Shown here: positions 1-52,417 of the stretch, one piece after another
Numbering within the stretch: position 1 is the first letter of the stretch
How the letters are laid out: each line of letters begins with the position of its first letter
DNA from: a virus
Lineage: Duplodnaviria > Caudoviricetes
DNA length: 52,417 bases
Virus record (IMG/VR): IMGVR_UViG_3300032232_001029
Span: 1 to 52,417 of that record
Strand: one strand, 5' to 3'
Position numbers and translations under genes: made by a program
The notes under the pieces: generated by a model
Told to the model about the DNA's origin: nothing
Databases searched by the model: none
The model's input: only the letters and a program-made list of their open reading frames with translations

Positions 1-375
1 GTGTTCGCATTGGGCGTGTACGCCGAAAGGTCAACGCCCGTAATAAATCCGCTCGGATTTGAGGCGGCGTAAAAAGCGCCAGTTTGATCGTTTGTGATGA
101 ACGATCCAGTGTTCGCATTGGGCGTGTACGCCGAAAGGTCAACGCCCGTAATAAATCCGCTCGGATTTGAGGCGGCGTAAAAAGCGCCAGTTTGCGCCGT
201 TGTTATGAACGCCCCAGTATTCGCATTGAGTGCATACGCCGAAAGGTTTACACCGGTAATGTAGCCGCTCGGGTTTGAGGCGGCGTAAAAAGCGCCAGTT
301 TGCACCGTTGTTATGAACGCCCCAGTATTCGCATTGAGCGCATAGGCAGAAAGGTCAACGCCAGTTAAAACTGGA
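1..375. repeat. 108-bp coding tandem repeat (about 3.5 copies visible)
   Basis: GTRTTCGCATTG recurs at 1, 109, 217 and 325. Confidence 0.95.
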
Positions 376-722
376 TTGCCATTTAGCGTTAAACCGTCTA
401 AAAAATTCTTATTTCCGTTGATGCTCTGAGTTCCAGTCGTATAGACCAAATTAGGCGGAACTGGTACGCCTGTATATGAAATAACTATAGAGTTTCTATC
501 ACTATCAATCGCAACGTCGATACCGCTAGCGCCACTCAGGTCTAAAATACCTTGGAGTCCCTCTACGGTAAGCACTCCACTAAGTGTTTTTGAGATCTCA
601 CCAATAAGGCCAGTTAGTTGACCACTTACGGATAGCGGTAAAAAATACCCACTCCCATACTGTCCGACTAGGTCAGTAATATTGGCGTCAAGCTGATTTT
701 TCTTAATTAAACTAATTGGCAT
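1..722 (-). CDS. Virion structural / tail-fibre-like protein with 36-aa tandem repeats (runs off the left edge; not in ORF track)
   Basis: ATG at 722 directly after the portal stop; reads MPISLIKKNQLDANI... then repeats of TGVDLSAYALNANTGAFITTxQTGAFYAASNPSGFI; rich in G/T/S/A. Confidence 0.7.
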   Translation of the reverse strand, partial: MPISLIKKNQLDANITDLVGQYGSGYFLPLSVSGQLTGLIGEISKTLSGVLTVEGLQGILDLSGASGIDVAIDSDRNSIVISYTGVPVPPNLVYTTGTQSINGNKNFLDGLTLNGNPVLTGVDLSAYALNANTGAFITTVQTGAFYAASNPSGYITGVNLSAYALNANTGAFITTAQTGAFYAASNPSGFITGVDLSAYTPNANTGSFITNDQTGAFYAASNPSGFITGVDLSAYTPNAN

Positions 723-726
723 ATAA

Positions 727-2778
727 TTATTCCTCTATCTGGCTGTGCATTAATAATATAGCTGTTTTCATATCAACCCCATGCGTTTCTGAGAGAGTAT
801 TTACTTCATTTAAATTCTCATTAATCTGAACGGGCTGTGTCACATAAGTAGCGATACTTTCCAGCCATTTATCTGGCTTTTCATTTATAGCTATAGTTTC
901 TGCAATTTCTTTTACTATTTCTTTTTGCTCTTTTGCTAATTTCTTTTTGTTGAATTTTTCTTTTAAATAGTTCTCAATACTTCCCTCTAGAAGATCAAAT
1001 CTTGCAAGGTTATTAGATATATCTTGAGCACTTATTTTTCTACCCATACCGCCTGTGGATTTTGGTGTTCCACTATGGCCGGGTGGTCTACCAGTCATAC
1101 CCTTTGTTGCTCCGGTTTTTACGGCAGTAGGTACTTTGGCCTGTTGTCCCAACTTATCCTCACCAGTCTGTGGTATCACCAAATTAGGATTATTAAGAAT
1201 CGGTTGATATAAACCGTCTTCATGGTATTCATGTAGTTTCTTTTGACTCTCAAGACTCTCCTCTGGTAACGGCAACCTACCAGTCTCTAGCGCGGTAATG
1301 CCCTCTTCTGGAGTCAGTACTCCAATCTCAAGTAATCTTGAATATATTCTTGATAGATTAGGATCATCTCTAAAGCTCGCCTGTTTAAATCTAGGTACGG
1401 GCACCGATTTAAATCCCAACTGTTCGCCAATATATTTAATTTCTGGCAATAAAAATTCATTAAGAAATACTTCCCTAGCATGATTTAGTCTCGCTAAAAA
1501 CATCTCAACCTTAGTGGAAGAACTGGCATACTTCTCATCCCCAATTAAAATATTATTTAAACCATTTTTGATGTCCTCATTAACAATTTTGTACTTTTTA
1601 GGATCTAAAATTTTATCAATTTCTGGAATAACAAACTTTGCTTGCGTGGTATAGTCAGTAACTAAGATACGACCAATACTCTCGTTCATGAAAATATTCT
1701 TTAAAGCACCTATTTGCTTTGCAGTGGGCATTCCCACCTCATCATTACCCATGGTAACTAGTAGAATAGCCTGCTGAACCGTACGGCTTATTGCCATATC
1801 AATATTCTTTAATTCTTGTTTCCAGTTGATATCTTGAAGTACCGGAAAACCCATTGGCACACCAAACGGCTCATATGGTTGCTTTTTATAAAAGATAGCC
1901 TTTACACGATCCGGATCCAAATAGAAAACCAAATATGTTTGAGACTGGGCAGTTTTTACGGTTTCCTGTAGCTGTCCAAATTCTTGGATTCTTTTTGCCA
2001 AATCCTTCTCCTCGGCTGTTTTTGGGTTCGTTAAAACCTGCATTTCAAAGTCGTTAAGAACTTTAACATATCTAGGAGATATAAATGATGCCGATCCTAT
2101 TGATTGAATATCTGCAGGGTTAAGTATTATATACCTAATTGGAACTTCCTTTTCCTTGCCAGCAGTAAGTACGTCAGTAATTGCCGCCATATCCTCTTTA
2201 TTAAATATAGCATTTAATTTATACAGAAAAACATTTCCACTACGATAATACTCACGATAGAACTCGTCCTGCAGTCTCCAAAGGTTAACTCTATTGGCCC
2301 ATGCCTCAAAAAACTTTCTCGACTGTGCGTTTCCACCTGTAAAATAAATTTGCGAACAACTAAACTCGGTCATTAGATCAATAGTATTACGGAATACAGA
2401 GAAATTGTAATAACACTTTTGACATAGAATAATCGCATCTCTTATAGAGATATTTGATGTATATTTGCCGCGAGAAGCGCTGTAAATAAATGGAACTACA
2501 CCGCCCTCAATATTTGAGTATCTTTCCGCACGGGTAATAGTAGCTGCACGATTCCTGCGAGTGGACTCCCCATAACCGCCATAATCTAATACGGTATCAT
2601 CAGAGTAACTGGCGCCGCCACCCATGCCGCCAGCATCTGCAACTATCTCTGACGGCGAGTCAAGCTTCACAGCACCTGAAATCAGGCTAGGAGCAACAAA
2701 GGAAGTATTTTTCTTCTTTGCGGAGGCGCTAACCTCCTTCATTCCCGAATCCTCCGTAATTTTGCCTTTTTTTCTCAT
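727..2778 (-). CDS. Portal protein
   Basis: 683 aa, directly downstream of the large terminase; YYRSGNVFLY and EPFGVPMGFPVL segments typical of large-phage portals. Confidence 0.8.
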   Translation of the reverse strand: MRKKGKITEDSGMKEVSASAKKKNTSFVAPSLISGAVKLDSPSEIVADAGGMGGGASYSDDTVLDYGGYGESTRRNRAATITRAERYSNIEGGVVPFIYSASRGKYTSNISIRDAIILCQKCYYNFSVFRNTIDLMTEFSCSQIYFTGGNAQSRKFFEAWANRVNLWRLQDEFYREYYRSGNVFLYKLNAIFNKEDMAAITDVLTAGKEKEVPIRYIILNPADIQSIGSASFISPRYVKVLNDFEMQVLTNPKTAEEKDLAKRIQEFGQLQETVKTAQSQTYLVFYLDPDRVKAIFYKKQPYEPFGVPMGFPVLQDINWKQELKNIDMAISRTVQQAILLVTMGNDEVGMPTAKQIGALKNIFMNESIGRILVTDYTTQAKFVIPEIDKILDPKKYKIVNEDIKNGLNNILIGDEKYASSSTKVEMFLARLNHAREVFLNEFLLPEIKYIGEQLGFKSVPVPRFKQASFRDDPNLSRIYSRLLEIGVLTPEEGITALETGRLPLPEESLESQKKLHEYHEDGLYQPILNNPNLVIPQTGEDKLGQQAKVPTAVKTGATKGMTGRPPGHSGTPKSTGGMGRKISAQDISNNLARFDLLEGSIENYLKEKFNKKKLAKEQKEIVKEIAETIAINEKPDKWLESIATYVTQPVQINENLNEVNTLSETHGVDMKTAILLMHSQIEE

Positions 2779-2814
2779 ACAGTATTATAAATCTTAATTA
2801 CACTTAAATCTGTT

Positions 2815-4716
2815 TTAAATCAACACTGCAACAAATTCTGCATGTTTTTTCTTGAAATTATCTGGTGCCATTATATCAAAATAACACTTTACACCCCAAT
2901 TTCCTAACATTAGAGTTGTATAATTATCTTTTCTTGCCCTGTTAACGCTAGTGGACTTTCTTAGATGGGAAGGTAGATCAAAGCTTTGCGTTCCTCTAGA
3001 TGTGCTAGTAACTTCAACATTTGCACACTGGTCCTTAGTATCTTTAATAATAAAATCCTGTTGCTCTATAAAATCACGAACTGTAAGTTTTTTTGTTTCA
3101 TATTCATTATCCGCCTTGTCCCCAATACCCTTAGGGTATACACAGTCCATAGGCAGATTCATGGTAAACATATTCTCTAAAATGTCCGGATGATTACTTG
3201 CTCTAGATGCAAACCAAATTTTTTTATGATCAATACAGGTTTGTAAATAAGAGTTAGCCCTACCAAGGAATGCCGAAGTAAAGTACTGTTTAATACATAT
3301 AGTACCCAAGTCTGTATTATATTGCTTAGCGCAATCCTTCACCATATTCATATAGTCCTCATTTTCCTTATCTGAATCAAAATCAATAAAACCAATTTTC
3401 TTATTCATTCCCTTGAAAAATTCCGAGTGATTTACGGCGTCCATAAACGTATCCGCACCGGCATGATCAATTACCATAAATACTATATTGAAATTCTTGA
3501 ATAAATAATACATATACTTAATATGATCCTGTAACGAAGACCCAGCAACCTGATAACCATGCACTAATATTCCCTGTCTCTTTTCCTCGTCAAGCTCAAT
3601 TAGGCTCATTGCAAAATAATCGGCACTACGGGACGATGAGAAGTTAGGATCAACTGCGAGAACATATTTCTTCCCTTCTTCTCCCACTATTTTCGTGGTA
3701 GGGTATTCTCCATCTGGGATCGTACACAGGTGCATTTTCTTTGGCGAGAAATAACTATCGCCACCATCAATAAATCTAGCCGCATACTCTCGAAGAAAGG
3801 AGTTATGCGAGCTACCGCCGTTTTTAGCTAACTGGATTGCCGCCTGATCTACCATGTGATTAGGTAATGCCTCATATCCCAACTGTGATATGAAGTAGGT
3901 GCCGGGCAGTTCCCCTTCTTTAGACTCCTGATCTTCTGGATGCTCTATAAGATGTGCCCACTGTTGGTGAACCTGAAATAGATGTTCAAATGTATAACTT
4001 GCAGAACTTAGTGCTAACATCTGTGAAGTATTCTCAAATATCTGTCTATTGTCCGGATGTAACATTCCCTTGCTAATCAATTCTTCCTCTAGTTTTCTTG
4101 TTCTAATACGGTCTCCCACATCTCTTGGGGAACTCAAGAAAGGCATTAGTACGTTATCAATAATATCTGGAGGTAATAATAAAAACTCGTCAAGAATCAG
4201 TACGTTAGCACGGATACCACGAATTTTTTCCCCCGTTAATGGAATCGCCGTAATACTTCCACCGTTAATTAGCCACTCATACTGATCATTACGCTTCATC
4301 TTGTCACCGAAACATTGTCTAAATAATCCCGCTTCAGGACTGGCTAAAAACTTTTCAATTTCATTAAACATTCTTCTGGCAGTACGAAAGTTAATAGAAG
4401 CTATTAGTATTTTTGTACCCGGCTCAAATATACATTTCAATATACAATAAATCGCCGCACAAAAGCTTTTAGCACAACCGCGACCCCATACTAACATACA
4501 ATAATTACGATTAAAAAATGATTTAATAGTCAATTCTTGGTATGACTCTAACGTTATCCCTAGTCCTAGCTCTGTTGCGAATCCTAAGTTATGTCTTAAA
4601 AATTTAGCCAGAGTTACCCTCGCCTCTACATCGGAAAGCTCCCCTTTGAGATCAAGGAGTTCCTTGTTCATGTCTATAATAGCCCTACTATTCTGGGTGC
4701 CAGTTATTAAAGCCAC
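2815..4716 (-). CDS. terL: Terminase large subunit
   Basis: Walker A-like GRGCAKS, IRGIRANVLILDEF Walker B, C-terminal RNase H-like nuclease (LAVDP...ADYFA...KDNYT). Confidence 0.92.
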   Translation of the reverse strand: MALITGTQNSRAIIDMNKELLDLKGELSDVEARVTLAKFLRHNLGFATELGLGITLESYQELTIKSFFNRNYCMLVWGRGCAKSFCAAIYCILKCIFEPGTKILIASINFRTARRMFNEIEKFLASPEAGLFRQCFGDKMKRNDQYEWLINGGSITAIPLTGEKIRGIRANVLILDEFLLLPPDIIDNVLMPFLSSPRDVGDRIRTRKLEEELISKGMLHPDNRQIFENTSQMLALSSASYTFEHLFQVHQQWAHLIEHPEDQESKEGELPGTYFISQLGYEALPNHMVDQAAIQLAKNGGSSHNSFLREYAARFIDGGDSYFSPKKMHLCTIPDGEYPTTKIVGEEGKKYVLAVDPNFSSSRSADYFAMSLIELDEEKRQGILVHGYQVAGSSLQDHIKYMYYLFKNFNIVFMVIDHAGADTFMDAVNHSEFFKGMNKKIGFIDFDSDKENEDYMNMVKDCAKQYNTDLGTICIKQYFTSAFLGRANSYLQTCIDHKKIWFASRASNHPDILENMFTMNLPMDCVYPKGIGDKADNEYETKKLTVRDFIEQQDFIIKDTKDQCANVEVTSTSRGTQSFDLPSHLRKSTSVNRARKDNYTTLMLGNWGVKCYFDIMAPDNFKKKHAEFVAVLI

Positions 4717-5651
4717 GAGAAGCCCTCCTGTTCAAACCAGTATTCTAAATCTATTGTCCTTACCTTGTCCGCCATCTCCAAGATAAATAAAGTTTTCTTT
4801 GCGGATTCTGCCTTACCATCGGCAAATACAAATTGTATATTATCAAACTCCCTGCACAATTGTCTCATGTGATGCATTATATACTCCCCCGAGCACAAAC
4901 CAAATTTTCTTTTTGCATATAGTGCCGTTTTTAACTGACACTCAGTTAATACTACAATATAAACACCATCTTCTGCAGCTCTTTGTATTTCTCTCTTAAA
5001 ACGGTCAAAACCATTGCTCAGGGTAGAGTAAAAGTCACTTAGGCTCTTTCTTTCCACGACAACCTTACTATCTATAGATTTAGCATAGTCTCCACAGTCT
5101 AATTTGGATGATATAATATTCAATCCCGCGAACTTTAGGGGTAACTGTTCCCTAGTATCAATAACTATATCTGTATCGTTATATTTAATAAAATCATTTT
5201 GAGTATGTTTAATATTATAATTAAAATGACTTTTTAAACCAATAGACTGGCATATTTTATCAAACACTTCCCCACAGCAGTACTCAAACGTATCTGCCTT
5301 GGGTAAACAAGATATTGTTTTTAGTTCTGACTGACTAGGCGCTTTGGCCAATTGCTTTATCCAGCAATATTGTTTAAGTTTGTTTTTTAAATACTCACAG
5401 GCAGTCTGCTTATCGACAGACTGTAGCCATAATTTCATATTTCTCTTGTCAATAAAGTCAGTAAGAAAATACTGTTCAATTGATTTATATTTAATCAGCG
5501 CCTTGGTATGTAAATCTTTTTTATCAAAATTTGCTACAAAGTATTTATCAGCAACTTGTTGGTGTGATTTTATATGACTTAAAATTTGACTCTGAGAGTT
5601 GAATTGCGTCCCGCATACTTTGCATTTTAGATATTTATCGTACTCATTCAT
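4707..5651 (-). CDS. C2H2 zinc finger + ERCC4/XPF-type nuclease domain protein
   Basis: CKVC...HIKSH at the N-terminus; IVIDTREQ, GDY and VVERKSLSDF ERCC4 motifs. Confidence 0.85.
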   Translation of the reverse strand: MNEYDKYLKCKVCGTQFNSQSQILSHIKSHQQVADKYFVANFDKKDLHTKALIKYKSIEQYFLTDFIDKRNMKLWLQSVDKQTACEYLKNKLKQYCWIKQLAKAPSQSELKTISCLPKADTFEYCCGEVFDKICQSIGLKSHFNYNIKHTQNDFIKYNDTDIVIDTREQLPLKFAGLNIISSKLDCGDYAKSIDSKVVVERKSLSDFYSTLSNGFDRFKREIQRAAEDGVYIVVLTECQLKTALYAKRKFGLCSGEYIMHHMRQLCREFDNIQFVFADGKAESAKKTLFILEMADKVRTIDLEYWFEQEGFSWL

Positions 5652-5656
5652 ATATT

Positions 5657-6796
5657 TTAGCCATGAACCATCTCATCTATATTAATACCACGAATAACTG
5701 CTTTTAATTCGTCCATAGAAGATAGTTTTCTAGCTTCTTCATGAAGATTTTTCTTCTGTGCCTCAGCGAGCGCAATAATACCCTTCCTTCGATCCTCATC
5801 TTTCCATGCTTGAACTAAATTTAATATGCTTGCATTCTCGTCCTGTCTTTGGGCTATTCTTTTTGAGCGGTCATCGACAAGTGATTTATAAAGCTTTTGC
5901 TGTCTCGCGCGGCACTGATTATACTCTGTTTGTAGATTACTAATGGCTTCGTTAAGTTGCATTTTAATATTCCTGCCTTCACCGTCACTAGTGCTATTAC
6001 GCAACATATCACGAAGATCTTCAACCTGCTGAAGGATAGTAGCCGCAGTGACTACCTCGGTACATAAAACAATAAACTGGTCTAATTCCTCTTGACTAAG
6101 ATCTGGTTTATCATACATGTATCGTATAAAAGAATCTTCAAATAACTGTCTATCATTATTTGTTTTATAAGTATTAATCTGATAACAAAAACTAAAAGTA
6201 TTTAAATATCTTTGCAGCATGTCAACCATCTTCTGTTGGGAAGCTTTTAATGTATCCGCAGACCACCCTATGTTTAGATATTTGTTTATTCTGAACACTG
6301 TCTGATCTGTTCTCCTTGGTGGAAAATACGCCCCTGAAGTTGAGTCCGCACCCCTATCTGAAGGTACATACATGGTATTATCTAGTAATTCCTTCGGGGA
6401 ATCCGGATCATTCTTTTGCAACTCTTGCACATAAGCATTGACCTCGCGACATTCTAAGGTTACATGCGTTAATCTATCATTATTAAATAATGCCTTGGCC
6501 AAATCAACATAGTTCTGTTCTTTGTAATTATTCTTAACAAATTCCCTTTGCTCTTCAGTTAAAATAACTCTCTCTCTTTGGGTTACGCTTTTATTTCTAT
6601 ATTCAATCTTATTATCCAAGAGGAACTGCTTGACCAAACGCCCCTCCTTACTCCTACTATCTATCTTCTCATCGTTATATGCATAAGAAGTTATTTCAGT
6701 CAAAGTCGCGTCCGGATTAATAATTAAATAATCACGTATTCTTTGCTGCTGTTCATCGTATAGAATAGCTTCGACTTTTTCTATTTCTTTTGTCAT
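5657..6796 (-). CDS. Hypothetical protein with C-terminal coiled coil (packaging-module neighbour)
   Basis: 379-aa ORF overlapping the upstream gene by 4 nt; no motif recognised. Confidence 0.6.
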   Translation of the reverse strand: MTKEIEKVEAILYDEQQQRIRDYLIINPDATLTEITSYAYNDEKIDSRSKEGRLVKQFLLDNKIEYRNKSVTQRERVILTEEQREFVKNNYKEQNYVDLAKALFNNDRLTHVTLECREVNAYVQELQKNDPDSPKELLDNTMYVPSDRGADSTSGAYFPPRRTDQTVFRINKYLNIGWSADTLKASQQKMVDMLQRYLNTFSFCYQINTYKTNNDRQLFEDSFIRYMYDKPDLSQEELDQFIVLCTEVVTAATILQQVEDLRDMLRNSTSDGEGRNIKMQLNEAISNLQTEYNQCRARQQKLYKSLVDDRSKRIAQRQDENASILNLVQAWKDEDRRKGIIALAEAQKKNLHEEARKLSSMDELKAVIRGINIDEMVHG

Positions 6797-7491
6797 AGTA
6801 TCTCCTTGACCAATACTCTCGCTTTCTGTAAAATTTTAGATTTAATTTTACTTATCTGTCGGTAGGCCGGACGCCCATCCTTGTAGCTAAGTTTATATCC
6901 CATTTTCTTTGCTATCTCTGCCTCCTCAAGATTGCACAGGAACATATACTCATAAACCTTCCACTCTATTGTAGATAGGTTCTTTTTCATTACGTCATTA
7001 AAGATGGGTATGATATGCTCAATATCAATCGTTGTTTCTTTTGACTGTAGTACCGACTCCAAAGTGGTCTCGGGATTTTGAGAGTTAGGGCTGTTCATGC
7101 TTACTGGGAACTTTATATCATACGCTGATTTTTTTGTTTTTTCCCATTTTGCATAGTCACGACATCCGCCATTTTGAGTTCCATATACGGAACATCCATA
7201 TTCACCAGTATTGAATTTGCATTTCAAACAGGGTCTAGAAAAATTAGAATAGTGGTTTCTAAGCATGTTGGTAATCTGGTGATTAATAACTTGATTTAGC
7301 CAAGGTCTTAATGGTCGCACATTATCCCATTTATCCCATTTGTTAAAAATATGTATACGTAATCGTTGAGATACGTCCTGAAAATCCATCCATGAAATAG
7401 CCGTTAAATGCCATCTGGATTTACGTTTAATTATTTCTTCATCTATAATATCAATAGACTGCTCAAAACTAGGCCTTGATTGTATTGTCAC
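6793..7491 (-). CDS. RNA polymerase sigma-factor-like protein (candidate late sigma)
   Basis: Region-2-like DFQDVSQRLRIHIFNKW...PWLNQVINHQITNMLR; region-4-like HTH EAEIAKKMG; Cys-rich insert. Confidence 0.65.
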   Translation of the reverse strand: MTIQSRPSFEQSIDIIDEEIIKRKSRWHLTAISWMDFQDVSQRLRIHIFNKWDKWDNVRPLRPWLNQVINHQITNMLRNHYSNFSRPCLKCKFNTGEYGCSVYGTQNGGCRDYAKWEKTKKSAYDIKFPVSMNSPNSQNPETTLESVLQSKETTIDIEHIIPIFNDVMKKNLSTIEWKVYEYMFLCNLEEAEIAKKMGYKLSYKDGRPAYRQISKIKSKILQKARVLVKEIL

Positions 7492-7496
7492 ACAGT

Positions 7497-8066
7497 TTAG
7501 TCCTGCTGGCTACGAAGGCTTCCGGCTTCTCTCTTAAATTCTTCAAGAATAGAGTCTGGGGTAAGGTTTGACTGCGAGGCTTGGCCACGAAGTTCATTAC
7601 TTTCCCTAGGGTCTGCAGATTTATAGTTACTAGCATGGCCTTGAGTTAGTAGACTCTCAAAAGATTCCGAATTACTACCAAATGATTGTATTTTAAATTT
7701 TGGTTTTATCCTGTGAAACTTGCTGGTATCAATATAATGGTCATCATCATTTTCATTTGTGATATTCGCGCCATCAGCATCATACTCCTCATCGTCACTA
7801 TATACCTCAGTATGACCCTCGTTAATTAATTTAAACGAGGCACGAGCCGGATTTGGATAATTCTTTGGCTCAGGTTTTGGCTGGGGAACAAATTTTGGAG
7901 TATTAACTTCGTACTTATCCTTGGCCTTCTCTAGAGCCTGATCATGTACAGACTTATCCTTTTGTTTAGTAACCACGCTAAAATCCTCCCCACACTGCGA
8001 GCAGAACTTTGGGGGTGTTAGGGCGTATATAGTGGGCTTACCACATATTGAGCAGAAATGTTTCAT
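7497..8066 (-). CDS. Zinc-ribbon protein
   Basis: N-terminal CSICG...FCSQCG. Confidence 0.65.
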   Translation of the reverse strand: MKHFCSICGKPTIYALTPPKFCSQCGEDFSVVTKQKDKSVHDQALEKAKDKYEVNTPKFVPQPKPEPKNYPNPARASFKLINEGHTEVYSDDEEYDADGANITNENDDDHYIDTSKFHRIKPKFKIQSFGSNSESFESLLTQGHASNYKSADPRESNELRGQASQSNLTPDSILEEFKREAGSLRSQQD

Positions 8067-8166
8067 AATTTTTTTAGATACACTTATTATTAGTTAATTA
8101 CACAGAAAATTCCAATTTCTCTTTAGCATAACGTTATATATATCCCGTAGTGTAATTAGTACTAGT

Positions 8167-8766
8167 ATGCAATCAGTGAAAAACACTAAACTTTATAGCA
8201 TAATTAAAAAAGACTTAAAGGCATACGATGGTAAAATATTATTATTTAAAGGAGAGTATTGTGGCGGTAATGACAGATGCTACGGAATGTTTGAATTTAA
8301 TTTTAAAGATAATCCCGTTATCAAGGTAGCCGTAGGTAATAAATCTACAGAAAGATGGTTTGGAGTATTAATCCATGAATATTGTCACTTCTTACAGTGG
8401 AAAGAACAGAGTAAGATTTGGAAAGACTTCGAGGAGTCAAACTTTAATATAGAAGATATCATTAAGTCTCCTAAAAAGTATAAGAAAGAAATCTTATTAT
8501 TACTAAGACTTGAGGCAGACTGTGAGAGAAGGGTAGTTAATTTAATAAAAACCCATCAATTGTTTGATGCAACTGAGTATATACAGGAAGCCAATGCTGT
8601 ACTATATAAATATGGTTTTCTGTACACGGACCACTTTTGGCCCAAGACGGGATCAGAAGTGAAGAATTGTGAAGAGATGTGCCCCGAGAAGATTCATAGG
8701 TCTTACCTTAAATATCTCGAGGCACCAGAAGCAGTATATGATATATTTGCTAATTCACGACCTTAA
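8167..8766 (+). CDS. Putative zincin metallopeptidase-like protein
   Basis: HEYCH (HExxH) motif followed by LEADCE. Confidence 0.6.
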   Translation: MQSVKNTKLYSIIKKDLKAYDGKILLFKGEYCGGNDRCYGMFEFNFKDNPVIKVAVGNKSTERWFGVLIHEYCHFLQWKEQSKIWKDFEESNFNIEDIIKSPKKYKKEILLLLRLEADCERRVVNLIKTHQLFDATEYIQEANAVLYKYGFLYTDHFWPKTGSEVKNCEEMCPEKIHRSYLKYLEAPEAVYDIFANSRP

Positions 8767-9505
8767 GTCTCATATTTTCAAACGTCTCAATGATATAGGA
8801 TAAGATCTCAGATCTTACGATATCCTCCTTAGTAAATTCAAAAGTATGAATGCCATTATCCTTTGCTTGCTCGGTATTAAAAGAATTATATACACGATTA
8901 AACCCACTCTGCTTAATATCTGACTGTTGTTCGTCACCAATAATAAATAGATTGGAGAAATTAGCCATACGGCTCATTACTAGCAAGAAATCTTCCACTC
9001 TACAGTTTTGGGCCTCATCCATGATAAAAGAAGCGTTTGAAATATTCAGTCCGCGAAGAAAACCTAGGGGTAACCCTTTAATGCGATCATCGGCCATTAG
9101 AGCCCTAACCTGAGGCTCTGGCAGTAGCTCGTGAAGCTTATCAACCAAAGGCTGTATATACGGAGACATCTTTTCATCGGTTGTTCCCTTGATATAGCCG
9201 ATACCATGAATTGAGCTTTCCACTGGAACTCTACTATAGTAAATTTCAGCAGATTTCTTTTCATTTATTTTCTTAAGAGCGCAATATACGGCAAGGAGAG
9301 TTTTAGCTGTTCCCGCCACTCCCTTAACTATCATTACTTTGGTATTTTTATCAAGTGCTAGCTCGAAGAACTTTTTTTGTTTATCTGTCCAAGGCAGCTC
9401 TCTTAATGTTAACTGAATAGTAGTCTTAGTACGTTTCTTATCAACATATGGAGAGGTGTCTTTTGTTGGAGTTGCTTTGGTTGGAGTTTTTTTCTTGTGA
9501 CTCAT
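8750..9505 (-). CDS. phoH: PhoH-like ATPase
   Basis: GVAGTAKT, GYIKGT..EKM.PY, FLRGLN, IMDEAQN, IIGDEQQSD motifs. Confidence 0.93.
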   Translation of the reverse strand: MSHKKKTPTKATPTKDTSPYVDKKRTKTTIQLTLRELPWTDKQKKFFELALDKNTKVMIVKGVAGTAKTLLAVYCALKKINEKKSAEIYYSRVPVESSIHGIGYIKGTTDEKMSPYIQPLVDKLHELLPEPQVRALMADDRIKGLPLGFLRGLNISNASFIMDEAQNCRVEDFLLVMSRMANFSNLFIIGDEQQSDIKQSGFNRVYNSFNTEQAKDNGIHTFEFTKEDIVRSEILSYIIETFENMRLKVVN

Positions 9506-9633
9506 AAAATTAAAAAATTAGTTTCCCAATAGGAAAGTTTTTGGTGAAGAGGATAAAAATCCATTGGCAACAAACTTGGTTACCTGCACTCTGCACCTGC
9601 TTTGAACTATAGTGTATTTCACTATGAGTATAC

Positions 9634-10311
9634 TTACACCCTATGTGTCTCTATTCTACCTAATTTATCTATAGTAATGTAATAACACTCCGCATAAGTA
9701 AAGCACCCAGTATTTGCATATGTAATACCATCTATAGTATCAATTTCTGCATGATGAACATGAGAACAAATAATATTTTTAACATTCTGGTTTCTTGCCC
9801 ACTTAATGGCATTATTCTTTACTCTCTTTGTTGCATGTATCCAATTCTTCGATCTCTTTTTTAAAAATCTAGGGATCCTCTGTTGTTTTGGATCTATTGC
9901 TTGAAGCCAGTAATAAAGACCACTAGCGATATTTGTAATAAGTGGATGATCACCAATAAAGCTATCAAATTGGTCTCCATGTGTTATAATAAAATTATTA
10001 TCATTCACATTACATGTAACCTCATATCCGTGGGTATACCCAAGAAAATCTGCCAGTAATTTACTAACATCCGCATCATGGTTACCAGTGTTCCAATAGC
10101 AGTTCCTTTCTTTAGTTTGTTTTCTGAAGAGAGATAGAATATTCCAATCTTTTTTTGTTAATTTTTTAGTATGATTAACATCTATTACGTCCCCATTTAA
10201 TATAAGATTTTTAGATTTTACATTTTTTATTACATGCTCTAGCTTATCGTGCTGGCAAACCAGACTAGTCATATGTATATCAGATACTATTAGGTATTCG
10301 TATTCTTTCAC
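9634..10311 (-). CDS. Calcineurin-like metallophosphoesterase (LpxH-like)
   Basis: SDIH, NGDVID, GNHD, THGD, SHVH and NTG motifs. Confidence 0.88.
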   Translation of the reverse strand: MKEYEYLIVSDIHMTSLVCQHDKLEHVIKNVKSKNLILNGDVIDVNHTKKLTKKDWNILSLFRKQTKERNCYWNTGNHDADVSKLLADFLGYTHGYEVTCNVNDNNFIITHGDQFDSFIGDHPLITNIASGLYYWLQAIDPKQQRIPRFLKKRSKNWIHATKRVKNNAIKWARNQNVKNIICSHVHHAEIDTIDGITYANTGCFTYAECYYITIDKLGRIETHRV

Positions 10312-10377
10312 TTGATATAATATGAATTTTTTTTGAACATTTCAATAAAATTTGTGTCTTATCTAACTGTAACAATT

Positions 10378-10884
10378 ATGAATACATCAAATACACTAAG
10401 TTCTTTAATGAACATCTCACTAATCCCCAAGAAGAGTAGCGCGGCTTGCTATCTAGATTTAACCTCGCCTCCAAACTATACAGGTAAGAATTATAATGTT
10501 GGCAAGACACATCTTGACGCGTTTTGGCCGATTGACTTATGGGCAAGCAAATGGCCGGGCCTACTAGAACAGTTCGATGCTATTTCGAGCCCACAGTTCA
10601 GCCTAGAGCGGCTTAATCCTTGGAAGGAGGATGGAGATAAGTTTCAATATGAGACAGAATTACCGAGATTCAAGGTCTCTAGTCTAGATATTAATACAGA
10701 GAACGGCTTATTGCATATCAAGGCAGAGCAGGACAGTCTCAAATATTATAATAGTATTAATCTGCCCAAGAATGCGGACATTGAAACAATCGACGCAAAA
10801 CTAGATCATGGAGTACTATATATCTCTATTTCAAAACTCGCCGCCGCAAAGAGCAAAAAAATAAAGGTACAGACGGTTAAGTAA
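10378..10884 (+). CDS. Small heat-shock protein (Hsp20/alpha-crystallin)
   Basis: C-terminal LPKNAD..IDAKLDHGVLYISI and KKIKV; ATG start at 10378 preferred to TTG at 10333. Confidence 0.85.
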   Translation: MNTSNTLSSLMNISLIPKKSSAACYLDLTSPPNYTGKNYNVGKTHLDAFWPIDLWASKWPGLLEQFDAISSPQFSLERLNPWKEDGDKFQYETELPRFKVSSLDINTENGLLHIKAEQDSLKYYNSINLPKNADIETIDAKLDHGVLYISISKLAAAKSKKIKVQTVK

Positions 10885-10894
10885 TTTTTTATAT

Positions 10895-11161
10895 TTAACC
10901 TTCAGTTGGCGGGCTGGACTCACGTTTGGCTCGCCAATTTTTTTTATACTCACTAACTTTATTTAAATTATTCTTCTGCCACTCGCGCACCTCATTAATG
11001 CGATCTTTCTTTATTATTTGGTACCTTGCCCTTTCTGCCGCCCTACAGCAGAGTTTGCACCACGCATGCAGCCCATCGCTTGATTTTCTATTAATATTAA
11101 AACAAAATAAATCCAACTGTTTCTTGCACAAGCCGCAGGTCTTAGTAGGGGCGGCCTGCAT
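10895..11161 (-). CDS. Small Zn-finger protein (HNH-associated type N-terminal domain, no nuclease)
   Basis: KTCGLCKK...DGLHAWCKLC followed by a basic helix. Confidence 0.6.
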   Translation of the reverse strand: MQAAPTKTCGLCKKQLDLFCFNINRKSSDGLHAWCKLCCRAAERARYQIIKKDRINEVREWQKNNLNKVSEYKKNWRAKRESSPPTEG

Positions 11162-11167
11162 TTTATA

Positions 11168-11407
11168 TTAAACAGTCAAATCAGATGAAACGTACTCTTG
11201 CCCCATGGGTGCTACTAAATTATTTTCAGTAATATAAGAATTTAACTCTTCTAATGTATCTGCCGTGACCATTGTTATGGGCGAAGAGGTATATCCGGAA
11301 CACTGCAAGGGTCCAATAGTAATTGAATTTGTATCTGAATCATAAATGAGCCACCAAATATTGTCGTCTGTTGGGGTGTTACTAGGTTGCTGAATTATAT
11401 TAATCAT
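11168..11407 (-). CDS. Hypothetical protein
   Basis: Co-oriented ORF directly downstream of the LRR gene. Confidence 0.55.
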   Translation of the reverse strand: MINIIQQPSNTPTDDNIWWLIYDSDTNSITIGPLQCSGYTSSPITMVTADTLEELNSYITENNLVAPMGQEYVSSDLTV

Positions 11408-11429
11408 ATTTTAAAGAATAAAAATTGTT

Positions 11430-12536
11430 TTAACTAGTAGTTATAGTCCATCCTCTTGCGGATAAGGTTGCCTTATCTGTTAATCCTTGGCCGGTGGGTG
11501 CGGAGTTTGTTCCGCCAAGAGATAAGATCCTCGTACCCGCCGTACGATTTGCCGCAACAAATGCGGCTAGGATTGCGTTCACGCCAGAACTGGGTAAAAG
11601 ATTATTTTGAGCGTAAAAGGTTCCTAAAGTACTAGATACTGATCCTCCATCAAAACCTATTATTTTGTTAGCGGAACAATCAAAATAGGTCAATCCAGTA
11701 TTGGGACTAAGAGATGGGATTGTGCCTGATATTTTGTTGGTAGCGCAAACAAAAACAGAAAGACGCTTATTGCCGCTGCCGCTAAGAGAAGGGATTACAC
11801 CTGTTATTAGGTTACTGCTACAATTAAAATTAAACAATGAGGTACTACCAGTAAGAGAGGGCATCTCAGTTAATTTGTTTCTGGCACAATCGCAAAAAAT
11901 CAACTGAGCATTATTACTAAGAGAAGGAATTGAGGCTATTTGGTTGGAACTACAATCAAAACCGGTCAGTGCGGTATTGGTATCAAGAGAGACTGTGCCT
12001 GTTATTAGGTTACCGAGACAATTTAAATAAACCAATCCGGTATTGGCGCTAAGAGAAGGCATTGCGGTTATTAGGTTGGAACTACAATTAAAATGATTCA
12101 GCTGGGCATTATTACTAAGAGAAGGAAGTGTGGTTATTTTGTTATAACTACAATTAAAAAAATTCAGCTGGGCATTATTGCTGAGAGAAGGAAGTGTGGT
12201 TATTAGGTTAATGGGACAATTTAAATAAGTCAGTCCGGTATTCGCACTAAGAGAAGGAAGTGTGGTTAATTGGTTTTTGCCACAATTTAAAGCAGAAAGA
12301 AGCGCATTACCGCTAAGAGAAGGCAATGCGGTTATTAGGTTAGTGTTACAATCGAACTGAGTCAATCCGGTATTAGCACTAACTCCAATTAGTGACTTCA
12401 AACCACACGCGACAGCATTAAGACTCGCAAGGTTCCTGAAGGGTGATACGTCCAAAGTCCCGCCATTACCAGTTGGAGTAATTGATATTCTTAGATTTGT
12501 TATATATTGGCCGCTATTGATTGAAATTGATGGCAT
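11430..12536 (-). CDS. Leucine-rich repeat protein (22-aa LRRs)
   Basis: About 11 repeats of LxxFxCxxNxITxLPSLSxNxx; C-terminal LSARGWTIT cap. Confidence 0.9.
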   Translation of the reverse strand: MPSISINSGQYITNLRISITPTGNGGTLDVSPFRNLASLNAVACGLKSLIGVSANTGLTQFDCNTNLITALPSLSGNALLSALNCGKNQLTTLPSLSANTGLTYLNCPINLITTLPSLSNNAQLNFFNCSYNKITTLPSLSNNAQLNHFNCSSNLITAMPSLSANTGLVYLNCLGNLITGTVSLDTNTALTGFDCSSNQIASIPSLSNNAQLIFCDCARNKLTEMPSLTGSTSLFNFNCSSNLITGVIPSLSGSGNKRLSVFVCATNKISGTIPSLSPNTGLTYFDCSANKIIGFDGGSVSSTLGTFYAQNNLLPSSGVNAILAAFVAANRTAGTRILSLGGTNSAPTGQGLTDKATLSARGWTITTS

Positions 12537-12610
12537 CCTGTTTAATATTACACGATTACTGAATAATTTACCCCCACTGTATTTATTAGTTTAAGTCACA
12601 TTCTTTTAAA

Positions 12611-12850
12611 ATGGATTACAATATTACCCAGAAAGATAATATAATTATGAAAACAAAATACAATAATTTTAAATTACATGAAAATGTTGAATTCTTGCAA
12701 CGCGACGTGCGCAACTGGCGTTTTGGAAAGATTGTGCAGATTATTGATGCTGAAACCAATACTTGTAGATATAAGATCTATAGCGGCACAGACATGTTCT
12801 GGGCTAGGCAGGTTATTAATGGCCAGAAAGTACAACTGGAAACATTGTAA
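12611..12850 (+). CDS. Hypothetical protein
   Basis: First plus-strand ORF after the divergence point. Confidence 0.5.
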   Translation: MDYNITQKDNIIMKTKYNNFKLHENVEFLQRDVRNWRFGKIVQIIDAETNTCRYKIYSGTDMFWARQVINGQKVQLETL

Positions 12851-13074
12851 TTTGAAAACAAGTGAAGAGCGCCAGGCGGAGGACTTTGTAATACGTACAT
12901 TAAAAAACAAGTTTCTTATATTGGCCAAACAAGAGAAATATCCTAAAACCCCAGAGATAACCGAAGAGTTAGACTTTATTGTTAGCTCGGTACGCGAGTT
13001 AGAGCGGGAGAACAGGGAAAATACGGATCAATAATTAATTTTTAATATATTAAATAAATTATATATAATACTAT

Positions 13075-13281
13075 ATGAATAAAACAGCAAAAACAAAAGA
13101 CACAGCAATTAATTTCCAGAGCCGTAAAGGGGGAAAGTGCTGCGGTGGAAAATGTGGCGTAAACAAGACCAATAGGACCAATAGGACCAATAGGACCAAT
13201 TCCACAAAGAAACTGACAGCATCAGTGCCGAAGTTATCACTTTGGCAAAAAGTGCTCGCATTTTTTCGTATCGACGGTTAA
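13075..13281 (+). CDS. Small basic hypothetical protein with TNR microrepeat
   Basis: 9-bp GACCAATAG tandem repeat; CCGGKC motif. Confidence 0.5.
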   Translation: MNKTAKTKDTAINFQSRKGGKCCGGKCGVNKTNRTNRTNRTNSTKKLTASVPKLSLWQKVLAFFRIDG

Positions 13282-13988
13282 TATTTGGTGATAAATTGGA
13301 AAAAGCACCTTATGCCGCGCGTAAGGTACATTTCCACTATCTTGGATAACTTTAGGGCTACCATTTAGTTTGTTATTACAAATACAATTACACTGACTGG
13401 AGATACATGTCATGTGATTATTTCTCATCTCTAGAAACTGGCGGCCCGGCATTTTGAATTTGTTTCATACTTTAATATACTGTTTGTATACTGTTTTTTT
13501 ATAATAGGCGGGGGTTATTTATATATTTATATATTTATATATATGTTTGTATTTACTAGTGCGGATTTTATCGAATATTCCGCGACAGTCTATTTAGAAA
13601 TGTTTTATTTATCATTGTTGTGTGCTTGTACGAGTACAATGCGCGCGCCGGGTTAGGCGAGGCAGCGGTGGGGGCACTGATTTGTGTATTTTTTTATGGT
13701 TAAAGCGGTTCAGTCAGTGGCTTAGCCGACATTCGCACGTAAATAGGTTCGTGGCGGCGAAGATTTCTGAATAAGGTAGTTATTTTAGTAGGGGAGAAGG
13801 AAGTTGGACCCACCCGACCGCTTCCGGGTGAAAAGGTCAAGCTTTTTTTCAAAAAGAGGGGGGGATAATGATGTATGACAAATGTCTTGCACTGACATAC
13901 TATGTCGAAACTTGACACTCGATGCCGGTCACGAAATAAAAATAAAATAATTGTTGTGTTTCTTTGTTAATCTCCCTATGATGAAGCC

Positions 13989-14144
13989 ATGAAAGATAAG
14001 AACAGCAAGACGGTTAACGCAGAGATAGAGAGCATCTATCTGATGCTTGGGTACGATGCCTTTATGGCACGAGTGATGGCTCTTAACCATGAGGCCGCTC
14101 TAGTAGCCAAGGCGAATCTGGCCGCTGATCCCTATGCACATTGA
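13989..14144 (+). CDS. 51-aa early protein, MKDKNS family
   Basis: MKDKNSKTV...NLAADPYAH; paralogous to 17255-17377; TATGAT 6 nt upstream. Confidence 0.7.
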   Translation: MKDKNSKTVNAEIESIYLMLGYDAFMARVMALNHEAALVAKANLAADPYAH

Positions 14145-14188
14145 AATAAATTCTTTACATACTTACAATAATCACCGATACTCTACCC

Positions 14189-14335
14189 ATGAACAAACAC
14201 CTCATTGATCTCTATACATACCTCATCAAGCTCTCTATCAGATCAGAGCGTAGCGGTAATCATCTTGCAATGCGTCTCTACTACTCTGCCTCCCTACTAG
14301 TGCTGGATATCAAGCACGAACTCTCCTCACGCTAG
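14189..14335 (+). CDS. 48-aa hypothetical protein
   Basis: ATG...TAG ORF with TTTACA-17-GATACT promoter ending 6 nt upstream. Confidence 0.55.
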   Translation: MNKHLIDLYTYLIKLSIRSERSGNHLAMRLYYSASLLVLDIKHELSSR

Positions 14336-14353
14336 TCAACAACATAACACCAC

Positions 14354-14467
14354 ATGAAACACCACATTGAATCTCTAATCATTATCACTTCATTCCTTGC
14401 TTTCGGGCTTGTCATGCTCTTTGCAGTTGGTACTATCACCCTAGCAATCGAAACCTTTACCAAGTAA
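14354..14467 (+). CDS. 37-aa membrane peptide
   Basis: MKHHIESLIIITSFLAFGLVMLFAVGTITLAIETFTK. Confidence 0.55.
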   Translation: MKHHIESLIIITSFLAFGLVMLFAVGTITLAIETFTK

Positions 14468-14471
14468 CACA

Positions 14472-14567
14472 ATGAAACAAAAAATCTTTATCACTATCCT
14501 CTCTCTCATTGCCCTTCTCCCCATCGTTGGCATCCTTTACTACGCTGACCAGATCTGTAACCACTAA
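14472..14567 (+). CDS. 31-aa membrane peptide
   Basis: MKQKIFITILSLIALLPIVGILYYADQICNH; TAATG coupling to the next ORF. Confidence 0.55.
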   Translation: MKQKIFITILSLIALLPIVGILYYADQICNH

Positions 14568-14623
14568 TGGAGCTAATACTTATCGCCTTCCTTGTTGCCA
14601 TAGTAATACATCATAACCGATAA
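14567..14623 (+). CDS. 18-aa hydrophobic peptide
   Basis: MELILIAFLVAIVIHHNR; similar to 24757-24819. Confidence 0.5.
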   Translation: MELILIAFLVAIVIHHNR

Positions 14624-14629
14624 CACGAT

Positions 14630-14782
14630 ATGCGACACTACATCACCTATACTATACTAGTACTCATCCTGTCTATGCTAGCTCCTAGCTCTAATGCTAG
14701 CTGGCCGCGTAACTCTATGTCAGGACACGGCAAGCATGGCACATCAGGTAGCTATGCTGGCACTAGCCATCATCGTCGCTAA
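14630..14782 (+). CDS. 50-aa peptide with signal-like N-terminus
   Basis: MRHYITYILLVLILSMLAPSSNA-SW... then a G/S/H-rich tail. Confidence 0.5.
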   Translation: MRHYITYTILVLILSMLAPSSNASWPRNSMSGHGKHGTSGSYAGTSHHRR

Positions 14783-14938
14783 CCCTACCTTGTATGACCA
14801 TTGTCCAACAGATACAGTTCAAGCGTCACATCTCTGATACGTTACGTAGGCGAGGCGTTAAGTTAGGTATGTATCCAGAGTACGAAAGGCGCGTATATAA
14901 CATCTATATGCGTGTATGGCAAGCACAACAAGATCGGC

Positions 14939-14984
14939 GTAAGTAACTACACATCAATGACTTACAGCGCCGGGTCCCGCCCGG
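14939..14984 (+). repeat. Cassette-boundary element copy 1 (box + GC core)
   Basis: GTAAGT-N15-ACTTAC agcg CCGGGT-CCC-GCCCGG. Confidence 0.92.
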
Positions 14985-15163
14985 TCAGCATGTCTTACAG
15001 TGTAGACCCGCATAGAATGGGCCTCTACAGCTACCCTGCTACCCGTAGATGAAGGTACGCAATACAGATACAGGCTTACAGGTCAAGCCTTTTCATAATA
15101 AAAAAGTTCATACAATCGAAAGATTTTCCTCGTCTTTTTGGGTGATCTTGGTATTCTTTAATC

Positions 15164-15403
15164 ATGAACAATATGAATAACACACAGCAAGTCACTCTCA
15201 CTCTCAATGGTCGGGAAGTCGATCTTCACTCAATCAATATCGAAGGCGTAGATCGTCAAGATTATCCAGATTTCTGTGATGCTTTTATCAGTGAGGCGGT
15301 TTGGATGAATAATGGCACAGCACTCGATGATGAGGAGTTAGAACAACTCACAGAAGAAAATGGTTGCTTGGTCAATGAGTTGGCACACGAACAAATGTTT
15401 TAA
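15164..15403 (+). CDS. Acidic small phage protein
   Basis: GVDRQDYPDFCDAFISEA motif; promoter -10 6 nt before the ATG. Confidence 0.75.
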   Translation: MNNMNNTQQVTLTLNGREVDLHSINIEGVDRQDYPDFCDAFISEAVWMNNGTALDDEELEQLTEENGCLVNELAHEQMF

Positions 15404-15454
15404 AAACTCAAAAATAAATCTTGCAATAATCCCACAATCTGAAAGAATAGACCT

Positions 15455-15634
15455 ATGAAAAGAAAGACAAAAGAAAATCCCCTAAAGGCTCAGATCCTAC
15501 GATTCTCTGAAAACCTCTTAGAACATACTAGGATCGTGGAAAAGATTCAGAATGACATTTCGGAAGCCATTAAAAATAATGAAAATAAAATCTTTACAAT
15601 GCCAGTAATAGAGGGTAGAATCGTAAAAGAATAA
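15455..15634 (+). CDS. 59-aa hypothetical protein
   Basis: ORF MKRKTKENPL... with TTGCAA -35 box upstream. Confidence 0.55.
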   Translation: MKRKTKENPLKAQILRFSENLLEHTRIVEKIQNDISEAIKNNENKIFTMPVIEGRIVKE

Positions 15635-15661
15635 AAGAACGAAAGAACGAAAGAAAAGAAT

Positions 15662-15952
15662 ATGAACACAAAATACATCAACGAAAAACAGCTCGCAGCA
15701 TTGAACTCCCTTAGAGTTGGCGGTATCTATAATTCACAATATGGAGTCATCCGTTACGATGGCGAAGGCCTCACAAGTGCAATCAACGCAAGGAGTGGGA
15801 ATCCAAGACTTGTCACCTGTGGAATGATTAACAATGAGCTTTTAAACTCTCTCTCCCCTTCTGAAATGTCTTCCGATGATTTTGAGGCTAGCAGGAAGCA
15901 GTCCACGCTTGCGGTCTCCGAGTTTTATGAATCCACTAGAATTGAACCATAA
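15662..15952 (+). CDS. Hypothetical protein
   Basis: ORF track, co-oriented within the cassette. Confidence 0.65.
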   Translation: MNTKYINEKQLAALNSLRVGGIYNSQYGVIRYDGEGLTSAINARSGNPRLVTCGMINNELLNSLSPSEMSSDDFEASRKQSTLAVSEFYESTRIEP

Positions 15953-16068
15953 AATTAACCACTTAACATCATGAGCGTTCAAAGAATCTTCCTTCATGTT
16001 AATTGCATGATTCATCGTCCTAAAAATTGGCGTTTCTATATGTTAGGAATAATCAGAGAGCTTATAGC

Positions 16069-16114
16069 ATAAGTCCCTCATTATCAACGACTTACGCAGC
16101 CGGGCCCCGCCCGG
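16069..16114 (+). repeat. Cassette-boundary element copy 2
   Basis: ATAAGT-N15-ACTTAC gcag CCGGGC-CCC-GCCCGG. Confidence 0.92.
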
Positions 16115-16221
16115 TATGGTACTGTAAGACAAGCGGTTTGTCAAGCTTTTTCTCAATAAAAAGTTTATCACACACGAATTTTTTTGTTGTTTTTTTAGGT
16201 GTGCCATGCTATCTTTTAACC

Positions 16222-16350
16222 ATGAAAGATAAGAACAGCACAAGACAAAGAATCATCGAACTCCGTAAGATTGAACTCAAGAAGCTCTCAGAGATCAAGG
16301 GTCGATTGTACGACAAAGGATTCTGGGTTCCCAAGAAAACCCAAAAATAA
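16222..16350 (+). CDS. 42-aa basic protein, MKDKNS N-terminus
   Basis: True start of track ORF 16027-16350; TATCTT 6 nt upstream. Confidence 0.6.
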   Translation: MKDKNSTRQRIIELRKIELKKLSEIKGRLYDKGFWVPKKTQK

Positions 16351-16388
16351 ATCTTGCCAAACCTTCACCTCTAACCCATAATCAAATC

Positions 16389-16619
16389 ATGAAAATTGAC
16401 ATCACCCACAACACCGCTTCGGAACTCATGCTTCGTGCAGTCAACGACCGCGAACTCTCAACCCTCATCCAGAGGAGCTTTGAGGAATACGACTTGGGAC
16501 TCATCAAGCGTCAACTCGCTAGGGCTTTTGCCTACACGGGCGCACAGATGACCGCCTTTGAGGAGGAATGGAAGCTCGCTTACGATGACTGGTACTGGGA
16601 AAATTGCCCCCAAGATTAA
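16389..16619 (+). CDS. Hypothetical protein
   Basis: TTGCCA-17-CATAAT-6-ATG. Confidence 0.7.
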   Translation: MKIDITHNTASELMLRAVNDRELSTLIQRSFEEYDLGLIKRQLARAFAYTGAQMTAFEEEWKLAYDDWYWENCPQD

Positions 16620-16623
16620 CAAC

Positions 16624-16755
16624 ATGAAAACAAAACGATTTATAATCCAATTAAAAGACATTAGGCCACGCCATCACTTTGCCCCTGCCCAGAAGTTAAT
16701 AGGCTCGAAAAAAGCCTATAAACGCAAGGCTAAACATCGGCAAGCAATGGATTAG
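16624..16755 (+). CDS. ArfA-like basic peptide (paralog 1)
   Basis: MKTKRFIIQLKDIRPRHHFAPAQKLIGSKKAYKRKAKHR; KK.Y.RK.KH resembles the ArfA core. Confidence 0.55.
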   Translation: MKTKRFIIQLKDIRPRHHFAPAQKLIGSKKAYKRKAKHRQAMD

Positions 16756-16756
16756 T

Positions 16757-16802
16757 ATAAGTCGCTGATACTGAGTGACTTACAGCGCCGGGCCCCGCCG
16801 GG
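16757..16802 (+). repeat. Cassette-boundary element copy 3
   Basis: ATAAGT-N15-ACTTAC agcg CCGGGC-CCC-GCCGGG. Confidence 0.92.
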
Positions 16803-16909
16803 CAAGTATACTGTAAGACAAGCGAATAGTCAAGCACAAAATAAAAAAGAATTTTTAATAGTACGAAAGTTTTTGTTGCGTTCTGGTGGCTCCATGCTAT
16901 TCTGTACTC

Positions 16910-17128
16910 ATGACAAACACGAACACCCTCGCCCCTTCCGAAACCCTTACTGATGCCGAGCTTGCGGCTCGTGAGGATGCCCTTCACGCTCGCGAAATGG
17001 CCGAGTATGAGGCTCGTATGAACGAGGCTGATGAATGTTCTTGTCCTACAGACGCAGACCCTGTAGACCTTTACGGGGGCGACGATTTCTCCAACGAGTA
17101 TATAGAAGGAGATCAGGGAGAGTGGTAA
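16910..17128 (+). CDS. Acidic small protein
   Basis: MTNTNTLAP..., D/E-rich; TTGCGT-16-TATTCT-6-ATG. Confidence 0.7.
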   Translation: MTNTNTLAPSETLTDAELAAREDALHAREMAEYEARMNEADECSCPTDADPVDLYGGDDFSNEYIEGDQGEW

Positions 17129-17170
17129 ACCCCTGATAGTCAACCACTTACAGAGCCCGGCCCCGCCCGG
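17125..17170 (+). repeat. Cassette-boundary element copy 4
   Basis: GTAAAC-N15-ACTTAC agag CCCGGC-CCC-GCCCGG; the upstream stop codon lies in the left arm. Confidence 0.9.
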
Positions 17171-17254
17171 TGTCAAGCATTTTTTACAAAAAAAACTTTA
17201 CCGAAAGCAAAAATAGTTCTTGTAAAAATCTCAGATCCTAGGTAGTATGAATAC

Positions 17255-17377
17255 ATGAAAGATAAGAAAAGCCAAACAATCAAAGCAGATCCCTTTATGG
17301 AGAAGGTGATGAGACTGAACAAGATTGCTGCAGAGATCGCAAAGAAAAACCTTGCGGCTGATCCCTATAGACACTAA
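17255..17377 (+). CDS. 40-aa protein, MKDK family
   Basis: MKDKKSQT...NLAADPYRH; paralog of 13989-14144. Confidence 0.7.
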   Translation: MKDKKSQTIKADPFMEKVMRLNKIAAEIAKKNLAADPYRH

Positions 17378-17399
17378 AATAATAACAGAAAGAAAGAAT

Positions 17400-17777
17400 A
17401 TGAAAAATAAAGTAATCACAGTTGACTTCGATGAAACCCTAGCAAAAACTCATGAGGTCTGGAATGGCATTGAACATCTTGATCATGGAACGCTAACCCC
17501 TATACAGGAAATCTTTGAAATTGTCTTTGATAAGTCAAAGCATGGGTACGACATCTGGATTGTGAGTTTCCGTAGTTGGGATCATATGCATGAGGTTCAG
17601 CAGTTCGTAGTAGATCACAACCTTCCTATCACTGGAATGATCGCAACAAAAGGTGAGCCAAAACTTCCACATTTACAGGTGTTAGATAGTGTGCTACACA
17701 TTGATGATAATGTAGAGACAATTCTAGAAGCAAATCGTAATGGTATACATGGTATGTTAGTAGCAGTAAAAGAGTAA
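17400..17777 (+). CDS. HAD-superfamily phosphatase-like protein
   Basis: ITVDFDETL motif I and LHIDD motif; paralog of 49811-50236. Confidence 0.75.
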   Translation: MKNKVITVDFDETLAKTHEVWNGIEHLDHGTLTPIQEIFEIVFDKSKHGYDIWIVSFRSWDHMHEVQQFVVDHNLPITGMIATKGEPKLPHLQVLDSVLHIDDNVETILEANRNGIHGMLVAVKE

Positions 17778-17782
17778 ACGGC

Positions 17783-17828
17783 ATAAGTTGCTGATACTGA
17801 ACTACTTACGCCGCCGGGCCCCGCCCGG
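17783..17828 (+). repeat. Cassette-boundary element copy 5
   Basis: ATAAGT-N15-ACTTAC gccg CCGGGC-CCC-GCCCGG. Confidence 0.92.
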
Positions 17829-18000
17829 TCGGTCGGTCTTACACTGTAGACCCGCATAAACACTGGCTCTAGCGGTAGGGTATAGGCTGCGGATTGATGT
17901 TAACGCTTTTAGTACACGACGACAGGATGTGTCGCCGCTACCTACGCATAGCCGCACGATTTTCGTAGCGTTTTTCGGGTGATCGTGATATGCTTACAGC

Positions 18001-18135
18001 ATGAAAAATAACACAAATCAAACCTCCCAAGAGTGGGAGATCGCTCGTTTTAACAGAGAGGCTAATAAATGGGCTTCTCGCAAATCTCGCTGGAATGCTT
18101 GGAAACAAGCACAGAAAAAAGTTACAACAAAGTAA
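18001..18135 (+). CDS. 44-aa hypothetical protein
   Basis: MKNNTNQTSQEWEIARF...; TATGCT 6 nt upstream. Confidence 0.6.
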   Translation: MKNNTNQTSQEWEIARFNREANKWASRKSRWNAWKQAQKKVTTK

Positions 18136-18178
18136 TTTTCATTCTTTACAATCAACCTTAACCCTATATACTACTACT

Positions 18179-18550
18179 ATGAATAATAACAATACCCTTA
18201 CCGACACTTTCACCCCTAGCTTCACCCCGAACATTGGGCTGGCTCTCTGCATTAACTGGGGAGCCGCTGGAGTTTACGAACTTATCAGCGACACTCGCAC
18301 GAACGATTCGGGCGAGTATGAGTTGAAGATCCACACTTCACTCGGAAGCGAGGTTGACTTCTTCGGTGATCGCAAGTCCTACAACTGGTTCACCGCTGGT
18401 CGCTGGTTCACCCTTCGTGAGATGAGCGAGCGTTTTGAAGAGACTCGTGCGGCATTTCGTGAGTGCTACAACAACCCGAACTGGTCGGGAACCAAGGTCT
18501 ACAACATGGCCGAAGTTAAGTTCAGTAAACCTCTCTCTGAGCGTTACTAA
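18179..18550 (+). CDS. Hypothetical protein
   Basis: Start reassigned to ATG 18179 (TTTACA-16-TATACT-6-ATG). Confidence 0.7.
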   Translation: MNNNNTLTDTFTPSFTPNIGLALCINWGAAGVYELISDTRTNDSGEYELKIHTSLGSEVDFFGDRKSYNWFTAGRWFTLREMSERFEETRAAFRECYNNPNWSGTKVYNMAEVKFSKPLSERY

Positions 18551-18592
18551 TCTTTAACAATTAACATCACCACTAACCCCATTACTAACATC

Positions 18593-18784
18593 ATGAAAAA
18601 TAAACAAAAAGAACTCAGTTGGAACGCCAAATTTCAAGCCTCGGTAGCCCTTAGGACTATCATCACTAAACAATGGATAAATCGCAGAAATGTGCAAAAA
18701 ATTCCTACATTTAAATCCTCAGTTGACTTCTGGACTAAGGAGCTTCGGTCTAACATCTCCGCTTACAGGGAACTCAACTCATAA
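18593..18784 (+). CDS. Hypothetical protein
   Basis: C-terminal LRSNISAYR resembles VRDNISAYR of 22179-22388. Confidence 0.6.
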   Translation: MKNKQKELSWNAKFQASVALRTIITKQWINRRNVQKIPTFKSSVDFWTKELRSNISAYRELNS

Positions 18785-18788
18785 CACC

Positions 18789-18920
18789 ATGAAAAGCAAA
18801 CGATTTATAATTCAATTAAAAGATATTAAGCAGCGGCATCACTTTGCCCCTAGCCAGAAGTTAATTGATTCAAAAAAGCGTTACAAACGAAAAGCTAAAC
18901 ATCGACACCAAGACCAATAG
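18789..18920 (+). CDS. ArfA-like basic peptide (paralog 2)
   Basis: MKSKRFIIQLKDIKQRHHFAPSQKLIDSKKRYKRKAKHR. Confidence 0.55.
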   Translation: MKSKRFIIQLKDIKQRHHFAPSQKLIDSKKRYKRKAKHRHQDQ

Positions 18921-18922
18921 TC

Positions 18923-18968
18923 GTAACACCCTCTAAATCAACGACTTACGCCGCCGGGGCCCGCCCGG
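18923..18968 (+). repeat. Cassette-boundary element copy 6
   Basis: GTAACA-N15-ACTTAC gccg CCGGGG-CCC-GCCCGG-like core. Confidence 0.88.
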
Positions 18969-19102
18969 CTCGCGCTGTCTTACAAATGCTTACCGTGTCA
19001 TACAATCTCGCACCATATATTGTCAAGCGTTTTCTCCCATCCGGTCGAAATTTTATTATAAATAATTATTGCATACCGGCATCTTTTTGGTATTCTGTAC
19101 TC

Positions 19103-19252
19103 ATGAACGACACACTAATCGACCCGAAAGAAATGGCCGCTGATGATCTCGCCGCTAATGCGGCAGAGTACGAGCAATGGCTCGACTGGTGCAACGAGCT
19201 TGAAGCCGTTGTTGCCGAACATGGCAACCCTAACGCTTGGAGTTGGGCTTGA
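19103..19252 (+). CDS. 49-aa acidic protein
   Basis: MNDTLIDPKEMAADD...; TTGCAT-16-TATTCT-6-ATG. Confidence 0.65.
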   Translation: MNDTLIDPKEMAADDLAANAAEYEQWLDWCNELEAVVAEHGNPNAWSWA

Positions 19253-19283
19253 CACAATAATAAAAATCCTTTTTAATTACTTT

Positions 19284-19505
19284 ATGACAACCGACACACT
19301 ACAGACTGATGCCTGCCCCCAATGGCGAGAGCTTGGCCCTGACGAGACGATCCAAGAGGGTGATGAGTTTAAATCTGACGATAGAGGATGGAGGCCAGTA
19401 CATTATTGGGCCATCGGGAAAAATTCCTCATATTTTATCTTACACTTCCGCACCCACCGCCCGTTGCCGCCTGTAGTAGATCAGACGCAATCCATAACTA
19501 AATAA
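19284..19505 (+). CDS. TDTPRTDA-family protein 1
   Basis: MTTDTLQTDACPQWRELGPDETIQEGDEF; TTGACA-17-TTTAAT-6-ATG. Confidence 0.7.
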   Translation: MTTDTLQTDACPQWRELGPDETIQEGDEFKSDDRGWRPVHYWAIGKNSSYFILHFRTHRPLPPVVDQTQSITK

Positions 19506-19546
19506 GAAATCAGTTATTGATGAATATACCTAAAACCTTAAATAAG

Positions 19547-20047
19547 ATGACAACCGACACACCACGCACGGATGCCGTGCCATCCAATCAGTCTATGCTT
19601 ACTGCACAATCCGATCCTGTTGAGCTATATCAACAGCTATGTGTTACAACTTTTGGTTTTGAAAGGGCTTTAGACGCTTGTGCTGAGTATCGAATTCAAC
19701 TCACCGCATCACAGGCCGAGGTCGAGAGGCTCCGTGCGTTTATCAAAAGCATACTGCCCCCGCCTCCTTACGGAGAACTGGAACCTGAATGGAAATACGC
19801 TGAAAAGCTACTAGCCGAAACCGCCACCTTGCCAGAGGAAGCAGAGGCCGAGCTTTCCATGTGGAGAGATGGGGGAATAATGCACGAAGACCATAGCAAA
19901 GAAATAGATGAAACTAATCAAAAGCTCGACACAGCTATTGAAATTGCAAAAGACGCACTTTGGTATGCTCGCATCTACGAGAATGAAATTCATTTCAATA
20001 AAATGGATGGCCTGTACCAGAAACTAGTCGCATTAAAAAACAAATGA
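19547..20047 (+). CDS. TDTPRTDA-family protein 2
   Basis: MTTDTPRTDAV...AEVERLR coiled coil. Confidence 0.7.
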   Translation: MTTDTPRTDAVPSNQSMLTAQSDPVELYQQLCVTTFGFERALDACAEYRIQLTASQAEVERLRAFIKSILPPPPYGELEPEWKYAEKLLAETATLPEEAEAELSMWRDGGIMHEDHSKEIDETNQKLDTAIEIAKDALWYARIYENEIHFNKMDGLYQKLVALKNK

Positions 20048-20334
20048 AAACCGACACACCACGAACTGATGCCGTGCCGAAACGATACATGACAGTCGTC
20101 TATGAAATCGTAGATGAAACCGAGTGGAGGAAAACAAACCCACTGAGGTATGAACACAACGGACTCAGCGCAGTTACAGTTTCAGCATACGATGCAATCG
20201 AATTGCTGGATGAAGCAGAGGCCGAGGTCGAGAGGCTAAGGGAGTCATTAGAACGATACGATGACATCATCAACAAGCAGGACGATGAGATAATCAGACT
20301 CCGTAGAGTCTATAGCAACCTACTAAACAAATGA
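20044..20334 (+). CDS. TDTPRTDA-family protein 3
   Basis: MKTDTPRTDAV...EAEVERLR. Confidence 0.75.
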   Translation: MKTDTPRTDAVPKRYMTVVYEIVDETEWRKTNPLRYEHNGLSAVTVSAYDAIELLDEAEAEVERLRESLERYDDIINKQDDEIIRLRRVYSNLLNK

Positions 20335-20993
20335 AAACCGACACACCACGAACTGATGCCTGCGGTTTCTGCGGAGAAAAAGACTGCAAACCATACTACC
20401 GACCTCATGGGCAAGAATGCCGATCTGCTTTGTGCGAGATGACTGAACGAGCAAAGAAAGCAGAGGCCGAGGTCGCAAGGCTCCGTGATGAGGCCCAAAG
20501 TTGGAAGAAACATTCATTCACACTCCGAGATGAGGTCGCATGGTTCAGCGAACGGCTTAACCGAGCGATTGAAATCGGGAAAACACTCTCTTTCTCACAC
20601 TGTTACGATTGCCAAAAAGATAACTGCTCATTGTGCAATCTTGTAGAAGAACTAGCCAGACTCGCCACCGCGCCAGAGGAACCTGCCCCCCAATGGCGAG
20701 AGCTTGGCCCTGACGAGACGATCCAAGAGGGGGATGAGGTATTATCATCTAAGGGATGGAGACCAGCAATACGAATTGGAAGGACGAAGTTACAGGTTAT
20801 GTCGTACCGCACCCGCCGCCCGTTGGAACTAATGAAGACGAGCCGACAACTTGAGCAAGAACTTAACGCATCCGAGGCCGAGGTCGAGAGGCTGAAGGAA
20901 CTTATGTCCAGACTATGTGAATCAGTAGCGGAAAATTGGGACGAAGGAATCGCAAAATACTTCAAAGATGAAATGAACAAAAGTAAAAAATAA
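20331..20993 (+). CDS. TDTPRTDA-family protein 4
   Basis: MKTDTPRTDAC..., Cys clusters, QWRELGPDETIQEGDE module, EAEVERLK. Confidence 0.75.
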   Translation: MKTDTPRTDACGFCGEKDCKPYYRPHGQECRSALCEMTERAKKAEAEVARLRDEAQSWKKHSFTLRDEVAWFSERLNRAIEIGKTLSFSHCYDCQKDNCSLCNLVEELARLATAPEEPAPQWRELGPDETIQEGDEVLSSKGWRPAIRIGRTKLQVMSYRTRRPLELMKTSRQLEQELNASEAEVERLKELMSRLCESVAENWDEGIAKYFKDEMNKSKK

Positions 20994-20998
20994 AAACC

Positions 20999-21262
20999 AT
21001 GAACAACACCACAAAACAAATCGGTATCATCGCAATCGTCGCCATCACCTTCTGCGTGATCGACACACTCGCAACCTCTCTATACTGGCGGCATCTCGCC
21101 GTGAAACATAGTGCGGCAACCTACGAAACCAACTCATGGGGCATCCCTAGTTTTCACTGGACTGACGAATCGTTCGCTCAGACTCCCTTTCAAGAGGATA
21201 ACTGGCAGAAGATTCAAGACGGCATCTTTCAGAATAAACTCAACAAGATGGGAATTAAATAA
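20999..21262 (+). CDS. Membrane-anchored hypothetical protein
   Basis: N-terminal hydrophobic helix IGIIAIVAITFCVI. Confidence 0.65.
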   Translation: MNNTTKQIGIIAIVAITFCVIDTLATSLYWRHLAVKHSAATYETNSWGIPSFHWTDESFAQTPFQEDNWQKIQDGIFQNKLNKMGIK

Positions 21263-21263
21263 T

Positions 21264-21491
21264 ATGATTCAGAAACACCTCACTCCAGCGGATTTTGAGC
21301 GGATGCTCGACGCTCTCGAGGAACACTCCGAAGGAATACCAAAGCGGGAAATCATGAAAAAGTTTCTCCAGCTTCAGTTTGAACGGGATTGTGCAATGAG
21401 TTTTGCAGATGCGTTCTGTGTCTCTACTGGTGACATTACCAATCTAGTAACTGAATTCCATCAGTTTAAAAAGTTTGTAGGAGACTCTTGA
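21264..21491 (+). CDS. Hypothetical protein
   Basis: Start reassigned to ATG 21264, directly after the previous stop. Confidence 0.6.
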   Translation: MIQKHLTPADFERMLDALEEHSEGIPKREIMKKFLQLQFERDCAMSFADAFCVSTGDITNLVTEFHQFKKFVGDS

Positions 21492-21522
21492 CACACTGGC
21501 AAAATAATCTTTTAATTATAAT

Positions 21523-21687
21523 ATGACCGACCCCGACAACACCAACGAACCCGAATACTACGAAGAAGAGCATGAGCTAGGCCACACGCCTAGGGATATG
21601 GATGAGCCACAAGATTGCGAACCCGATGCCTATCTAGAAGCCGCATACGAAGACCGCTTTGATATTGGAGATAATTATGAATTCTAA
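21523..21687 (+). CDS. 54-aa very acidic protein
   Basis: MTDPDNTNEPEYYEEEHE...; TTGACA-17-TTTAAT-6-ATG. Confidence 0.6.
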   Translation: MTDPDNTNEPEYYEEEHELGHTPRDMDEPQDCEPDAYLEAAYEDRFDIGDNYEF

Positions 21688-21943
21688 TCTTAACCTTGAC
21701 GATCTCTTAGAGTGCCTCGATGAGAATGTTCTTAAAGCTGATGGGTATGATGATTGCATCATTGGTTTTACCTCTCAAGCTGGTCGCCCCTCTGTGATTG
21801 CTTATGATACCAACAAGATGATCACCAAGCTAATGTTCGAGGGAATGGACAGAGATGAGGCATGGGAATTCTTTGAATTTAACATCGCCGGTGCTTATGT
21901 TGGGGAATACACGCCTGTTTTCATCACTAAAATGGTTGATTAA
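21677..21943 (+). CDS. Phage hypothetical protein
   Basis: ADGYDDCIIG...EAWEFFEFNIAGAYVGEYTP motif recalled from large-phage proteins. Confidence 0.75.
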   Translation: MNSNLNLDDLLECLDENVLKADGYDDCIIGFTSQAGRPSVIAYDTNKMITKLMFEGMDRDEAWEFFEFNIAGAYVGEYTPVFITKMVD

Positions 21944-21944
21944 T

Positions 21945-21990
21945 GTAAAGCGCTGATAATCAAGGGGTTACAGCGCCGGGCCCCGCCCGG
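21945..21990 (+). repeat. Cassette-boundary element copy 7
   Basis: GTAAAG-N15-GGTTAC agcg CCGGGC-CCC-GCCCGG. Confidence 0.9.
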
Positions 21991-22178
21991 TCGGTCGGTC
22001 TTACACTGTAGACCCGCATAAACACTAGGCGTATGGGCTGGCAGTGGGCTGTAGATGAATATGCCGCAGACCCGCATAAACACTGGCTCTACAGGTGTCA
22101 ACTCTTTTAAAATAAAAAAGTTTCACTAGCCGAACGATTTTTCTCGTTTTTTTTAGGGTAGGATGGTATTCTTTAACC

Positions 22179-22388
22179 ATGAAAAACAAGAACGCTACTC
22201 TCTCCTTCAACAATGTCATCAACATCCGCCTTGCGGTGAAGCTGAACATCAATGAGCGCAGGAAAATGCGTCGTAGCGCAATCAGCACTTTTGGTATCGG
22301 TAGCAGCATTGTAAAGATGTACTCCAACGATGTACGAGACAATATCTCGGCGTATCGTGCCGCACAAAATATCCCGATTACCTATTGA
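22179..22388 (+). CDS. Hypothetical basic protein
   Basis: TATTCT-6-ATG. Confidence 0.65.
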   Translation: MKNKNATLSFNNVINIRLAVKLNINERRKMRRSAISTFGIGSSIVKMYSNDVRDNISAYRAAQNIPITY

Positions 22389-22454
22389 CACGCCGCACAA
22401 AATCTTTAATAATCAAAATACAGAAACAACAACAACAAAACCCAAAACACTACA

Positions 22455-22721
22455 ATGAAAAAACTAAACCTAAACCTCCTGTTCACCAAGATTGCCTACA
22501 AGCTCGGTCTCGCTAAAACCTACAAGATTGTCTACTCGGCAGAGTCAAACCGCTTTGAGCCTAAAGAGTACGAGGTTTCCCGTCCCTTCGGTAAGTTCTT
22601 CTACAAGGAGGATCGTCCTAATCATCCTGTAGGTGAGGGAATCACTTGCTATGTTCCTGCCGTCGATGACATTCGACGCTTTAGGCTTGACCGCATCAAT
22701 CGGTTTGAGCTGATGTCCTAA
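22455..22721 (+). CDS. Hypothetical protein (WYL-like C-terminal RRFRLDRI)
   Basis: IRRFRLDRI resembles the WYL/Sm-like signature. Confidence 0.55.
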   Translation: MKKLNLNLLFTKIAYKLGLAKTYKIVYSAESNRFEPKEYEVSRPFGKFFYKEDRPNHPVGEGITCYVPAVDDIRRFRLDRINRFELMS

Positions 22722-22728
22722 CACTTCT

Positions 22729-22805
22729 GGAACTATAGCTTAATTGGTTAAAGCATCGCCCTGTCACGGCGAGGAGTACGGGTTCGAGTCCCGTTAGTTC
22801 CGCCA
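22729..22805 (+). tRNA. tRNA-Asp (GTC)
   Basis: GGAACTA/TAGTTCC acceptor, TCGCC-CTGTCAC-GGCGA anticodon arm, TTCGAG T-loop, CCA. Confidence 0.95.
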
Positions 22806-22820
22806 GCTCACCACAAAAAA

Positions 22821-23258
22821 ATGCAATTAAAAACAAACGCAACGGATGGAGGTCGTTCAAAGTCTGGTATAGAAGAAAAGGGGGATTGCACAATTCGTGC
22901 CCTTGCCATAAGTGCGGGCATTCCCTATCAATATGCCCACAAGATAGGAAGAGAAGCCGGAAGGAAAGACAAAAAAGGTTTTCATCCAGAAATACTTCTC
23001 AAGTATGCCAAAAAAGAGTATGGCATAACATATAAGAAAAAGCGTTACAAAAGCGTTACCATTCAAAGATTCATTAAAGAAAATCCAACAGGTCACTACT
23101 ATGTTGCAACTAATAATCATGCTTTTGCTATCATAAACGGAACAATTCACGACACTGGATTAAATCGTCCGCTTCAGAGGCTAGAAGAGGCTTACTTAAT
23201 GTCTAGTCGTCGCCTAACATCCATCGCTGAGATGTATAAAAATAGCCAATCGTTCTAA
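22821..23258 (+). CDS. Phage hypothetical protein
   Basis: GDCTIRALAI...HAFAIINGTIHDT (possible Cys-His-Asp triad). Confidence 0.7.
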   Translation: MQLKTNATDGGRSKSGIEEKGDCTIRALAISAGIPYQYAHKIGREAGRKDKKGFHPEILLKYAKKEYGITYKKKRYKSVTIQRFIKENPTGHYYVATNNHAFAIINGTIHDTGLNRPLQRLEEAYLMSSRRLTSIAEMYKNSQSF

Positions 23259-23300
23259 AGCGTTGGTTGTCAACTACTTACAGCGCCCGGCCCCGCCCGG
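23255..23300 (+). repeat. Cassette-boundary element copy 8
   Basis: CTAAAG-N15-ACTTAC agcg CCCGGC-CCC-GCCCGG. Confidence 0.9.
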
Positions 23301-23501
23301 CGGGTTGTCACACAATGTCGGAGACGCATAAACACTAGCTGTAGCGGTAGGTTACCGGCTGTAGATTAAGTTACCCGTAGAGCCGCATAAACACTGGCCC
23401 CACGGCCGGTCATTTCAGGTCAAGCCTTTTCGCTCGAAAAAAGTTTCGGAAAAGATAAAAAATGTTTTGCATTCCTCAATCGGGTTCCGTATTCTCTACC
23501 T

Positions 23502-24002
23502 ATGACAAACAACAACACCCAAACCCACAACGCAACTCCTGCCGCTACTGAAGCGATTTCCTCTTATGGCAACGGCCTAGCCTTTGGCCTTTCTGGTAAT
23601 CGTCATCAGATTGAACTCTCCTTCAACCGATATTTCAATCTTGGAATTGCTGGGGCAAATGTCACAAGCAACATTGACGACGAGGGAGGATGGGTAAGCA
23701 ATGGGCAAACCCTTGGTGATGGATTTCTTCATTATATCGGAGAAAACTTTGCGTACTTCCTCACGACATCAGAGGACATCATCCGTGGTCTTACATGGGA
23801 AAATATCCGCCTATGGCAAGATTCCCCTGTATCTGCTCAATATAAAAAGAACCCTGCCAAGTTTAAGAGTGATGCACAACAAACGGCAATCGACACTTTC
23901 AACGGAATCACAAGGGAAAACTTTATGGGATGGGCAACCGATCGTGTTCCCGAAGGGCATTTGATTCGGGAAGGGTCAAGCGACTGGTGCGACAATGAAT
24001 AA
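23502..24002 (+). CDS. Hypothetical protein
   Basis: TTGCAT-17-TATTCT-6-ATG. Confidence 0.75.
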   Translation: MTNNNTQTHNATPAATEAISSYGNGLAFGLSGNRHQIELSFNRYFNLGIAGANVTSNIDDEGGWVSNGQTLGDGFLHYIGENFAYFLTTSEDIIRGLTWENIRLWQDSPVSAQYKKNPAKFKSDAQQTAIDTFNGITRENFMGWATDRVPEGHLIREGSSDWCDNE

Positions 24003-24054
24003 ATTATAAAAATAAACCTTGCAACAATCACAGAAAAATATCAAAATCAAAATC

Positions 24055-24744
24055 ATGAAACTCCTATCACCCAACAACACGAAAATCAAAAAAGGCGAAA
24101 AACTCGGATGGCTCACGCTTGGCCTCTCTCTCCTTCCATATAACCTTTCGGGAAAAAACTTCTGTTCCCACGCTTCCGAAGGTTGTGCGGCGGCTTGCCT
24201 CAACACTTCAGGTATGGGGGTTTTCTCTAATGTTCAAGAGGCACGATTGAAAAAGTCTCGTTACTTCATCGAACAGAAGGACGCTTTCCTTGCTCAGTTA
24301 AAGAAGGAAATATCTCTTGCGATTAAGAACGCAAAGAAGAAAAACATGAAACTTGCGGTGCGGTTAAATGTTCTCTCTGATCTTTCATGGGAAAATCTGA
24401 TTGATATGAAGTCTTTCCCCGAAGTGACTTTTTACGACTACACGCCAAACCCTAAAAGGATGACGGCCTTCCTTAGTGGCGAGCTTCCCGAAAATTATCA
24501 CCTTACCTTTTCCCGCAAGGAAAACAATCAGAGCATTGTCGAACTCATGGCAAGCATGGGGGGAAACATTGCGGCGGTTTTTGCTGGTAGCCTTCCATCG
24601 TCCTACCTTGGAAAGCCAGTAGTCAACGGCGATGACACCGATTTACGCTTTCTTGATCCGAAAGGCGTGATCGTCGGCCTAGTTGCTAAGGGTAAGGGAA
24701 AGAAGGATTCATCGGGCTTTGTCTTACAGCCTGTAAACTCTTAA
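24055..24744 (+). CDS. Gp88-like phage protein (Cys-cluster, radical-SAM-like)
   Basis: CSHASEGCAAACL, VRLNVLSD, FYDYT, NYHLTFS, GDDTDLRFLD motifs. Confidence 0.8.
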   Translation: MKLLSPNNTKIKKGEKLGWLTLGLSLLPYNLSGKNFCSHASEGCAAACLNTSGMGVFSNVQEARLKKSRYFIEQKDAFLAQLKKEISLAIKNAKKKNMKLAVRLNVLSDLSWENLIDMKSFPEVTFYDYTPNPKRMTAFLSGELPENYHLTFSRKENNQSIVELMASMGGNIAAVFAGSLPSSYLGKPVVNGDDTDLRFLDPKGVIVGLVAKGKGKKDSSGFVLQPVNS

Positions 24745-24756
24745 CTGTAATACGTT

Positions 24757-24819
24757 ATGACCTTTATATTAATATGCTTGTTAGTGGCCATAGTAATTCA
24801 CGCAAATAAAACTAAATAA
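24757..24819 (+). CDS. 20-aa hydrophobic peptide
   Basis: MTFILICLLVAIVIHANKTK; shares LVAIVIH with 14567-14623. Confidence 0.5.
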   Translation: MTFILICLLVAIVIHANKTK

Positions 24820-24982
24820 CATGAAAGATTATATCGTTACATTTTACTACAAGAAAGAGAACGCTTTTTATGCAAAGTTAGTTAAGGCATCTTCACTAAC
24901 TAAGGCCGGACAAATTGCTAACAAAAACTGGCCAAGTATTGAAATAATTAATATCAGCCTGTTTGATTGGCAAACGGTTTTC

Positions 24983-25028
24983 GGAAGTGACTGATAATCA
25001 ACGACTTACGGCGCCCGGCCCCGCCCGG
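24983..25028 (+). repeat. Cassette-boundary element copy 9
   Basis: GGAAGT-N15-ACTTAC ggcg CCCGGC-CCC-GCCCGG. Confidence 0.9.
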
Positions 25029-25221
25029 CGAGTTGTCATACAACGTCGGAGGCGCATGAATACTGGCGCTAGCGGCACACTATACCCCACAGATGAATAT
25101 GCCGTAGAGTCGCATAAACACTGGGTCTACAGCTGTCAAGTAATATGTGCGAAAAATAAACGCACAAAAAATCAAAATACCTCTTGCCGTACCGCACAAA
25201 AAATAGGATGATGAGGGGGTA

Positions 25222-26022
25222 ATGAAAACACTAAACCTCACACTACACTGCGGCGGCCACGAAGTTTCTACGGAGCAAGTCGCGAACTCCATCACCCCTA
25301 ACGCAACGGATTCTTGGCATCCGATTCCTCACTCTCGTATCATCGAGGGACTGCGCGAGACGGTTGCCACTGCTGGGCTTGAAATCGTACAGGAGCGCCA
25401 TGCTCTTGCGCGTGACGGTCAGCGATACTTCGGCTTGTTCCAAGTGTCCGGCATTCCCAACTTCTCTCTGTCCGAGACGGTTGGCACTGTTATCGGCTTG
25501 CGTAACTCGCACGACAAGTCCTTCCCTGCTGGCATTAACGCTGGCTCCGCGCCATTCGTTTGCGATAACCTCTCATTTCACAATGAGATCAAGATCGCCC
25601 GCCGTCACACGAAGTTCATCCTTCGTGACCTTCCAATGCTCCTCGCTGGCGCATTCGGCAAGCTCACCTCTGCTTGGGGTAATCACGCCAAGCGTGTCGA
25701 GGCTTATCAGGCTTGCACGATCAACGACAAGGACGCTCACGACATGATTGTCAAGGCGTACCGTTGCGGCGCGGTGTCCAAGACTGCTCTGGCTGATGTT
25801 GTCTCACAGTGGCACGAGCCCGAGCATGATGTCTGGGGCTCCGAGCGTAACCTCTGGGGGATGTACAACGCCTTTACCAATGTCCTGCGCGGCAATGCAA
25901 TGGCGCTCCCTCGTCGCTCTGACGCACTCCACGCCCTTCTGGATCCTCTCGCGGGTATCGCGGCCCAACAGGTCGTAGAGGCACAGGTCGAAGCCGTCGA
26001 GCCCGTACTGGTGACGGCCTAA
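25222..26022 (+). CDS. DUF932-family protein
   Basis: GLRNSHDKS, FVCDNL, RRHT and LWGMYNAFT motifs. Confidence 0.85.
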   Translation: MKTLNLTLHCGGHEVSTEQVANSITPNATDSWHPIPHSRIIEGLRETVATAGLEIVQERHALARDGQRYFGLFQVSGIPNFSLSETVGTVIGLRNSHDKSFPAGINAGSAPFVCDNLSFHNEIKIARRHTKFILRDLPMLLAGAFGKLTSAWGNHAKRVEAYQACTINDKDAHDMIVKAYRCGAVSKTALADVVSQWHEPEHDVWGSERNLWGMYNAFTNVLRGNAMALPRRSDALHALLDPLAGIAAQQVVEAQVEAVEPVLVTA

Positions 26023-26064
26023 CATAGGCAACTAACATAGGGGGGTGGCAAATGGGCCGCCTCC

Positions 26065-26141
26065 CTAAGTGGTTGAAGATCAGCGACTTACGTCGCCCGG
26101 CGGGGCCCGGCGCTGTAAGTGCTTGATATGCAATAACTTAA
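26065..26141. repeat. Cassette-boundary element copy 10: symmetric box-core-box (orientation switch)
   Basis: CTAAGT-N15-ACTTAC gtcg CCCGGC-GGG-GCCCGG cgct GTAAGT-N15-ACTTAA. Confidence 0.92.
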
Positions 26142-26268
26142 CTGGGCTTGACAACGCTCCCAAGTAGTGTTATACTAATATAAGTGGGAGAAATATAATT
26201 CATGCAGTTAGTATGTATGAAATAATGTTAGTTCCCACGATGTCAGGAGACAGGGCAGTCCAAAAAAC

Positions 26269-26372
26269 CTATTTGCAAAATATGGCGTTAGCAAATGGGG
26301 TCTATTTGAGTAAAATCCCATTCGCAAATGGGGCCTATTTAGGTAAAATCTCATTCGCAAATTTGCTATTTG
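26269..26372. repeat. 33-bp iteron-like direct repeats
   Basis: GCAAAT at 26291, 26324, 26357; CTATTT at 26269, 26302, 26335, 26366. Confidence 0.8.
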
Positions 26373-26406
26373 TTGGATTTCGGATTCGTATATTCATAAT
26401 ATTAAT

Positions 26407-26652
26407 ATGAATGTCAGTGTTAACTTTGCCCTACCCAAGGAAGATGTCCCGATGAGGGATTGTATTAACGGACAGAGGTGGCGCGCAGTATGTATTAATT
26501 TAGAGACATACCTAGAAGAAGAAATAAGAAACACTGAAGATTTCGATGCGGTTATTGGTCTTGAAATGGCGCAAGAGAAGTTCTATGAGCTACTATCTTA
26601 CTTTGATGTGCAAACTTTCTCTGAAACTCTTGTTGACGAGCCGATCAAATAG
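26407..26652 (+). CDS. Acidic hypothetical protein
   Basis: ORF track; weakly similar to 41479-41706 (F.LP.E....IN). Confidence 0.6.
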   Translation: MNVSVNFALPKEDVPMRDCINGQRWRAVCINLETYLEEEIRNTEDFDAVIGLEMAQEKFYELLSYFDVQTFSETLVDEPIK

Positions 26653-26667
26653 ATATATTATAATAAT

Positions 26668-27052
26668 ACGGACTGGCCTAGCAGTCTTAATACACAACTA
26701 GGAAGCTCTTTAATAATTTGTAATGCTACTTCCCCGAAGCGTCACCAAAAGTGATTGCCTGTTCAGGGGAAACCGTCTCAAGTCGGAATAATAAAGAATG
26801 CAGAGAGCAAACCCTGTATGTGGGGATCACATAAACTCTGTCTATGGGGGTAACATAGAAACTTGTAGGTCGGAGCAGGGAACCCAAATCCGACACCCCC
26901 TGTGGCGTTTGTAATCGTAAGTACAGACCCCAACCCCAACGTGAAGAGATTCATCTGGGGGTAGCACTCGACGGAGTGGCAGGGACAATTTTATTACAAC
27001 GTAGGAAGTAAAACCTAACGGGCGGAGGACTCTTCCCCTCCGCCTTCCATTT
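26668..27052 (+). ncRNA. Candidate ~380-nt structured non-coding RNA (family unknown)
   Basis: No ORF in track; upstream TTGACG promoter-like site; several hairpins; terminal GGCGGAGG/CCTCCGCC stem. Confidence 0.5.
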
Positions 27053-27271
27053 CGGTAGTTGACACCATAAACAAAAAAAACTAAACTATAAAAATGAAAG
27101 ACCCTGTTACATTCCTCCTTAATCTCTTTGGTTACGAGTATAATAAGCCTAGCCTACTGAAGATGTATATGTGTGATGTCACTCATGGCACATGGATGGA
27201 GGATCTCCAGCGCAAGAATCAGGTTAGTGATTACCAGTATCGTATCTATACTGAAGTTTAAGGTCTAGCGG

Positions 27272-27317
27272 CCCGGCGGGGCCCGGCGTCGTAAGTTGTT
27301 GATACGTAACAGCTTAC
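27272..27317 (-). repeat. Cassette-boundary element copy 11 (inverted)
   Basis: CCCGGC-GGG-GCCCGG cgtc GTAAGT-N15-GCTTAC. Confidence 0.9.
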
Positions 27318-27396
27318 AACTATTCGATTAAATAGTGAAAATAATTCTTGTCCGTATGTCCAAGAAGGACTACTATAAGGATTCACACAACACACC

Positions 27397-29613
27397 ATGA
27401 TTACTACACAAAACACCGCATCAGTCTCTACCTCTGGAATCAAGTCTGCCGTTTCTTTCGGCATTAAAGATTCTGGACTCGCTCACATTTTTAATGTTCT
27501 TCGCAATCAGCTTTATACTGATAAGATCGGTGCTGTCGTGCGTGAGTATTCCGCAAATGCCTGTGATGCCAATGTCGAGGCTGGAACACCCAATGTTCCT
27601 ATCGTTATCTCTTTGCCTTCGCAGTTGAACAAGGTACTGAAGATTCGTGACTTCGGTCGTGGTCTTTCACAGCAAGACATTCAAGACATTTATTGCTTCT
27701 ACGGAGAAAGCACAAAGCGTCAGAGTAATGCCTTTATTGGTCAACTCGGACTCGGCTCCAAAAGTGCGTTTGCCTATGGTGATAACTTTGTCATCAACTC
27801 CTTTACAGATGGGATAGTCCGTTCTTACAACGCATTCATTGATCCTTCTGGCATCGGTCAGATTGCTCTACTTTCCGAAACACCAACGGAGGAACGCAAC
27901 GGAGTGGAAATCGTTATCCCTGTAAAGATGGAGGATGCTCCACACTTCACCAAGGCCGTGAAAAATTACCTTCGATTCTTCAAGGTCAAGCCAACCATTA
28001 TCGGTATGACAAAGGAGGAATCGGAAAGCACTTTTGAGGGTGCTATCTCGCAGGGTGAGGGGTGGAAGTTCTATCGGAATATCTCTTCTCCTCATGCGGT
28101 CATGGGTAATATCGCCTATCCGATTGCCCTCTCTTCGATGAAACTGGATAATAGCAATGCAGATGACAAGATGATCGCAAATCTTCTCAATGCGGCAATG
28201 GTGATTGACTTCCAGATCGGTGAGTTAGATGTTGCGGCAAGTCGTGAGGGTTTACAATACACCGCACACACGCTTCACAATATCCGTGTCAAAATGAAGA
28301 TGATTGCTGATAACATCATTAGAGAGATACAGACACAGATTGATCGTGATGCCAAGAGCGAGTATCATGCCTTACTCCTCCTCTCTAAGATGTATGAGAA
28401 TGTGCAGGGCTTCGGTTATATTCGTCAGATCATCAAAGGCATTAAGTTCAAGGGTTCCCCTTTGTCCATGAATTGCTACATCGGAACCAGCAAGCGGTCT
28501 ATTGATAAACAGATCAAGTTTCGTGCCATGAGGTATCGGAAGAACTGGAACGGCAACATTCAAGCAAGCGAGACTGCCGAGTTCCAAGTTCGGGGAAAAA
28601 ATACCTTGGTCTTTAACGATCTCGGCAATTACAACTCTGGTGCAAGAAACGCTAGGTATCTCGCTTCGCAGGGTGACAATGATGTATTCCTCTTTACTCC
28701 GCAGATCGTCAAGATTATCGGTGCAGAGGAAAAGCTAGGTACTATCAAGAAGGACGATAATTCCTATTCCAAGCAGATCGCAGAGATTAAGAAGCTGAAC
28801 GGATTTGCTGATTCAGATTTTATCCTCGCAAGCTCTATCGTTATCCCTGTTGCTCATGTCGGTATCGCCACTGGCAAGGTTGCAAGAACTGGCGTACTCC
28901 TGTTCAAGCCTAGTAACGCTAACTCTTGGAGGGCAAAGAATGCTTGGGATGAGGTGAATACGGATCTCAAGAATGGTTCGGGGGTCTATGTCCAAGTGAA
29001 CAATAATCGCCCTGTGATTAACGATAATCGCAAAGAGCCTTCGACTCTTGCCTCTATCATCGCCCCATTCAAGGCAACAATCGACGGCAATAAAATCATT
29101 GGTGTCACAAAAGCACAGATGTCAAAGCTCGGAAGCGGATGGGTTAGCCTTAGCGACAAAATCGTGGAGGAGTTCGATAAATATGTTACCGCCAACAATC
29201 TTAACCTTGATAAGATCACCGCTTATCGTTACGCCTTACCGATGCTTCGTGACTTGGGTGGTCTTGCTCTGATCTCGGAGCCAAAGACGCAAGCAATCAT
29301 TCTAAAGAGCCTAAAGGATAAGGAGGTTCACGCAATTCTTTCGGAGGTCTATGCGGTCATCAACTCGGACAAGCAGGGTAATAATGGCAAACTGGAAGCG
29401 GCAAGCCTTATGATGACGCAACTTGAATACCTCGGCCTTCCCTCGACAAGTGTTAATAAGAAACACTCTCTTGAGATGGCAGAGAACATCAAGAAAGACT
29501 TCAAGAAGGTTTGTGAGAAGTTCCCCATGATCGGGCTTGTCGATACTAGCTACCTTCGTTGGAGGACAGACGAGAAGGTGATGCGGAAGATCGCAGATTA
29601 TCTGAACGCTTAA
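27397..29613 (+). CDS. rIIA: RIIA-like protein (N-terminal GHKL ATPase)
   Basis: VREYSANACDA, IRDFGRG, YGESTK, GQLGLGSKS, ELDVAASREGL; followed by rIIB. Confidence 0.88.
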   Translation: MITTQNTASVSTSGIKSAVSFGIKDSGLAHIFNVLRNQLYTDKIGAVVREYSANACDANVEAGTPNVPIVISLPSQLNKVLKIRDFGRGLSQQDIQDIYCFYGESTKRQSNAFIGQLGLGSKSAFAYGDNFVINSFTDGIVRSYNAFIDPSGIGQIALLSETPTEERNGVEIVIPVKMEDAPHFTKAVKNYLRFFKVKPTIIGMTKEESESTFEGAISQGEGWKFYRNISSPHAVMGNIAYPIALSSMKLDNSNADDKMIANLLNAAMVIDFQIGELDVAASREGLQYTAHTLHNIRVKMKMIADNIIREIQTQIDRDAKSEYHALLLLSKMYENVQGFGYIRQIIKGIKFKGSPLSMNCYIGTSKRSIDKQIKFRAMRYRKNWNGNIQASETAEFQVRGKNTLVFNDLGNYNSGARNARYLASQGDNDVFLFTPQIVKIIGAEEKLGTIKKDDNSYSKQIAEIKKLNGFADSDFILASSIVIPVAHVGIATGKVARTGVLLFKPSNANSWRAKNAWDEVNTDLKNGSGVYVQVNNNRPVINDNRKEPSTLASIIAPFKATIDGNKIIGVTKAQMSKLGSGWVSLSDKIVEEFDKYVTANNLNLDKITAYRYALPMLRDLGGLALISEPKTQAIILKSLKDKEVHAILSEVYAVINSDKQGNNGKLEAASLMMTQLEYLGLPSTSVNKKHSLEMAENIKKDFKKVCEKFPMIGLVDTSYLRWRTDEKVMRKIADYLNA

Positions 29614-29630
29614 CATTGTAGTGAGGAACG

Positions 29631-29661
29631 AGGGTGAGGCTATGTGGTGTGGCCTCACCTT
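29631..29661 (+). terminator. Stem-loop after rIIA
   Basis: GGTGAGGC/GCCTCACC stem; weak U tract. Confidence 0.45.
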
Positions 29662-29711
29662 CAACTCTTTTAATTCAATTAAAATCACACCGGCATTGGA
29701 GTAACTAACAT

Positions 29712-29757
29712 CCCGGCGGGGCCCGGCGCTGTAACCTATTGATAATGAATGACTTAT
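29712..29757 (-). repeat. Cassette-boundary element copy 12 (inverted)
   Basis: CCCGGC-GGG-GCCCGG cgct GTAACC-N15-ACTTAT. Confidence 0.9.
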
Positions 29758-29825
29758 AACTATTCGTATCTTTATTGTAAAAAGTTCTTGTGAGGTCGTA
29801 CAAGAAAATGTATTATGAGGGAGTA

Positions 29826-30698
29826 ATGAATATCCCATATATCCTAACTGATAACTCACTAACGGCAATCCTCGCAGGAGTGCCACACACCATCCAGAAC
29901 TCCCATGAGAACTGGACGACAATCATCGAGGCTGTCAAGTCCGATGCCACAGAGCAAGAACTCCTTGATCTCATTGATACGGCTACTGCTGTCTCTAACT
30001 GGTCAGAGGGCGAGGTCGAGGTCGAGAATGGTCATGTCTACTTCAACGGAGAGGTCGTGCATGGTACTATTGTGGACAAGATTTTATCCTTTATCAAGGA
30101 GGGAATCTCTCCCACTCCTCTCGTCCGATTCCTTGAGAATCTGATGCAGAATCCTTCTCGTCGTAGCGTCTCGGAACTCTACTCGTTCCTTGAGCATGGC
30201 AATATGCCCATCACGCCAGATGGTCACTTCCTCGGCTACAAGAGTGTCAATTCTGATTGGATGGATCACTACTCTGGAAAGTTCCGCAACAAGGTCGGAG
30301 ATGTGCTTCAGATGCCTCGCAACTCTGTTTGCGACGATGCAAACCTTGGGTGCAGTTACGGCTTCCATGTCGGCTCTCTTGAGTACGCAACCAATTTTGG
30401 GTCTAGTGATCGCAAGGTTGTTATCGTGAAGGTGAATCCTGCGGATGTGGTTTCGGTTCCGCACGATTGCGACTTCCAGAAGATGAGGACTTCTCGCTAC
30501 GAGGTTGTCGGTACATTCGACGCTCCGCTTCCTAACGGCTACTACGATGGTTATGATAGCGACGAGGACGAGGACGAGGGCGAGTACGAGGAGGAGTATA
30601 GCTCCTACGATGGTACGACCTACGGCGTGAAGCCTAGTGGTGATCGCTACCACAATGTCAGAGACGGCAAGGGTCGGTTTGTCGCACGAAAAAAATAG
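29826..30698 (+). CDS. rIIB: RIIB-like protein
   Basis: FLENLMQNPS, ITPDGHFLGYKSV, CSYGFHVG..EYA, KVNPADVVSVP motifs. Confidence 0.9.
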   Translation: MNIPYILTDNSLTAILAGVPHTIQNSHENWTTIIEAVKSDATEQELLDLIDTATAVSNWSEGEVEVENGHVYFNGEVVHGTIVDKILSFIKEGISPTPLVRFLENLMQNPSRRSVSELYSFLEHGNMPITPDGHFLGYKSVNSDWMDHYSGKFRNKVGDVLQMPRNSVCDDANLGCSYGFHVGSLEYATNFGSSDRKVVIVKVNPADVVSVPHDCDFQKMRTSRYEVVGTFDAPLPNGYYDGYDSDEDEDEGEYEEEYSSYDGTTYGVKPSGDRYHNVRDGKGRFVARKK

Positions 30699-30709
30699 GG
30701 GATAGGGTG

Positions 30710-30739
30710 GCCGCTTCCGATAGGGGTATCGGAGGCGGC
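30710..30739 (+). terminator. Stem-loop after rIIB
   Basis: GCCGCTTCCGATA-GGGG-TATCGGAGGCGGC. Confidence 0.5.
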
Positions 30740-30771
30740 AATTCCTTGAAGCACTTAACTTGACTAACATG

Positions 30772-30817
30772 CCCGGCGGGGCCCGGCGTCGTAAGTTGTT
30801 GATGGTAAGCTACTTAC
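30772..30817 (-). repeat. Cassette-boundary element copy 13 (inverted)
   Basis: CCCGGC-GGG-GCCCGG cgtc GTAAGT-N15-ACTTAC. Confidence 0.92.
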
Positions 30818-30872
30818 TAAATTGTAAAAATACTTCTTGTCACGCTGTACAACTAGTCTTATAGTAGAGGTC

Positions 30873-31127
30873 ATGAGCACACCCACACCCAAACCTAAAC
30901 GTTTCTTCTACCACTATAACAAACCTGCTTCCCATGCGGAAAAACGCAACGTTATCACCATACACTGGGAAAATCAGTGTCACTGGGTTAATAAAATCAA
31001 AACGATTGGTGTTGACGTAGAGAGTCACGATCAACCAAGACAGCCTCGTTGCATAATGCGTGGTTTTGCTACGAGTGTCGTGTTTGACATTGACGCCAAC
31101 GGAAAGATTACCGGAACAATTTCTTAA
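30873..31127 (+). CDS. Hypothetical protein
   Basis: RFFYHYNKP...QPRCIMRG; promoter directly upstream. Confidence 0.7.
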   Translation: MSTPTPKPKRFFYHYNKPASHAEKRNVITIHWENQCHWVNKIKTIGVDVESHDQPRQPRCIMRGFATSVVFDIDANGKITGTIS

Positions 31128-31128
31128 T

Positions 31129-31347
31129 ATGCCTACTAAGTATTATACTATAGAAGTCTACAATAGACGCAAGTGGTCAGATAAATATTCTAGCCAATAC
31201 TTCACAAAAGAAGAGGCTGAAGAGAGAGCAAGGGAATTATACAAGGATGATGAATACTACAAGAACTATCAGAATGTAGAACCAATCCACACCTGCTATC
31301 GCATCAAAGAAACAATTGAAGAAACACTCATACACGAACTATCATGA
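31129..31347 (+). CDS. Hypothetical protein
   Basis: ATG start just after the previous stop. Confidence 0.6.
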   Translation: MPTKYYTIEVYNRRKWSDKYSSQYFTKEEAEERARELYKDDEYYKNYQNVEPIHTCYRIKETIEETLIHELS

Positions 31348-31547
31348 AACCACCTATACTATCCCGTAAGGGCGTCACTGAGGATATGCGATTCTATTGT
31401 AGGGATTGCGACCATACGTATACTGGAGACCAAGTAATGAACGGAAGTTTGGATATGTTTATCATATGGCAGGATAAAGATAATCCTATGAATTCGAAAT
31501 TTCGTTGCCATCTTTGCCAAGAAGATGTTGACGACTGCTACAATTAA
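31344..31547 (+). CDS. Small Zn-finger protein
   Basis: CRDC...CHLC. Confidence 0.6.
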   Translation: MKPPILSRKGVTEDMRFYCRDCDHTYTGDQVMNGSLDMFIIWQDKDNPMNSKFRCHLCQEDVDDCYN

Positions 31548-31562
31548 TAATAAAATAAAATC

Positions 31563-32045
31563 ATGGGCCAATACTACTACATCGTTAACCTTGACAAGAA
31601 ACAATGCTTAGATCCTAGCGCTTTTGGGCACGGGGTAAAGCTTCTGGAATTCAGTTGCTCACAAGGCGGCGCGAATACCGCTCTCATGTGCCTTCTTGCT
31701 AATAGCAACGGACGCGGAGGGGGAGATCTTCACACTGAGAACCCCACTGTTGGAAGCTGGGCGGGAGATAGGATTGTTGTTGCTGGTGACTATGCAGAGA
31801 TTGGCGATAAAGGGGAGCTAGACGACAATGAAAACCTGTATCGTAAATGTTCAGAAGGAAAGTTTGAAGATATTTCTTATAAGATTATGGCTGCTCTTGC
31901 AGATGACTCTTATATATATGAGGAACTAGAAAAGCTAGCCGTATCCATGAAGGATTGGTCTCCGGAACGCGCGGATCGTATCCTGTGCGCCCTTGCTGAC
32001 TCGGAAACTGCAATTAAACTAGAAGAGGCTAGACAGAAGCTTTAA
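31563..32045 (+). CDS. Hypothetical protein
   Basis: MGQYYYIVNLDK...GSWAGDRIVVAGDY; TTGACG-17-TAAAAT-6-ATG. Confidence 0.75.
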   Translation: MGQYYYIVNLDKKQCLDPSAFGHGVKLLEFSCSQGGANTALMCLLANSNGRGGGDLHTENPTVGSWAGDRIVVAGDYAEIGDKGELDDNENLYRKCSEGKFEDISYKIMAALADDSYIYEELEKLAVSMKDWSPERADRILCALADSETAIKLEEARQKL

Positions 32046-32052
32046 AGATTAC

Positions 32053-32138
32053 GCCCCTGAAGCTCATGGAGAGCAAGTCCGCTTATAACGGATTACTGTT
32101 GATAACAGCTAGGCGGGGTTCAATTCCCCACAGGGGTA
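32053..32138 (+). tRNA. tRNA-Ile (TAT) with long variable arm
   Basis: GCCCCTG/CAGGGGT acceptor; TCCG-CTTATAA-CGGA anticodon arm; CTGTT-GAT-AACAG extra arm; TTCAATT T-loop; no encoded CCA. Confidence 0.75.
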
Positions 32139-32773
32139 ATCTCTAATCTTCCATGATCAAATTCCCAATGACAGTTAGGGCAAAGATAAATAAGATTATC
32201 AATAGAATTAACGACAGATAATTTAGTATCCTTTGAAAAACTGGCTACAGCCTTTATATGACAGCATTGAACATGCTTATCATATTTACAGTTTGAACAA
32301 ATCTTGGGCATGTGCTTCATTTGTGCTCTGGCATGGTCTCTTATCGGGGAATACCTATTAGCTCCTTTATTGTTTTCTATTTCGGCTATAGTTTTTTCTT
32401 TACTAGATATTAATGAAAATTTTGGTCGGCACTGTTCACAATACTTAGCGCTACTTTTTAGAGTTCTTTGTCCACATTGTTTGCACATATTTTCATGCGC
32501 TCTTTTGGGATATATAACATTATTATACTTTGCTGCGCATACGCGAGAACAAAAATGATTTAAAGTTCTTTTTATCTGTGATGGTCTTTTTCCAAAATCT
32601 ATACCACAAGTTTTACAATTAACATTAACTCTATCTGATTGAGCTTTCCACTGGCAGGGTGCCGAACAATAAAATCTTGCAGATGGGTTTTGACGAATAG
32701 AATTATTATATATTTTCTTTTGTTTTAAAAATTTAACCCCGCATCCACAGCAGTCTAACTCTATAGTATTCAT
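32120..32773 (-). CDS. HNH endonuclease with N-terminal Cys-rich repeats
   Basis: CCHIK...NLIYLCPNCHWEFD; several CxxC/FCS motifs. Confidence 0.85.
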   Translation of the reverse strand: MNTIELDCCGCGVKFLKQKKIYNNSIRQNPSARFYCSAPCQWKAQSDRVNVNCKTCGIDFGKRPSQIKRTLNHFCSRVCAAKYNNVIYPKRAHENMCKQCGQRTLKSSAKYCEQCRPKFSLISSKEKTIAEIENNKGANRYSPIRDHARAQMKHMPKICSNCKYDKHVQCCHIKAVASFSKDTKLSVVNSIDNLIYLCPNCHWEFDHGRLEITPVGN

Positions 32774-32875
32774 ACTATATATTACACTAGGAGTCGAACT
32801 ATTTCTAATAAATATCCGTTTCGATTCCTAAGGGTAGTGCTTGACAAACTATTCATATAGAGTTATTATTCTCAT

Positions 32876-33067
32876 ATGCACTACTGGCCAAACCCATCCA
32901 TCACTAAAACACAATCCTCAATGGGCAAGCTCAGGGGGAATAGGCCGAAGGGTTTGACTGACGACGAGTGGCAGTCAATGGTAGCCGCACAGCTTTTCAA
33001 CAAGCAGTTGCTATTGAACTGCGTTCCGAAGGTTTCAAAGAAAGAGTTTGTAAAGAAGGACAGGTAG
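32876..33067 (+). CDS. Hypothetical protein
   Basis: TTGACA-17-TATTAT-6-ATG. Confidence 0.6.
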   Translation: MHYWPNPSITKTQSSMGKLRGNRPKGLTDDEWQSMVAAQLFNKQLLLNCVPKVSKKEFVKKDR

Positions 33068-33084
33068 TTTTATAGTTTAACTAT

Positions 33085-33160
33085 GGCTATGTAGCCCAAC
33101 GGCAGAGGCAACAGGCTTAAAATCTGTCGAGTGTGGGTTCGAATCCCACCATAGCTACCA
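33085..33160 (+). tRNA. tRNA-Leu (TAA), short variable loop
   Basis: GGCTATG/CATAGCT acceptor; ACAGG-CTTAAAA-TCTGT; TTCGAAT; CCA. Confidence 0.9.
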
Positions 33161-33173
33161 ACCCTAAAATCCA

Positions 33174-33509
33174 ATGAAATTAACTAGCTACAAATCTTAT
33201 CACACTGATATTGGAGGAGAGTACGAAAGTGTCGAGAGCGTATGGAATCTAGCCGTCGAAGACACTGATACTTACGATGCGAAAATCAAAGAGCGTTTTA
33301 AAACTATTCAAATCATCCAAAGAACATATCTGGAGAATGTAAAGAGAGACAACTTTACTTGGTATCAAGGCTATCGTACTAATTGTTTTACTTCGGATAC
33401 TAAAGACAAGCAAAAGCAGTTTGTTATTAAAGAAGCTAACAAATTCATGCATACTTTTAAAAATCACGCCCTTGTAGCTCAATGGTCAGAGCAGTCGGCT
33501 CATAACTGA
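33174..33509 (+). CDS. Hypothetical protein (3' end runs into a tRNA)
   Basis: ORF track. Confidence 0.55.
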   Translation: MKLTSYKSYHTDIGGEYESVESVWNLAVEDTDTYDAKIKERFKTIQIIQRTYLENVKRDNFTWYQGYRTNCFTSDTKDKQKQFVIKEANKFMHTFKNHALVAQWSEQSAHN

Positions 33510-33540
33510 TTGGTTGGGGGTTCGAATCCCTCCGGGGGCA
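33468..33540 (+). tRNA. tRNA-CAT (Ile2 or elongator Met)
   Basis: GCCCTTG/CGGGGGC acceptor; GTCGG-CTCATAA-CTGAT; TTCGAAT. Confidence 0.88.
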
Positions 33541-33553
33541 CTACTTTAAATAT

Positions 33554-33626
33554 GCGTCGGTAGCTCAGTGGATAGAGCAGGAGTTTTCTAAACTCTTGGT
33601 CGCAGGTTCGATCCCTGCCCGATGCG
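33554..33626 (+). tRNA. tRNA-Arg (TCT)
   Basis: GCGTCGG/CCGATGC acceptor; GGAGT-TTTCTAA-ACTCT; TTCGATC. Confidence 0.9.
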
Positions 33627-33646
33627 CTCCACTTTATTCTTGACAT

Positions 33647-33692
33647 CCCGGCGGGGTCCGGCGCCATAAGTTACTGGTAATCAACCACTTAC
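33647..33692 (-). repeat. Cassette-boundary element copy 14 (inverted)
   Basis: CCCGGC-GGG-GTCCGG cgcc ATAAGT-N15-ACTTAC. Confidence 0.9.
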
Positions 33693-33772
33693 CAAATTGT
33701 AAAAATAGTTCTTGTGCCAGTAGACAATAAAGTCTAATATAGTGATTCACCACTAACACTACAAACTACACC

Positions 33773-34537
33773 ATGCAACTCGACTTCATCGGAAACTCAA
33801 TAACCAAACTTAACAACAATGCAACCGAACAACCAAGATTCTGGGATCATGCTTATAATCTCGTCCCTACTTGCCGCCCTCGCCTTGATACTACGAAAGT
33901 AGACAGGTTTTTTAATTCAATTTTAGATGAGGAGATCTCCGAGTATTCTAAATACTGGGATAGTGTTACCCCCCGAAATGCTTCGGAAGTGTTTCAGCGT
34001 TGGTTGTTCGCCTTTATGAGCGTCCATACATCGTGGCGTTCAAACATTAACGGATACCTTATGATCCGTAACTGGTGGGAGTGGATGAACAAGCCAGAGG
34101 AGCTTGAGCGTAGGATCGTAGAGAGTGGTGCTGGCCTCCATAAAAACCGCACTAAATTCATTACCGCCTTCGCTGAACACTATTGGGCTAACATGGATTT
34201 CTACAAGAAAGCCGAGGATGAGTCTTGGACTGATTTTCGTGATCGTCTCGTCAAGCAAGTGCTTGGTCTTGGTATGGCAAAGGTCAGCTTCAGCCTTGAG
34301 ATGATCTACCCTTCGATTGCCGAGGTTACTTGCCTAGACACTCACCTGTTCCAAGTGTTCGGTCTGGATCAGTCAAAGGACGCAAAGCAGTATCATGCTA
34401 TGGAGAAACATTGGATCGAAATGTGCAAAATGTGGAATGTTAGTTCGTATGTCGCTCGTTGCATCTGGTGGGATCGCAACCAAGGCTATACTGATAGTCG
34501 ATACTGGAGCTTCGTCCTAGAAACCAGTAATCAGTAA
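33773..34537 (+). CDS. HhH-type DNA glycosylase-like protein (thermostable OGG-like)
   Basis: VLGLGMAKVSF helix-hairpin-helix and CLDTH catalytic motif. Confidence 0.7.
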   Translation: MQLDFIGNSITKLNNNATEQPRFWDHAYNLVPTCRPRLDTTKVDRFFNSILDEEISEYSKYWDSVTPRNASEVFQRWLFAFMSVHTSWRSNINGYLMIRNWWEWMNKPEELERRIVESGAGLHKNRTKFITAFAEHYWANMDFYKKAEDESWTDFRDRLVKQVLGLGMAKVSFSLEMIYPSIAEVTCLDTHLFQVFGLDQSKDAKQYHAMEKHWIEMCKMWNVSSYVARCIWWDRNQGYTDSRYWSFVLETSNQ

Positions 34538-34548
34538 GGGGAAAAGTC

Positions 34549-34628
34549 GTAACCTGTTTGTGGTGAGCGGGTTACGACGCCCGGCGGGGGGGCCCGGCCG
34601 CATAAGTCTTTGATAGACAGTTACTTAT
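34549..34628. repeat. Cassette-boundary element copy 15: box-core-box at the strand convergence
   Basis: GTAACC-N15-GGTTAC gacg CCCGGC-GGGGGG-GCCCGG ccgc ATAAGT-N15-ACTTAT. Confidence 0.9.
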
Positions 34629-35098
34629 CTATCTCTAGGGTCATCACTCAAACCCTTGTATAAAATATATAATGCAAAAATAAATACGACAAATAGGATA
34701 ATATCCTCTAATATATCTAGACATAATTGTAACATGTATATGTGGAGTATAAGCTATACGCTATTTGCCGTAAAAATATTCGCCTATTTAGATCGGGCTA
34801 TTTCACTATTTCGCGTTCACGAATTACCGCTTGTCACGAGACAAGTGAAAAACGTAATCACCAAGATGAATCTTTATCTCACTCTCTCCGAGTATTAGAT
34901 CGGAGAACTCAATATCATCCGTAGTAATCTTCTTTCCGTTGGCTAGGGCTATTACCCAATTACTCTCCTCTGGGTACGGGTCGATAGACAGGATGCTAAT
35001 GTCCAGATCCCCCTTTGTGATAGCGGTAAGAGTGTTATTGCGTAACACCTCTAGTACCTCTTCTACGTGCTTACTGTGTGCCATTTTATTTTATTCTA

Positions 35099-35290
35099 TT
35101 AGGAACACTTCGCCACGAAAGTCTCAACCTTCTTGGCTCCGACACGCTTGAGCAGGTTTGCCCGACCGAGGAATACCTTACCATGTGGTTCTCGCAGGGT
35201 TACGATTGCACCAACACGCTGCCTGAGGCGAACGATTTTGCCATTGTAATCATAGATACTTCCATTCTTTAGTTTAGTGATATTGTTCAT
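35099..35290 (-). CDS. Hypothetical basic protein
   Basis: ORF with upstream TTGACA...TAAAAT. Confidence 0.6.
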   Translation of the reverse strand: MNNITKLKNGSIYDYNGKIVRLRQRVGAIVTLREPHGKVFLGRANLLKRVGAKKVETFVAKCS

Positions 35291-35334
35291 GTTACTTGTT
35301 ATTTTAATTGTTATTGTTTATATTGTCAAATTAA

Positions 35335-35520
35335 TTATACTGCATACATCTCATATTCATCTTCAGTAATCTCGTCTATATTCTGTATATCTTCCACCTC
35401 GACTGGGGATAGCGTTGCAACCTCTTGCATCTCCGCAAGCAGTCGTTCGTTTGTTAGGCTGTTCTTACTCTCATGGAATAATTCATCTCCGTTTTCTAGT
35501 GTTACTTTATAGTATTTCAT
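35335..35520 (-). CDS. Acidic hypothetical protein
   Basis: ORF track. Confidence 0.6.
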   Translation of the reverse strand: MKYYKVTLENGDELFHESKNSLTNERLLAEMQEVATLSPVEVEDIQNIDEITEDEYEMYAV

Positions 35521-35604
35521 TTTTTTGCTTTATGTTTTAGTGCTATTGCTGTTAATATCATTGATAATAAGAATATAAATATGTTTCCTCCAGATTCGTT
35601 TTCG

Positions 35605-36612
35605 TTACTCATTCTCCTCCAGTGTAACAGTTTCTGTTGCTACTTGCAATCCTTTTTTCCCCACACACTCCTTGTCTATGTCACGCAGGTATTCTAATCC
35701 TTTTGCCGTAATGCGTCTACCACCTTGGGCGACCTCCATCAGTCCATGCTTGAGAAGGTATAGCTCAAACTCGCTACGCAGGGCATTACCAGACAATCCA
35801 GTAACCGCACTCAAATTCGTGAGCGAACAACTACCCCTCTCTTTCAGTACCCTGAGTACCTGTAGTTCTGTATTCTCTAACCCTAAAGGTAGGATGCCGA
35901 GTACGCACTTGAGTTCCTCCCATTCCTTGTGTCCGATGTCATGAACATTGTGCCTACGAGCAAATTGCGTGACGTTATCTTTTGCCATCAAGGTTGCGTT
36001 TCTAGCGTTGCCCCTACAAGTAGAACTAATTTGTTTAATTACTTCTGGTGAATAAGTAATCTCATCACTATTGGCCTCTACAATCTTTGCCAAATCCCCA
36101 GAGTTATACTCTTCCATATGAATCATCTTACACCTGTCTTTTAGGGGTGTGATAACTCTTTGGGGGTCGGTAGTAGCGAATATGAAACTAACCTTAGTAA
36201 AGTCAAACTCTATATTATAGTCATCAAAACGTAGTGTGTTTCTGTTATGCTTGTTGGGATTCAGAACCGTGAGCATGCAAGTCTGCACACTCTCTGGCAT
36301 CTCATGTGCCTCGTCAAAGAAAACAGTAATATGCTGATCCCTGATGTAGGTTAATGCGATATCCTCCACGAACTGGCGAACGTTCTTGAGCGTCGAGCAA
36401 TTGATCGTAAGCATCGGCTTGACACGCCCGAGTGTCTTGCTACGTAAATTCTTGGCCACCTGAGTTGCTAGCATGGTCTTGCCCTGACCACGCTGACCAA
36501 CCACAAAAAGATGTGGCAGTATCTCGCTCTTCTCAAATGCATCAATATAGAAGGAAAGGACACGCTTGGTTTTGTCCTGACCGATCATCTCGTCAAAGTA
36601 GGTTGTTTCCAT
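35605..36612 (-). CDS. ruvB: Holliday junction branch-migration ATPase RuvB-like
   Basis: GQRGQGKT, FFDEAH, FIFATT, PLKDR, RGNARNA and C-terminal wHTH (ELYLLKHGL...GGRRIT). Confidence 0.85.
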   Translation of the reverse strand: METTYFDEMIGQDKTKRVLSFYIDAFEKSEILPHLFVVGQRGQGKTMLATQVAKNLRSKTLGRVKPMLTINCSTLKNVRQFVEDIALTYIRDQHITVFFDEAHEMPESVQTCMLTVLNPNKHNRNTLRFDDYNIEFDFTKVSFIFATTDPQRVITPLKDRCKMIHMEEYNSGDLAKIVEANSDEITYSPEVIKQISSTCRGNARNATLMAKDNVTQFARRHNVHDIGHKEWEELKCVLGILPLGLENTELQVLRVLKERGSCSLTNLSAVTGLSGNALRSEFELYLLKHGLMEVAQGGRRITAKGLEYLRDIDKECVGKKGLQVATETVTLEENE

Positions 36613-36654
36613 ACCTTCTTGTATACTAGTTTGTAATATGGGTTAATACTTTTT

Positions 36655-36972
36655 TTAAAAAATATCCTCATCGAAACTCTGTAGTTCGATGGATACCTTC
36701 GGCACAAGCTCGGTGAGCAGTGGTGCAGTACTCTTTGTGGTATCTGTATCTGCTGTGAAATCGTCTAGTACTACATCCCCCTTACCACCTGCAACCGCAG
36801 CAATTAATGCGTCTGGTTTTGCATCTATCTTCTTGCCGTCCAGTCCGAGCATCTGGGCATAACGCCCCCATATGATAACTCGTGCATTTGGTTTTAGGGC
36901 AGTATTCAGATCTGCTAGCGTTACGCTAACAAAACTTCCGCTACCCGCTTTACGTCCTCTCTTTGTACTCAT
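36655..36972 (-). CDS. Hypothetical protein (AT-hook-like N-terminus)
   Basis: KRGRKAGSGSF. Confidence 0.65.
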   Translation of the reverse strand: MSTKRGRKAGSGSFVSVTLADLNTALKPNARVIIWGRYAQMLGLDGKKIDAKPDALIAAVAGGKGDVVLDDFTADTDTTKSTAPLLTELVPKVSIELQSFDEDIF

Positions 36973-37000
36973 TTTTTTTAGTTTTTAGTTATAGTTAAAG

Positions 37001-37085
37001 TGGTGGACGAGGAGAGACTCGAACTCTCAAGCCTTTCGGCATATCGGCCTAAACGATACGTGTCTGCCAATTTCACCACTCGTCC
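37001..37085 (-). tRNA. tRNA-Leu (TAG)
   Basis: GGACGAG/CTCGTCC acceptor, TATCG-TTTAGGC-CGATA, long variable arm, CCA. Confidence 0.93.
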
Positions 37086-37277
37086 ATGGATATATATTAC
37101 AACTGTTTTACACCAGAGTCAAATTAAAATTCAATTTTATTAATTAAAAGGAATTTTAAATGTTTTTGTGTACTACTTTTACCGTCATTAAATTTCAATA
37201 TTATTAAGCTATTGTTATTTTATTATTTAAAATGATATAAGACACCATTGATTAACTTACTATTTAACTTGTATCCC

Positions 37278-37344
37278 TTATTTGGCAAAAAGTCGTTCAC
37301 TTTTTAGGATTCATTATTTGGCCGAAAGTCGTTCACTTTTTAGG
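37278..37344. repeat. 36-bp direct repeat (2 copies)
   Basis: TTATTTGGC...AAAGTCGTTCACTTTTTAGG at 37278 and 37314. Confidence 0.85.
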
Positions 37345-37346
37345 TT

Positions 37347-37434
37347 TGGAGGAAGCGGAGGGATTCGAACCCTCGGTACATTACTGTACGGCAGTTTAGT
37401 AAACTGCAGCCTTAAACCACTCGGCCACACTTCC
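37347..37434 (-). tRNA. tRNA-Ser (ACT)
   Basis: GGAAGTG/CGCTTCC acceptor, GCAGT-TTACTAA-ACTGC, long variable arm, CCA. Confidence 0.88.
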
Positions 37435-37498
37435 ATTAAAAATCCCCACCCCCTTATTTGGCAACATCTTGTTCACTAATTCAAGTGTAATAGTATTT

Positions 37499-38032
37499 AT
37501 GCAAATAAAACAATGTAGTTCTTGTAATTATATCAAACCAATAGAGGAATTTATAAAAACTTCTAGTTATTGTAAGGAATGCAGAAGTAAATACTATAAG
37601 TCTTGGCATGAGGCTAATAGGCCGCGTAAGCCAGTCTTATCCGAAGAAGAATTAAAATTAAAAAAAGAAACGCAAAGAAGAAAAATCAGAGAATATATAA
37701 AAAAGAAAAGATCTACAGATATAAAATACAGGATAGCTTGCACGGTAAGGTCTAGAATACAAATGGCCTTTAGAAATAGTATTAAGAATTCCTCCTCTTG
37801 GTCTCTAATGGGATGCGACCAAAAGAGTTATATCAAATATTTAGAAAGTTTATTTAAAGAAGATATGTGTTGGGATAATTATGGTATCTACTGGGAAATA
37901 GATCACATCGTACCGTGTTCACATTTTGATTTGACTGACTGTGAACAACAAAAGAAATGTTTTCATTATACTAATACTCAACCATTAGTTAAATCAGTTA
38001 ATAGGTCTAAAAATAATAAATATATAGGATAA
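37499..38032 (+). CDS. HNH/endonuclease VII-like homing endonuclease
   Basis: CSSC...CKEC N-terminus; WDNYG..WEIDHIVP...FHYTNTQPL...N..K. Confidence 0.85.
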   Translation: MQIKQCSSCNYIKPIEEFIKTSSYCKECRSKYYKSWHEANRPRKPVLSEEELKLKKETQRRKIREYIKKKRSTDIKYRIACTVRSRIQMAFRNSIKNSSSWSLMGCDQKSYIKYLESLFKEDMCWDNYGIYWEIDHIVPCSHFDLTDCEQQKKCFHYTNTQPLVKSVNRSKNNKYIG

Positions 38033-38120
38033 TATTATATACTCCTTATTTGAGACTTTCTCGCTCGCAAATTCATATATCTATTATTTAGCCCAAAGTC
38101 ATTCACAAATACAGGTTCTC

Positions 38121-39026
38121 TTAATACAATACATCTGTTATTTGGCTGTTTCTCTCTCGCAAATACGGCATAATACTTAACTCTTTTGCTTTGGCTTCTA
38201 CTTCTATATCAAAAGGGACTTCGGGTATCTTGGAGACGTAATCGCTGTGCGCCGGGTCCAGTGCGTGCATCCGGCCCTCGGACCAGTGCTGTACTGGGTC
38301 TATATTTGGCCAACTGTCTCTCACAAATTTGATTATTTCATCTAATGTATATTCCGCATCCGGATTAATTAATAAATGATGATAGTCCAGAGTAATAGGT
38401 ACTTTAAAGTGTTTCTTTATATTACCGGGCGTCCAATACCCATTCTGTTCATTCTCAAATACAATTCTATCCCTAAGAGTTCTGCTCATCATACTGAGAC
38501 TTTGATTTACATTATTTACTACTGTTTCTCCTTTGGTTCCATTACTGATATGTATATTAATAGGACAATTTACATTAGCAGGTAAACCTAAATAATCTAA
38601 TAGTTCTGCATGATACTCTAGATTTAGTAGGCTTTTCCTTCTTACCTCATCTGTATGTGAACTGATCACTACAAACTGGCCGGGATGTATGGTCAGTCTG
38701 CCGCCAAACTGTAAATATCTCTGTAGAGCTTGCCGGGCCGGGCCGCTTGCCTCTGCCATCCACTCTGCCCTCAATCCCTCTCTCCATAACTGCCCCCACT
38801 GCTCATGATCAGCAAAAGGAATTAGATCACTACTGATTCTATACAAGAAAACCTTATTTGTAATATTCCATTCTATTATTTTACTGAGTAATTTGAAATT
38901 ATGACTGACTATCGACCTCCACTTCTCTGGGGCCTGATCGGGATTCTTATTAGCCCATCCTAGCTTCATTGTCTTAAAGCGCTCGTCTAGAGATGTGTTG
39001 ATGCAGCAATAACCAGTTCTGTACAT
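38121..39026 (-). CDS. uvsE: UV-damage endonuclease UvsE/UvdE
   Basis: GYCCIN, YRISSDLIP, HPGQF, INIH, FENE, LDYHH, HSDY, EVEAKAKE motifs. Confidence 0.92.
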   Translation of the reverse strand: MYRTGYCCINTSLDERFKTMKLGWANKNPDQAPEKWRSIVSHNFKLLSKIIEWNITNKVFLYRISSDLIPFADHEQWGQLWREGLRAEWMAEASGPARQALQRYLQFGGRLTIHPGQFVVISSHTDEVRRKSLLNLEYHAELLDYLGLPANVNCPINIHISNGTKGETVVNNVNQSLSMMSRTLRDRIVFENEQNGYWTPGNIKKHFKVPITLDYHHLLINPDAEYTLDEIIKFVRDSWPNIDPVQHWSEGRMHALDPAHSDYVSKIPEVPFDIEVEAKAKELSIMPYLRERNSQITDVLY

Positions 39027-39107
39027 GTTTTTATAGTATTCTATTATTTACTCTTATTCAAGTAGATTTTTATAGATTCTAGTAGATTTGAATAAATTGA
39101 TTATTAT

Positions 39108-39317
39108 TTAGCTAGATTTACGATTGTTAAAAATGTCAAAAGTGGCGTTTTTATGTAATTTTATCTGGTCGCTACGAAAGTGTTTTATACTACCATCCAA
39201 TTCTAGTACTACTGTAAACACATCGTTCTCCCAAGTGCCGCCCGCAGTCACATACCACGCGTAGCCGTCACCCAATTCTGTCACAACAGGAACCGGATTA
39301 GAGAATTCATGTATCAT
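39108..39317 (-). CDS. Phage hypothetical protein
   Basis: MIHEF.NP.PV.T.LG.G; promoter upstream. Confidence 0.65.
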   Translation of the reverse strand: MIHEFSNPVPVVTELGDGYAWYVTAGGTWENDVFTVVLELDGSIKHFRSDQIKLHKNATFDIFNNRKSS

Positions 39318-39454
39318 TATGTTTATTTTACTATAATTTTAACCTAAAATCAAGCAATTTCGCCAGACGTGGATGTCCAATTTACAGTGAGGTTGTTAAG
39401 CCGGGCCTAGGGTTTAATACAACTTTTAAATATTGACTATTTATTTAAATTATA

Positions 39455-39652
39455 TTACTGCAATCTATACATTGACTGCATCAAACTGATCAGTGCTGGA
39501 TGGTAATTGACGCTATCAATAAATTTACCAAACTTCCTATATGTTCTAATCCGTTTCACGCAGTTTCTAATTTTCTCCCTACGCTTACGCCTGTGTGGAC
39601 AGTCGATCACTGGTAGGCTCTGGCGCAAGTGTTTAAGCAGGTGTATGGGCAT
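39455..39652 (-). CDS. Hypothetical basic protein
   Basis: ORF track. Confidence 0.45.
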   Translation of the reverse strand: MPIHLLKHLRQSLPVIDCPHRRKRREKIRNCVKRIRTYRKFGKFIDSVNYHPALISLMQSMYRLQ

Positions 39653-40262
39653 ATGGAGAGTGTGTATTGACCGGAGATTAATATAGGATTCCTATACTAG
39701 TATACACATAACATATTTTTACAATTATTTCAAATCTATTATTTTGCGAAATTATTTATTTATTTTCTTGACTTTTATTATATAAGGCGCACTGATAATT
39801 TTCACTATTTCATCCATAACTATTACTCGTATTATTCTTTATATATTCTATGTATTCTTTCTATTACTCTCTATTACTTTATACTGTTCTTATGTATGAA
39901 GTTCTTATTGGATGCGGGTATGATATTCCTATTGGATAGGTATGTTTTTTTTGTATTTCTACTCTGTTAATGGGGGGTTCTTGTATGTATTGATTGTTCG
40001 GGTATAATCGGGTATCTATTCGGGTATTCGGGGGTGGGGATAGGGAGGTATAAACCATAATAAACACTACTAAAGTGTATGGTATGACAGACAATGATTG
40101 TCTAAGATAGTATTATAGGTTATATTAAATTAAATAAATACCATAGAAGCCCTATAATAGTGTGAAAGAAGGTGGGGTAGGGTAGGGAATATCTATATTA
40201 AAGGTACGGCATAGATCAAAATAAGGATAAAAACCCTATTTTAAAGTGCCGGGTTAACTATT

Positions 40263-40781
40263 TTAATCGTTTAAATACTTAAACGTATATCCCTTATGTT
40301 GTTTTCTTTTACCAGATAGACATCCCATAACGCTACCTTGGTCTAAACCAAATTGCTTTATCTCACTCGCTCCATATAGGGTCGTAATATAATCGCCCAT
40401 AATATTTAATACGATTAGGGGCTTACATTGTGGATCTTTTTGACCACTTTGCTGTCCTATGAGTCCAGTGTCGTAGGCGTGTTTGATATTTTCCGATCTA
40501 GTACACCATTCTAAATTTTCAACTCTATTGTCTATTTTAATACAATTAATATGATTTACCTCTGGCTTATTATGTATATTTGGTATAAATGTTTCAGCCA
40601 CTAATCTATGAACTCTAGGAGATTTTCCGCGTAAATATATACGATGGTACCCCTTATAATTAAAACTCTTTAAAATTAAATGGGTTTTTGTTTTTTTATT
40701 ATAGCTCCTTACTCTACCTTCGGATGAGACTTCATACTTATCCTCATGTCCCTTTATTGGCCTCCATTCTTCTTTATGCAT
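40263..40781 (-). CDS. NUMOD4-HNH homing endonuclease
   Basis: EEWRPIKG...YEVSSEGRVRS; VHRLVA...VNHIN..K.DNRVENLEW. Confidence 0.92.
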   Translation of the reverse strand: MHKEEWRPIKGHEDKYEVSSEGRVRSYNKKTKTHLILKSFNYKGYHRIYLRGKSPRVHRLVAETFIPNIHNKPEVNHINCIKIDNRVENLEWCTRSENIKHAYDTGLIGQQSGQKDPQCKPLIVLNIMGDYITTLYGASEIKQFGLDQGSVMGCLSGKRKQHKGYTFKYLND

Positions 40782-40785
40782 ATTA

Positions 40786-41463
40786 TTATAACCCTATTGT
40801 CTTAATAAATAGACTATATTCATCTAGTATGACATTGATTGCATTCTCTGCTTCGTGCTTACTACCGAAATGTTTTTCGAGTGGTTTTAAAATGTTTGGA
40901 GCTATTCGGTACATGGAGTGCCTTCCTGTTTTTTCTGGAAACGCCCAATGGCAGGTCAGACAATCTTGCAGACATCCTGCGCATGAACTTCTTTTTATTG
41001 CATTGCAATGATTGCAAAGCGGTTGCCAGTTCTCGTCTGCATTTGTCCCGCCTCTTGATAGAGGAATTTTATGATCGGCCTGTAATCCGACCACTCCAGA
41101 TCCGGTAAGCTTACGGCAAACGTTACATTTATATTTATTTTTACGAAATAGGGCTACTTTCTTTGTTTTTTCTAGTGATCCCCTTGTCGGTATTACTGGT
41201 AATATATTAACTGACCTTAATCTGTATCTGTATTGTTGCTTATCGCGGCCGGGTTCTATATCACAACCTATTTCACTCTTTAATGTTCTAATTCTACGGT
41301 CAAAATTCTTTTGTCCTGTTATATTTAAGAGGTCAGTACTACTAATCCAAGGTTTAGGGAAGACTTCCATGTCATTTACCCATAATGTGGACAATATTTT
41401 CTTATATACGCCCTTTATTTTAGGGAAGTTCTGTTCGTATGTGACATAAGAGATGGGTTGCAT
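40786..41463 (-). CDS. wHTH-HNH endonuclease (restriction-endonuclease-like architecture)
   Basis: RRIRTLKSE wHTH-like segment; CNVC...LQADHKIPLSRGG...WQPLCNHCN..K; extra Cys cluster. Confidence 0.75.
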   Translation of the reverse strand: MQPISYVTYEQNFPKIKGVYKKILSTLWVNDMEVFPKPWISSTDLLNITGQKNFDRRIRTLKSEIGCDIEPGRDKQQYRYRLRSVNILPVIPTRGSLEKTKKVALFRKNKYKCNVCRKLTGSGVVGLQADHKIPLSRGGTNADENWQPLCNHCNAIKRSSCAGCLQDCLTCHWAFPEKTGRHSMYRIAPNILKPLEKHFGSKHEAENAINVILDEYSLFIKTIGL

Positions 41464-41478
41464 ACACTAAATACCTAA

Positions 41479-41706
41479 TTATTTATTTAGATCTAGGTTA
41501 TGCTCATTTATTAGTCTCCAGAGTTCATCTCTCGCCTCGTGCATTGCACTAGTGAAGGGCTCCGGAGTGCCTTCTTCGGCATATTTTGTTTTATTCCGTA
41601 GAAATTGGTCCATATCCCAAATTATAGAGTAATATTTTCCAGCATTTATAGCTAACTCATGGTCTTCTGTATCTTCCGGAAGGTTAAATTCGAGAATGGC
41701 TTTCAT
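41479..41706 (-). CDS. Phage hypothetical protein
   Basis: MKAILEFNLPED motif. Confidence 0.75.
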   Translation of the reverse strand: MKAILEFNLPEDTEDHELAINAGKYYSIIWDMDQFLRNKTKYAEEGTPEPFTSAMHEARDELWRLINEHNLDLNK

Positions 41707-41998
41707 CGTGATTTCATTATCAACAAATTGGTGAAATGTGTCAAGACCATCTTTCTCAGAAAGATATATTTTTGTTAAATGTGAAATACTTATATATTAG
41801 TATCTAAATCTATATACTCGATATAACTTTCATAAGTCTCTCCTTCGTAAGTGAACTGAATGGCCGTTATACCTAATTCGTCTTTATACCATTGGACGAT
41901 TGACACTTTTGATAAAGAAACCCAACCATACTTTACCCACACTGATGCTACTTTTAACCCCATTTATTTATTATACCCGAATGGGTAAGTGTGGTCAA

Positions 41999-42202
41999 TT
42001 AAATTTCATAGAACCAGTTTCTTTTTAACATTTGTTGTCTTTTTATTTTAATTAAAAACTTTCGCGCTTTTTTCTTGGCTTTTCTGGCCTGTTTACCCAC
42101 TCTCTTTGTCCCGTCTATTACCATCCAGAAGAAACATCCAAACCCAATCACCATTATAAACATAATAATATGAAATGGCAATAGATCTGTTTCCCTGTTC
42201 AT
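41999..42202 (-). CDS. Small membrane protein
   Basis: Single TM helix plus a basic tail. Confidence 0.6.
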   Translation of the reverse strand: MNRETDLLPFHIIMFIMVIGFGCFFWMVIDGTKRVGKQARKAKKKARKFLIKIKRQQMLKRNWFYEI

Positions 42203-42210
42203 AACCTTAT

Positions 42211-42396
42211 TTAGAATTCTTTAGCTTTCAACGTGGCTTTAATTTTGTTTTTATTTACGGTGGCTCTAGCGCGAATATATTTCTTATATAATTTCATGTA
42301 TTCAGAATAATGAACGTAGCTACCTAGCTCGCGCTGTTGCATGTCCGCTTCGCCATCGTCTGAAATGTAGGGGTCAAAAGTTTTTACAGTCTTCAT
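42211..42396 (-). CDS. Hypothetical protein
   Basis: TTGACA-17-TATCAT-6-ATG. Confidence 0.65.
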   Translation of the reverse strand: MKTVKTFDPYISDDGEADMQQRELGSYVHYSEYMKLYKKYIRARATVNKNKIKATLKAKEF

Positions 42397-42460
42397 ATTG
42401 TTATGATAGACTTTTTTGACCGTGGTGTCAATTGATTTTTACAATTTATTCTTATCTGTA

Positions 42461-43642
42461 CTACGCGCCGTACGAGTAATCTTTTAGTTTATAATGAATG
42501 AAGAGATTCCTAAACCAGTTTCCTTGAAACTGTTCTAATCTGGCGTGTTCGCATTTTGCGGACTCATATAAAATTAAATCTCCAACTTCTGCATATATTT
42601 TGTGCCATTTACCATCATGATCTTGGATATCTAGCGGCCAATCTGGAGTGCCGTTCAAATCTTTATCTACGATTAAGATACTAGAAACATGATGTGTTTC
42701 TATACGATCCTTATGTGAAGCTAGGGTTGCGCCATTTAAATAAGATCTAATACCATAAATCCAAGTGCTTTCCAATCTTGTTCCGGAGAATTCCTCGTGT
42801 AATGGTTTGAGATTTTCATGAATTTGTCTAATAACTTCCGGATACACGTCCATTGACATGATTTCACTGGTTACGCCCTGTCCCTTGATTATATTCTCCT
42901 TGCCTTGAAAAGTTTCTTCACATTTTTTATCTTTTAAAAGGTCATAATGTTTTTGTATTAGCTCCCATGTGTCTTTGGGGCATTTGACAACCTTAAATCC
43001 TTCTGGTGAAAATTTGGGTAATTGCTCATGGTTACTGAATACTTTTTTACTTTTTTTATTAAATTCATTTTTATCTAAAATACCATTCCACTCGTTCTCT
43101 CTCCACCAAGATGTGATAATATATTTAGCCCCTCTTTTCACTTCGCACCCTTCGTGCAGAAAGCGATCATTGACCTCTCCATCTTTCATGTTTACCCAAA
43201 CTACAGCCTTACCCATTTTGGGTTTTACTTTTTTATTTAAATTAATAAAAGCCGTCTCGCCACCCTCTTCAACATCATTCAAATAAATCATAAATGTATG
43301 AGTTCTATTTCCAGAGTACAGGCATTCTGTTTGGTACGATGGACCATGGAAAAAGTCGTTATGCGCTTTGAAGTATTGGCCCGGCTGATACCTTTGTCCC
43401 TGTAGCGACTCCCCCTTGTTAATTGGGATAGATAGATATTCCGATATTCTTTTTTTTAGATCTAGTACTTTACCGTCATTCGGGTTTAGGTTAGAAGTAG
43501 AGGAGGTTCTAAAACTGGTAACACTAGATCCGTAATTTTCTGATACACTAGAGGGTTGATTATTAGACTCAATTTGTCTGACAAAATATTCACATTCCTC
43601 ACTTGATAAAAAATCTTCTATTTCAATAATATCAGTTTGCAT
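42461..43642 (-). CDS. Tandem 2OG-Fe(II) oxygenase (N-terminal prolyl 4-hydroxylase-like domain)
   Basis: RTSS, LQGQRY..GQYFKAHND, R..TFMIYLN.VEEGGET.F, LHEG..V..G.KY; second domain HKD...H.R. Confidence 0.88.
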   Translation of the reverse strand: MQTDIIEIEDFLSSEECEYFVRQIESNNQPSSVSENYGSSVTSFRTSSTSNLNPNDGKVLDLKKRISEYLSIPINKGESLQGQRYQPGQYFKAHNDFFHGPSYQTECLYSGNRTHTFMIYLNDVEEGGETAFINLNKKVKPKMGKAVVWVNMKDGEVNDRFLHEGCEVKRGAKYIITSWWRENEWNGILDKNEFNKKSKKVFSNHEQLPKFSPEGFKVVKCPKDTWELIQKHYDLLKDKKCEETFQGKENIIKGQGVTSEIMSMDVYPEVIRQIHENLKPLHEEFSGTRLESTWIYGIRSYLNGATLASHKDRIETHHVSSILIVDKDLNGTPDWPLDIQDHDGKWHKIYAEVGDLILYESAKCEHARLEQFQGNWFRNLFIHYKLKDYSYGA

Positions 43643-43643
43643 A

Positions 43644-44267
43644 TTAATATAATTTACTTACTAATTTACCCTGAAAAGATACGAATTTATTAAGCCCATT
43701 AATTATCTTAAAGTATCCTCTATTGGGTATAGCGGTCTTAAAGAAATTTTTAATCTTATAGGAGAGTTTGGCGTGTTTTTGTTTCACTTCTTCTGCCCAT
43801 TTATTGTGGGTGATTAAATATTCCTTGATAGCGTATTTATCGACTCTTAATAATTTTATATTAATAAGTTTACCATCAATAAATTTAGCTTTAAAGTCCA
43901 TACTGTAATCAAAGCCATCTGCACCGTCAATTTGCTCCGCAGTGACAGTGTGCATAAATTCAGTTTCTTTTTGCTCTGGATTAGAACAAACGGTAGTATA
44001 AAATACTATGTTTCCCGTATACCTAGATTTAACCCAACGTTCAGATAGTACATTCATATAGCCACCAAAACGACTATCATCGTTAACCCACTCAACTTTT
44101 TGATCTAGTAGCATCAACTGTCCAGTTTTATTGATCCGATACCTGTACATCAGGTTTTCAAGATCCTTAGTTTGGAACTCTTCTTTTTTCCAGTTGATTT
44201 TTAATGTATCAACCGGAGTGGGAAGTGGCAGCTTTACTTCAACGTAAATAAAATCAAACATTCCCAA
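43644..44267 (-). CDS. Hypothetical protein
   Basis: MGMFDFI...FQTKDL motif. Confidence 0.7.
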   Translation of the reverse strand: MGMFDFIYVEVKLPLPTPVDTLKINWKKEEFQTKDLENLMYRYRINKTGQLMLLDQKVEWVNDDSRFGGYMNVLSERWVKSRYTGNIVFYTTVCSNPEQKETEFMHTVTAEQIDGADGFDYSMDFKAKFIDGKLINIKLLRVDKYAIKEYLITHNKWAEEVKQKHAKLSYKIKNFFKTAIPNRGYFKIINGLNKFVSFQGKLVSKLY

Positions 44268-44393
44268 AATTACCTCCTAACCTTTCGGTATATTTGGCTG
44301 AAATTAATAGTGTGCATTTATATATTGTAAACAAAATTTTAAATAAAATCAATAATATATTTTATATTGGCGCTCACAAAACTAAAGAGCAAA

Positions 44394-44618
44394 TTAATTT
44401 GCTAAAATATTTTGTTTGCCACTCATCTCTAATACGGTTTCTTCGGAGCAGGTAATATAATTAATTCTAAACTTGTATGTTGGTGGATAGCAACTTAAAG
44501 TACGCTCTAATTCCGTTCTTGCTTCATTTAGATCATGGAACTTACTGCGCATTCCACAATCTAGCCATCTCTCTGAGCCCGGTACTAGGATTTCCAAAAG
44601 ATAAGTTTCTGCGATCAT
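44394..44618 (-). CDS. Hypothetical protein
   Basis: TTGACT-17-TATAAT-6-ATG. Confidence 0.65.
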   Translation of the reverse strand: MIAETYLLEILVPGSERWLDCGMRSKFHDLNEARTELERTLSCYPPTYKFRINYITCSEETVLEMSGKQNILAN

Positions 44619-44666
44619 GTATTGATTATATATTTTTTTGATCTTAAAGTCAATTTAATTATAGAC

Positions 44667-44900
44667 CTACTCTAAACTATCCCTAGAATCACAAACATTG
44701 TACATGGTTTCAAAGTATGCGGTTAATTTTAAAACATACTCTGGACTATCCCAATGACTTTCATGCCAAGAACTCGGTATTCCCCACTCCAATAAATAAT
44801 TGGCGTCATAACCGTTTTCTTCTAGAACCTTGCCTAGGGTATCGCGATTGTATCTCCCTCTTTCGGAAAGCATACTAGGAGGAAATAAACGCCTTAACAT
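44667..44900 (-). CDS. Hypothetical protein
   Basis: ORF track, co-oriented. Confidence 0.55.
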   Translation of the reverse strand: MLRRLFPPSMLSERGRYNRDTLGKVLEENGYDANYLLEWGIPSSWHESHWDSPEYVLKLTAYFETMYNVCDSRDSLE

Positions 44901-45114
44901 TCAAGTCGTCTGACCATTCAAGGTATTCATTTAACTCTGAGATAAAAGCCTGTGAAATAAGGTTAATTACCTCGTGCCTATCTTTTCCAGACAGAACCGC
45001 ATTATCAATAGCTTTTTCGATGATGGTATCGTTCTCGCCAAATGGCAAGTCAATCATCCAATCAACTACCATCTTTCGACGGGACTCAATACTAATATTC
45101 ATGGAATCCTTCAT
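44875..45114 (-). CDS. Hypothetical protein
   Basis: ORF track, co-oriented. Confidence 0.55.
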   Translation of the reverse strand: MKDSMNISIESRRKMVVDWMIDLPFGENDTIIEKAIDNAVLSGKDRHEVINLISQAFISELNEYLEWSDDLNVKAFISS

Positions 45115-45124
45115 ATTATTACAT

Positions 45125-45499
45125 TTAATTGTTAGTGTTTTCCGTAATATAATGTTGATCTATTACTATTTTTTCTAATTCTTTGTATTTGTTGTTTAGA
45201 TATTCAATATCCTTGCCCGAAGCATCGCTATCATTTTTGATAGTGTCCACCTCTTTCGCGCATGCCTCTATTAGAAATTCTATTAACCCCTCCTGAGCTT
45301 TCGTAAAGGTATCGAAAGACTCTGAGTGTTCTGAAAGAATATAGCCGCTGTGCCTAACTGTCCATGACGGGCTTTTATAAGTGCAGTATTCTCTTTCTAT
45401 AAAGAACCAGCAATCTCGGTCTTTGTGGTGATCACCACCAATTAGTGAATACCAGAGTTTTAGTAGACGTTCTATAAGCTGCTCGTTATGATTATCCAT
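45125..45499 (-). CDS. Hypothetical protein
   Basis: TTGACA-17-TAGTAT-6-ATG. Confidence 0.7.
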   Translation of the reverse strand: MDNHNEQLIERLLKLWYSLIGGDHHKDRDCWFFIEREYCTYKSPSWTVRHSGYILSEHSESFDTFTKAQEGLIEFLIEACAKEVDTIKNDSDASGKDIEYLNNKYKELEKIVIDQHYITENTNN

Positions 45500-45674
45500 T
45501 GCACAATACTACCAAGAATTGAGAGGAATGTCAAGGACGCAACTGTCCCCCAAATCGGACCAAATTGATAATAAAAACCAAATATGATAACCGGAAATAC
45601 AGAGAGCCCCCAAAATGCAGATATTAATGGGTCTAACATAATCTTTCTTACACTAAGAAAGTTTAGTATTTCAA

Positions 45675-45865
45675 GAGTTTTTCTCCGGATTTTGTCTCTT
45701 GTTTAACGATCAACTCTTTTGGAGCCACCCGTCTAGCCAGCGTTTTATAAATTGATTGCTTCAACGCTCCCGTGGCCTTTGCTCTGCAATCTAGACAATC
45801 CTACTAACGCACTAACCGGCAACTCAAATTATCCTGTCCAGACTTATATGGCCACTACTGGACTG
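45675..45865 (-). ncRNA. Candidate structured ncRNA (6S-like long hairpin)
   Basis: Intergenic; nested pairings GAGTT/AACTC, GGATTGTCT/AGACAAAATCC, GCCAC/GTGGC, AGCGTT/AACGCT around a central bubble. Confidence 0.4.
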
Positions 45866-45905
45866 TAATATATAATACAGCTATTTGTGTGAATAATAAA
45901 GAAAA

Positions 45906-46292
45906 TTATACCCAATACGGAAAACTTTCCCCATTAGGTAGCGGCTCGGTTCTATAATCTATAGTAATTTCTTCGTTCGGATAGAGTAATCTGTTTGCTT
46001 TTAATAAACGATTTTTTAAATCGTACTCACAATTAGGCTGTCTTGAGTGATTAACGTAACCAAATTTTGTTTTCTTTTCTGTTGTTATACATTTTTCATT
46101 ATCTATCATTATATAACAGCTTTTCTTTTTCTTTTCCTCTGAAAGCTCTGAGTATCGACACTCATACCATATTTCCGGAAATAGCGCATAATTTAATACT
46201 ATTTCGCCCATTAGGAATGGTATATCCGCAAATAATCCCATCCCGTGTATCGGGGAGCTTTTAACGTAACAAGCTGGAGCGTTATCTAGCAC
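45906..46292 (-). CDS. SET-domain protein (lysine methyltransferase-like)
   Basis: SPIHGMGLFA, YVNHSRQPN and EEITIDY motifs. Confidence 0.88.
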   Translation of the reverse strand: MLDNAPACYVKSSPIHGMGLFADIPFLMGEIVLNYALFPEIWYECRYSELSEEKKKKSCYIMIDNEKCITTEKKTKFGYVNHSRQPNCEYDLKNRLLKANRLLYPNEEITIDYRTEPLPNGESFPYWV

Positions 46293-46300
46293 ATAAGCTA

Positions 46301-46630
46301 TTACACGCTAATCTGTTTGATTTCTTCTAATAGTGATTCAAAATTATTGAGTCCATAAATTCTTTTTTGTTCCTCACCGCTCTTAAAAAATGTAAATGCT
46401 GGAATAGAGTTAATCTCGATTCTCTGTGAGAATATTGGACAGTCCTCTATATTTGCCTTTGCGATAATTATACCATCTGGCGCGGCAAGCGATATTTTGT
46501 CATAAATATCTTTCATCATTTTACATGGGCCGCACCATTCGGCCCAAAAATATATTACTATACTTGTGTTACCTAAAATTGCTTTTTCTAGGCTCTGATC
46601 GTTTAAATGAATTACTTTTGAAAGTGACAT
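46301..46630 (-). CDS. trxA: Thioredoxin
   Basis: FWAEWCGPCK, SIP. Confidence 0.92.
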   Translation of the reverse strand: MSLSKVIHLNDQSLEKAILGNTSIVIYFWAEWCGPCKMMKDIYDKISLAAPDGIIIAKANIEDCPIFSQRIEINSIPAFTFFKSGEEQKRIYGLNNFESLLEEIKQISV

Positions 46631-46670
46631 GATTATGATCTGATATCTTGATTAGAAAATCTAATTAAAT

Positions 46671-46747
46671 TGGTGAAAATGATAGGACTTGAACCTATAA
46701 CCTTTTCGCCCGTAGCGAAATGCTCTATCGAATTGAGCTACATTTGC
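46671..46747 (-). tRNA. tRNA-Arg (ACG)
   Basis: TTTCG-CTACGGG-CGAAA anticodon arm, TTCAAGT T-loop, CCA; one acceptor mismatch. Confidence 0.85.
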
Positions 46748-46752
46748 GAAAG

Positions 46753-46826
46753 TGGAGGGCCATATCGGTACTGCCCCGATTTATCTAGTTTGGAAGACTA
46801 GCGCATTACTTTTATGTTAATGGCCC
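46753..46826 (-). tRNA. tRNA-Gly (TCC), non-canonical T-loop
   Basis: GGGCCAT/ATGGCCC acceptor; CTAGT-CTTCCAA-ACTAG; T-loop GGCAGTA; CCA. Confidence 0.85.
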
Positions 46827-46831
46827 ATAAT

Positions 46832-46907
46832 TGGTACGGCTGACGGGTGCTGCCCCCGCTATCCTCGCAGTGAAAGTGCGATGAGTCTGCTGTTTCTCTT
46901 CAGCCGC
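46832..46907 (-). tRNA. tRNA-Glu (TTC), non-canonical T-loop
   Basis: GCGGCTG/CAGCCGT acceptor; TCGCA-CTTTCAC-TGCGA; T-loop GGCAGCA; CCA. Confidence 0.82.
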
Positions 46908-47727
46908 ATTGAGTTTTATACCATTCAGCTATACATTCATAGTACAGATTACTGGGAAACTTGTCAAAATTTATATTTGGGTAAACTTTTTTATTAAACA
47001 CTGTATCAACTGAATAATGACATATGTAGTGATTGTTATTAATTTCGTTCATAGGGGGTATATAACATGTATCCTTACTTATCATTAATACTTTATTTTT
47101 TTCGCAAGCTACCTGTAAGGCAAACATTCCGGCCCACCATTTCTTTTCGTTGGAATGTGCTAAGGTTAAAATATGTTTGTGAACTTCTATCCACTCGTGT
47201 AGTATTTTTTTAAAGGTTTTTACTTTCCCTATGATGGGAACAAATCCTCCATTGTAATATCTACCGTTGTTTTCGAAATATATATCTATAAGGTATTTAT
47301 TCTGAGTTAAACTTTTTAAATGCCAATTTTCATATAGGTCACATACATATATTTCGTCATCATTAATGATTATTTCTGGATGCGGTCGCATATGGAACAT
47401 GTCGCAATCCAAAACCTCAATCACTTGATCGTCATTTAGTTCGTTTATAATTTGAAACAGCCCATACTGTATATTTAATGGCTGGTAGTATACGTTGTCC
47501 TGATCTACATGTATATAACTATGGTAGGATTCACATAATTTATGTGGTATAGTTGTATTAAAAATAATAGCGTTTTGTGCAATCTCTTCCTTGTTGTTTT
47601 TGTTGATAATTACTGCGAATGCTTTTTTATAAGCATCTTCACCATAAATTTTTTTATGATTAAACCAAAATAATTCTAACTGCATTTTAAAATCAGTAAT
47701 ATTAACTGCAACTGGAACGGAGATCAT
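46900..47727 (-). CDS. GT-A glycosyltransferase-like protein
   Basis: VLDCDM (DxD), YQPLN, WWAGMFAL..A and ICHY segments. Confidence 0.6.
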   Translation of the reverse strand: MISVPVAVNITDFKMQLELFWFNHKKIYGEDAYKKAFAVIINKNNKEEIAQNAIIFNTTIPHKLCESYHSYIHVDQDNVYYQPLNIQYGLFQIINELNDDQVIEVLDCDMFHMRPHPEIIINDDEIYVCDLYENWHLKSLTQNKYLIDIYFENNGRYYNGGFVPIIGKVKTFKKILHEWIEVHKHILTLAHSNEKKWWAGMFALQVACEKNKVLMISKDTCYIPPMNEINNNHYICHYSVDTVFNKKVYPNINFDKFPSNLYYECIAEWYKTQCG

Positions 47728-47745
47728 GTAGATAATTACACAAAA

Positions 47746-47818
47746 TAGGACTAGTAGGGATCGAACCTACGACCTAGAAATTAACAGTTTCCCGCTACTA
47801 CCGCTGAGCTACTTGACA
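47746..47818 (-). tRNA. tRNA-Asn (GTT), degenerate acceptor stem (possible pseudo-tRNA)
   Basis: Good D, anticodon (GAAA-CTGTTAA-TTTC) and T arms; TGTCAAG does not pair with the 3' strand. Confidence 0.65.
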
Positions 47819-47824
47819 TAAAGC

Positions 47825-47905
47825 AGCCTGAGGTGAGATTCGAACTCACGAAGCTTGCGCGTTAGTTTACAAAACTAATCCAATTGGCCACTATGGGACT
47901 CAGGC
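47825..47905 (-). tRNA. tRNA-Thr (TGT) with extended variable arm
   Basis: GCCTGAG/CTCAGGC acceptor; TTAGT-TTTGTAA-ACTAA; extra GC-GCAA-GC arm; TTCGAAT. Confidence 0.78.
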
Positions 47906-47987
47906 ATAAAAATTGTGCAGAATTTATTTTTATACTCATTAGCCTTTATCTGCTTTTGCTCTTCAGTTGGGTGCGATCCAACATGCT

Positions 47988-48438
47988 TGGTGGAGGCGAG
48001 GGAGAACTGCCCTCCCTGTCCTTAATATTGGTATTTAAATATTCATTCACATGCTTAAATAACTTCGTACTTTCGTTGACTAAAGGTAACAAGGTGTTAT
48101 TATCCTATCTATGTTTAGAGTCCTACCTGTATGTGTGAATAAGGACCACATACCACCCTCTACATTTATTTTACGAGTGTCGTAGATACCACTCTAACCT
48201 ATTTTATTTTCCAAAAGATTTAATAGGGTGGTCTTTTGGTTCCTTAGGCGGCTAGTAGTTCAGCCTCTTCAACGATGAACTGGTCAGCGTTGTTGAAGAT
48301 GTACTCTGCTTCCGCTAGGATAGCGTCGGTATTATCGTCTGCTTTTATTTTTTTTGAATGGCTTTTATAGTGGCCAACCATTCAACCACTACATGCATAT
48401 TTAAATTTCAACGATTAAGTCGAATCTATTACGCCCCC
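47988..48438 (-). ncRNA. ssrA: tmRNA
   Basis: 5' GGGGGCGTAATAGATTCGAC; 3' ...CGCCTCCACCA with G3:U pair; internal tag ORF 48342-48244 ending LLAA-stop. Confidence 0.92.
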
Positions 48439-48564
48439 AAAAATTAGATTATACTATCAAAGATCATTAAAGGACACTTAGATCCAGTATAAGTCTATTA
48501 CACATGGTAATTAACCTACTCTCTTATAATAATACAATTTTCTTGGTCTGTCAAATTATATTTT

Positions 48565-48804
48565 CTAGGAACGATTGAGATAGCAGTCCTTGCATAGCTT
48601 GACTGGAACTTTCTTACTCTCTATTTTTTGCATATATGGACATATTGTTTCTTCTACGTCTTCTTTTTGTTTTTTGCAGTCGTCGCATTTTAAATACTTT
48701 TTATGATTCCATTTAATAGAATCGTAATTTTCATCCCATTTTTTCTTGCTCATGGGTCTTAATGCGTCGCCTTTACCTGCTCCTGTGGATTTATTTTCAC
48801 TCAT
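48565..48804 (-). CDS. Hypothetical Cys-rich protein
   Basis: GAGKGD..RP N-terminus; CDDC, CPY, CKDC. Confidence 0.65.
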   Translation of the reverse strand: MSENKSTGAGKGDALRPMSKKKWDENYDSIKWNHKKYLKCDDCKKQKEDVEETICPYMQKIESKKVPVKLCKDCYLNRS

Positions 48805-48834
48805 AAATTATTTTTTGTGTTTGATTAATAGTAA

Positions 48835-49089
48835 TTATTGTGGAAGTCTTTGTTCGCTAATTACATATATCATCTTATCTTCTGTATTGTAAGCCATTGC
48901 ACTATAAGATTCTTTTGGATCTGCTTTAAAGTCACAGAATTGAATGATAGCCTTTTCAACACCTGCATTGTGTCTTTCTAGGTATTCAAGATGTGCTTTG
49001 CTTCTTTTCTTTTCTCCTATATAGATCTTGCACCCTTCAAGGATTTTGATTACTTCTTCGTTGGTCCAGTTCGTGCGTTTTAAATTCAT
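48835..49089 (-). CDS. Hypothetical protein
   Basis: ORF track. Confidence 0.6.
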   Translation of the reverse strand: MNLKRTNWTNEEVIKILEGCKIYIGEKKRSKAHLEYLERHNAGVEKAIIQFCDFKADPKESYSAMAYNTEDKMIYVISEQRLPQ

Positions 49090-49090
49090 T

Positions 49091-49570
49091 TTAAATTGGT
49101 TCTAATTCAGATATGGCAAGATTGTAGCAAGAAGACTTGAAAGTCCATCCTAGGGGGCTCTTGGTATCTTTATCGCCCTTCATACAAAAGCGTGACTGTT
49201 GGTAATATTCCTTACGACCCTTTTTCCCTAGTATCCATGCCTTGGAGAGGTCTTCCATCACGCGAACAAAGACGTAGTAATCGCACTGCTGAGACGTATT
49301 CGATTCGGAAACGGAACAGTCGTAATCAAGTCTTGGTTTACTAGTACAGCGTTTTGTTTTTACTTCGAACTTTACGCCGTCTTTAATTAGGTCAAATTGA
49401 AAATCATCTATATCTTGTGCGTTTAGGTGTTCGGCAACAAGCGCTTGACCTATGTACCCAACCACATTACCCTGTCCACTGGTAATACTATTTACCAGAC
49501 TGCCTAGCTTTCGAGCCCTATTGAAAGCATTGCTTATTATTGATTGGGGGATATTAACAATCTCAATCAT
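49091..49570 (-). CDS. PD-(D/E)XK nuclease-like protein
   Basis: FDL...FEVKTK, CDYYVFV. Confidence 0.65.
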   Translation of the reverse strand: MIEIVNIPQSIISNAFNRARKLGSLVNSITSGQGNVVGYIGQALVAEHLNAQDIDDFQFDLIKDGVKFEVKTKRCTSKPRLDYDCSVSESNTSQQCDYYVFVRVMEDLSKAWILGKKGRKEYYQQSRFCMKGDKDTKSPLGWTFKSSCYNLAISELEPI

Positions 49571-49810
49571 GCCGTTTTAGAATTCTTGAAATTCTGGACA
49601 TTTTGGTAACTCTATTTTGAGTCCATTTGGTTTCCCGAATATATTCATTACACATTGCTCTACGGACAGTCATTTATTTTTACAATTTATTCATTAACTG
49701 TTTTTAATCCTGTTCCCATGCCGAATTCCGACGAATGTGATTTGGTACGCATATTATTATTATATATTCTTTTTTATTTTATTTATAGTATTATTGTAAT
49801 AATTAATTAA

Positions 49811-50236
49811 TTATTTGATGTGCAAGCGATCAAATAGGTCGGCTGTAGAGTTCTTTCCGTGCTGCCCGGCGTCAACCAGTAAGCCGCGAATGCCCTTTAA
49901 TTGGGCTAGTACGAGCGTCTCCACAAAATCATCAATGTGAAGTTCAGAATTTAATTCTAAGAGTTTTGGTGTTTTGTCTTTACCGGAAGTACAATGAACA
50001 TCCTTAATTGGTAGCTCGTGTAATTTAACAAAGTCTACAACCTCCTGACGATGCTCTTCGGTTCTGAACGTAACAATATGGAGTTCATATCCTTCCAAGT
50101 GCTTCTGCTTCACAAAATCAAACACTTCTGGGATAGGTGATATGGTTCCTGCGCCCATATGCACCCATCCGCTCCAGCATGTATCGGTCTTGGCGAGCGT
50201 CTCGTCAAAATCCACTGTTATACATTTCTTGCTCAT
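49811..50236 (-). CDS. HAD-superfamily phosphatase-like protein
   Basis: ITVDFDETL, LHIDD. Confidence 0.78.
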   Translation of the reverse strand: MSKKCITVDFDETLAKTDTCWSGWVHMGAGTISPIPEVFDFVKQKHLEGYELHIVTFRTEEHRQEVVDFVKLHELPIKDVHCTSGKDKTPKLLELNSELHIDDFVETLVLAQLKGIRGLLVDAGQHGKNSTADLFDRLHIK

Positions 50237-50817
50237 ACTGAAATGGTGTAAGAATTTTTATGAAATGGAAAGCTGATAATTTTCTTTATACGCTCGATTT
50301 CTTTATTAAAGTTCTCGGGATCTTTTCCGCCGCTGTAATTACGGCTTTGCACGTATCTATCTTCGGTAATGCCTAAATATTGTATTTTAACTTTTGCCAA
50401 ATAATCGCTAGGAGATTTATCGTCAACAAGAATGGCGCCCGGTGCTATACCAATGACATTTGGACGAAGGCTCTTCTTGGTTGGTCGGCTTAAAGAATCG
50501 CATTTTTCTTCGGTAATATGCGAGAAATCATCGCGCGCAATAATATTCTCATCACTAAAGCCCAAGCCGAAAACTTCATTATGTTTTAGTGCATAATCTC
50601 TTGCTGCATGGGTTAGCATTTTTGTTGGCGCAATATTGCGACAGAATGCCAAAAACTCTAAGGCTTTGGGTCGCAACATACTCCAATAGGCCTCCGCCTT
50701 ACCATTATCGCTATCAGGTAATTCAATTTTAGTTCGGCGCTTGTTGGGATTTTTGCCCCAAGCGGCATGAATAAGAGTATTATCTAAATCAATATAAAAT
50801 TCTAATTTATTGTGCAT
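50233..50817 (-). CDS. HAD/NIF (FCP1-like) phosphatase
   Basis: IDLDNTLIH, LRP...EFL, ILVDD. Confidence 0.75.
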   Translation of the reverse strand: MHNKLEFYIDLDNTLIHAAWGKNPNKRRTKIELPDSDNGKAEAYWSMLRPKALEFLAFCRNIAPTKMLTHAARDYALKHNEVFGLGFSDENIIARDDFSHITEEKCDSLSRPTKKSLRPNVIGIAPGAILVDDKSPSDYLAKVKIQYLGITEDRYVQSRNYSGGKDPENFNKEIERIKKIISFPFHKNSYTISV

Positions 50818-51076
50818 CTATTTGTTCCTCTTTTTCTCGTATCTCCCTATCGCATGCCCTTAGACTTTCCGCCCAGCTTCTTGCGACCTCGGCTTCTTGG
50901 TTTTCCGGATCGAAGAATTCTAATTTTCTAGCGTGTTTTTCACAAGCATCCGCCCATTCTAGTACAAAATTAGGATTTTTTAGGGCGCGAAGATATGTTT
51001 GAAAATACCTAAAGCCGGTAATAATGCCTAATTGTTGTACGGATAGTATTAGTAGTTTAATGTGTCTTATTATCAT
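50807..51076 (-). CDS. Hypothetical protein
   Basis: ORF track. Confidence 0.6.
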   Translation of the reverse strand: MIIRHIKLLILSVQQLGIITGFRYFQTYLRALKNPNFVLEWADACEKHARKLEFFDPENQEAEVARSWAESLRACDREIREKEEQIDAQ

Positions 51077-51099
51077 GGTTTCTTTGTTTAGAGTTACTA

Positions 51100-51639
51100 T
51101 TACGTTACCGAGATTTCTGTTATGTCTATTGGGGTATAATTGATATGCTCACAAGAGACACAGAAGTATCTTTGATCTATTTCTCGCATCATTCCAATAG
51201 AAGACCATTCCTCTTTCTTAACTCTCTTATCATGAATATGACCATGAACATTAACCTTATGAGCCTTACCAAAAGTATTGGGATGTATGGGGATATGACT
51301 CATTAAGATGCCATTCTCTAAACGATGGGTTGCACGAATATCTTTGAAATACTTTATATATTCGGATGTAGGATATATGTCATGGTTGCCAGCAATTAGA
51401 ATTTTACGAGAACCATTTAATCTTCCAATCTTTGGAATATCGCTTTTCTTTTGTGCAATATCACCAAGAACGTAGACACGAGCATCTTTCGGAACCACTT
51501 TATTCCAGTTTGCTATAATAGTCTCATCATGCTCTTCGATGGTAGAGAATGGCCGCAAAGGATGTCCATCTGCTTTTACTAATTTACACATATCTTCATC
51601 CCCCATGTGCAAATCTGCAATTACGAAAGTAGGTCTCAT
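51100..51639 (-). CDS. Calcineurin-like metallophosphoesterase
   Basis: ADLH, VLGD, GNHD, SHIP and HGHIH motifs. Confidence 0.9.
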   Translation of the reverse strand: MRPTFVIADLHMGDEDMCKLVKADGHPLRPFSTIEEHDETIIANWNKVVPKDARVYVLGDIAQKKSDIPKIGRLNGSRKILIAGNHDIYPTSEYIKYFKDIRATHRLENGILMSHIPIHPNTFGKAHKVNVHGHIHDKRVKKEEWSSIGMMREIDQRYFCVSCEHINYTPIDITEISVT

Positions 51640-51678
51640 ATTTAATATATTATATGATTATGATTTACTTGTCAAGGG

Positions 51679-52017
51679 CTACATTTTTCCCCATCTTTTT
51701 TCCCAATCACCTTTGGCACTATATTCTTGAACAGTTTCCCACAAAGAATCAATTGTGTGGCAGATCTCTACTTTCTTTCTACCAACTTTCTTGTGTGCTT
51801 TAAGAATCTTACCATTCATACCTTCTCTCTCGTAAAGATACCAATCTATCCACCCAAGTTGATCTGGATTAAATGCTGCTCTAAAAAGTTCATCAATAAC
51901 ATGTTCATAGTTCTCTTCGTAGTTCATGAGATCTACTCCAAGTTTATACAATTCATGAGATCTCTTACGAGCCACTTGAAGTTTCAGAATAATTTTTTCA
52001 AACGATTGTTTTGTCAT
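51679..52017 (-). CDS. Hypothetical protein
   Basis: WIDWYLYE motif. Confidence 0.7.
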   Translation of the reverse strand: MTKQSFEKIILKLQVARKRSHELYKLGVDLMNYEENYEHVIDELFRAAFNPDQLGWIDWYLYEREGMNGKILKAHKKVGRKKVEICHTIDSLWETVQEYSAKGDWEKRWGKM

Positions 52018-52153
52018 ATTTTTTAAAAGTAATGACTAGGAAATACTTTGGTGGTATTTCGGACAGGCTACACGTTCATCGTATACTATGCTTCGCTATC
52101 ACCTGTTGCGGAAGTTCTTTAGCTTATAAGAACTCGCACCCTAGTCAAATTGT

Positions 52154-52390
52154 TTATCCTATCATATTAACAGTATCTCTATATGCGGTCAAGGCATTAA
52201 TAATAGCATCAAGTTCATGATTCTCAAAAGCCATAAAAGTTTTTGGTCTACGATCAGCATCAAAATGACTAGGGCAAATATCAGTAGTCATCATCTCAGT
52301 GTATTCATAGTTATCTGGTGATTGTCTAAATGTAACATAGAAATCATCTAGTTTTACATTAACCTGTACTGATGTGTTTTTATATTTCAT
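52154..52390 (-). CDS. Hypothetical protein
   Basis: ORF track. Confidence 0.55.
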   Translation of the reverse strand: MKYKNTSVQVNVKLDDFYVTFRQSPDNYEYTEMMTTDICPSHFDADRRPKTFMAFENHELDAIINALTAYRDTVNMIG

Positions 52391-52417
52391 AATCTTATTC
52401 TATATGCTTTAGGAGGA

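What the first reader, a model, noticed from the sequence alone, without database searches (positions are those of the whole stretch)
14939..34628. 15-copy composite palindromic element partitions the early region into promoter-gene cassettes (integron/PeSL-like array)
Seen: a 27-bp box GTAAGT-nnnTGA-nnn-TCAnnn-ACTTAC, exactly 4 nt, then a 15-bp core CCGGGC-CCC-GCCCGG. Copies start at 14939, 16069, 16757, 17125, 17783, 18923, 21945, 23255, 24983, 26065, 27272, 29712, 30772, 33647 and 34549, and I saw none elsewhere in the window. Several copies start within a few nt of the preceding stop codon (16755, 17777, 18920, 21943) or overlap it (17128, 23258), and almost every copy is followed by a fresh promoter and one to several ORFs. 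The N positions vary without keeping base pairing and there is no U tract, which favours a dsDNA protein-binding or recombination site over an RNA terminator. Paralogous genes recur in different cassettes. Inference: this is a cassette shuffling/acquisition system, comparable to PeSL elements of T4-type phages or integron attC arrays, or else a phage-wide operator array. No recombinase is visible in this window.
Basis: partly seen in the sequence, partly recalled or inferred. Interest (0 to 1): 0.92.

Follow-up and report, generated by a model that had tools for sequence, protein, structure and literature searches.

The report
Conserved boundary repeat between phage early-gene cassettes
A 46-base two-part palindrome sits after almost every early gene unit of an uncultured large phage and its relatives, looks like a protein-binding DNA site rather than an RNA hairpin, and marks the points where these phages swap, lose and flip gene cassettes.

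Summary
A profile search finds 15 sites, only between 14,935 and 34,631. Nine are box-4 nt-core, four are inverted (core-4 nt-box) and two are box-core-box. The element occurs in 9 IMG/VR contigs and 49 metagenome stretches. In two complete relatives (154 and 140 kb) it is confined to one ~19 kb stretch.

It shows no base-pair covariation. 92 of 149 distinct cores carry a mismatch at one stem position, and the compensating double change occurs once. The loop is CCC in 135 of 149. Copies lie in either orientation relative to transcription, and there is no U tract. The conserved half of the box equals the IHF consensus WATCAANNNNTTR: exact in 69 of 149, at most 1 mismatch in 111 of 149.

Homology between related phages breaks at the element far more often than at control positions: 59 of 244 pairs against 1 of 154, 1 of 174 and 1 of 147. 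No tyrosine, serine or Y1 recombinase was found in five relatives.

Best reading: a double-stranded DNA boundary site, like E. coli BIME-1/RIB in build, that doubles as the crossover linker, as PeSLs do. Integron-like recombination is not supported. It is a new variant of a known kind.

The parts
14939..14984 (+). element, box-4 nt-core (CCC loop on + strand); the upstream ORF stop lies inside the box
16069..16114 (+). element, box-4 nt-core; exact IHF consensus at 16082-16094; followed by a - strand sigma-70-like promoter (16144 to 16116) pointing into the core
16757..16802 (+). element, box-4 nt-core (core variant G,G); left border of the cassette that relative G001 lacks
17125..17170 (+). 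element, box-4 nt-core (core variant C,C); right border of the same cassette
17783..17828 (+). element, box-4 nt-core; followed by a conserved ~110-nt intergenic module
18923..18968 (+). element, box-4 nt-core; exact IHF consensus at 18936-18948
21945..21990 (+). element, box-4 nt-core; exact IHF consensus at 21958-21970; followed by the module
23255..23300 (+). element, box-4 nt-core (C,C); the stop codon overlaps the box; followed by the module
24983..25028 (+). element, box-4 nt-core (C,C); exact IHF consensus at 24996-25008; followed by the module
26065..26141 (.). box-core-box composite: a forward copy and an inverted copy fused at one core. The five relatives have a cassette between two separate copies here. 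Followed by TTGACA-17-TATACT at 26148-26176
27272..27317 (-). inverted element (core with GGG loop-4 nt-box) upstream of the rIIA promoter and gene
29712..29757 (-). inverted element between rIIA and rIIB; promoter TTGTGA-17-TATTAT at 29788-29816
30772..30817 (-). inverted element after rIIB; promoter TTGTCA-17-TATAGT at 30837-30865
33647..33692 (-). inverted element after the tRNA cluster, upstream of the 254-aa Ogg-HhH-like gene
34549..34628 (.). variant box (perfect 10-bp palindrome)-core with a lengthened G loop-box; last copy, at the switch to - strand genes

Best explanation
The element is a boundary site in double-stranded DNA, specific to one clade of uncultured large phages. It sits at the 3' end of each early or rII transcription unit, just upstream of the next promoter.

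It has two parts at a fixed spacing. The 27-bp box is two overlapping, inverted matches to the IHF consensus (TTR-N4-TTGAT-W-ATCAA-N4-TTR). Its two outer arms lie 21 bp apart. The 15-bp core is two CCSGG pentamers 10 bp apart, that is, two CCGGGC half-sites.

I infer that a DNA-bending protein of the IHF type (from the host, since the phage encodes none) binds the box, and that a dimeric protein binds the core. Together they would mark or insulate neighbouring early transcription units and set the geometry of the next promoter. This is the role proposed for E. coli BIME-1/RIB elements.

The element is also the only sequence that otherwise unrelated cassettes share. It therefore serves as the crossover point for the phage's general recombination, which deletes, swaps, permutes and inverts cassettes, as PeSLs do in T4-type phages.

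Shown: place, copy number, clade-wide conservation, lack of pairing constraint, and mosaic junctions at the element. Inferred: protein binding, IHF as the binder, and the insulator role.
For: (1) Sequence is constrained, structure is not. On 78 copies, 75.5% of cells pair against 77.1% in shuffles (499 of 500 shuffles at least as high), and the covariation score is 0.077 against 0.093. The same holds on 149 distinct copies: 0.754 against 0.768.

(2) Core positions 3/13 read G,C 55; C,C 47; G,G 44; C,G 1 of 149, with one C,T and one G,T besides, never A. Single changes that break the pair are common. The double change that would restore the pair is nearly absent, against about 15 expected if the two positions were independent (my arithmetic). 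This fits 'one good half-site is enough' for a dimer and does not fit a hairpin.

(3) The loop is CCC in 135 of 149 copies. The 78 copies align in 56 columns without a gap, so the spacing is fixed.

(4) Copies lie in both orientations relative to the local genes: 40 forward, 22 reverse, 3 mixed. G-T against A-C departures do not follow the transcribed strand: forward 36 against 69, reverse 23 against 33.

(5) Box positions 14-26 match WATCAANNNNTTR exactly in 69 of 149 copies and with at most 1 mismatch in 111 of 149. Information is highest at the consensus's specified positions: A18, T24 and T25 have 1.9-2.0 bits, positions 20-21 have 0.4. 9 of the 12 exact matches in the window lie in elements, and 4.96 +/- 2.18 are expected in the whole window. 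The consensus was checked in print.

(6) Purifying selection. Copies at the same position in different genomes are 78.8% alike while their flanks are 42-51% alike. There is no homogenisation within a genome: 75.9% against a background of 76.1%.

(7) In reverse copies the -35 hexamer starts 5-7, 18-19 or 28-30 nt from the box, steps of about one helical turn (few independent positions).

(8) Recombination. See as set out in the report.
Against: There are no binding, transcript or structure data of any kind. The host is unknown and may lack IHF.

I noticed the IHF match after trying other recalled motifs. The consensus is loose: about 5 chance matches are expected in the window.

The cores can still fold. 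20-mers give -9 to -13 kcal/mol even with the mismatch. PeSL stem-loops of RB49 were shown to terminate transcription (PMC2839356, passages). An RNA role, at least for forward copies, is therefore not excluded.

Whole-element folding energy is no better than shuffles either way (z = -0.85 and 0.03), which is neutral.

The enrichment of gene-order breaks is moderate: 90 of 240 gaps with an element against 56 of 304 without, from non-independent genome pairs. 8 of 12 differences between G001 and G004 lie away from elements.

No candidate core-binding protein was found: 20 proteins of the region were scanned against Pfam and none has a DNA-binding family over its cut-off.
Confidence: 0.5

Rival explanations
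1. Plain PeSL-type regulatory cassette. The GC palindrome, with or without the box, acts in RNA as a terminator, attenuator or 3'-end stabiliser for the upstream unit. Its uniform sequence is only a legacy of spread by recombination.
For: The position is right after stop codons and before promoters. 55 of 149 cores are perfect 6-bp GC stems, and mismatched ones still fold at -9 to -12 kcal/mol. RB49 PeSL stem-loops rich in G then C terminate transcription (PMC2839356). Reverse copies are followed by an A-rich stretch plus TTGYNN-17-TAWWAT promoters, like those of nt-1/KVP40 PeSLs.
Against: There is no U tract. Pairing is below the shuffles, and the compensating double change is seen once in 149 copies. 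The loop sequence is conserved. Both orientations occur, and the wobble pattern does not follow the transcribed strand. Copies are not homogenised within a genome, yet stay 79% alike while their flanks decay to 42-51%. rIIA has its own 15-bp hairpin, 29630-29662, about 50 nt before the element.
Confidence: 0.25
2. Operator array of a phage-encoded early-gene regulator. One phage protein, a repressor for early shut-off or an activator, binds box and core at every early unit. IHF plays no part.
For: The same sequence-level evidence as for the best explanation applies. The element is confined to one ~20 kb region in complete genomes. It is specific to the clade: 0 of 52 more distant rIIB loci have a core-like motif.
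Against: No protein of the region has a recognisable DNA-binding family (which is weak evidence). The distance to the promoter varies from 5 to 30 nt in reverse copies and is over 80 nt in most forward copies. The box matches a known host-factor consensus.
Confidence: 0.15
3. Site-specific recombination site of an integron-like or novel cassette-exchange system, with the core as the crossover site.
For: Crossovers fall in or at the element. Units bounded by elements are permuted and inverted. An IHF-type site next to a GC core recalls the layout of att sites (recalled).
Against: No tyrosine, serine or Y1 recombinase is present in 5 relatives, 2 of them complete. The ends of similarity are spread over box, spacer and core rather than falling at one point. 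Copies at the same position are old and inherited vertically. About 30-46 bp of homology is enough for T4-type recombination, according to the PeSL authors.
Confidence: 0.06
4. Selfish miniature mobile repeat of the REP or MITE type that spread through the region and has no use for the phage.
For: It is an oriented unit found in both orientations, palindromic and intergenic.
Against: The phages carry no RAYT/Y1 transposase. The exact pattern is absent from one genome of each of 185,579 species, apart from one chance match in a contig of 72% G+C. Copies sit at the same positions in genomes only about 75% identical, and are conserved far above their flanks.
Confidence: 0.04

Closest known systems
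PeSL (promoter-early stem-loop) cassettes of T4-type phages (Arbiol et al. 2010, PMC2839356; Comeau et al. 2014, PMC4122927)
   Same: Both are short conserved intergenic composites (a palindrome, then an A/T-rich stretch and a sigma-70-like promoter) that flank small genes of unknown function in a plastic early region. Differences between relatives sit at them. A deletion between two copies leaves a chimeric copy. No recombinase is needed.
   Different: Here the palindromic part is a rigid 46-bp two-part element kept almost letter for letter in genomes about 75% identical. It shows no pairing constraint and no G-run/C-run stem. It occurs in both orientations relative to transcription and carries an IHF consensus. 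In most forward copies the promoter is not next to it (79-274 nt to the next gene start). The host phage is far from T4: TerL is 22-25% identical to any isolate. Termination and mini-circles are untested here.
E. coli BIME-1 / RIB / RIP elements (REP-IHF site-REP; Boccard and Prentki 1993, seen only as a cited title in PMC3333891; properties from passages of PMC3333891)
   Same: [quoted passage not shown] The roles proposed for them are terminator, mRNA stabiliser, topological insulator and protein-binding site.
   Different: This element is in a phage, not a chromosome, with 11-15 copies in one ~20 kb region instead of hundreds genome-wide. The sequence is unrelated. The layout is reversed: IHF-like boxes flank one GC palindrome, rather than two REPs flanking an IHF linker. 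No RAYT is present. It was not found in bacterial genomes.
Integron attC arrays
   Same: Both are arrays of short imperfect palindromes that separate small gene cassettes.
   Different: There is no IntI. The sequence is conserved, not only the fold. Each cassette has its own promoter. Both orientations occur. The positions are stable over long divergence.
Linker or boundary sequences of the modular theory of phage evolution (recalled: Susskind and Botstein 1978)
   Same: Both are short conserved sequences between exchangeable modules that serve as sites for homologous recombination.
   Different: Here the linker also has the marks of a selected protein-binding site.

Membership tests
PeSL | Intergenic, between the stop of one small early gene and the start of the next, clustered in a plastic region | tested here: met
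   All 15 copies are intergenic. They are confined to one ~19-20 kb region in the window and in 2 complete relatives.
PeSL | Sigma-70-like early promoter with an A/T-rich upstream stretch directly after the stem-loop | tested here: inconclusive
   This is met for reverse and composite copies: TTGNNN-17-TANNNT lies 5-30 nt from the box. In forward copies the next ORF start is mostly 80-270 nt away, and the promoters there were seen only by eye, as extended -10 motifs.
PeSL | Stem-loop that terminates or attenuates transcription | not testable with these tools
   There is no RNA data. The sequence gives no U tract and no covariation.
PeSL | Insertions, deletions and replacements between relatives at the elements; chimeric element after a deletion | tested here: met
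   Searches show the G004 cassette between two copies against a single chimeric copy in G001. One search gives 59 of 244 pairs at the element against 1 of 154, 1 of 174, 1 of 147 and 4 of 96 at control offsets (28 of 147 at +300).
PeSL | Circular excision products (mini-circles) | not testable with these tools
   Only assembled contigs of the runs could be laid.
Integron (attC + IntI) | Tyrosine recombinase IntI at the head of the array | tested here: not met
   PF00589 matched 0 of 5 relatives, 2 of them complete; the control rang in 14 of 14 genomes.
Integron (attC + IntI) | Sites conserved in fold but not in sequence | tested here: not met
   The core is nearly invariant, and pairing is not kept when letters change.
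REP/BIME-1 (RIB) | GC-rich imperfect palindrome outside genes at 3' ends of transcription units | tested here: met
REP/BIME-1 (RIB) | IHF binding site within the unit | tested here: inconclusive
   The consensus is present: exact in 69 of 149 copies, at most 1 mismatch in 111 of 149. Binding cannot be tested here.
REP/BIME-1 (RIB) | High copy number across a bacterial chromosome; associated Y1 transposase (RAYT) | tested here: not met
   PF01797 matched 0 of 5 relatives. The scan of one genome per species gave only one chance match.
Intrinsic (Rho-independent) terminator | GC-rich hairpin followed at once by a run of U | tested here: not met
   None of the 15 terminator-like hits in 14,800-34,700 is an element.

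The most novel reading that the evidence does not exclude
The box and core assemble a dedicated nucleoprotein complex: a host bending protein plus an unrecognised phage protein that reads CCGGGC half-sites. This complex both insulates early transcription units and actively targets cassette exchange and inversion, that is, a cassette system that needs no tyrosine, serine or Y1 recombinase.
Probability: 0.1. Interest if true: 0.85.

Novelty: new variant of a known kind. Interest (0 to 1): 0.55.

Why it matters
PeSLs were proposed as linkers that let T4-type phages shuffle accessory genes. Their evidence rests on a few closely related phage pairs, and it has stayed open whether the conserved motif is more than a promoter plus a terminator.

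This clade offers a cleaner case. One rigid 46-bp element has been kept for long enough that its flanks are scrambled. A controlled comparison shows that homology between relatives ends at it. Its pattern of variation (half-site logic, orientation independence, a match to the IHF consensus) argues for a protein-bound DNA site like the BIME-1/RIB elements of enterobacterial chromosomes.

If this holds, phages and bacteria have arrived at the same kind of boundary element for transcription units. It would also mean that the 'evolvability' role of such linkers rides on an ordinary regulatory function. The element is a ready-made probe for finding the binding protein, and possibly the host.

Tried and rejected
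Megablast of 14,000-22,000 against the phage collection gave no match. TerL is only 22-25% identical to any isolate, so no cultured relative could be used.

Sequencing runs: no RNA holder is listed. Laying Logan contigs of X1-X3 showed contigs ending at four elements (near 17,835, 21,997, 27,274 and 30,774). Shared 31-mers explain this. No alternative joint at an element appeared. Contigs cannot show rare rearranged forms, so this says nothing either way.

Concerted evolution: I expected copies to be homogenised within a genome. They are not (4 positions x 5 genomes, G004 left out as a near-duplicate of G001).

Nucleotide-level breakpoints between the window and its relatives were too blurred by divergence to use. 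Gene-order statistics use my own ORF families. 16 families that I judged to be antisense artefacts over repeated intergenic sequence were removed, and G004 was left out. The genome pairs are not independent, so the p-value printed there should not be used.

The ~110-nt module after forward copies gave no consensus RNA structure (0 pairs).

CCSGG as a restriction-type signal: 29 of 30 CCSGG in the region lie in elements. The depletion outside them is explained by a general depletion of CCGG and other 4-base palindromes in this region. I dropped it as specific evidence.

Recalled motifs that I compared by eye and dropped were the N4 virion-polymerase hairpin promoters (orientation does not fit the reverse copies), NtcA, LexA, CRP, DnaA and Fur boxes, and the T4 MotA box.

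The literature search for such an element in phages (4 of 5 terms) found 0 papers. This is one narrow search, not proof that nothing is in print. Supplements of the PeSL papers were not opened.

Structure prediction, complex prediction, the atlas and the large protein searches were not used. None would link a protein to the site.

Full report
**What the window is**

The window is the whole record held, 52,417 bp. It is a fragment of a large uncultured phage.
- Large terminase lies at 2815-4716 (-), with a weak portal match at 727-2778 (-).
- PhoH lies at 8750-9505 (-) and a clamp loader at 35605-36612 (-).
- rIIA lies at 27397-29613 (+) and rIIB at 29790-30698 (+).
- There is a tmRNA and at least 9 tRNAs.

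TerL is only 22-25% identical to any isolated phage. Genes on the + strand fill about 14.5-34.6 kb, between two blocks on the - strand. This block has 42-48% G+C against 35-41% outside it.

**The observation**

The core pattern gives 13 matches against 0.04 expected. The box pattern gives 12 against 0.00.

- Nine copies (14939 to 24983) read box-4 nt-core, with a CCC loop on the + strand.
- Four copies (27272, 29712, 30772, 33647) are the reverse complement: core with GGG loop-4 nt-box.
- Two (26065-26141, 34549-34628) are box-core-box.

All neighbouring genes stay on the + strand. The element therefore occurs in both orientations relative to transcription.

In 8 of the 9 forward copies the upstream ORF stops between 12 nt inside the box and 5 nt before it. 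The box supplies TAA at positions 2-4 and usually TGA at 10-12.

**Distribution**

The exact pattern ACTTAC-N4-core occurs in 19 stretches of 9 IMG/VR contigs and in 49 metagenome stretches.

In five records, cores with at most 1 mismatch number 11 to 14, and the reversed control pattern gives 0. In the two complete records the cores are confined to 124,199-143,267 of 154,360 bp and to 3,213-20,751 of 140,531 bp.

The pattern is absent from one genome of each of 185,579 prokaryote species, apart from one match in a contig of 72% G+C with no other likeness. None of 52 more distant rIIB loci (rIIB at most 50% identical) has a core-like motif. Two of those loci were searched for repeats and show no counterpart. 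The element is thus an invention of one narrow clade, whose rIIB is 74-80% identical to the window's.

**Hairpin or double-stranded site?**

78 distinct copies align in 56 columns without a gap, so the internal spacing is rigid. I tested the full palindrome, 12 pairs in the box and 6 in the core.
- 75.5% of cells pair, against 77.1% in shuffles; 499 of 500 shuffles are at least as high.
- The covariation score is 0.077 against 0.093.
- With 149 distinct copies the result is the same: 0.754 against 0.768.

The core shows a telling pattern at positions 3 and 13. These would pair in a hairpin, and they are the centres of two CCSGG pentamers. They read G,C 55; C,C 47; G,G 44; C,G 1, with one C,T and one G,T besides, and never A. 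So 92 of 149 copies have a mismatch in the 'stem'. The double change that would restore pairing is almost absent, against about 15 expected from the single frequencies. A hairpin predicts the opposite. A dimer that needs at least one CCGGGC half-site predicts exactly this.

Further points:
- The loop is CCC in 135 of 149 copies.
- Departures of the G-T and A-C kinds do not follow the transcribed strand: forward copies 36 against 69, reverse copies 23 against 33 (65 copies, G004 left out).
- No element has a U tract.
- Folding energies are uninformative. Cores fold at -9 to -13 kcal/mol whatever the variant, and whole elements are no better than shuffles, z = -0.85 and 0.03.

**Selection**

I compared four positions shared by five genomes.
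- Copies at the same position in different genomes are 78.8% alike (box 73%, spacer plus core 87%).
- Their 30-nt flanks are 42% and 51% alike.
- Copies at different positions in the same genome are no more alike than background, 75.9% against 76.1%.

The copies are therefore old, inherited in place, and each held to the consensus by selection. They are not refreshed by conversion.

**The box matches the IHF consensus**

The better-kept half of the box, next to the core, reads (A/T)ATCAA-NNNN-TTA. This is the IHF consensus WATCAANNNNTTR. The consensus was recalled, then confirmed in a search listing of 24 papers and in one passage of PMC10380432.
- It is exact in 69 of 149 copies and within 1 mismatch in 111 of 149.
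- The other half, read on the opposite strand, is exact in 13 and within 1 mismatch in 64.
- Information per position follows the consensus: A18, T24 and T25 have 1.9-2.0 bits, positions 20-21 have 0.4.
- Of the 12 exact matches in the window (4.96 +/- 2.18 expected), 9 lie in elements.

The phages encode no HU/IHF-family protein, 0 of 5, so a host protein would be the binder. I noticed this match after looking at other motifs. I rate it a good lead, not a result.

The geometry fits binding on one face of the helix. The outer box arms are 21 bp apart and the core half-sites 10 bp apart. In reverse copies the -35 hexamer starts 5-7, 18-19 or 28-30 nt from the box. These three classes come from only about six independent positions.

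**Recombination**

*1. Block rearrangements.* Three arrangements of the same element-bounded units occur.
- Window and G003: rIIA, rIIB, the unit with the tRNAs, then the Ogg-like gene.
- G001, G004 and G005: the Ogg-like gene first, then the other three units inverted.
- G002: a third order.

The elements turn with their units.

*2. The closest pair.* G001 and G004 are 95.8% identical over 19,435 nt. They differ at 12 places within the array.
- At one place G004, like the window (16757-17170), has a cassette between two copies. G001 has one chimeric copy, with the box of the first and the right flank of the second. This is the PeSL signature (PMC2839356).
- One difference spans an element.
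- Two begin 27 and about 195 nt after a core.
- Eight lie elsewhere.

*3. The composite at 26065-26141.* Its first box matches the forward copy that follows the DUF932 gene in G005. Its second box and flank match the inverted copy found a cassette further on in G001, G002 and G004 (G003 and G005 also have an inverted copy there). The cassette between the two copies in the five relatives is missing in the window.

*4. A controlled test.* I used 163 distinct copies with 120-nt flanks and gapped local alignment.

| Position of the junction | Pairs with like upstream flanks | Like downstream flanks | Unrelated downstream flanks |
|---|---|---|---|
| At the element | 244 | 83 | 59 |
| Pseudo-junction at -500 | 154 | 115 | 1 |
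| Pseudo-junction at -300 | 174 | 153 | 1 |
| Pseudo-junction at +300 | 147 | 91 | 28 |
| Pseudo-junction at +500 | 147 | 99 | 1 |
| Pseudo-junction at +800 | 96 | 85 | 4 |

The reverse case (downstream flanks alike, upstream flanks unrelated) gives 81 pairs at the element, against 13, 9, 1, 0 and 6 at the same five control offsets. The flank at +300 can reach the next element in short cassettes.

23 of 35 upstream-flank clusters with at least two members are joined to two or more downstream clusters. The pairs are not independent, but the controls share the same sampling.

*5. Gene-order breaks.* Breaks are commoner at gaps with an element (90 of 240) than without (56 of 304). This is a moderate effect, and the caveats are given under Tried and rejected.

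*6. No recombinase.* No tyrosine, serine or Y1 recombinase is present in five relatives. The ends of similarity are spread over box, spacer and core. Both facts are as expected for general recombination on a 30-46-bp patch.

**Reading**

The element is selected as a sequence in double-stranded DNA at the boundary between early transcription units. It is the only homology that unrelated cassettes share, so viable recombinants arise there.

In build it is closest to E. coli BIME-1/RIB units. These are a GC-rich palindrome plus an IHF site at 3' ends of transcription units, credited with termination, mRNA stabilisation and topological insulation (PMC3333891, passages). In evolutionary effect it is closest to PeSLs (PMC4122927, parts 1-2 of 3; PMC2839356, passages). 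It fails the defining tests of integrons and of REPs proper.

An RNA terminator role, above all for forward copies, remains the main rival. What binds the core is unknown.

**Verdict**

The PeSL-like reading is supported and the integron-like reading is not. The element is a new variant of a known kind, with an unusually clear signature of a protein-binding site. Interest is moderate to good.

Noticed in passing
window 26717-26811 (+); L024:9871-9932 (-): There is a twister-P1 ribozyme-like sequence in the intergenic space between two small genes. It scores 32.9 bits in the window (with a 29-nt insert in one stem) and 45.3 bits at the syntenic place in relative G002. Both are below Rfam's gathering score of 67.2.
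   Followed up: partly
whole window: CCWGG is almost absent: 1 site in 52,417 bp against about 45 expected. The + strand block 14.6-34.7 kb, with elements masked, is also depleted in CCGG (12 against 41-45), ACGT (10 against 48-73), CGCG and GCGC. The rest of the window is not depleted in CCGG (56 against 54). This looks like restriction-site avoidance, strongest in the early region.
   Followed up: partly
window 17829-17960, 21991-22125, 23301-23435, 25029-25163 (also 14985-15110): A conserved ~110-nt intergenic module follows many forward copies. It begins with TGTCTTACA-like 9-mers and, in most copies, carries two copies of CGCATAAACACTGG about 60 nt apart. It is shared by relatives (18 examples). 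RNAalifold finds no consensus structure.
   Followed up: partly
window 15140-15166, 16195-16222, 16862-16888, 17300-17327, 22155-22181: Several early ORFs start 6 nt after an extended -10 motif (TGnTAT(T/C)CT or TAGTAT) with no Shine-Dalgarno sequence. This suggests leaderless mRNAs. It was seen by eye in the alignment and flanks.
   Followed up: no
window 16144 to 16116 and 16833 to 16805 (- strand): Good sigma-70-like promoters (TTGACA-17-TACCAT, TTGACT-17-TATACT) on the antisense strand point straight into the core. The same layout recurs in relatives: TTGACA-17-TATACT or TACAAT in L007 and L006.
   Followed up: no
window 47988-48438 (-): The phage carries a tmRNA gene (79.4 bits, one-piece type) next to tRNA genes.
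   Followed up: no
window 29630-29662 (+): A 15-bp hairpin with a partial T run lies right after the rIIA stop, about 50 nt before the element at 29712. rIIA thus has a structure of its own besides the element.
   Followed up: no
L021:3562-3774 (-): There is a group I intron-like match (38.3 bits, below the gathering score of 50) among the tRNA genes of relative G001.
   Followed up: no
window 14000-35000: G+C steps up to 42-48% in the + strand block against 35-41% in the flanking blocks, with positive AT skew on the coding strand.
   Followed up: no
window 16558-16755 vs 18690-18920; 17255-17377 vs 13989-14144; 19143-19505 vs 20331-20993: Three pairs of paralogous ORFs lie in different cassettes, with 64%, 51% and 58% identity. 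The first pair sits directly upstream of two elements.
   Followed up: partly

Follow-up and report, generated by a model that had tools for sequence, protein, structure and literature searches.

The DNA described here, below called the window, covers all 52,417 bases of an IMG/VR record. It is estimated to hold 35% of the genome of its source phage. That phage is uncultured, has a genome of about 140-155 kb, and encodes rIIA/rIIB and a clamp loader. The window also encodes PhoH, nine or ten tRNAs and one tmRNA. Further genes are listed in Table 1.

A check on membership of the T4-type phages found rIIA, rIIB, the clamp loader and the large terminase, and gave no RecA/UvsX-type match. A search for the T4-type marker Gp23 found no match, but its control was equally silent. 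The same goes for a search with the Endonuclease VII family, the control of which found nothing anywhere either. Among named phages, the closest match to rIIA is less than 40% identical, and this over part of rIIA. Nucleotide searches of GenBank phages found no match to the stretch from 24 to 32 kb (megablast), nor to the region around copy 10 of the repeat described below (blastn).

From 12.6 to 35 kb the window consists of a block of small genes on the + strand. All copies of the repeat are found within this block, and all are intergenic. The unit is composed of a 25-bp box with dyad symmetry (TAAGT-N15-ACTTA), a 4-nt linker and a 15-nt GC core. The core in turn is a 6-nt arm, a CCC loop and a second 6-nt arm, and is nearly palindromic. 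With at most two mismatches allowed, the core pattern matches 14 times in the window, where 0.03 matches are expected; none of 100 shuffled sequences reached 14. Nine of these cores are on the + strand (14970, 16100, 16788, 17156, 17814, 18954, 21976, 23286 and 25014) and five on the - strand (26096, 27272, 29712, 30772 and 33647). A fifteenth and degenerate copy, at 34583, was missing from the list in the original prediction. In an Rfam scan of the window, only the tRNAs and the tmRNA reach the gathering score, and the element has no match.

By a strict pattern, the box is 5' of the CCC-loop core in 13 of the 14 window copies; the box of the remaining copy, at 21976, is a GGTTAC variant. Of the 77 copies in six genomes, 69 agree in the side of the CCC-loop core that carries the box, with a box score of at least 8 of 11. 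Because the box is so consistently 5' of the core as read with CCC, the unit is truly polar.

The original prediction held that copies 1-9 and 11-14 have opposite polarity, and this is borne out: nine copies on the + strand are followed by five on the - strand, plus the degenerate one. Under independence, a perfectly segregated 9/5 order has P = 2/2002, a number to be read in the knowledge that the copies are not independent. It was also claimed that the genes stay on the + strand on both sides of the switch. This stands as well, as the + strand ORFs are the ones conserved in five relatives (DUF932, rIIA).

Strand is one way to describe the orientation of a copy, and transcription is another. 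A copy is called 'co' here if transcription meets a stop codon, then the box, then the core. It is called 'anti' if the order is stop, core, box.

Table 1. Genes, repeat copies and transcription signals in the window.
Feature	Position	Strand	Remarks
Large terminase	2815-4716	-	
ERCC4-type nuclease	4707-5651		
Copy 1	14939-14984	+	Co
Copy 2	16069-16114	+	Co; antisense TTGACA-17-TACCAT just past the core (16144-16116)
Copy 3	16757-16802	+	Co; antisense TTGACT-17-TATACT just past the core (16833-16805)
Copy 4	17125-17170	+	Only co copy that is followed by an AT-rich/-35 motif of the anti type (17205-17223)
Copy 5	17783-17828	+	Co, long type, with a conserved 3' extension of ~110 nt
Copy 6	18923-18968	+	Co
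Copy 7	21945-21990	+	Co, long type; box variant ends in GGTTAC
Copy 8	23255-23300	+	Co, long type
GP88-family protein	24019-24744	+	
Copy 9	24983-25028	+	Co, long type; upstream of the DUF932 gene
DUF932 gene	25222-26022	+	Last gene before the switch; 57% GC; 85-96% amino acid identity in 5 relatives
Copy 10	26065-26141	.	Box-core-box, chimeric, from two elements that face each other; left box (that of the DUF932 3' end) 26066-26091; right box (that of the promoter module) 26115-26140; between them, with a linker on each side, the core 26096-26110 (GGG loop on +)
Sigma70-type promoter	26148-26176	+	TTGACA-17-TATACT; 11/12 consensus, TG-extended
Copy 11	27272-27317	-	Anti; left boundary of module M1 (rIIA to tRNAs)
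rIIA	27397-29613	+	Inverted with rIIB as a block in four relatives
Canonical hairpin+T terminator	29630-29662		Directly upstream of copy 12
Copy 12	29712-29757	-	Anti; between rIIA and rIIB
rIIB	29790-30698	+	Inverted with rIIA as a block in four relatives
Copy 13	30772-30817	-	Anti; followed by an AT-rich stretch and TTGTCA-17-TATAGT (30837-30865)
HNH nuclease	32120-32773		
Copy 14	33647-33692	-	Anti; boundary of M1 and M2 (Ogg)
Ogg-like DNA glycosylase gene (module M2)	33773-34537	+	Placement differs among relatives
Copy 15	34549-34628	.	Box-core-box; degenerate core 34583-34597; box of a second type, GTAAC-N-GGTTAC (34549-34575), and a normal box (34602-34628); right boundary of M2
Clamp loader	35605-36612	-	
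Endonuclease	38121-39026		
HNH nuclease	40786-41463		

The unit is present in nine other viral contigs. Six relatives were analysed: G001 and G003, which are complete, G002, G004, G005 and the contig of L021/L022. In G001, where nearly all genes are on one strand, all 12 copies are found in 19 kb of the 154 kb. There they occupy the sole + strand island, which is GC-richer than its surroundings, plus the adjoining rII block.

Conservation is 0.94 for the core, 0.75 for the box and 0.42 for the flank. The loop reads CCC in 68 of 77 copies. At the third pair of the stem there is a mismatch in 26/44 co copies and 18/27 anti copies (44/71 together). Both pentamers of the core always read CCSGG, and between 14 and 35 kb, 29 of the 30 CCSGG sites are within cores. 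The frequent mismatch in the stem, the constant loop and the strong conservation of the core point to the core being a putative target of sequence-specific recognition, and not just any stem-loop.

Around 20 of 25 positions of the box consensus are in dyad symmetry. An RNA hairpin was rejected as the main constraint on the box. The transcribed strand has no excess of G.U over A.C: there are 55 A.C versus 25 G.T mismatches in co copies, and 27 versus 21 in anti copies. In addition, specific mismatches are conserved, like the non-pairing C/A at -23/-13 in 32 of 43 co copies. From its letters, the box appears to behave as a sequence motif with dyad symmetry, not as a hairpin. Distances from box to -35 cluster near 22, 35 and 46 bp. 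Helical phasing of box and promoter was considered and dropped, as these distances come from only about five independent promoter contexts, which is too few.

Co and anti copies differ in what follows them. A downstream sigma70 match on the sense strand, scoring at least 9.5, accompanies 18 of 28 anti copies, versus 0 of 28 in a coding control. Within 130 nt downstream of co copies, none of 46 has such a match. The promoter directly after copy 10 is kept after the homolog of that copy in all five relatives examined for it. An AT-rich/-35 motif occurs 5 times (0.13 expected), and one of these belongs to a co copy (copy 4). Since a co copy carries this anti-type promoter motif, orientation and promoter type are correlated, not coupled.

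Six of the nine co copies in the window are followed, 107-188 nt downstream, by the extended -10 TGNTANNNT just 6 nt before an ATG. The combination TGNTANNNT-N6-ATG occurs 10 times versus 2.83 expected, 6 of them after co copies. An extended -10 this close to the ATG would imply leaderless starts. The repeated unit itself is without a promoter.

Of the 77 copies, 19 have a -10-like hexamer beside the core on the GGG strand, where the background frequency is 0.083. Eight of those 19, all co copies, also have a good -35. The signal is real but confined to a minority of copies. For the ~110-nt extension of the long co copies, a structured RNA was tried and rejected: over 5 sequences the covariation term is unfavourable (+1.76), and 5 of 28 pairs are compensatory.

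Folded together with 8-nt flanks, the core gives a stem of up to 6 pairs closed by a loop of 3 nt, with energies from -7 to -19 kcal/mol. A terminator scan from 14.5 to 34.5 kb returned 15 terminator-like sites, none of which is a core. Cores have no U-tract, and the sequences past them are not T-rich. The missing U-tract, the absence of cores from the scan results and the separate terminator that adjoins copy 12 together suggest that the core is not simply the terminator.

Copy 10 is where the polarity changes. Of the positions in 26065-26141, 52 of 77 are self-complementary, versus 19.1 +/- 5.3 (maximum 36) in 2000 shuffles. The 77-bp pseudo-palindrome with a box on both sides of its core, as originally predicted, is therefore there. 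What did not hold up is that copy 10 would be the single double-boxed copy: copy 15 and several sites in relatives are box-core-box too. An independent assembly contig spans 21997-27300 with zero differences from the record. It passes through copy 10 unchanged, and therefore an assembly error in the record does not account for the fused site.

The relatives look different here. In six out of six, the DUF932 gene is followed by two separate elements that face each other. The distance between them is 411-418 bp in three genomes (G002, G004 and G005) and 800-908 bp in the other three (G001, G003 and L022), for an overall range of 411-908 bp. The first of the pair reads box to core and closes DUF932. 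The second reads core to box, and after it comes the same near-consensus promoter that the window has at 26148-26176. In the one spacer that was examined, that of G005, there is a single 69-aa ORF between the facing elements.

Copy 10 matches both of these elements, each with one half. For the left box, the match is the element behind DUF932 in G005; for the right box, it is the promoter-side element of G001, G003 and G002. At the nucleotide level, window 24997-26110 aligns to G005 22880-21764 and window 26095-26255 to G005 21361-21203. These two alignments share only the core, and the facing cores are identical at 12 of 15 nt in either alignment. Because the alignments of the relatives stop and restart inside the core of the window, copy 10 is a core-to-core recombination junction, without one small cassette. 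Crossovers can be placed within some 15 nt in this way because the repeat is polar, the core is nearly invariant and facing copies have only the core in common.

A box-core-box site at the position of copy 10 is found in 1 of 7 genomes. That copy 10 arose by deletion is the parsimonious reading of this unrooted comparison, with an unoccupied insertion site as the alternative. By a strict score, 5 of 77 copies are box-core-box chimeras; three more, and window 34549-34628, were recognised besides. Sites with two boxes are found in no fewer than five junction contexts. The 'polarity switch' itself is the last stop-box-core unit meeting the first promoter-type unit head to head.

Downstream of the promoter after copy 10, the order of the modules varies. 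Protein and nucleotide synteny of the seven genomes was used to derive three layouts. To describe these, A denotes the group of small genes that follows the promoter, the ORF at 27094-27261 among them, X2 the gene group from 30837 to the tRNAs, and Z the - strand group from 34824-35084 to the clamp loader. The window and G004 have layout I, which is A - rIIA - rIIB - X2/tRNAs - Ogg - Z. G002 has layout II: A - Ogg - part of X2 - rIIA - rIIB - Z. Layout III, in G001, G003, G005 and L022, is A - Ogg - inverted (X2, rIIB, rIIA) - Z.

Nucleotide homology stops at window positions 27271, 33653-33658 and 34585-34607, each of them in a core. The part that runs from core via box and AT-rich stretch to promoter keeps with rIIA or Ogg, and the sequence 5' of the core varies with the neighbour. 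A check for inversion junctions between oppositely oriented copies had been proposed beforehand. It came out partly in favour: module inversions and transpositions between relatives have all their junctions at cores. More broadly, blastn matches of 200 bp or longer have 132 ends in 12.6-34.9 kb, and 36 of these are inside elements versus 7.6 expected (maximum 19 in 2000 random sets), with the proviso that match ends favour intergenic DNA anyway. Gene content and order in the small-gene region also vary among the relatives. Since the seven genomes are related and positions are mostly orthologous, the number of independent rearrangement events is small. Together these comparisons show that early-gene modules were lost, moved and inverted in these phages with the units as the joints.

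Relative to transcription, the 77 copies in six genomes split into 46 co, 28 anti and 3 at convergent gene junctions. All co copies precede the homolog of copy 10, except for the copy 3' of Ogg in G001. The 28 anti copies are found at or beyond this homolog. The polarity layout of the seventh genome is identical. Polarity relative to transcription is thus the property that all seven genomes conserve, and orientation appears to travel with the module and to carry no positional meaning. In G001 and G003, 11 of 12 and 12 of 13 copies have one DNA orientation, even across a convergent gene boundary. This near-uniformity exists because the rII block was inverted together with its elements. The claim that orientation follows genome position and not transcription thus fails: in four relatives the rII block, elements included, is inverted with respect to the window.

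The position-based reading went further, and saw the copies as polar sites around a replication origin, a terminus or a point of DNA packaging or entry, with copy 10 as the centre. It can draw on the perfect segregation of orientations in the window and on the near-uniform orientation in G001 and G003. There is also a weak change of sign in GC skew near 26 kb, from -0.037 upstream to +0.02 to +0.07 downstream with the elements masked, and per-contig depth is 276-303 over 17.8-30.8 kb versus 171 and 194 in the flanks, although depths of this kind are not rankable. Against this, the symmetric site exists in 1 of 7 genomes, and the orientation of the rII block is opposite in 4 of 7 through block inversion. 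The cumulative GC skew of G001 is monotonic with its minimum at the end of the record, and has no extremum at 124-143 kb, where the array is. The rII genes share the sign of their coding-strand skew with the rest of the phage, so the sign change in the window reflects the odd composition of the small-ORF block and tracks gene content. Depth changes as a step at repeat-bounded contigs, not as a gradient. Nor do record ends help, as those of 'complete' records are arbitrary: G003 starts within the clamp-loader gene, and the two ends of G001 overlap by 127 nt. The origin or packaging reading is largely refuted by this, and very little belief in it is warranted. Barely more probable is that the units are selfish miniature mobile repeats (REP/BIME-like or MITE-like) that inserted between genes and have no role for the phage. 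Copies are GC-rich, palindromic and intergenic, come in both orientations and in mosaic combinations within an AT-rich genome, and presumably resemble REP/BIME elements. But a Y1 (RAYT/IS200) transposase is absent from 4 of 4 records (PF01797), G001 has its copies in no more than 19 of 154 kb, the genomes have them at orthologous positions, the core is invariant, and orientation is strictly tied to cassette type. Target-site duplications were not noticed, without a systematic search for them. Unlikely, but less so, is that the units are regulatory operators, where a dimeric protein of phage or host would bind the dyad box to control early cassettes, with the GC core as clamp or insulator. Such a protein would either block the way in one direction at the ends of genes or activate promoters from an upstream site, and the switch would separate the two regimes. 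The symmetry of the box, its conserved non-pairing bases, the lack of an RNA-type G.U excess and the clustered box-to-(-35) distances agree with this, and numerous polar sites near the ends of genes have a precedent in the stoperators of cluster A mycobacteriophages, going by the available part of PMC9283540. Yet a Pfam search of ten array ORFs found no DNA-binding domain, the distance clusters represent only about five independent contexts, orientation versus transcription flips, unlike that of stoperators, and the rearrangement junctions within cores are left unexplained.

The explanation that fits best, and that is probably right, is that the units are a family of stem-loop/promoter cassette boundaries in a variable early region, like the promoter-early stem-loops (PeSLs) of T4-type phages, and that they act as recombination joints. 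Upstream of DUF932 the unit closes small-gene cassettes, in the order stop, box, core. From the promoter after copy 10 onwards it opens them, in the order stop, core, box, AT-rich stretch, sigma70-type promoter, gene. The GC hairpin may insulate cassettes from each other's transcription or attenuate it, with each cassette having its own promoter. Recombination at the core, by short homology or provoked by the hairpin, could then join any gene-end half to any promoter half. Since the core is palindromic (12/15 nt identical), two halves should be joinable in either alignment. The outcome would be deletions, transpositions, inversions and box-core-box chimeras. RecA-type or RecT recombinases were not detected in 4 of 4 records. 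A variant of this overlaps with it, and differs only in whether recombination is targeted or a by-product. Here the 15-nt core would be the crossover site of a site- or structure-specific enzyme in a dedicated cassette exchange, for example a nuclease that cuts an extruded hairpin or cruciform; the box would bind an accessory protein, with box-core-box as the full, or else the empty, form of the site. The junction of copy 10, confined to a core of 15-16 nt in which the facing elements share just 12 of 15 nt when directly aligned, is in line with this. So are the recurring double-box chimeras, a core that is nearly invariant down to its loop while boxes and flanks diverge, the concentration of CCSGG in cores, and the presence in the window of two HNH nucleases, an ERCC4-type nuclease and an endonuclease. 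The available text of Arbiol 2010 (PMC2839356) raises such a possibility for PeSL stem-loops. On the other hand, none of these nucleases is linked to the sites. Tyrosine recombinase (PF00589, with a control positive in 14 of 14 genomes) and serine recombinase are, like Y1 transposase, absent from 4 of 4 records, two of which are complete. Microhomology would give the same junction if it mediated a deletion where a large inverted repeat has its base, and gene conversion among copies could explain the invariant core. That the palindromic core is a targeted crossover point, at which a candidate nuclease or DNA-binding protein initiates integrase-free cassette exchange in a lytic phage at an extruded hairpin, is put forward tentatively, and the dedicated exchange system as a whole is a doubtful but serious contender.

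The original prediction had offered a recombination system with full and half sites as its alternative. The recombination part is borne out in part, with junctions at cores and copy 10 as a recombinant; a recognisable recombinase of the tyrosine, serine or Y1 kind to go with it was not found in the four records. 'Full versus half sites' does seem a fair description of double-box versus single-box sites.

Public assembled contigs were consulted as well, from three runs of one study. Long identical words shared by neighbouring copies cause these contigs to end at the elements, and no alternative joints at elements are present in them. Contig joints listed at 19736/20660 and 20362/20455 fall in a paralog array.

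There is a caution in this for readings made from sequence only: a striking symmetric switch of polarity turned out to be a recombination scar, and not an origin or packaging site. Modular shuffling of the PeSL type extends to an uncultured lineage, beyond the cultured T4-type phages. For these metagenomic phage genomes, the elements can be used to delimit early-gene cassettes. They also make directed recombination at G/C stem-loops of phages testable.

Several known systems share features with these units. Integron attC sites are imperfect palindromes at cassette boundaries, where cassettes are reshuffled with junctions in the site. Integron cassettes are promoterless, have one orientation, and come with a tyrosine recombinase encoded with the array. 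Here, in contrast, no integrase-type recombinase was found (0/4 records), cassettes have their own promoters, both polarities are used, and the genome is that of a lytic phage.

The REP/BIME elements of enterobacteria are GC-rich imperfect palindromes at the 3' ends of genes, single or as mosaics in alternating orientation, and have been linked to mRNA stabilisation, attenuation and rearrangements. The units described here differ in having no RAYT/Y1, in being limited to one 19-kb phage region, in their extra dyad box and in an orientation that is tied to the type of cassette.

Stoperators are asymmetric repressor sites of 13-14 bp in temperate phages, in one orientation versus transcription. 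The likeness, judging by the portion of PMC9283540 at hand, is in the many polar copies near gene ends and in an orientation that is related to transcription. In these phages, however, orientation flips between blocks, the unit includes a GC hairpin, and no repressor or integrase was found.

PeSLs are the closest in kind. As described in the available parts of PMC2839356 and PMC4122927, they combine a sigma70 promoter, an AT-rich upstream region and a G/C stem-loop, and occupy hyperplastic regions and the breakpoints of indels and replacements between related T4-type phages. They have been proposed to insulate cassettes and to mediate modular shuffling. Further traits of PeSLs are an active promoter, a stem-loop that works as terminator or attenuator, and mini-circles that arise when neighbouring motifs recombine. 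The units in the window are likewise repeated composite intergenic motifs between small ORFans in a variable early region, with breakpoints at the elements (26095-26110, 27271, 33653-33658 and 34585-34607). Position, stem-loop and breakpoints agree with PeSLs; the combination of G/C stem-loop, AT-rich stretch and sigma70-type promoter is found here in the anti context only.

There are differences too. Four core 15-mers that were looked for are absent from the searched literature, and the accessible text of PMC2839356 and PMC4122927 uses none of the words inversion, orientation and palindrome in this sense. The conserved unit here is a polar box plus core, to which a promoter is attached only in anti copies (18/28 versus 0/46). 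Its core is an almost invariant 15-nt palindrome that holds the mapped junctions, and the unit is used in both polarities versus transcription, which leads to inverted modules and to chimeras of the box-core-box kind. The available part of Arbiol et al. (2010, PMC2839356) asks if PeSL stem-loops are recognised by a specific recombination protein. A targeted crossover at the core would, if true, answer this question.

A last parallel is with T4 itself, where deletions at GGGC, sometimes paired with GCCC, remove small non-essential ORFs (Mosig et al. 1998, as cited in the available part of PMC2839356). The core described here contains GGGC...GCCC, and copy 10 looks to be such a deletion junction. 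Those deletions were in laboratory mutants and involve a 4-nt motif, whereas here it is a natural 15-nt core with a box, in another lineage.

CCWGG is present only once in the 52 kb of the window. CCSGG occurs 49 times, and 29 of these sites are in the repeat cores; outside the cores, the 14-35 kb region that holds the elements has a single CCSGG site, which is in a tRNA. GATC, at 178 sites, is not avoided. These counts and locations suggest that CCNGG sites are selected against everywhere but in the cores.

The box of the element also comes in a second type, GTAAC-N-GGTTAC, whose inner sequence is fixed. This type is well conserved, and in every genome it marks the Ogg gene's 3' end. Compared with the common box, the outer stem is altered on both sides, from G-C to C-G.

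Some elements are abutted by near-consensus sigma70 promoters in antisense. The -10 touches the core, and these promoters face the element itself and, behind it, the gene upstream. TAnnnT plus a -35 with at least a 5/6 match is found at eight co copies, where the stop codon is followed by box and then core. About ten copies, mostly of the opposite (anti) order, have TAACAT adjoining the core without a -35.

A further promoter-like signal concerns the small genes themselves. The extended -10 motif TGNTANNNT lies exactly 6 nt 5' of their ATG starts, with no Shine-Dalgarno sequence. There are 10 matches at this spacing versus 2.83 expected, and 6 of the 10 are in the element block. This arrangement implies a family of leaderless early genes.

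Positions of features in the window and in related viral genomes or contigs (G002, G004 and G005; G001 is a complete genome)
Feature	Position	Strand	Remark
Antisense sigma70-type promoters, window	16116-16144, 16805-16833	-	
Antisense sigma70-type promoters, relatives	G002 10880; G004 17825, 25739; G005 21764		
Extended -10 motifs before ATG	15149, 16207, 16895, 17986, 19088, 22164	+	TGNTANNNT
Second box type, window	34549-34575		
Second box type, relatives	G001 136443; G002 7435; G004 8133; G005 18846		
DUF932 gene	25222-26022	+	
Tandem family of paralogous small genes	19277-20993		repeat families D12, D14, D18, D20
Tandem repeat at start of record	1-370		108 nt, three copies
Tandem repeat	11800-12374		66 nt, six copies
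Leucine-rich-repeat protein gene	11430-12536	-	
tmRNA, full-length	47988-48438	-	79.4 bits, model positions 1-374
tRNAs	22729-22805, 32053-33627, 37001-37434, 46671-47905		
HNH endonuclease ORF, first	32120-32773	-	
HNH endonuclease ORF, second	40786-41463	-	

In the likely source run, per-contig word depths, which cannot be ranked, are 276-303 over 17.8-30.8 kb (five to six contigs), 171 on the left flank (a 17.5-kb contig) and 194 on the right (a 21.6-kb contig). The steps between contigs coincide with elements. A second strain having the 17.8-30.8 kb segment in common could be a source of the depth difference.

The paralogous small genes have near-identical 5' ends and internal repeats, and contig joints of other strains jump between them. 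The 66-nt repeats are internal to the leucine-rich-repeat protein gene.

The DUF932 gene has a GC content of 57%, in a phage of about 36-38%. Its protein is 85-96% identical among relatives, whereas rIIA of the same relatives reaches only 51-62%. This contrast in identity suggests that the gene either spread recently or is under strong constraint. Among GenBank phages it has only remote homologs, in Salinibacter and Microcoleus phages, at below 30% identity.

This phage fragment carries a full-length tmRNA besides nine or ten tRNAs. The first HNH endonuclease ORF sits amid tRNA genes, on the opposite strand to the surrounding plus-strand block, and has a relative (40% identical) only in G003, a complete related genome. 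Its placement resembles a homing endonuclease insertion.
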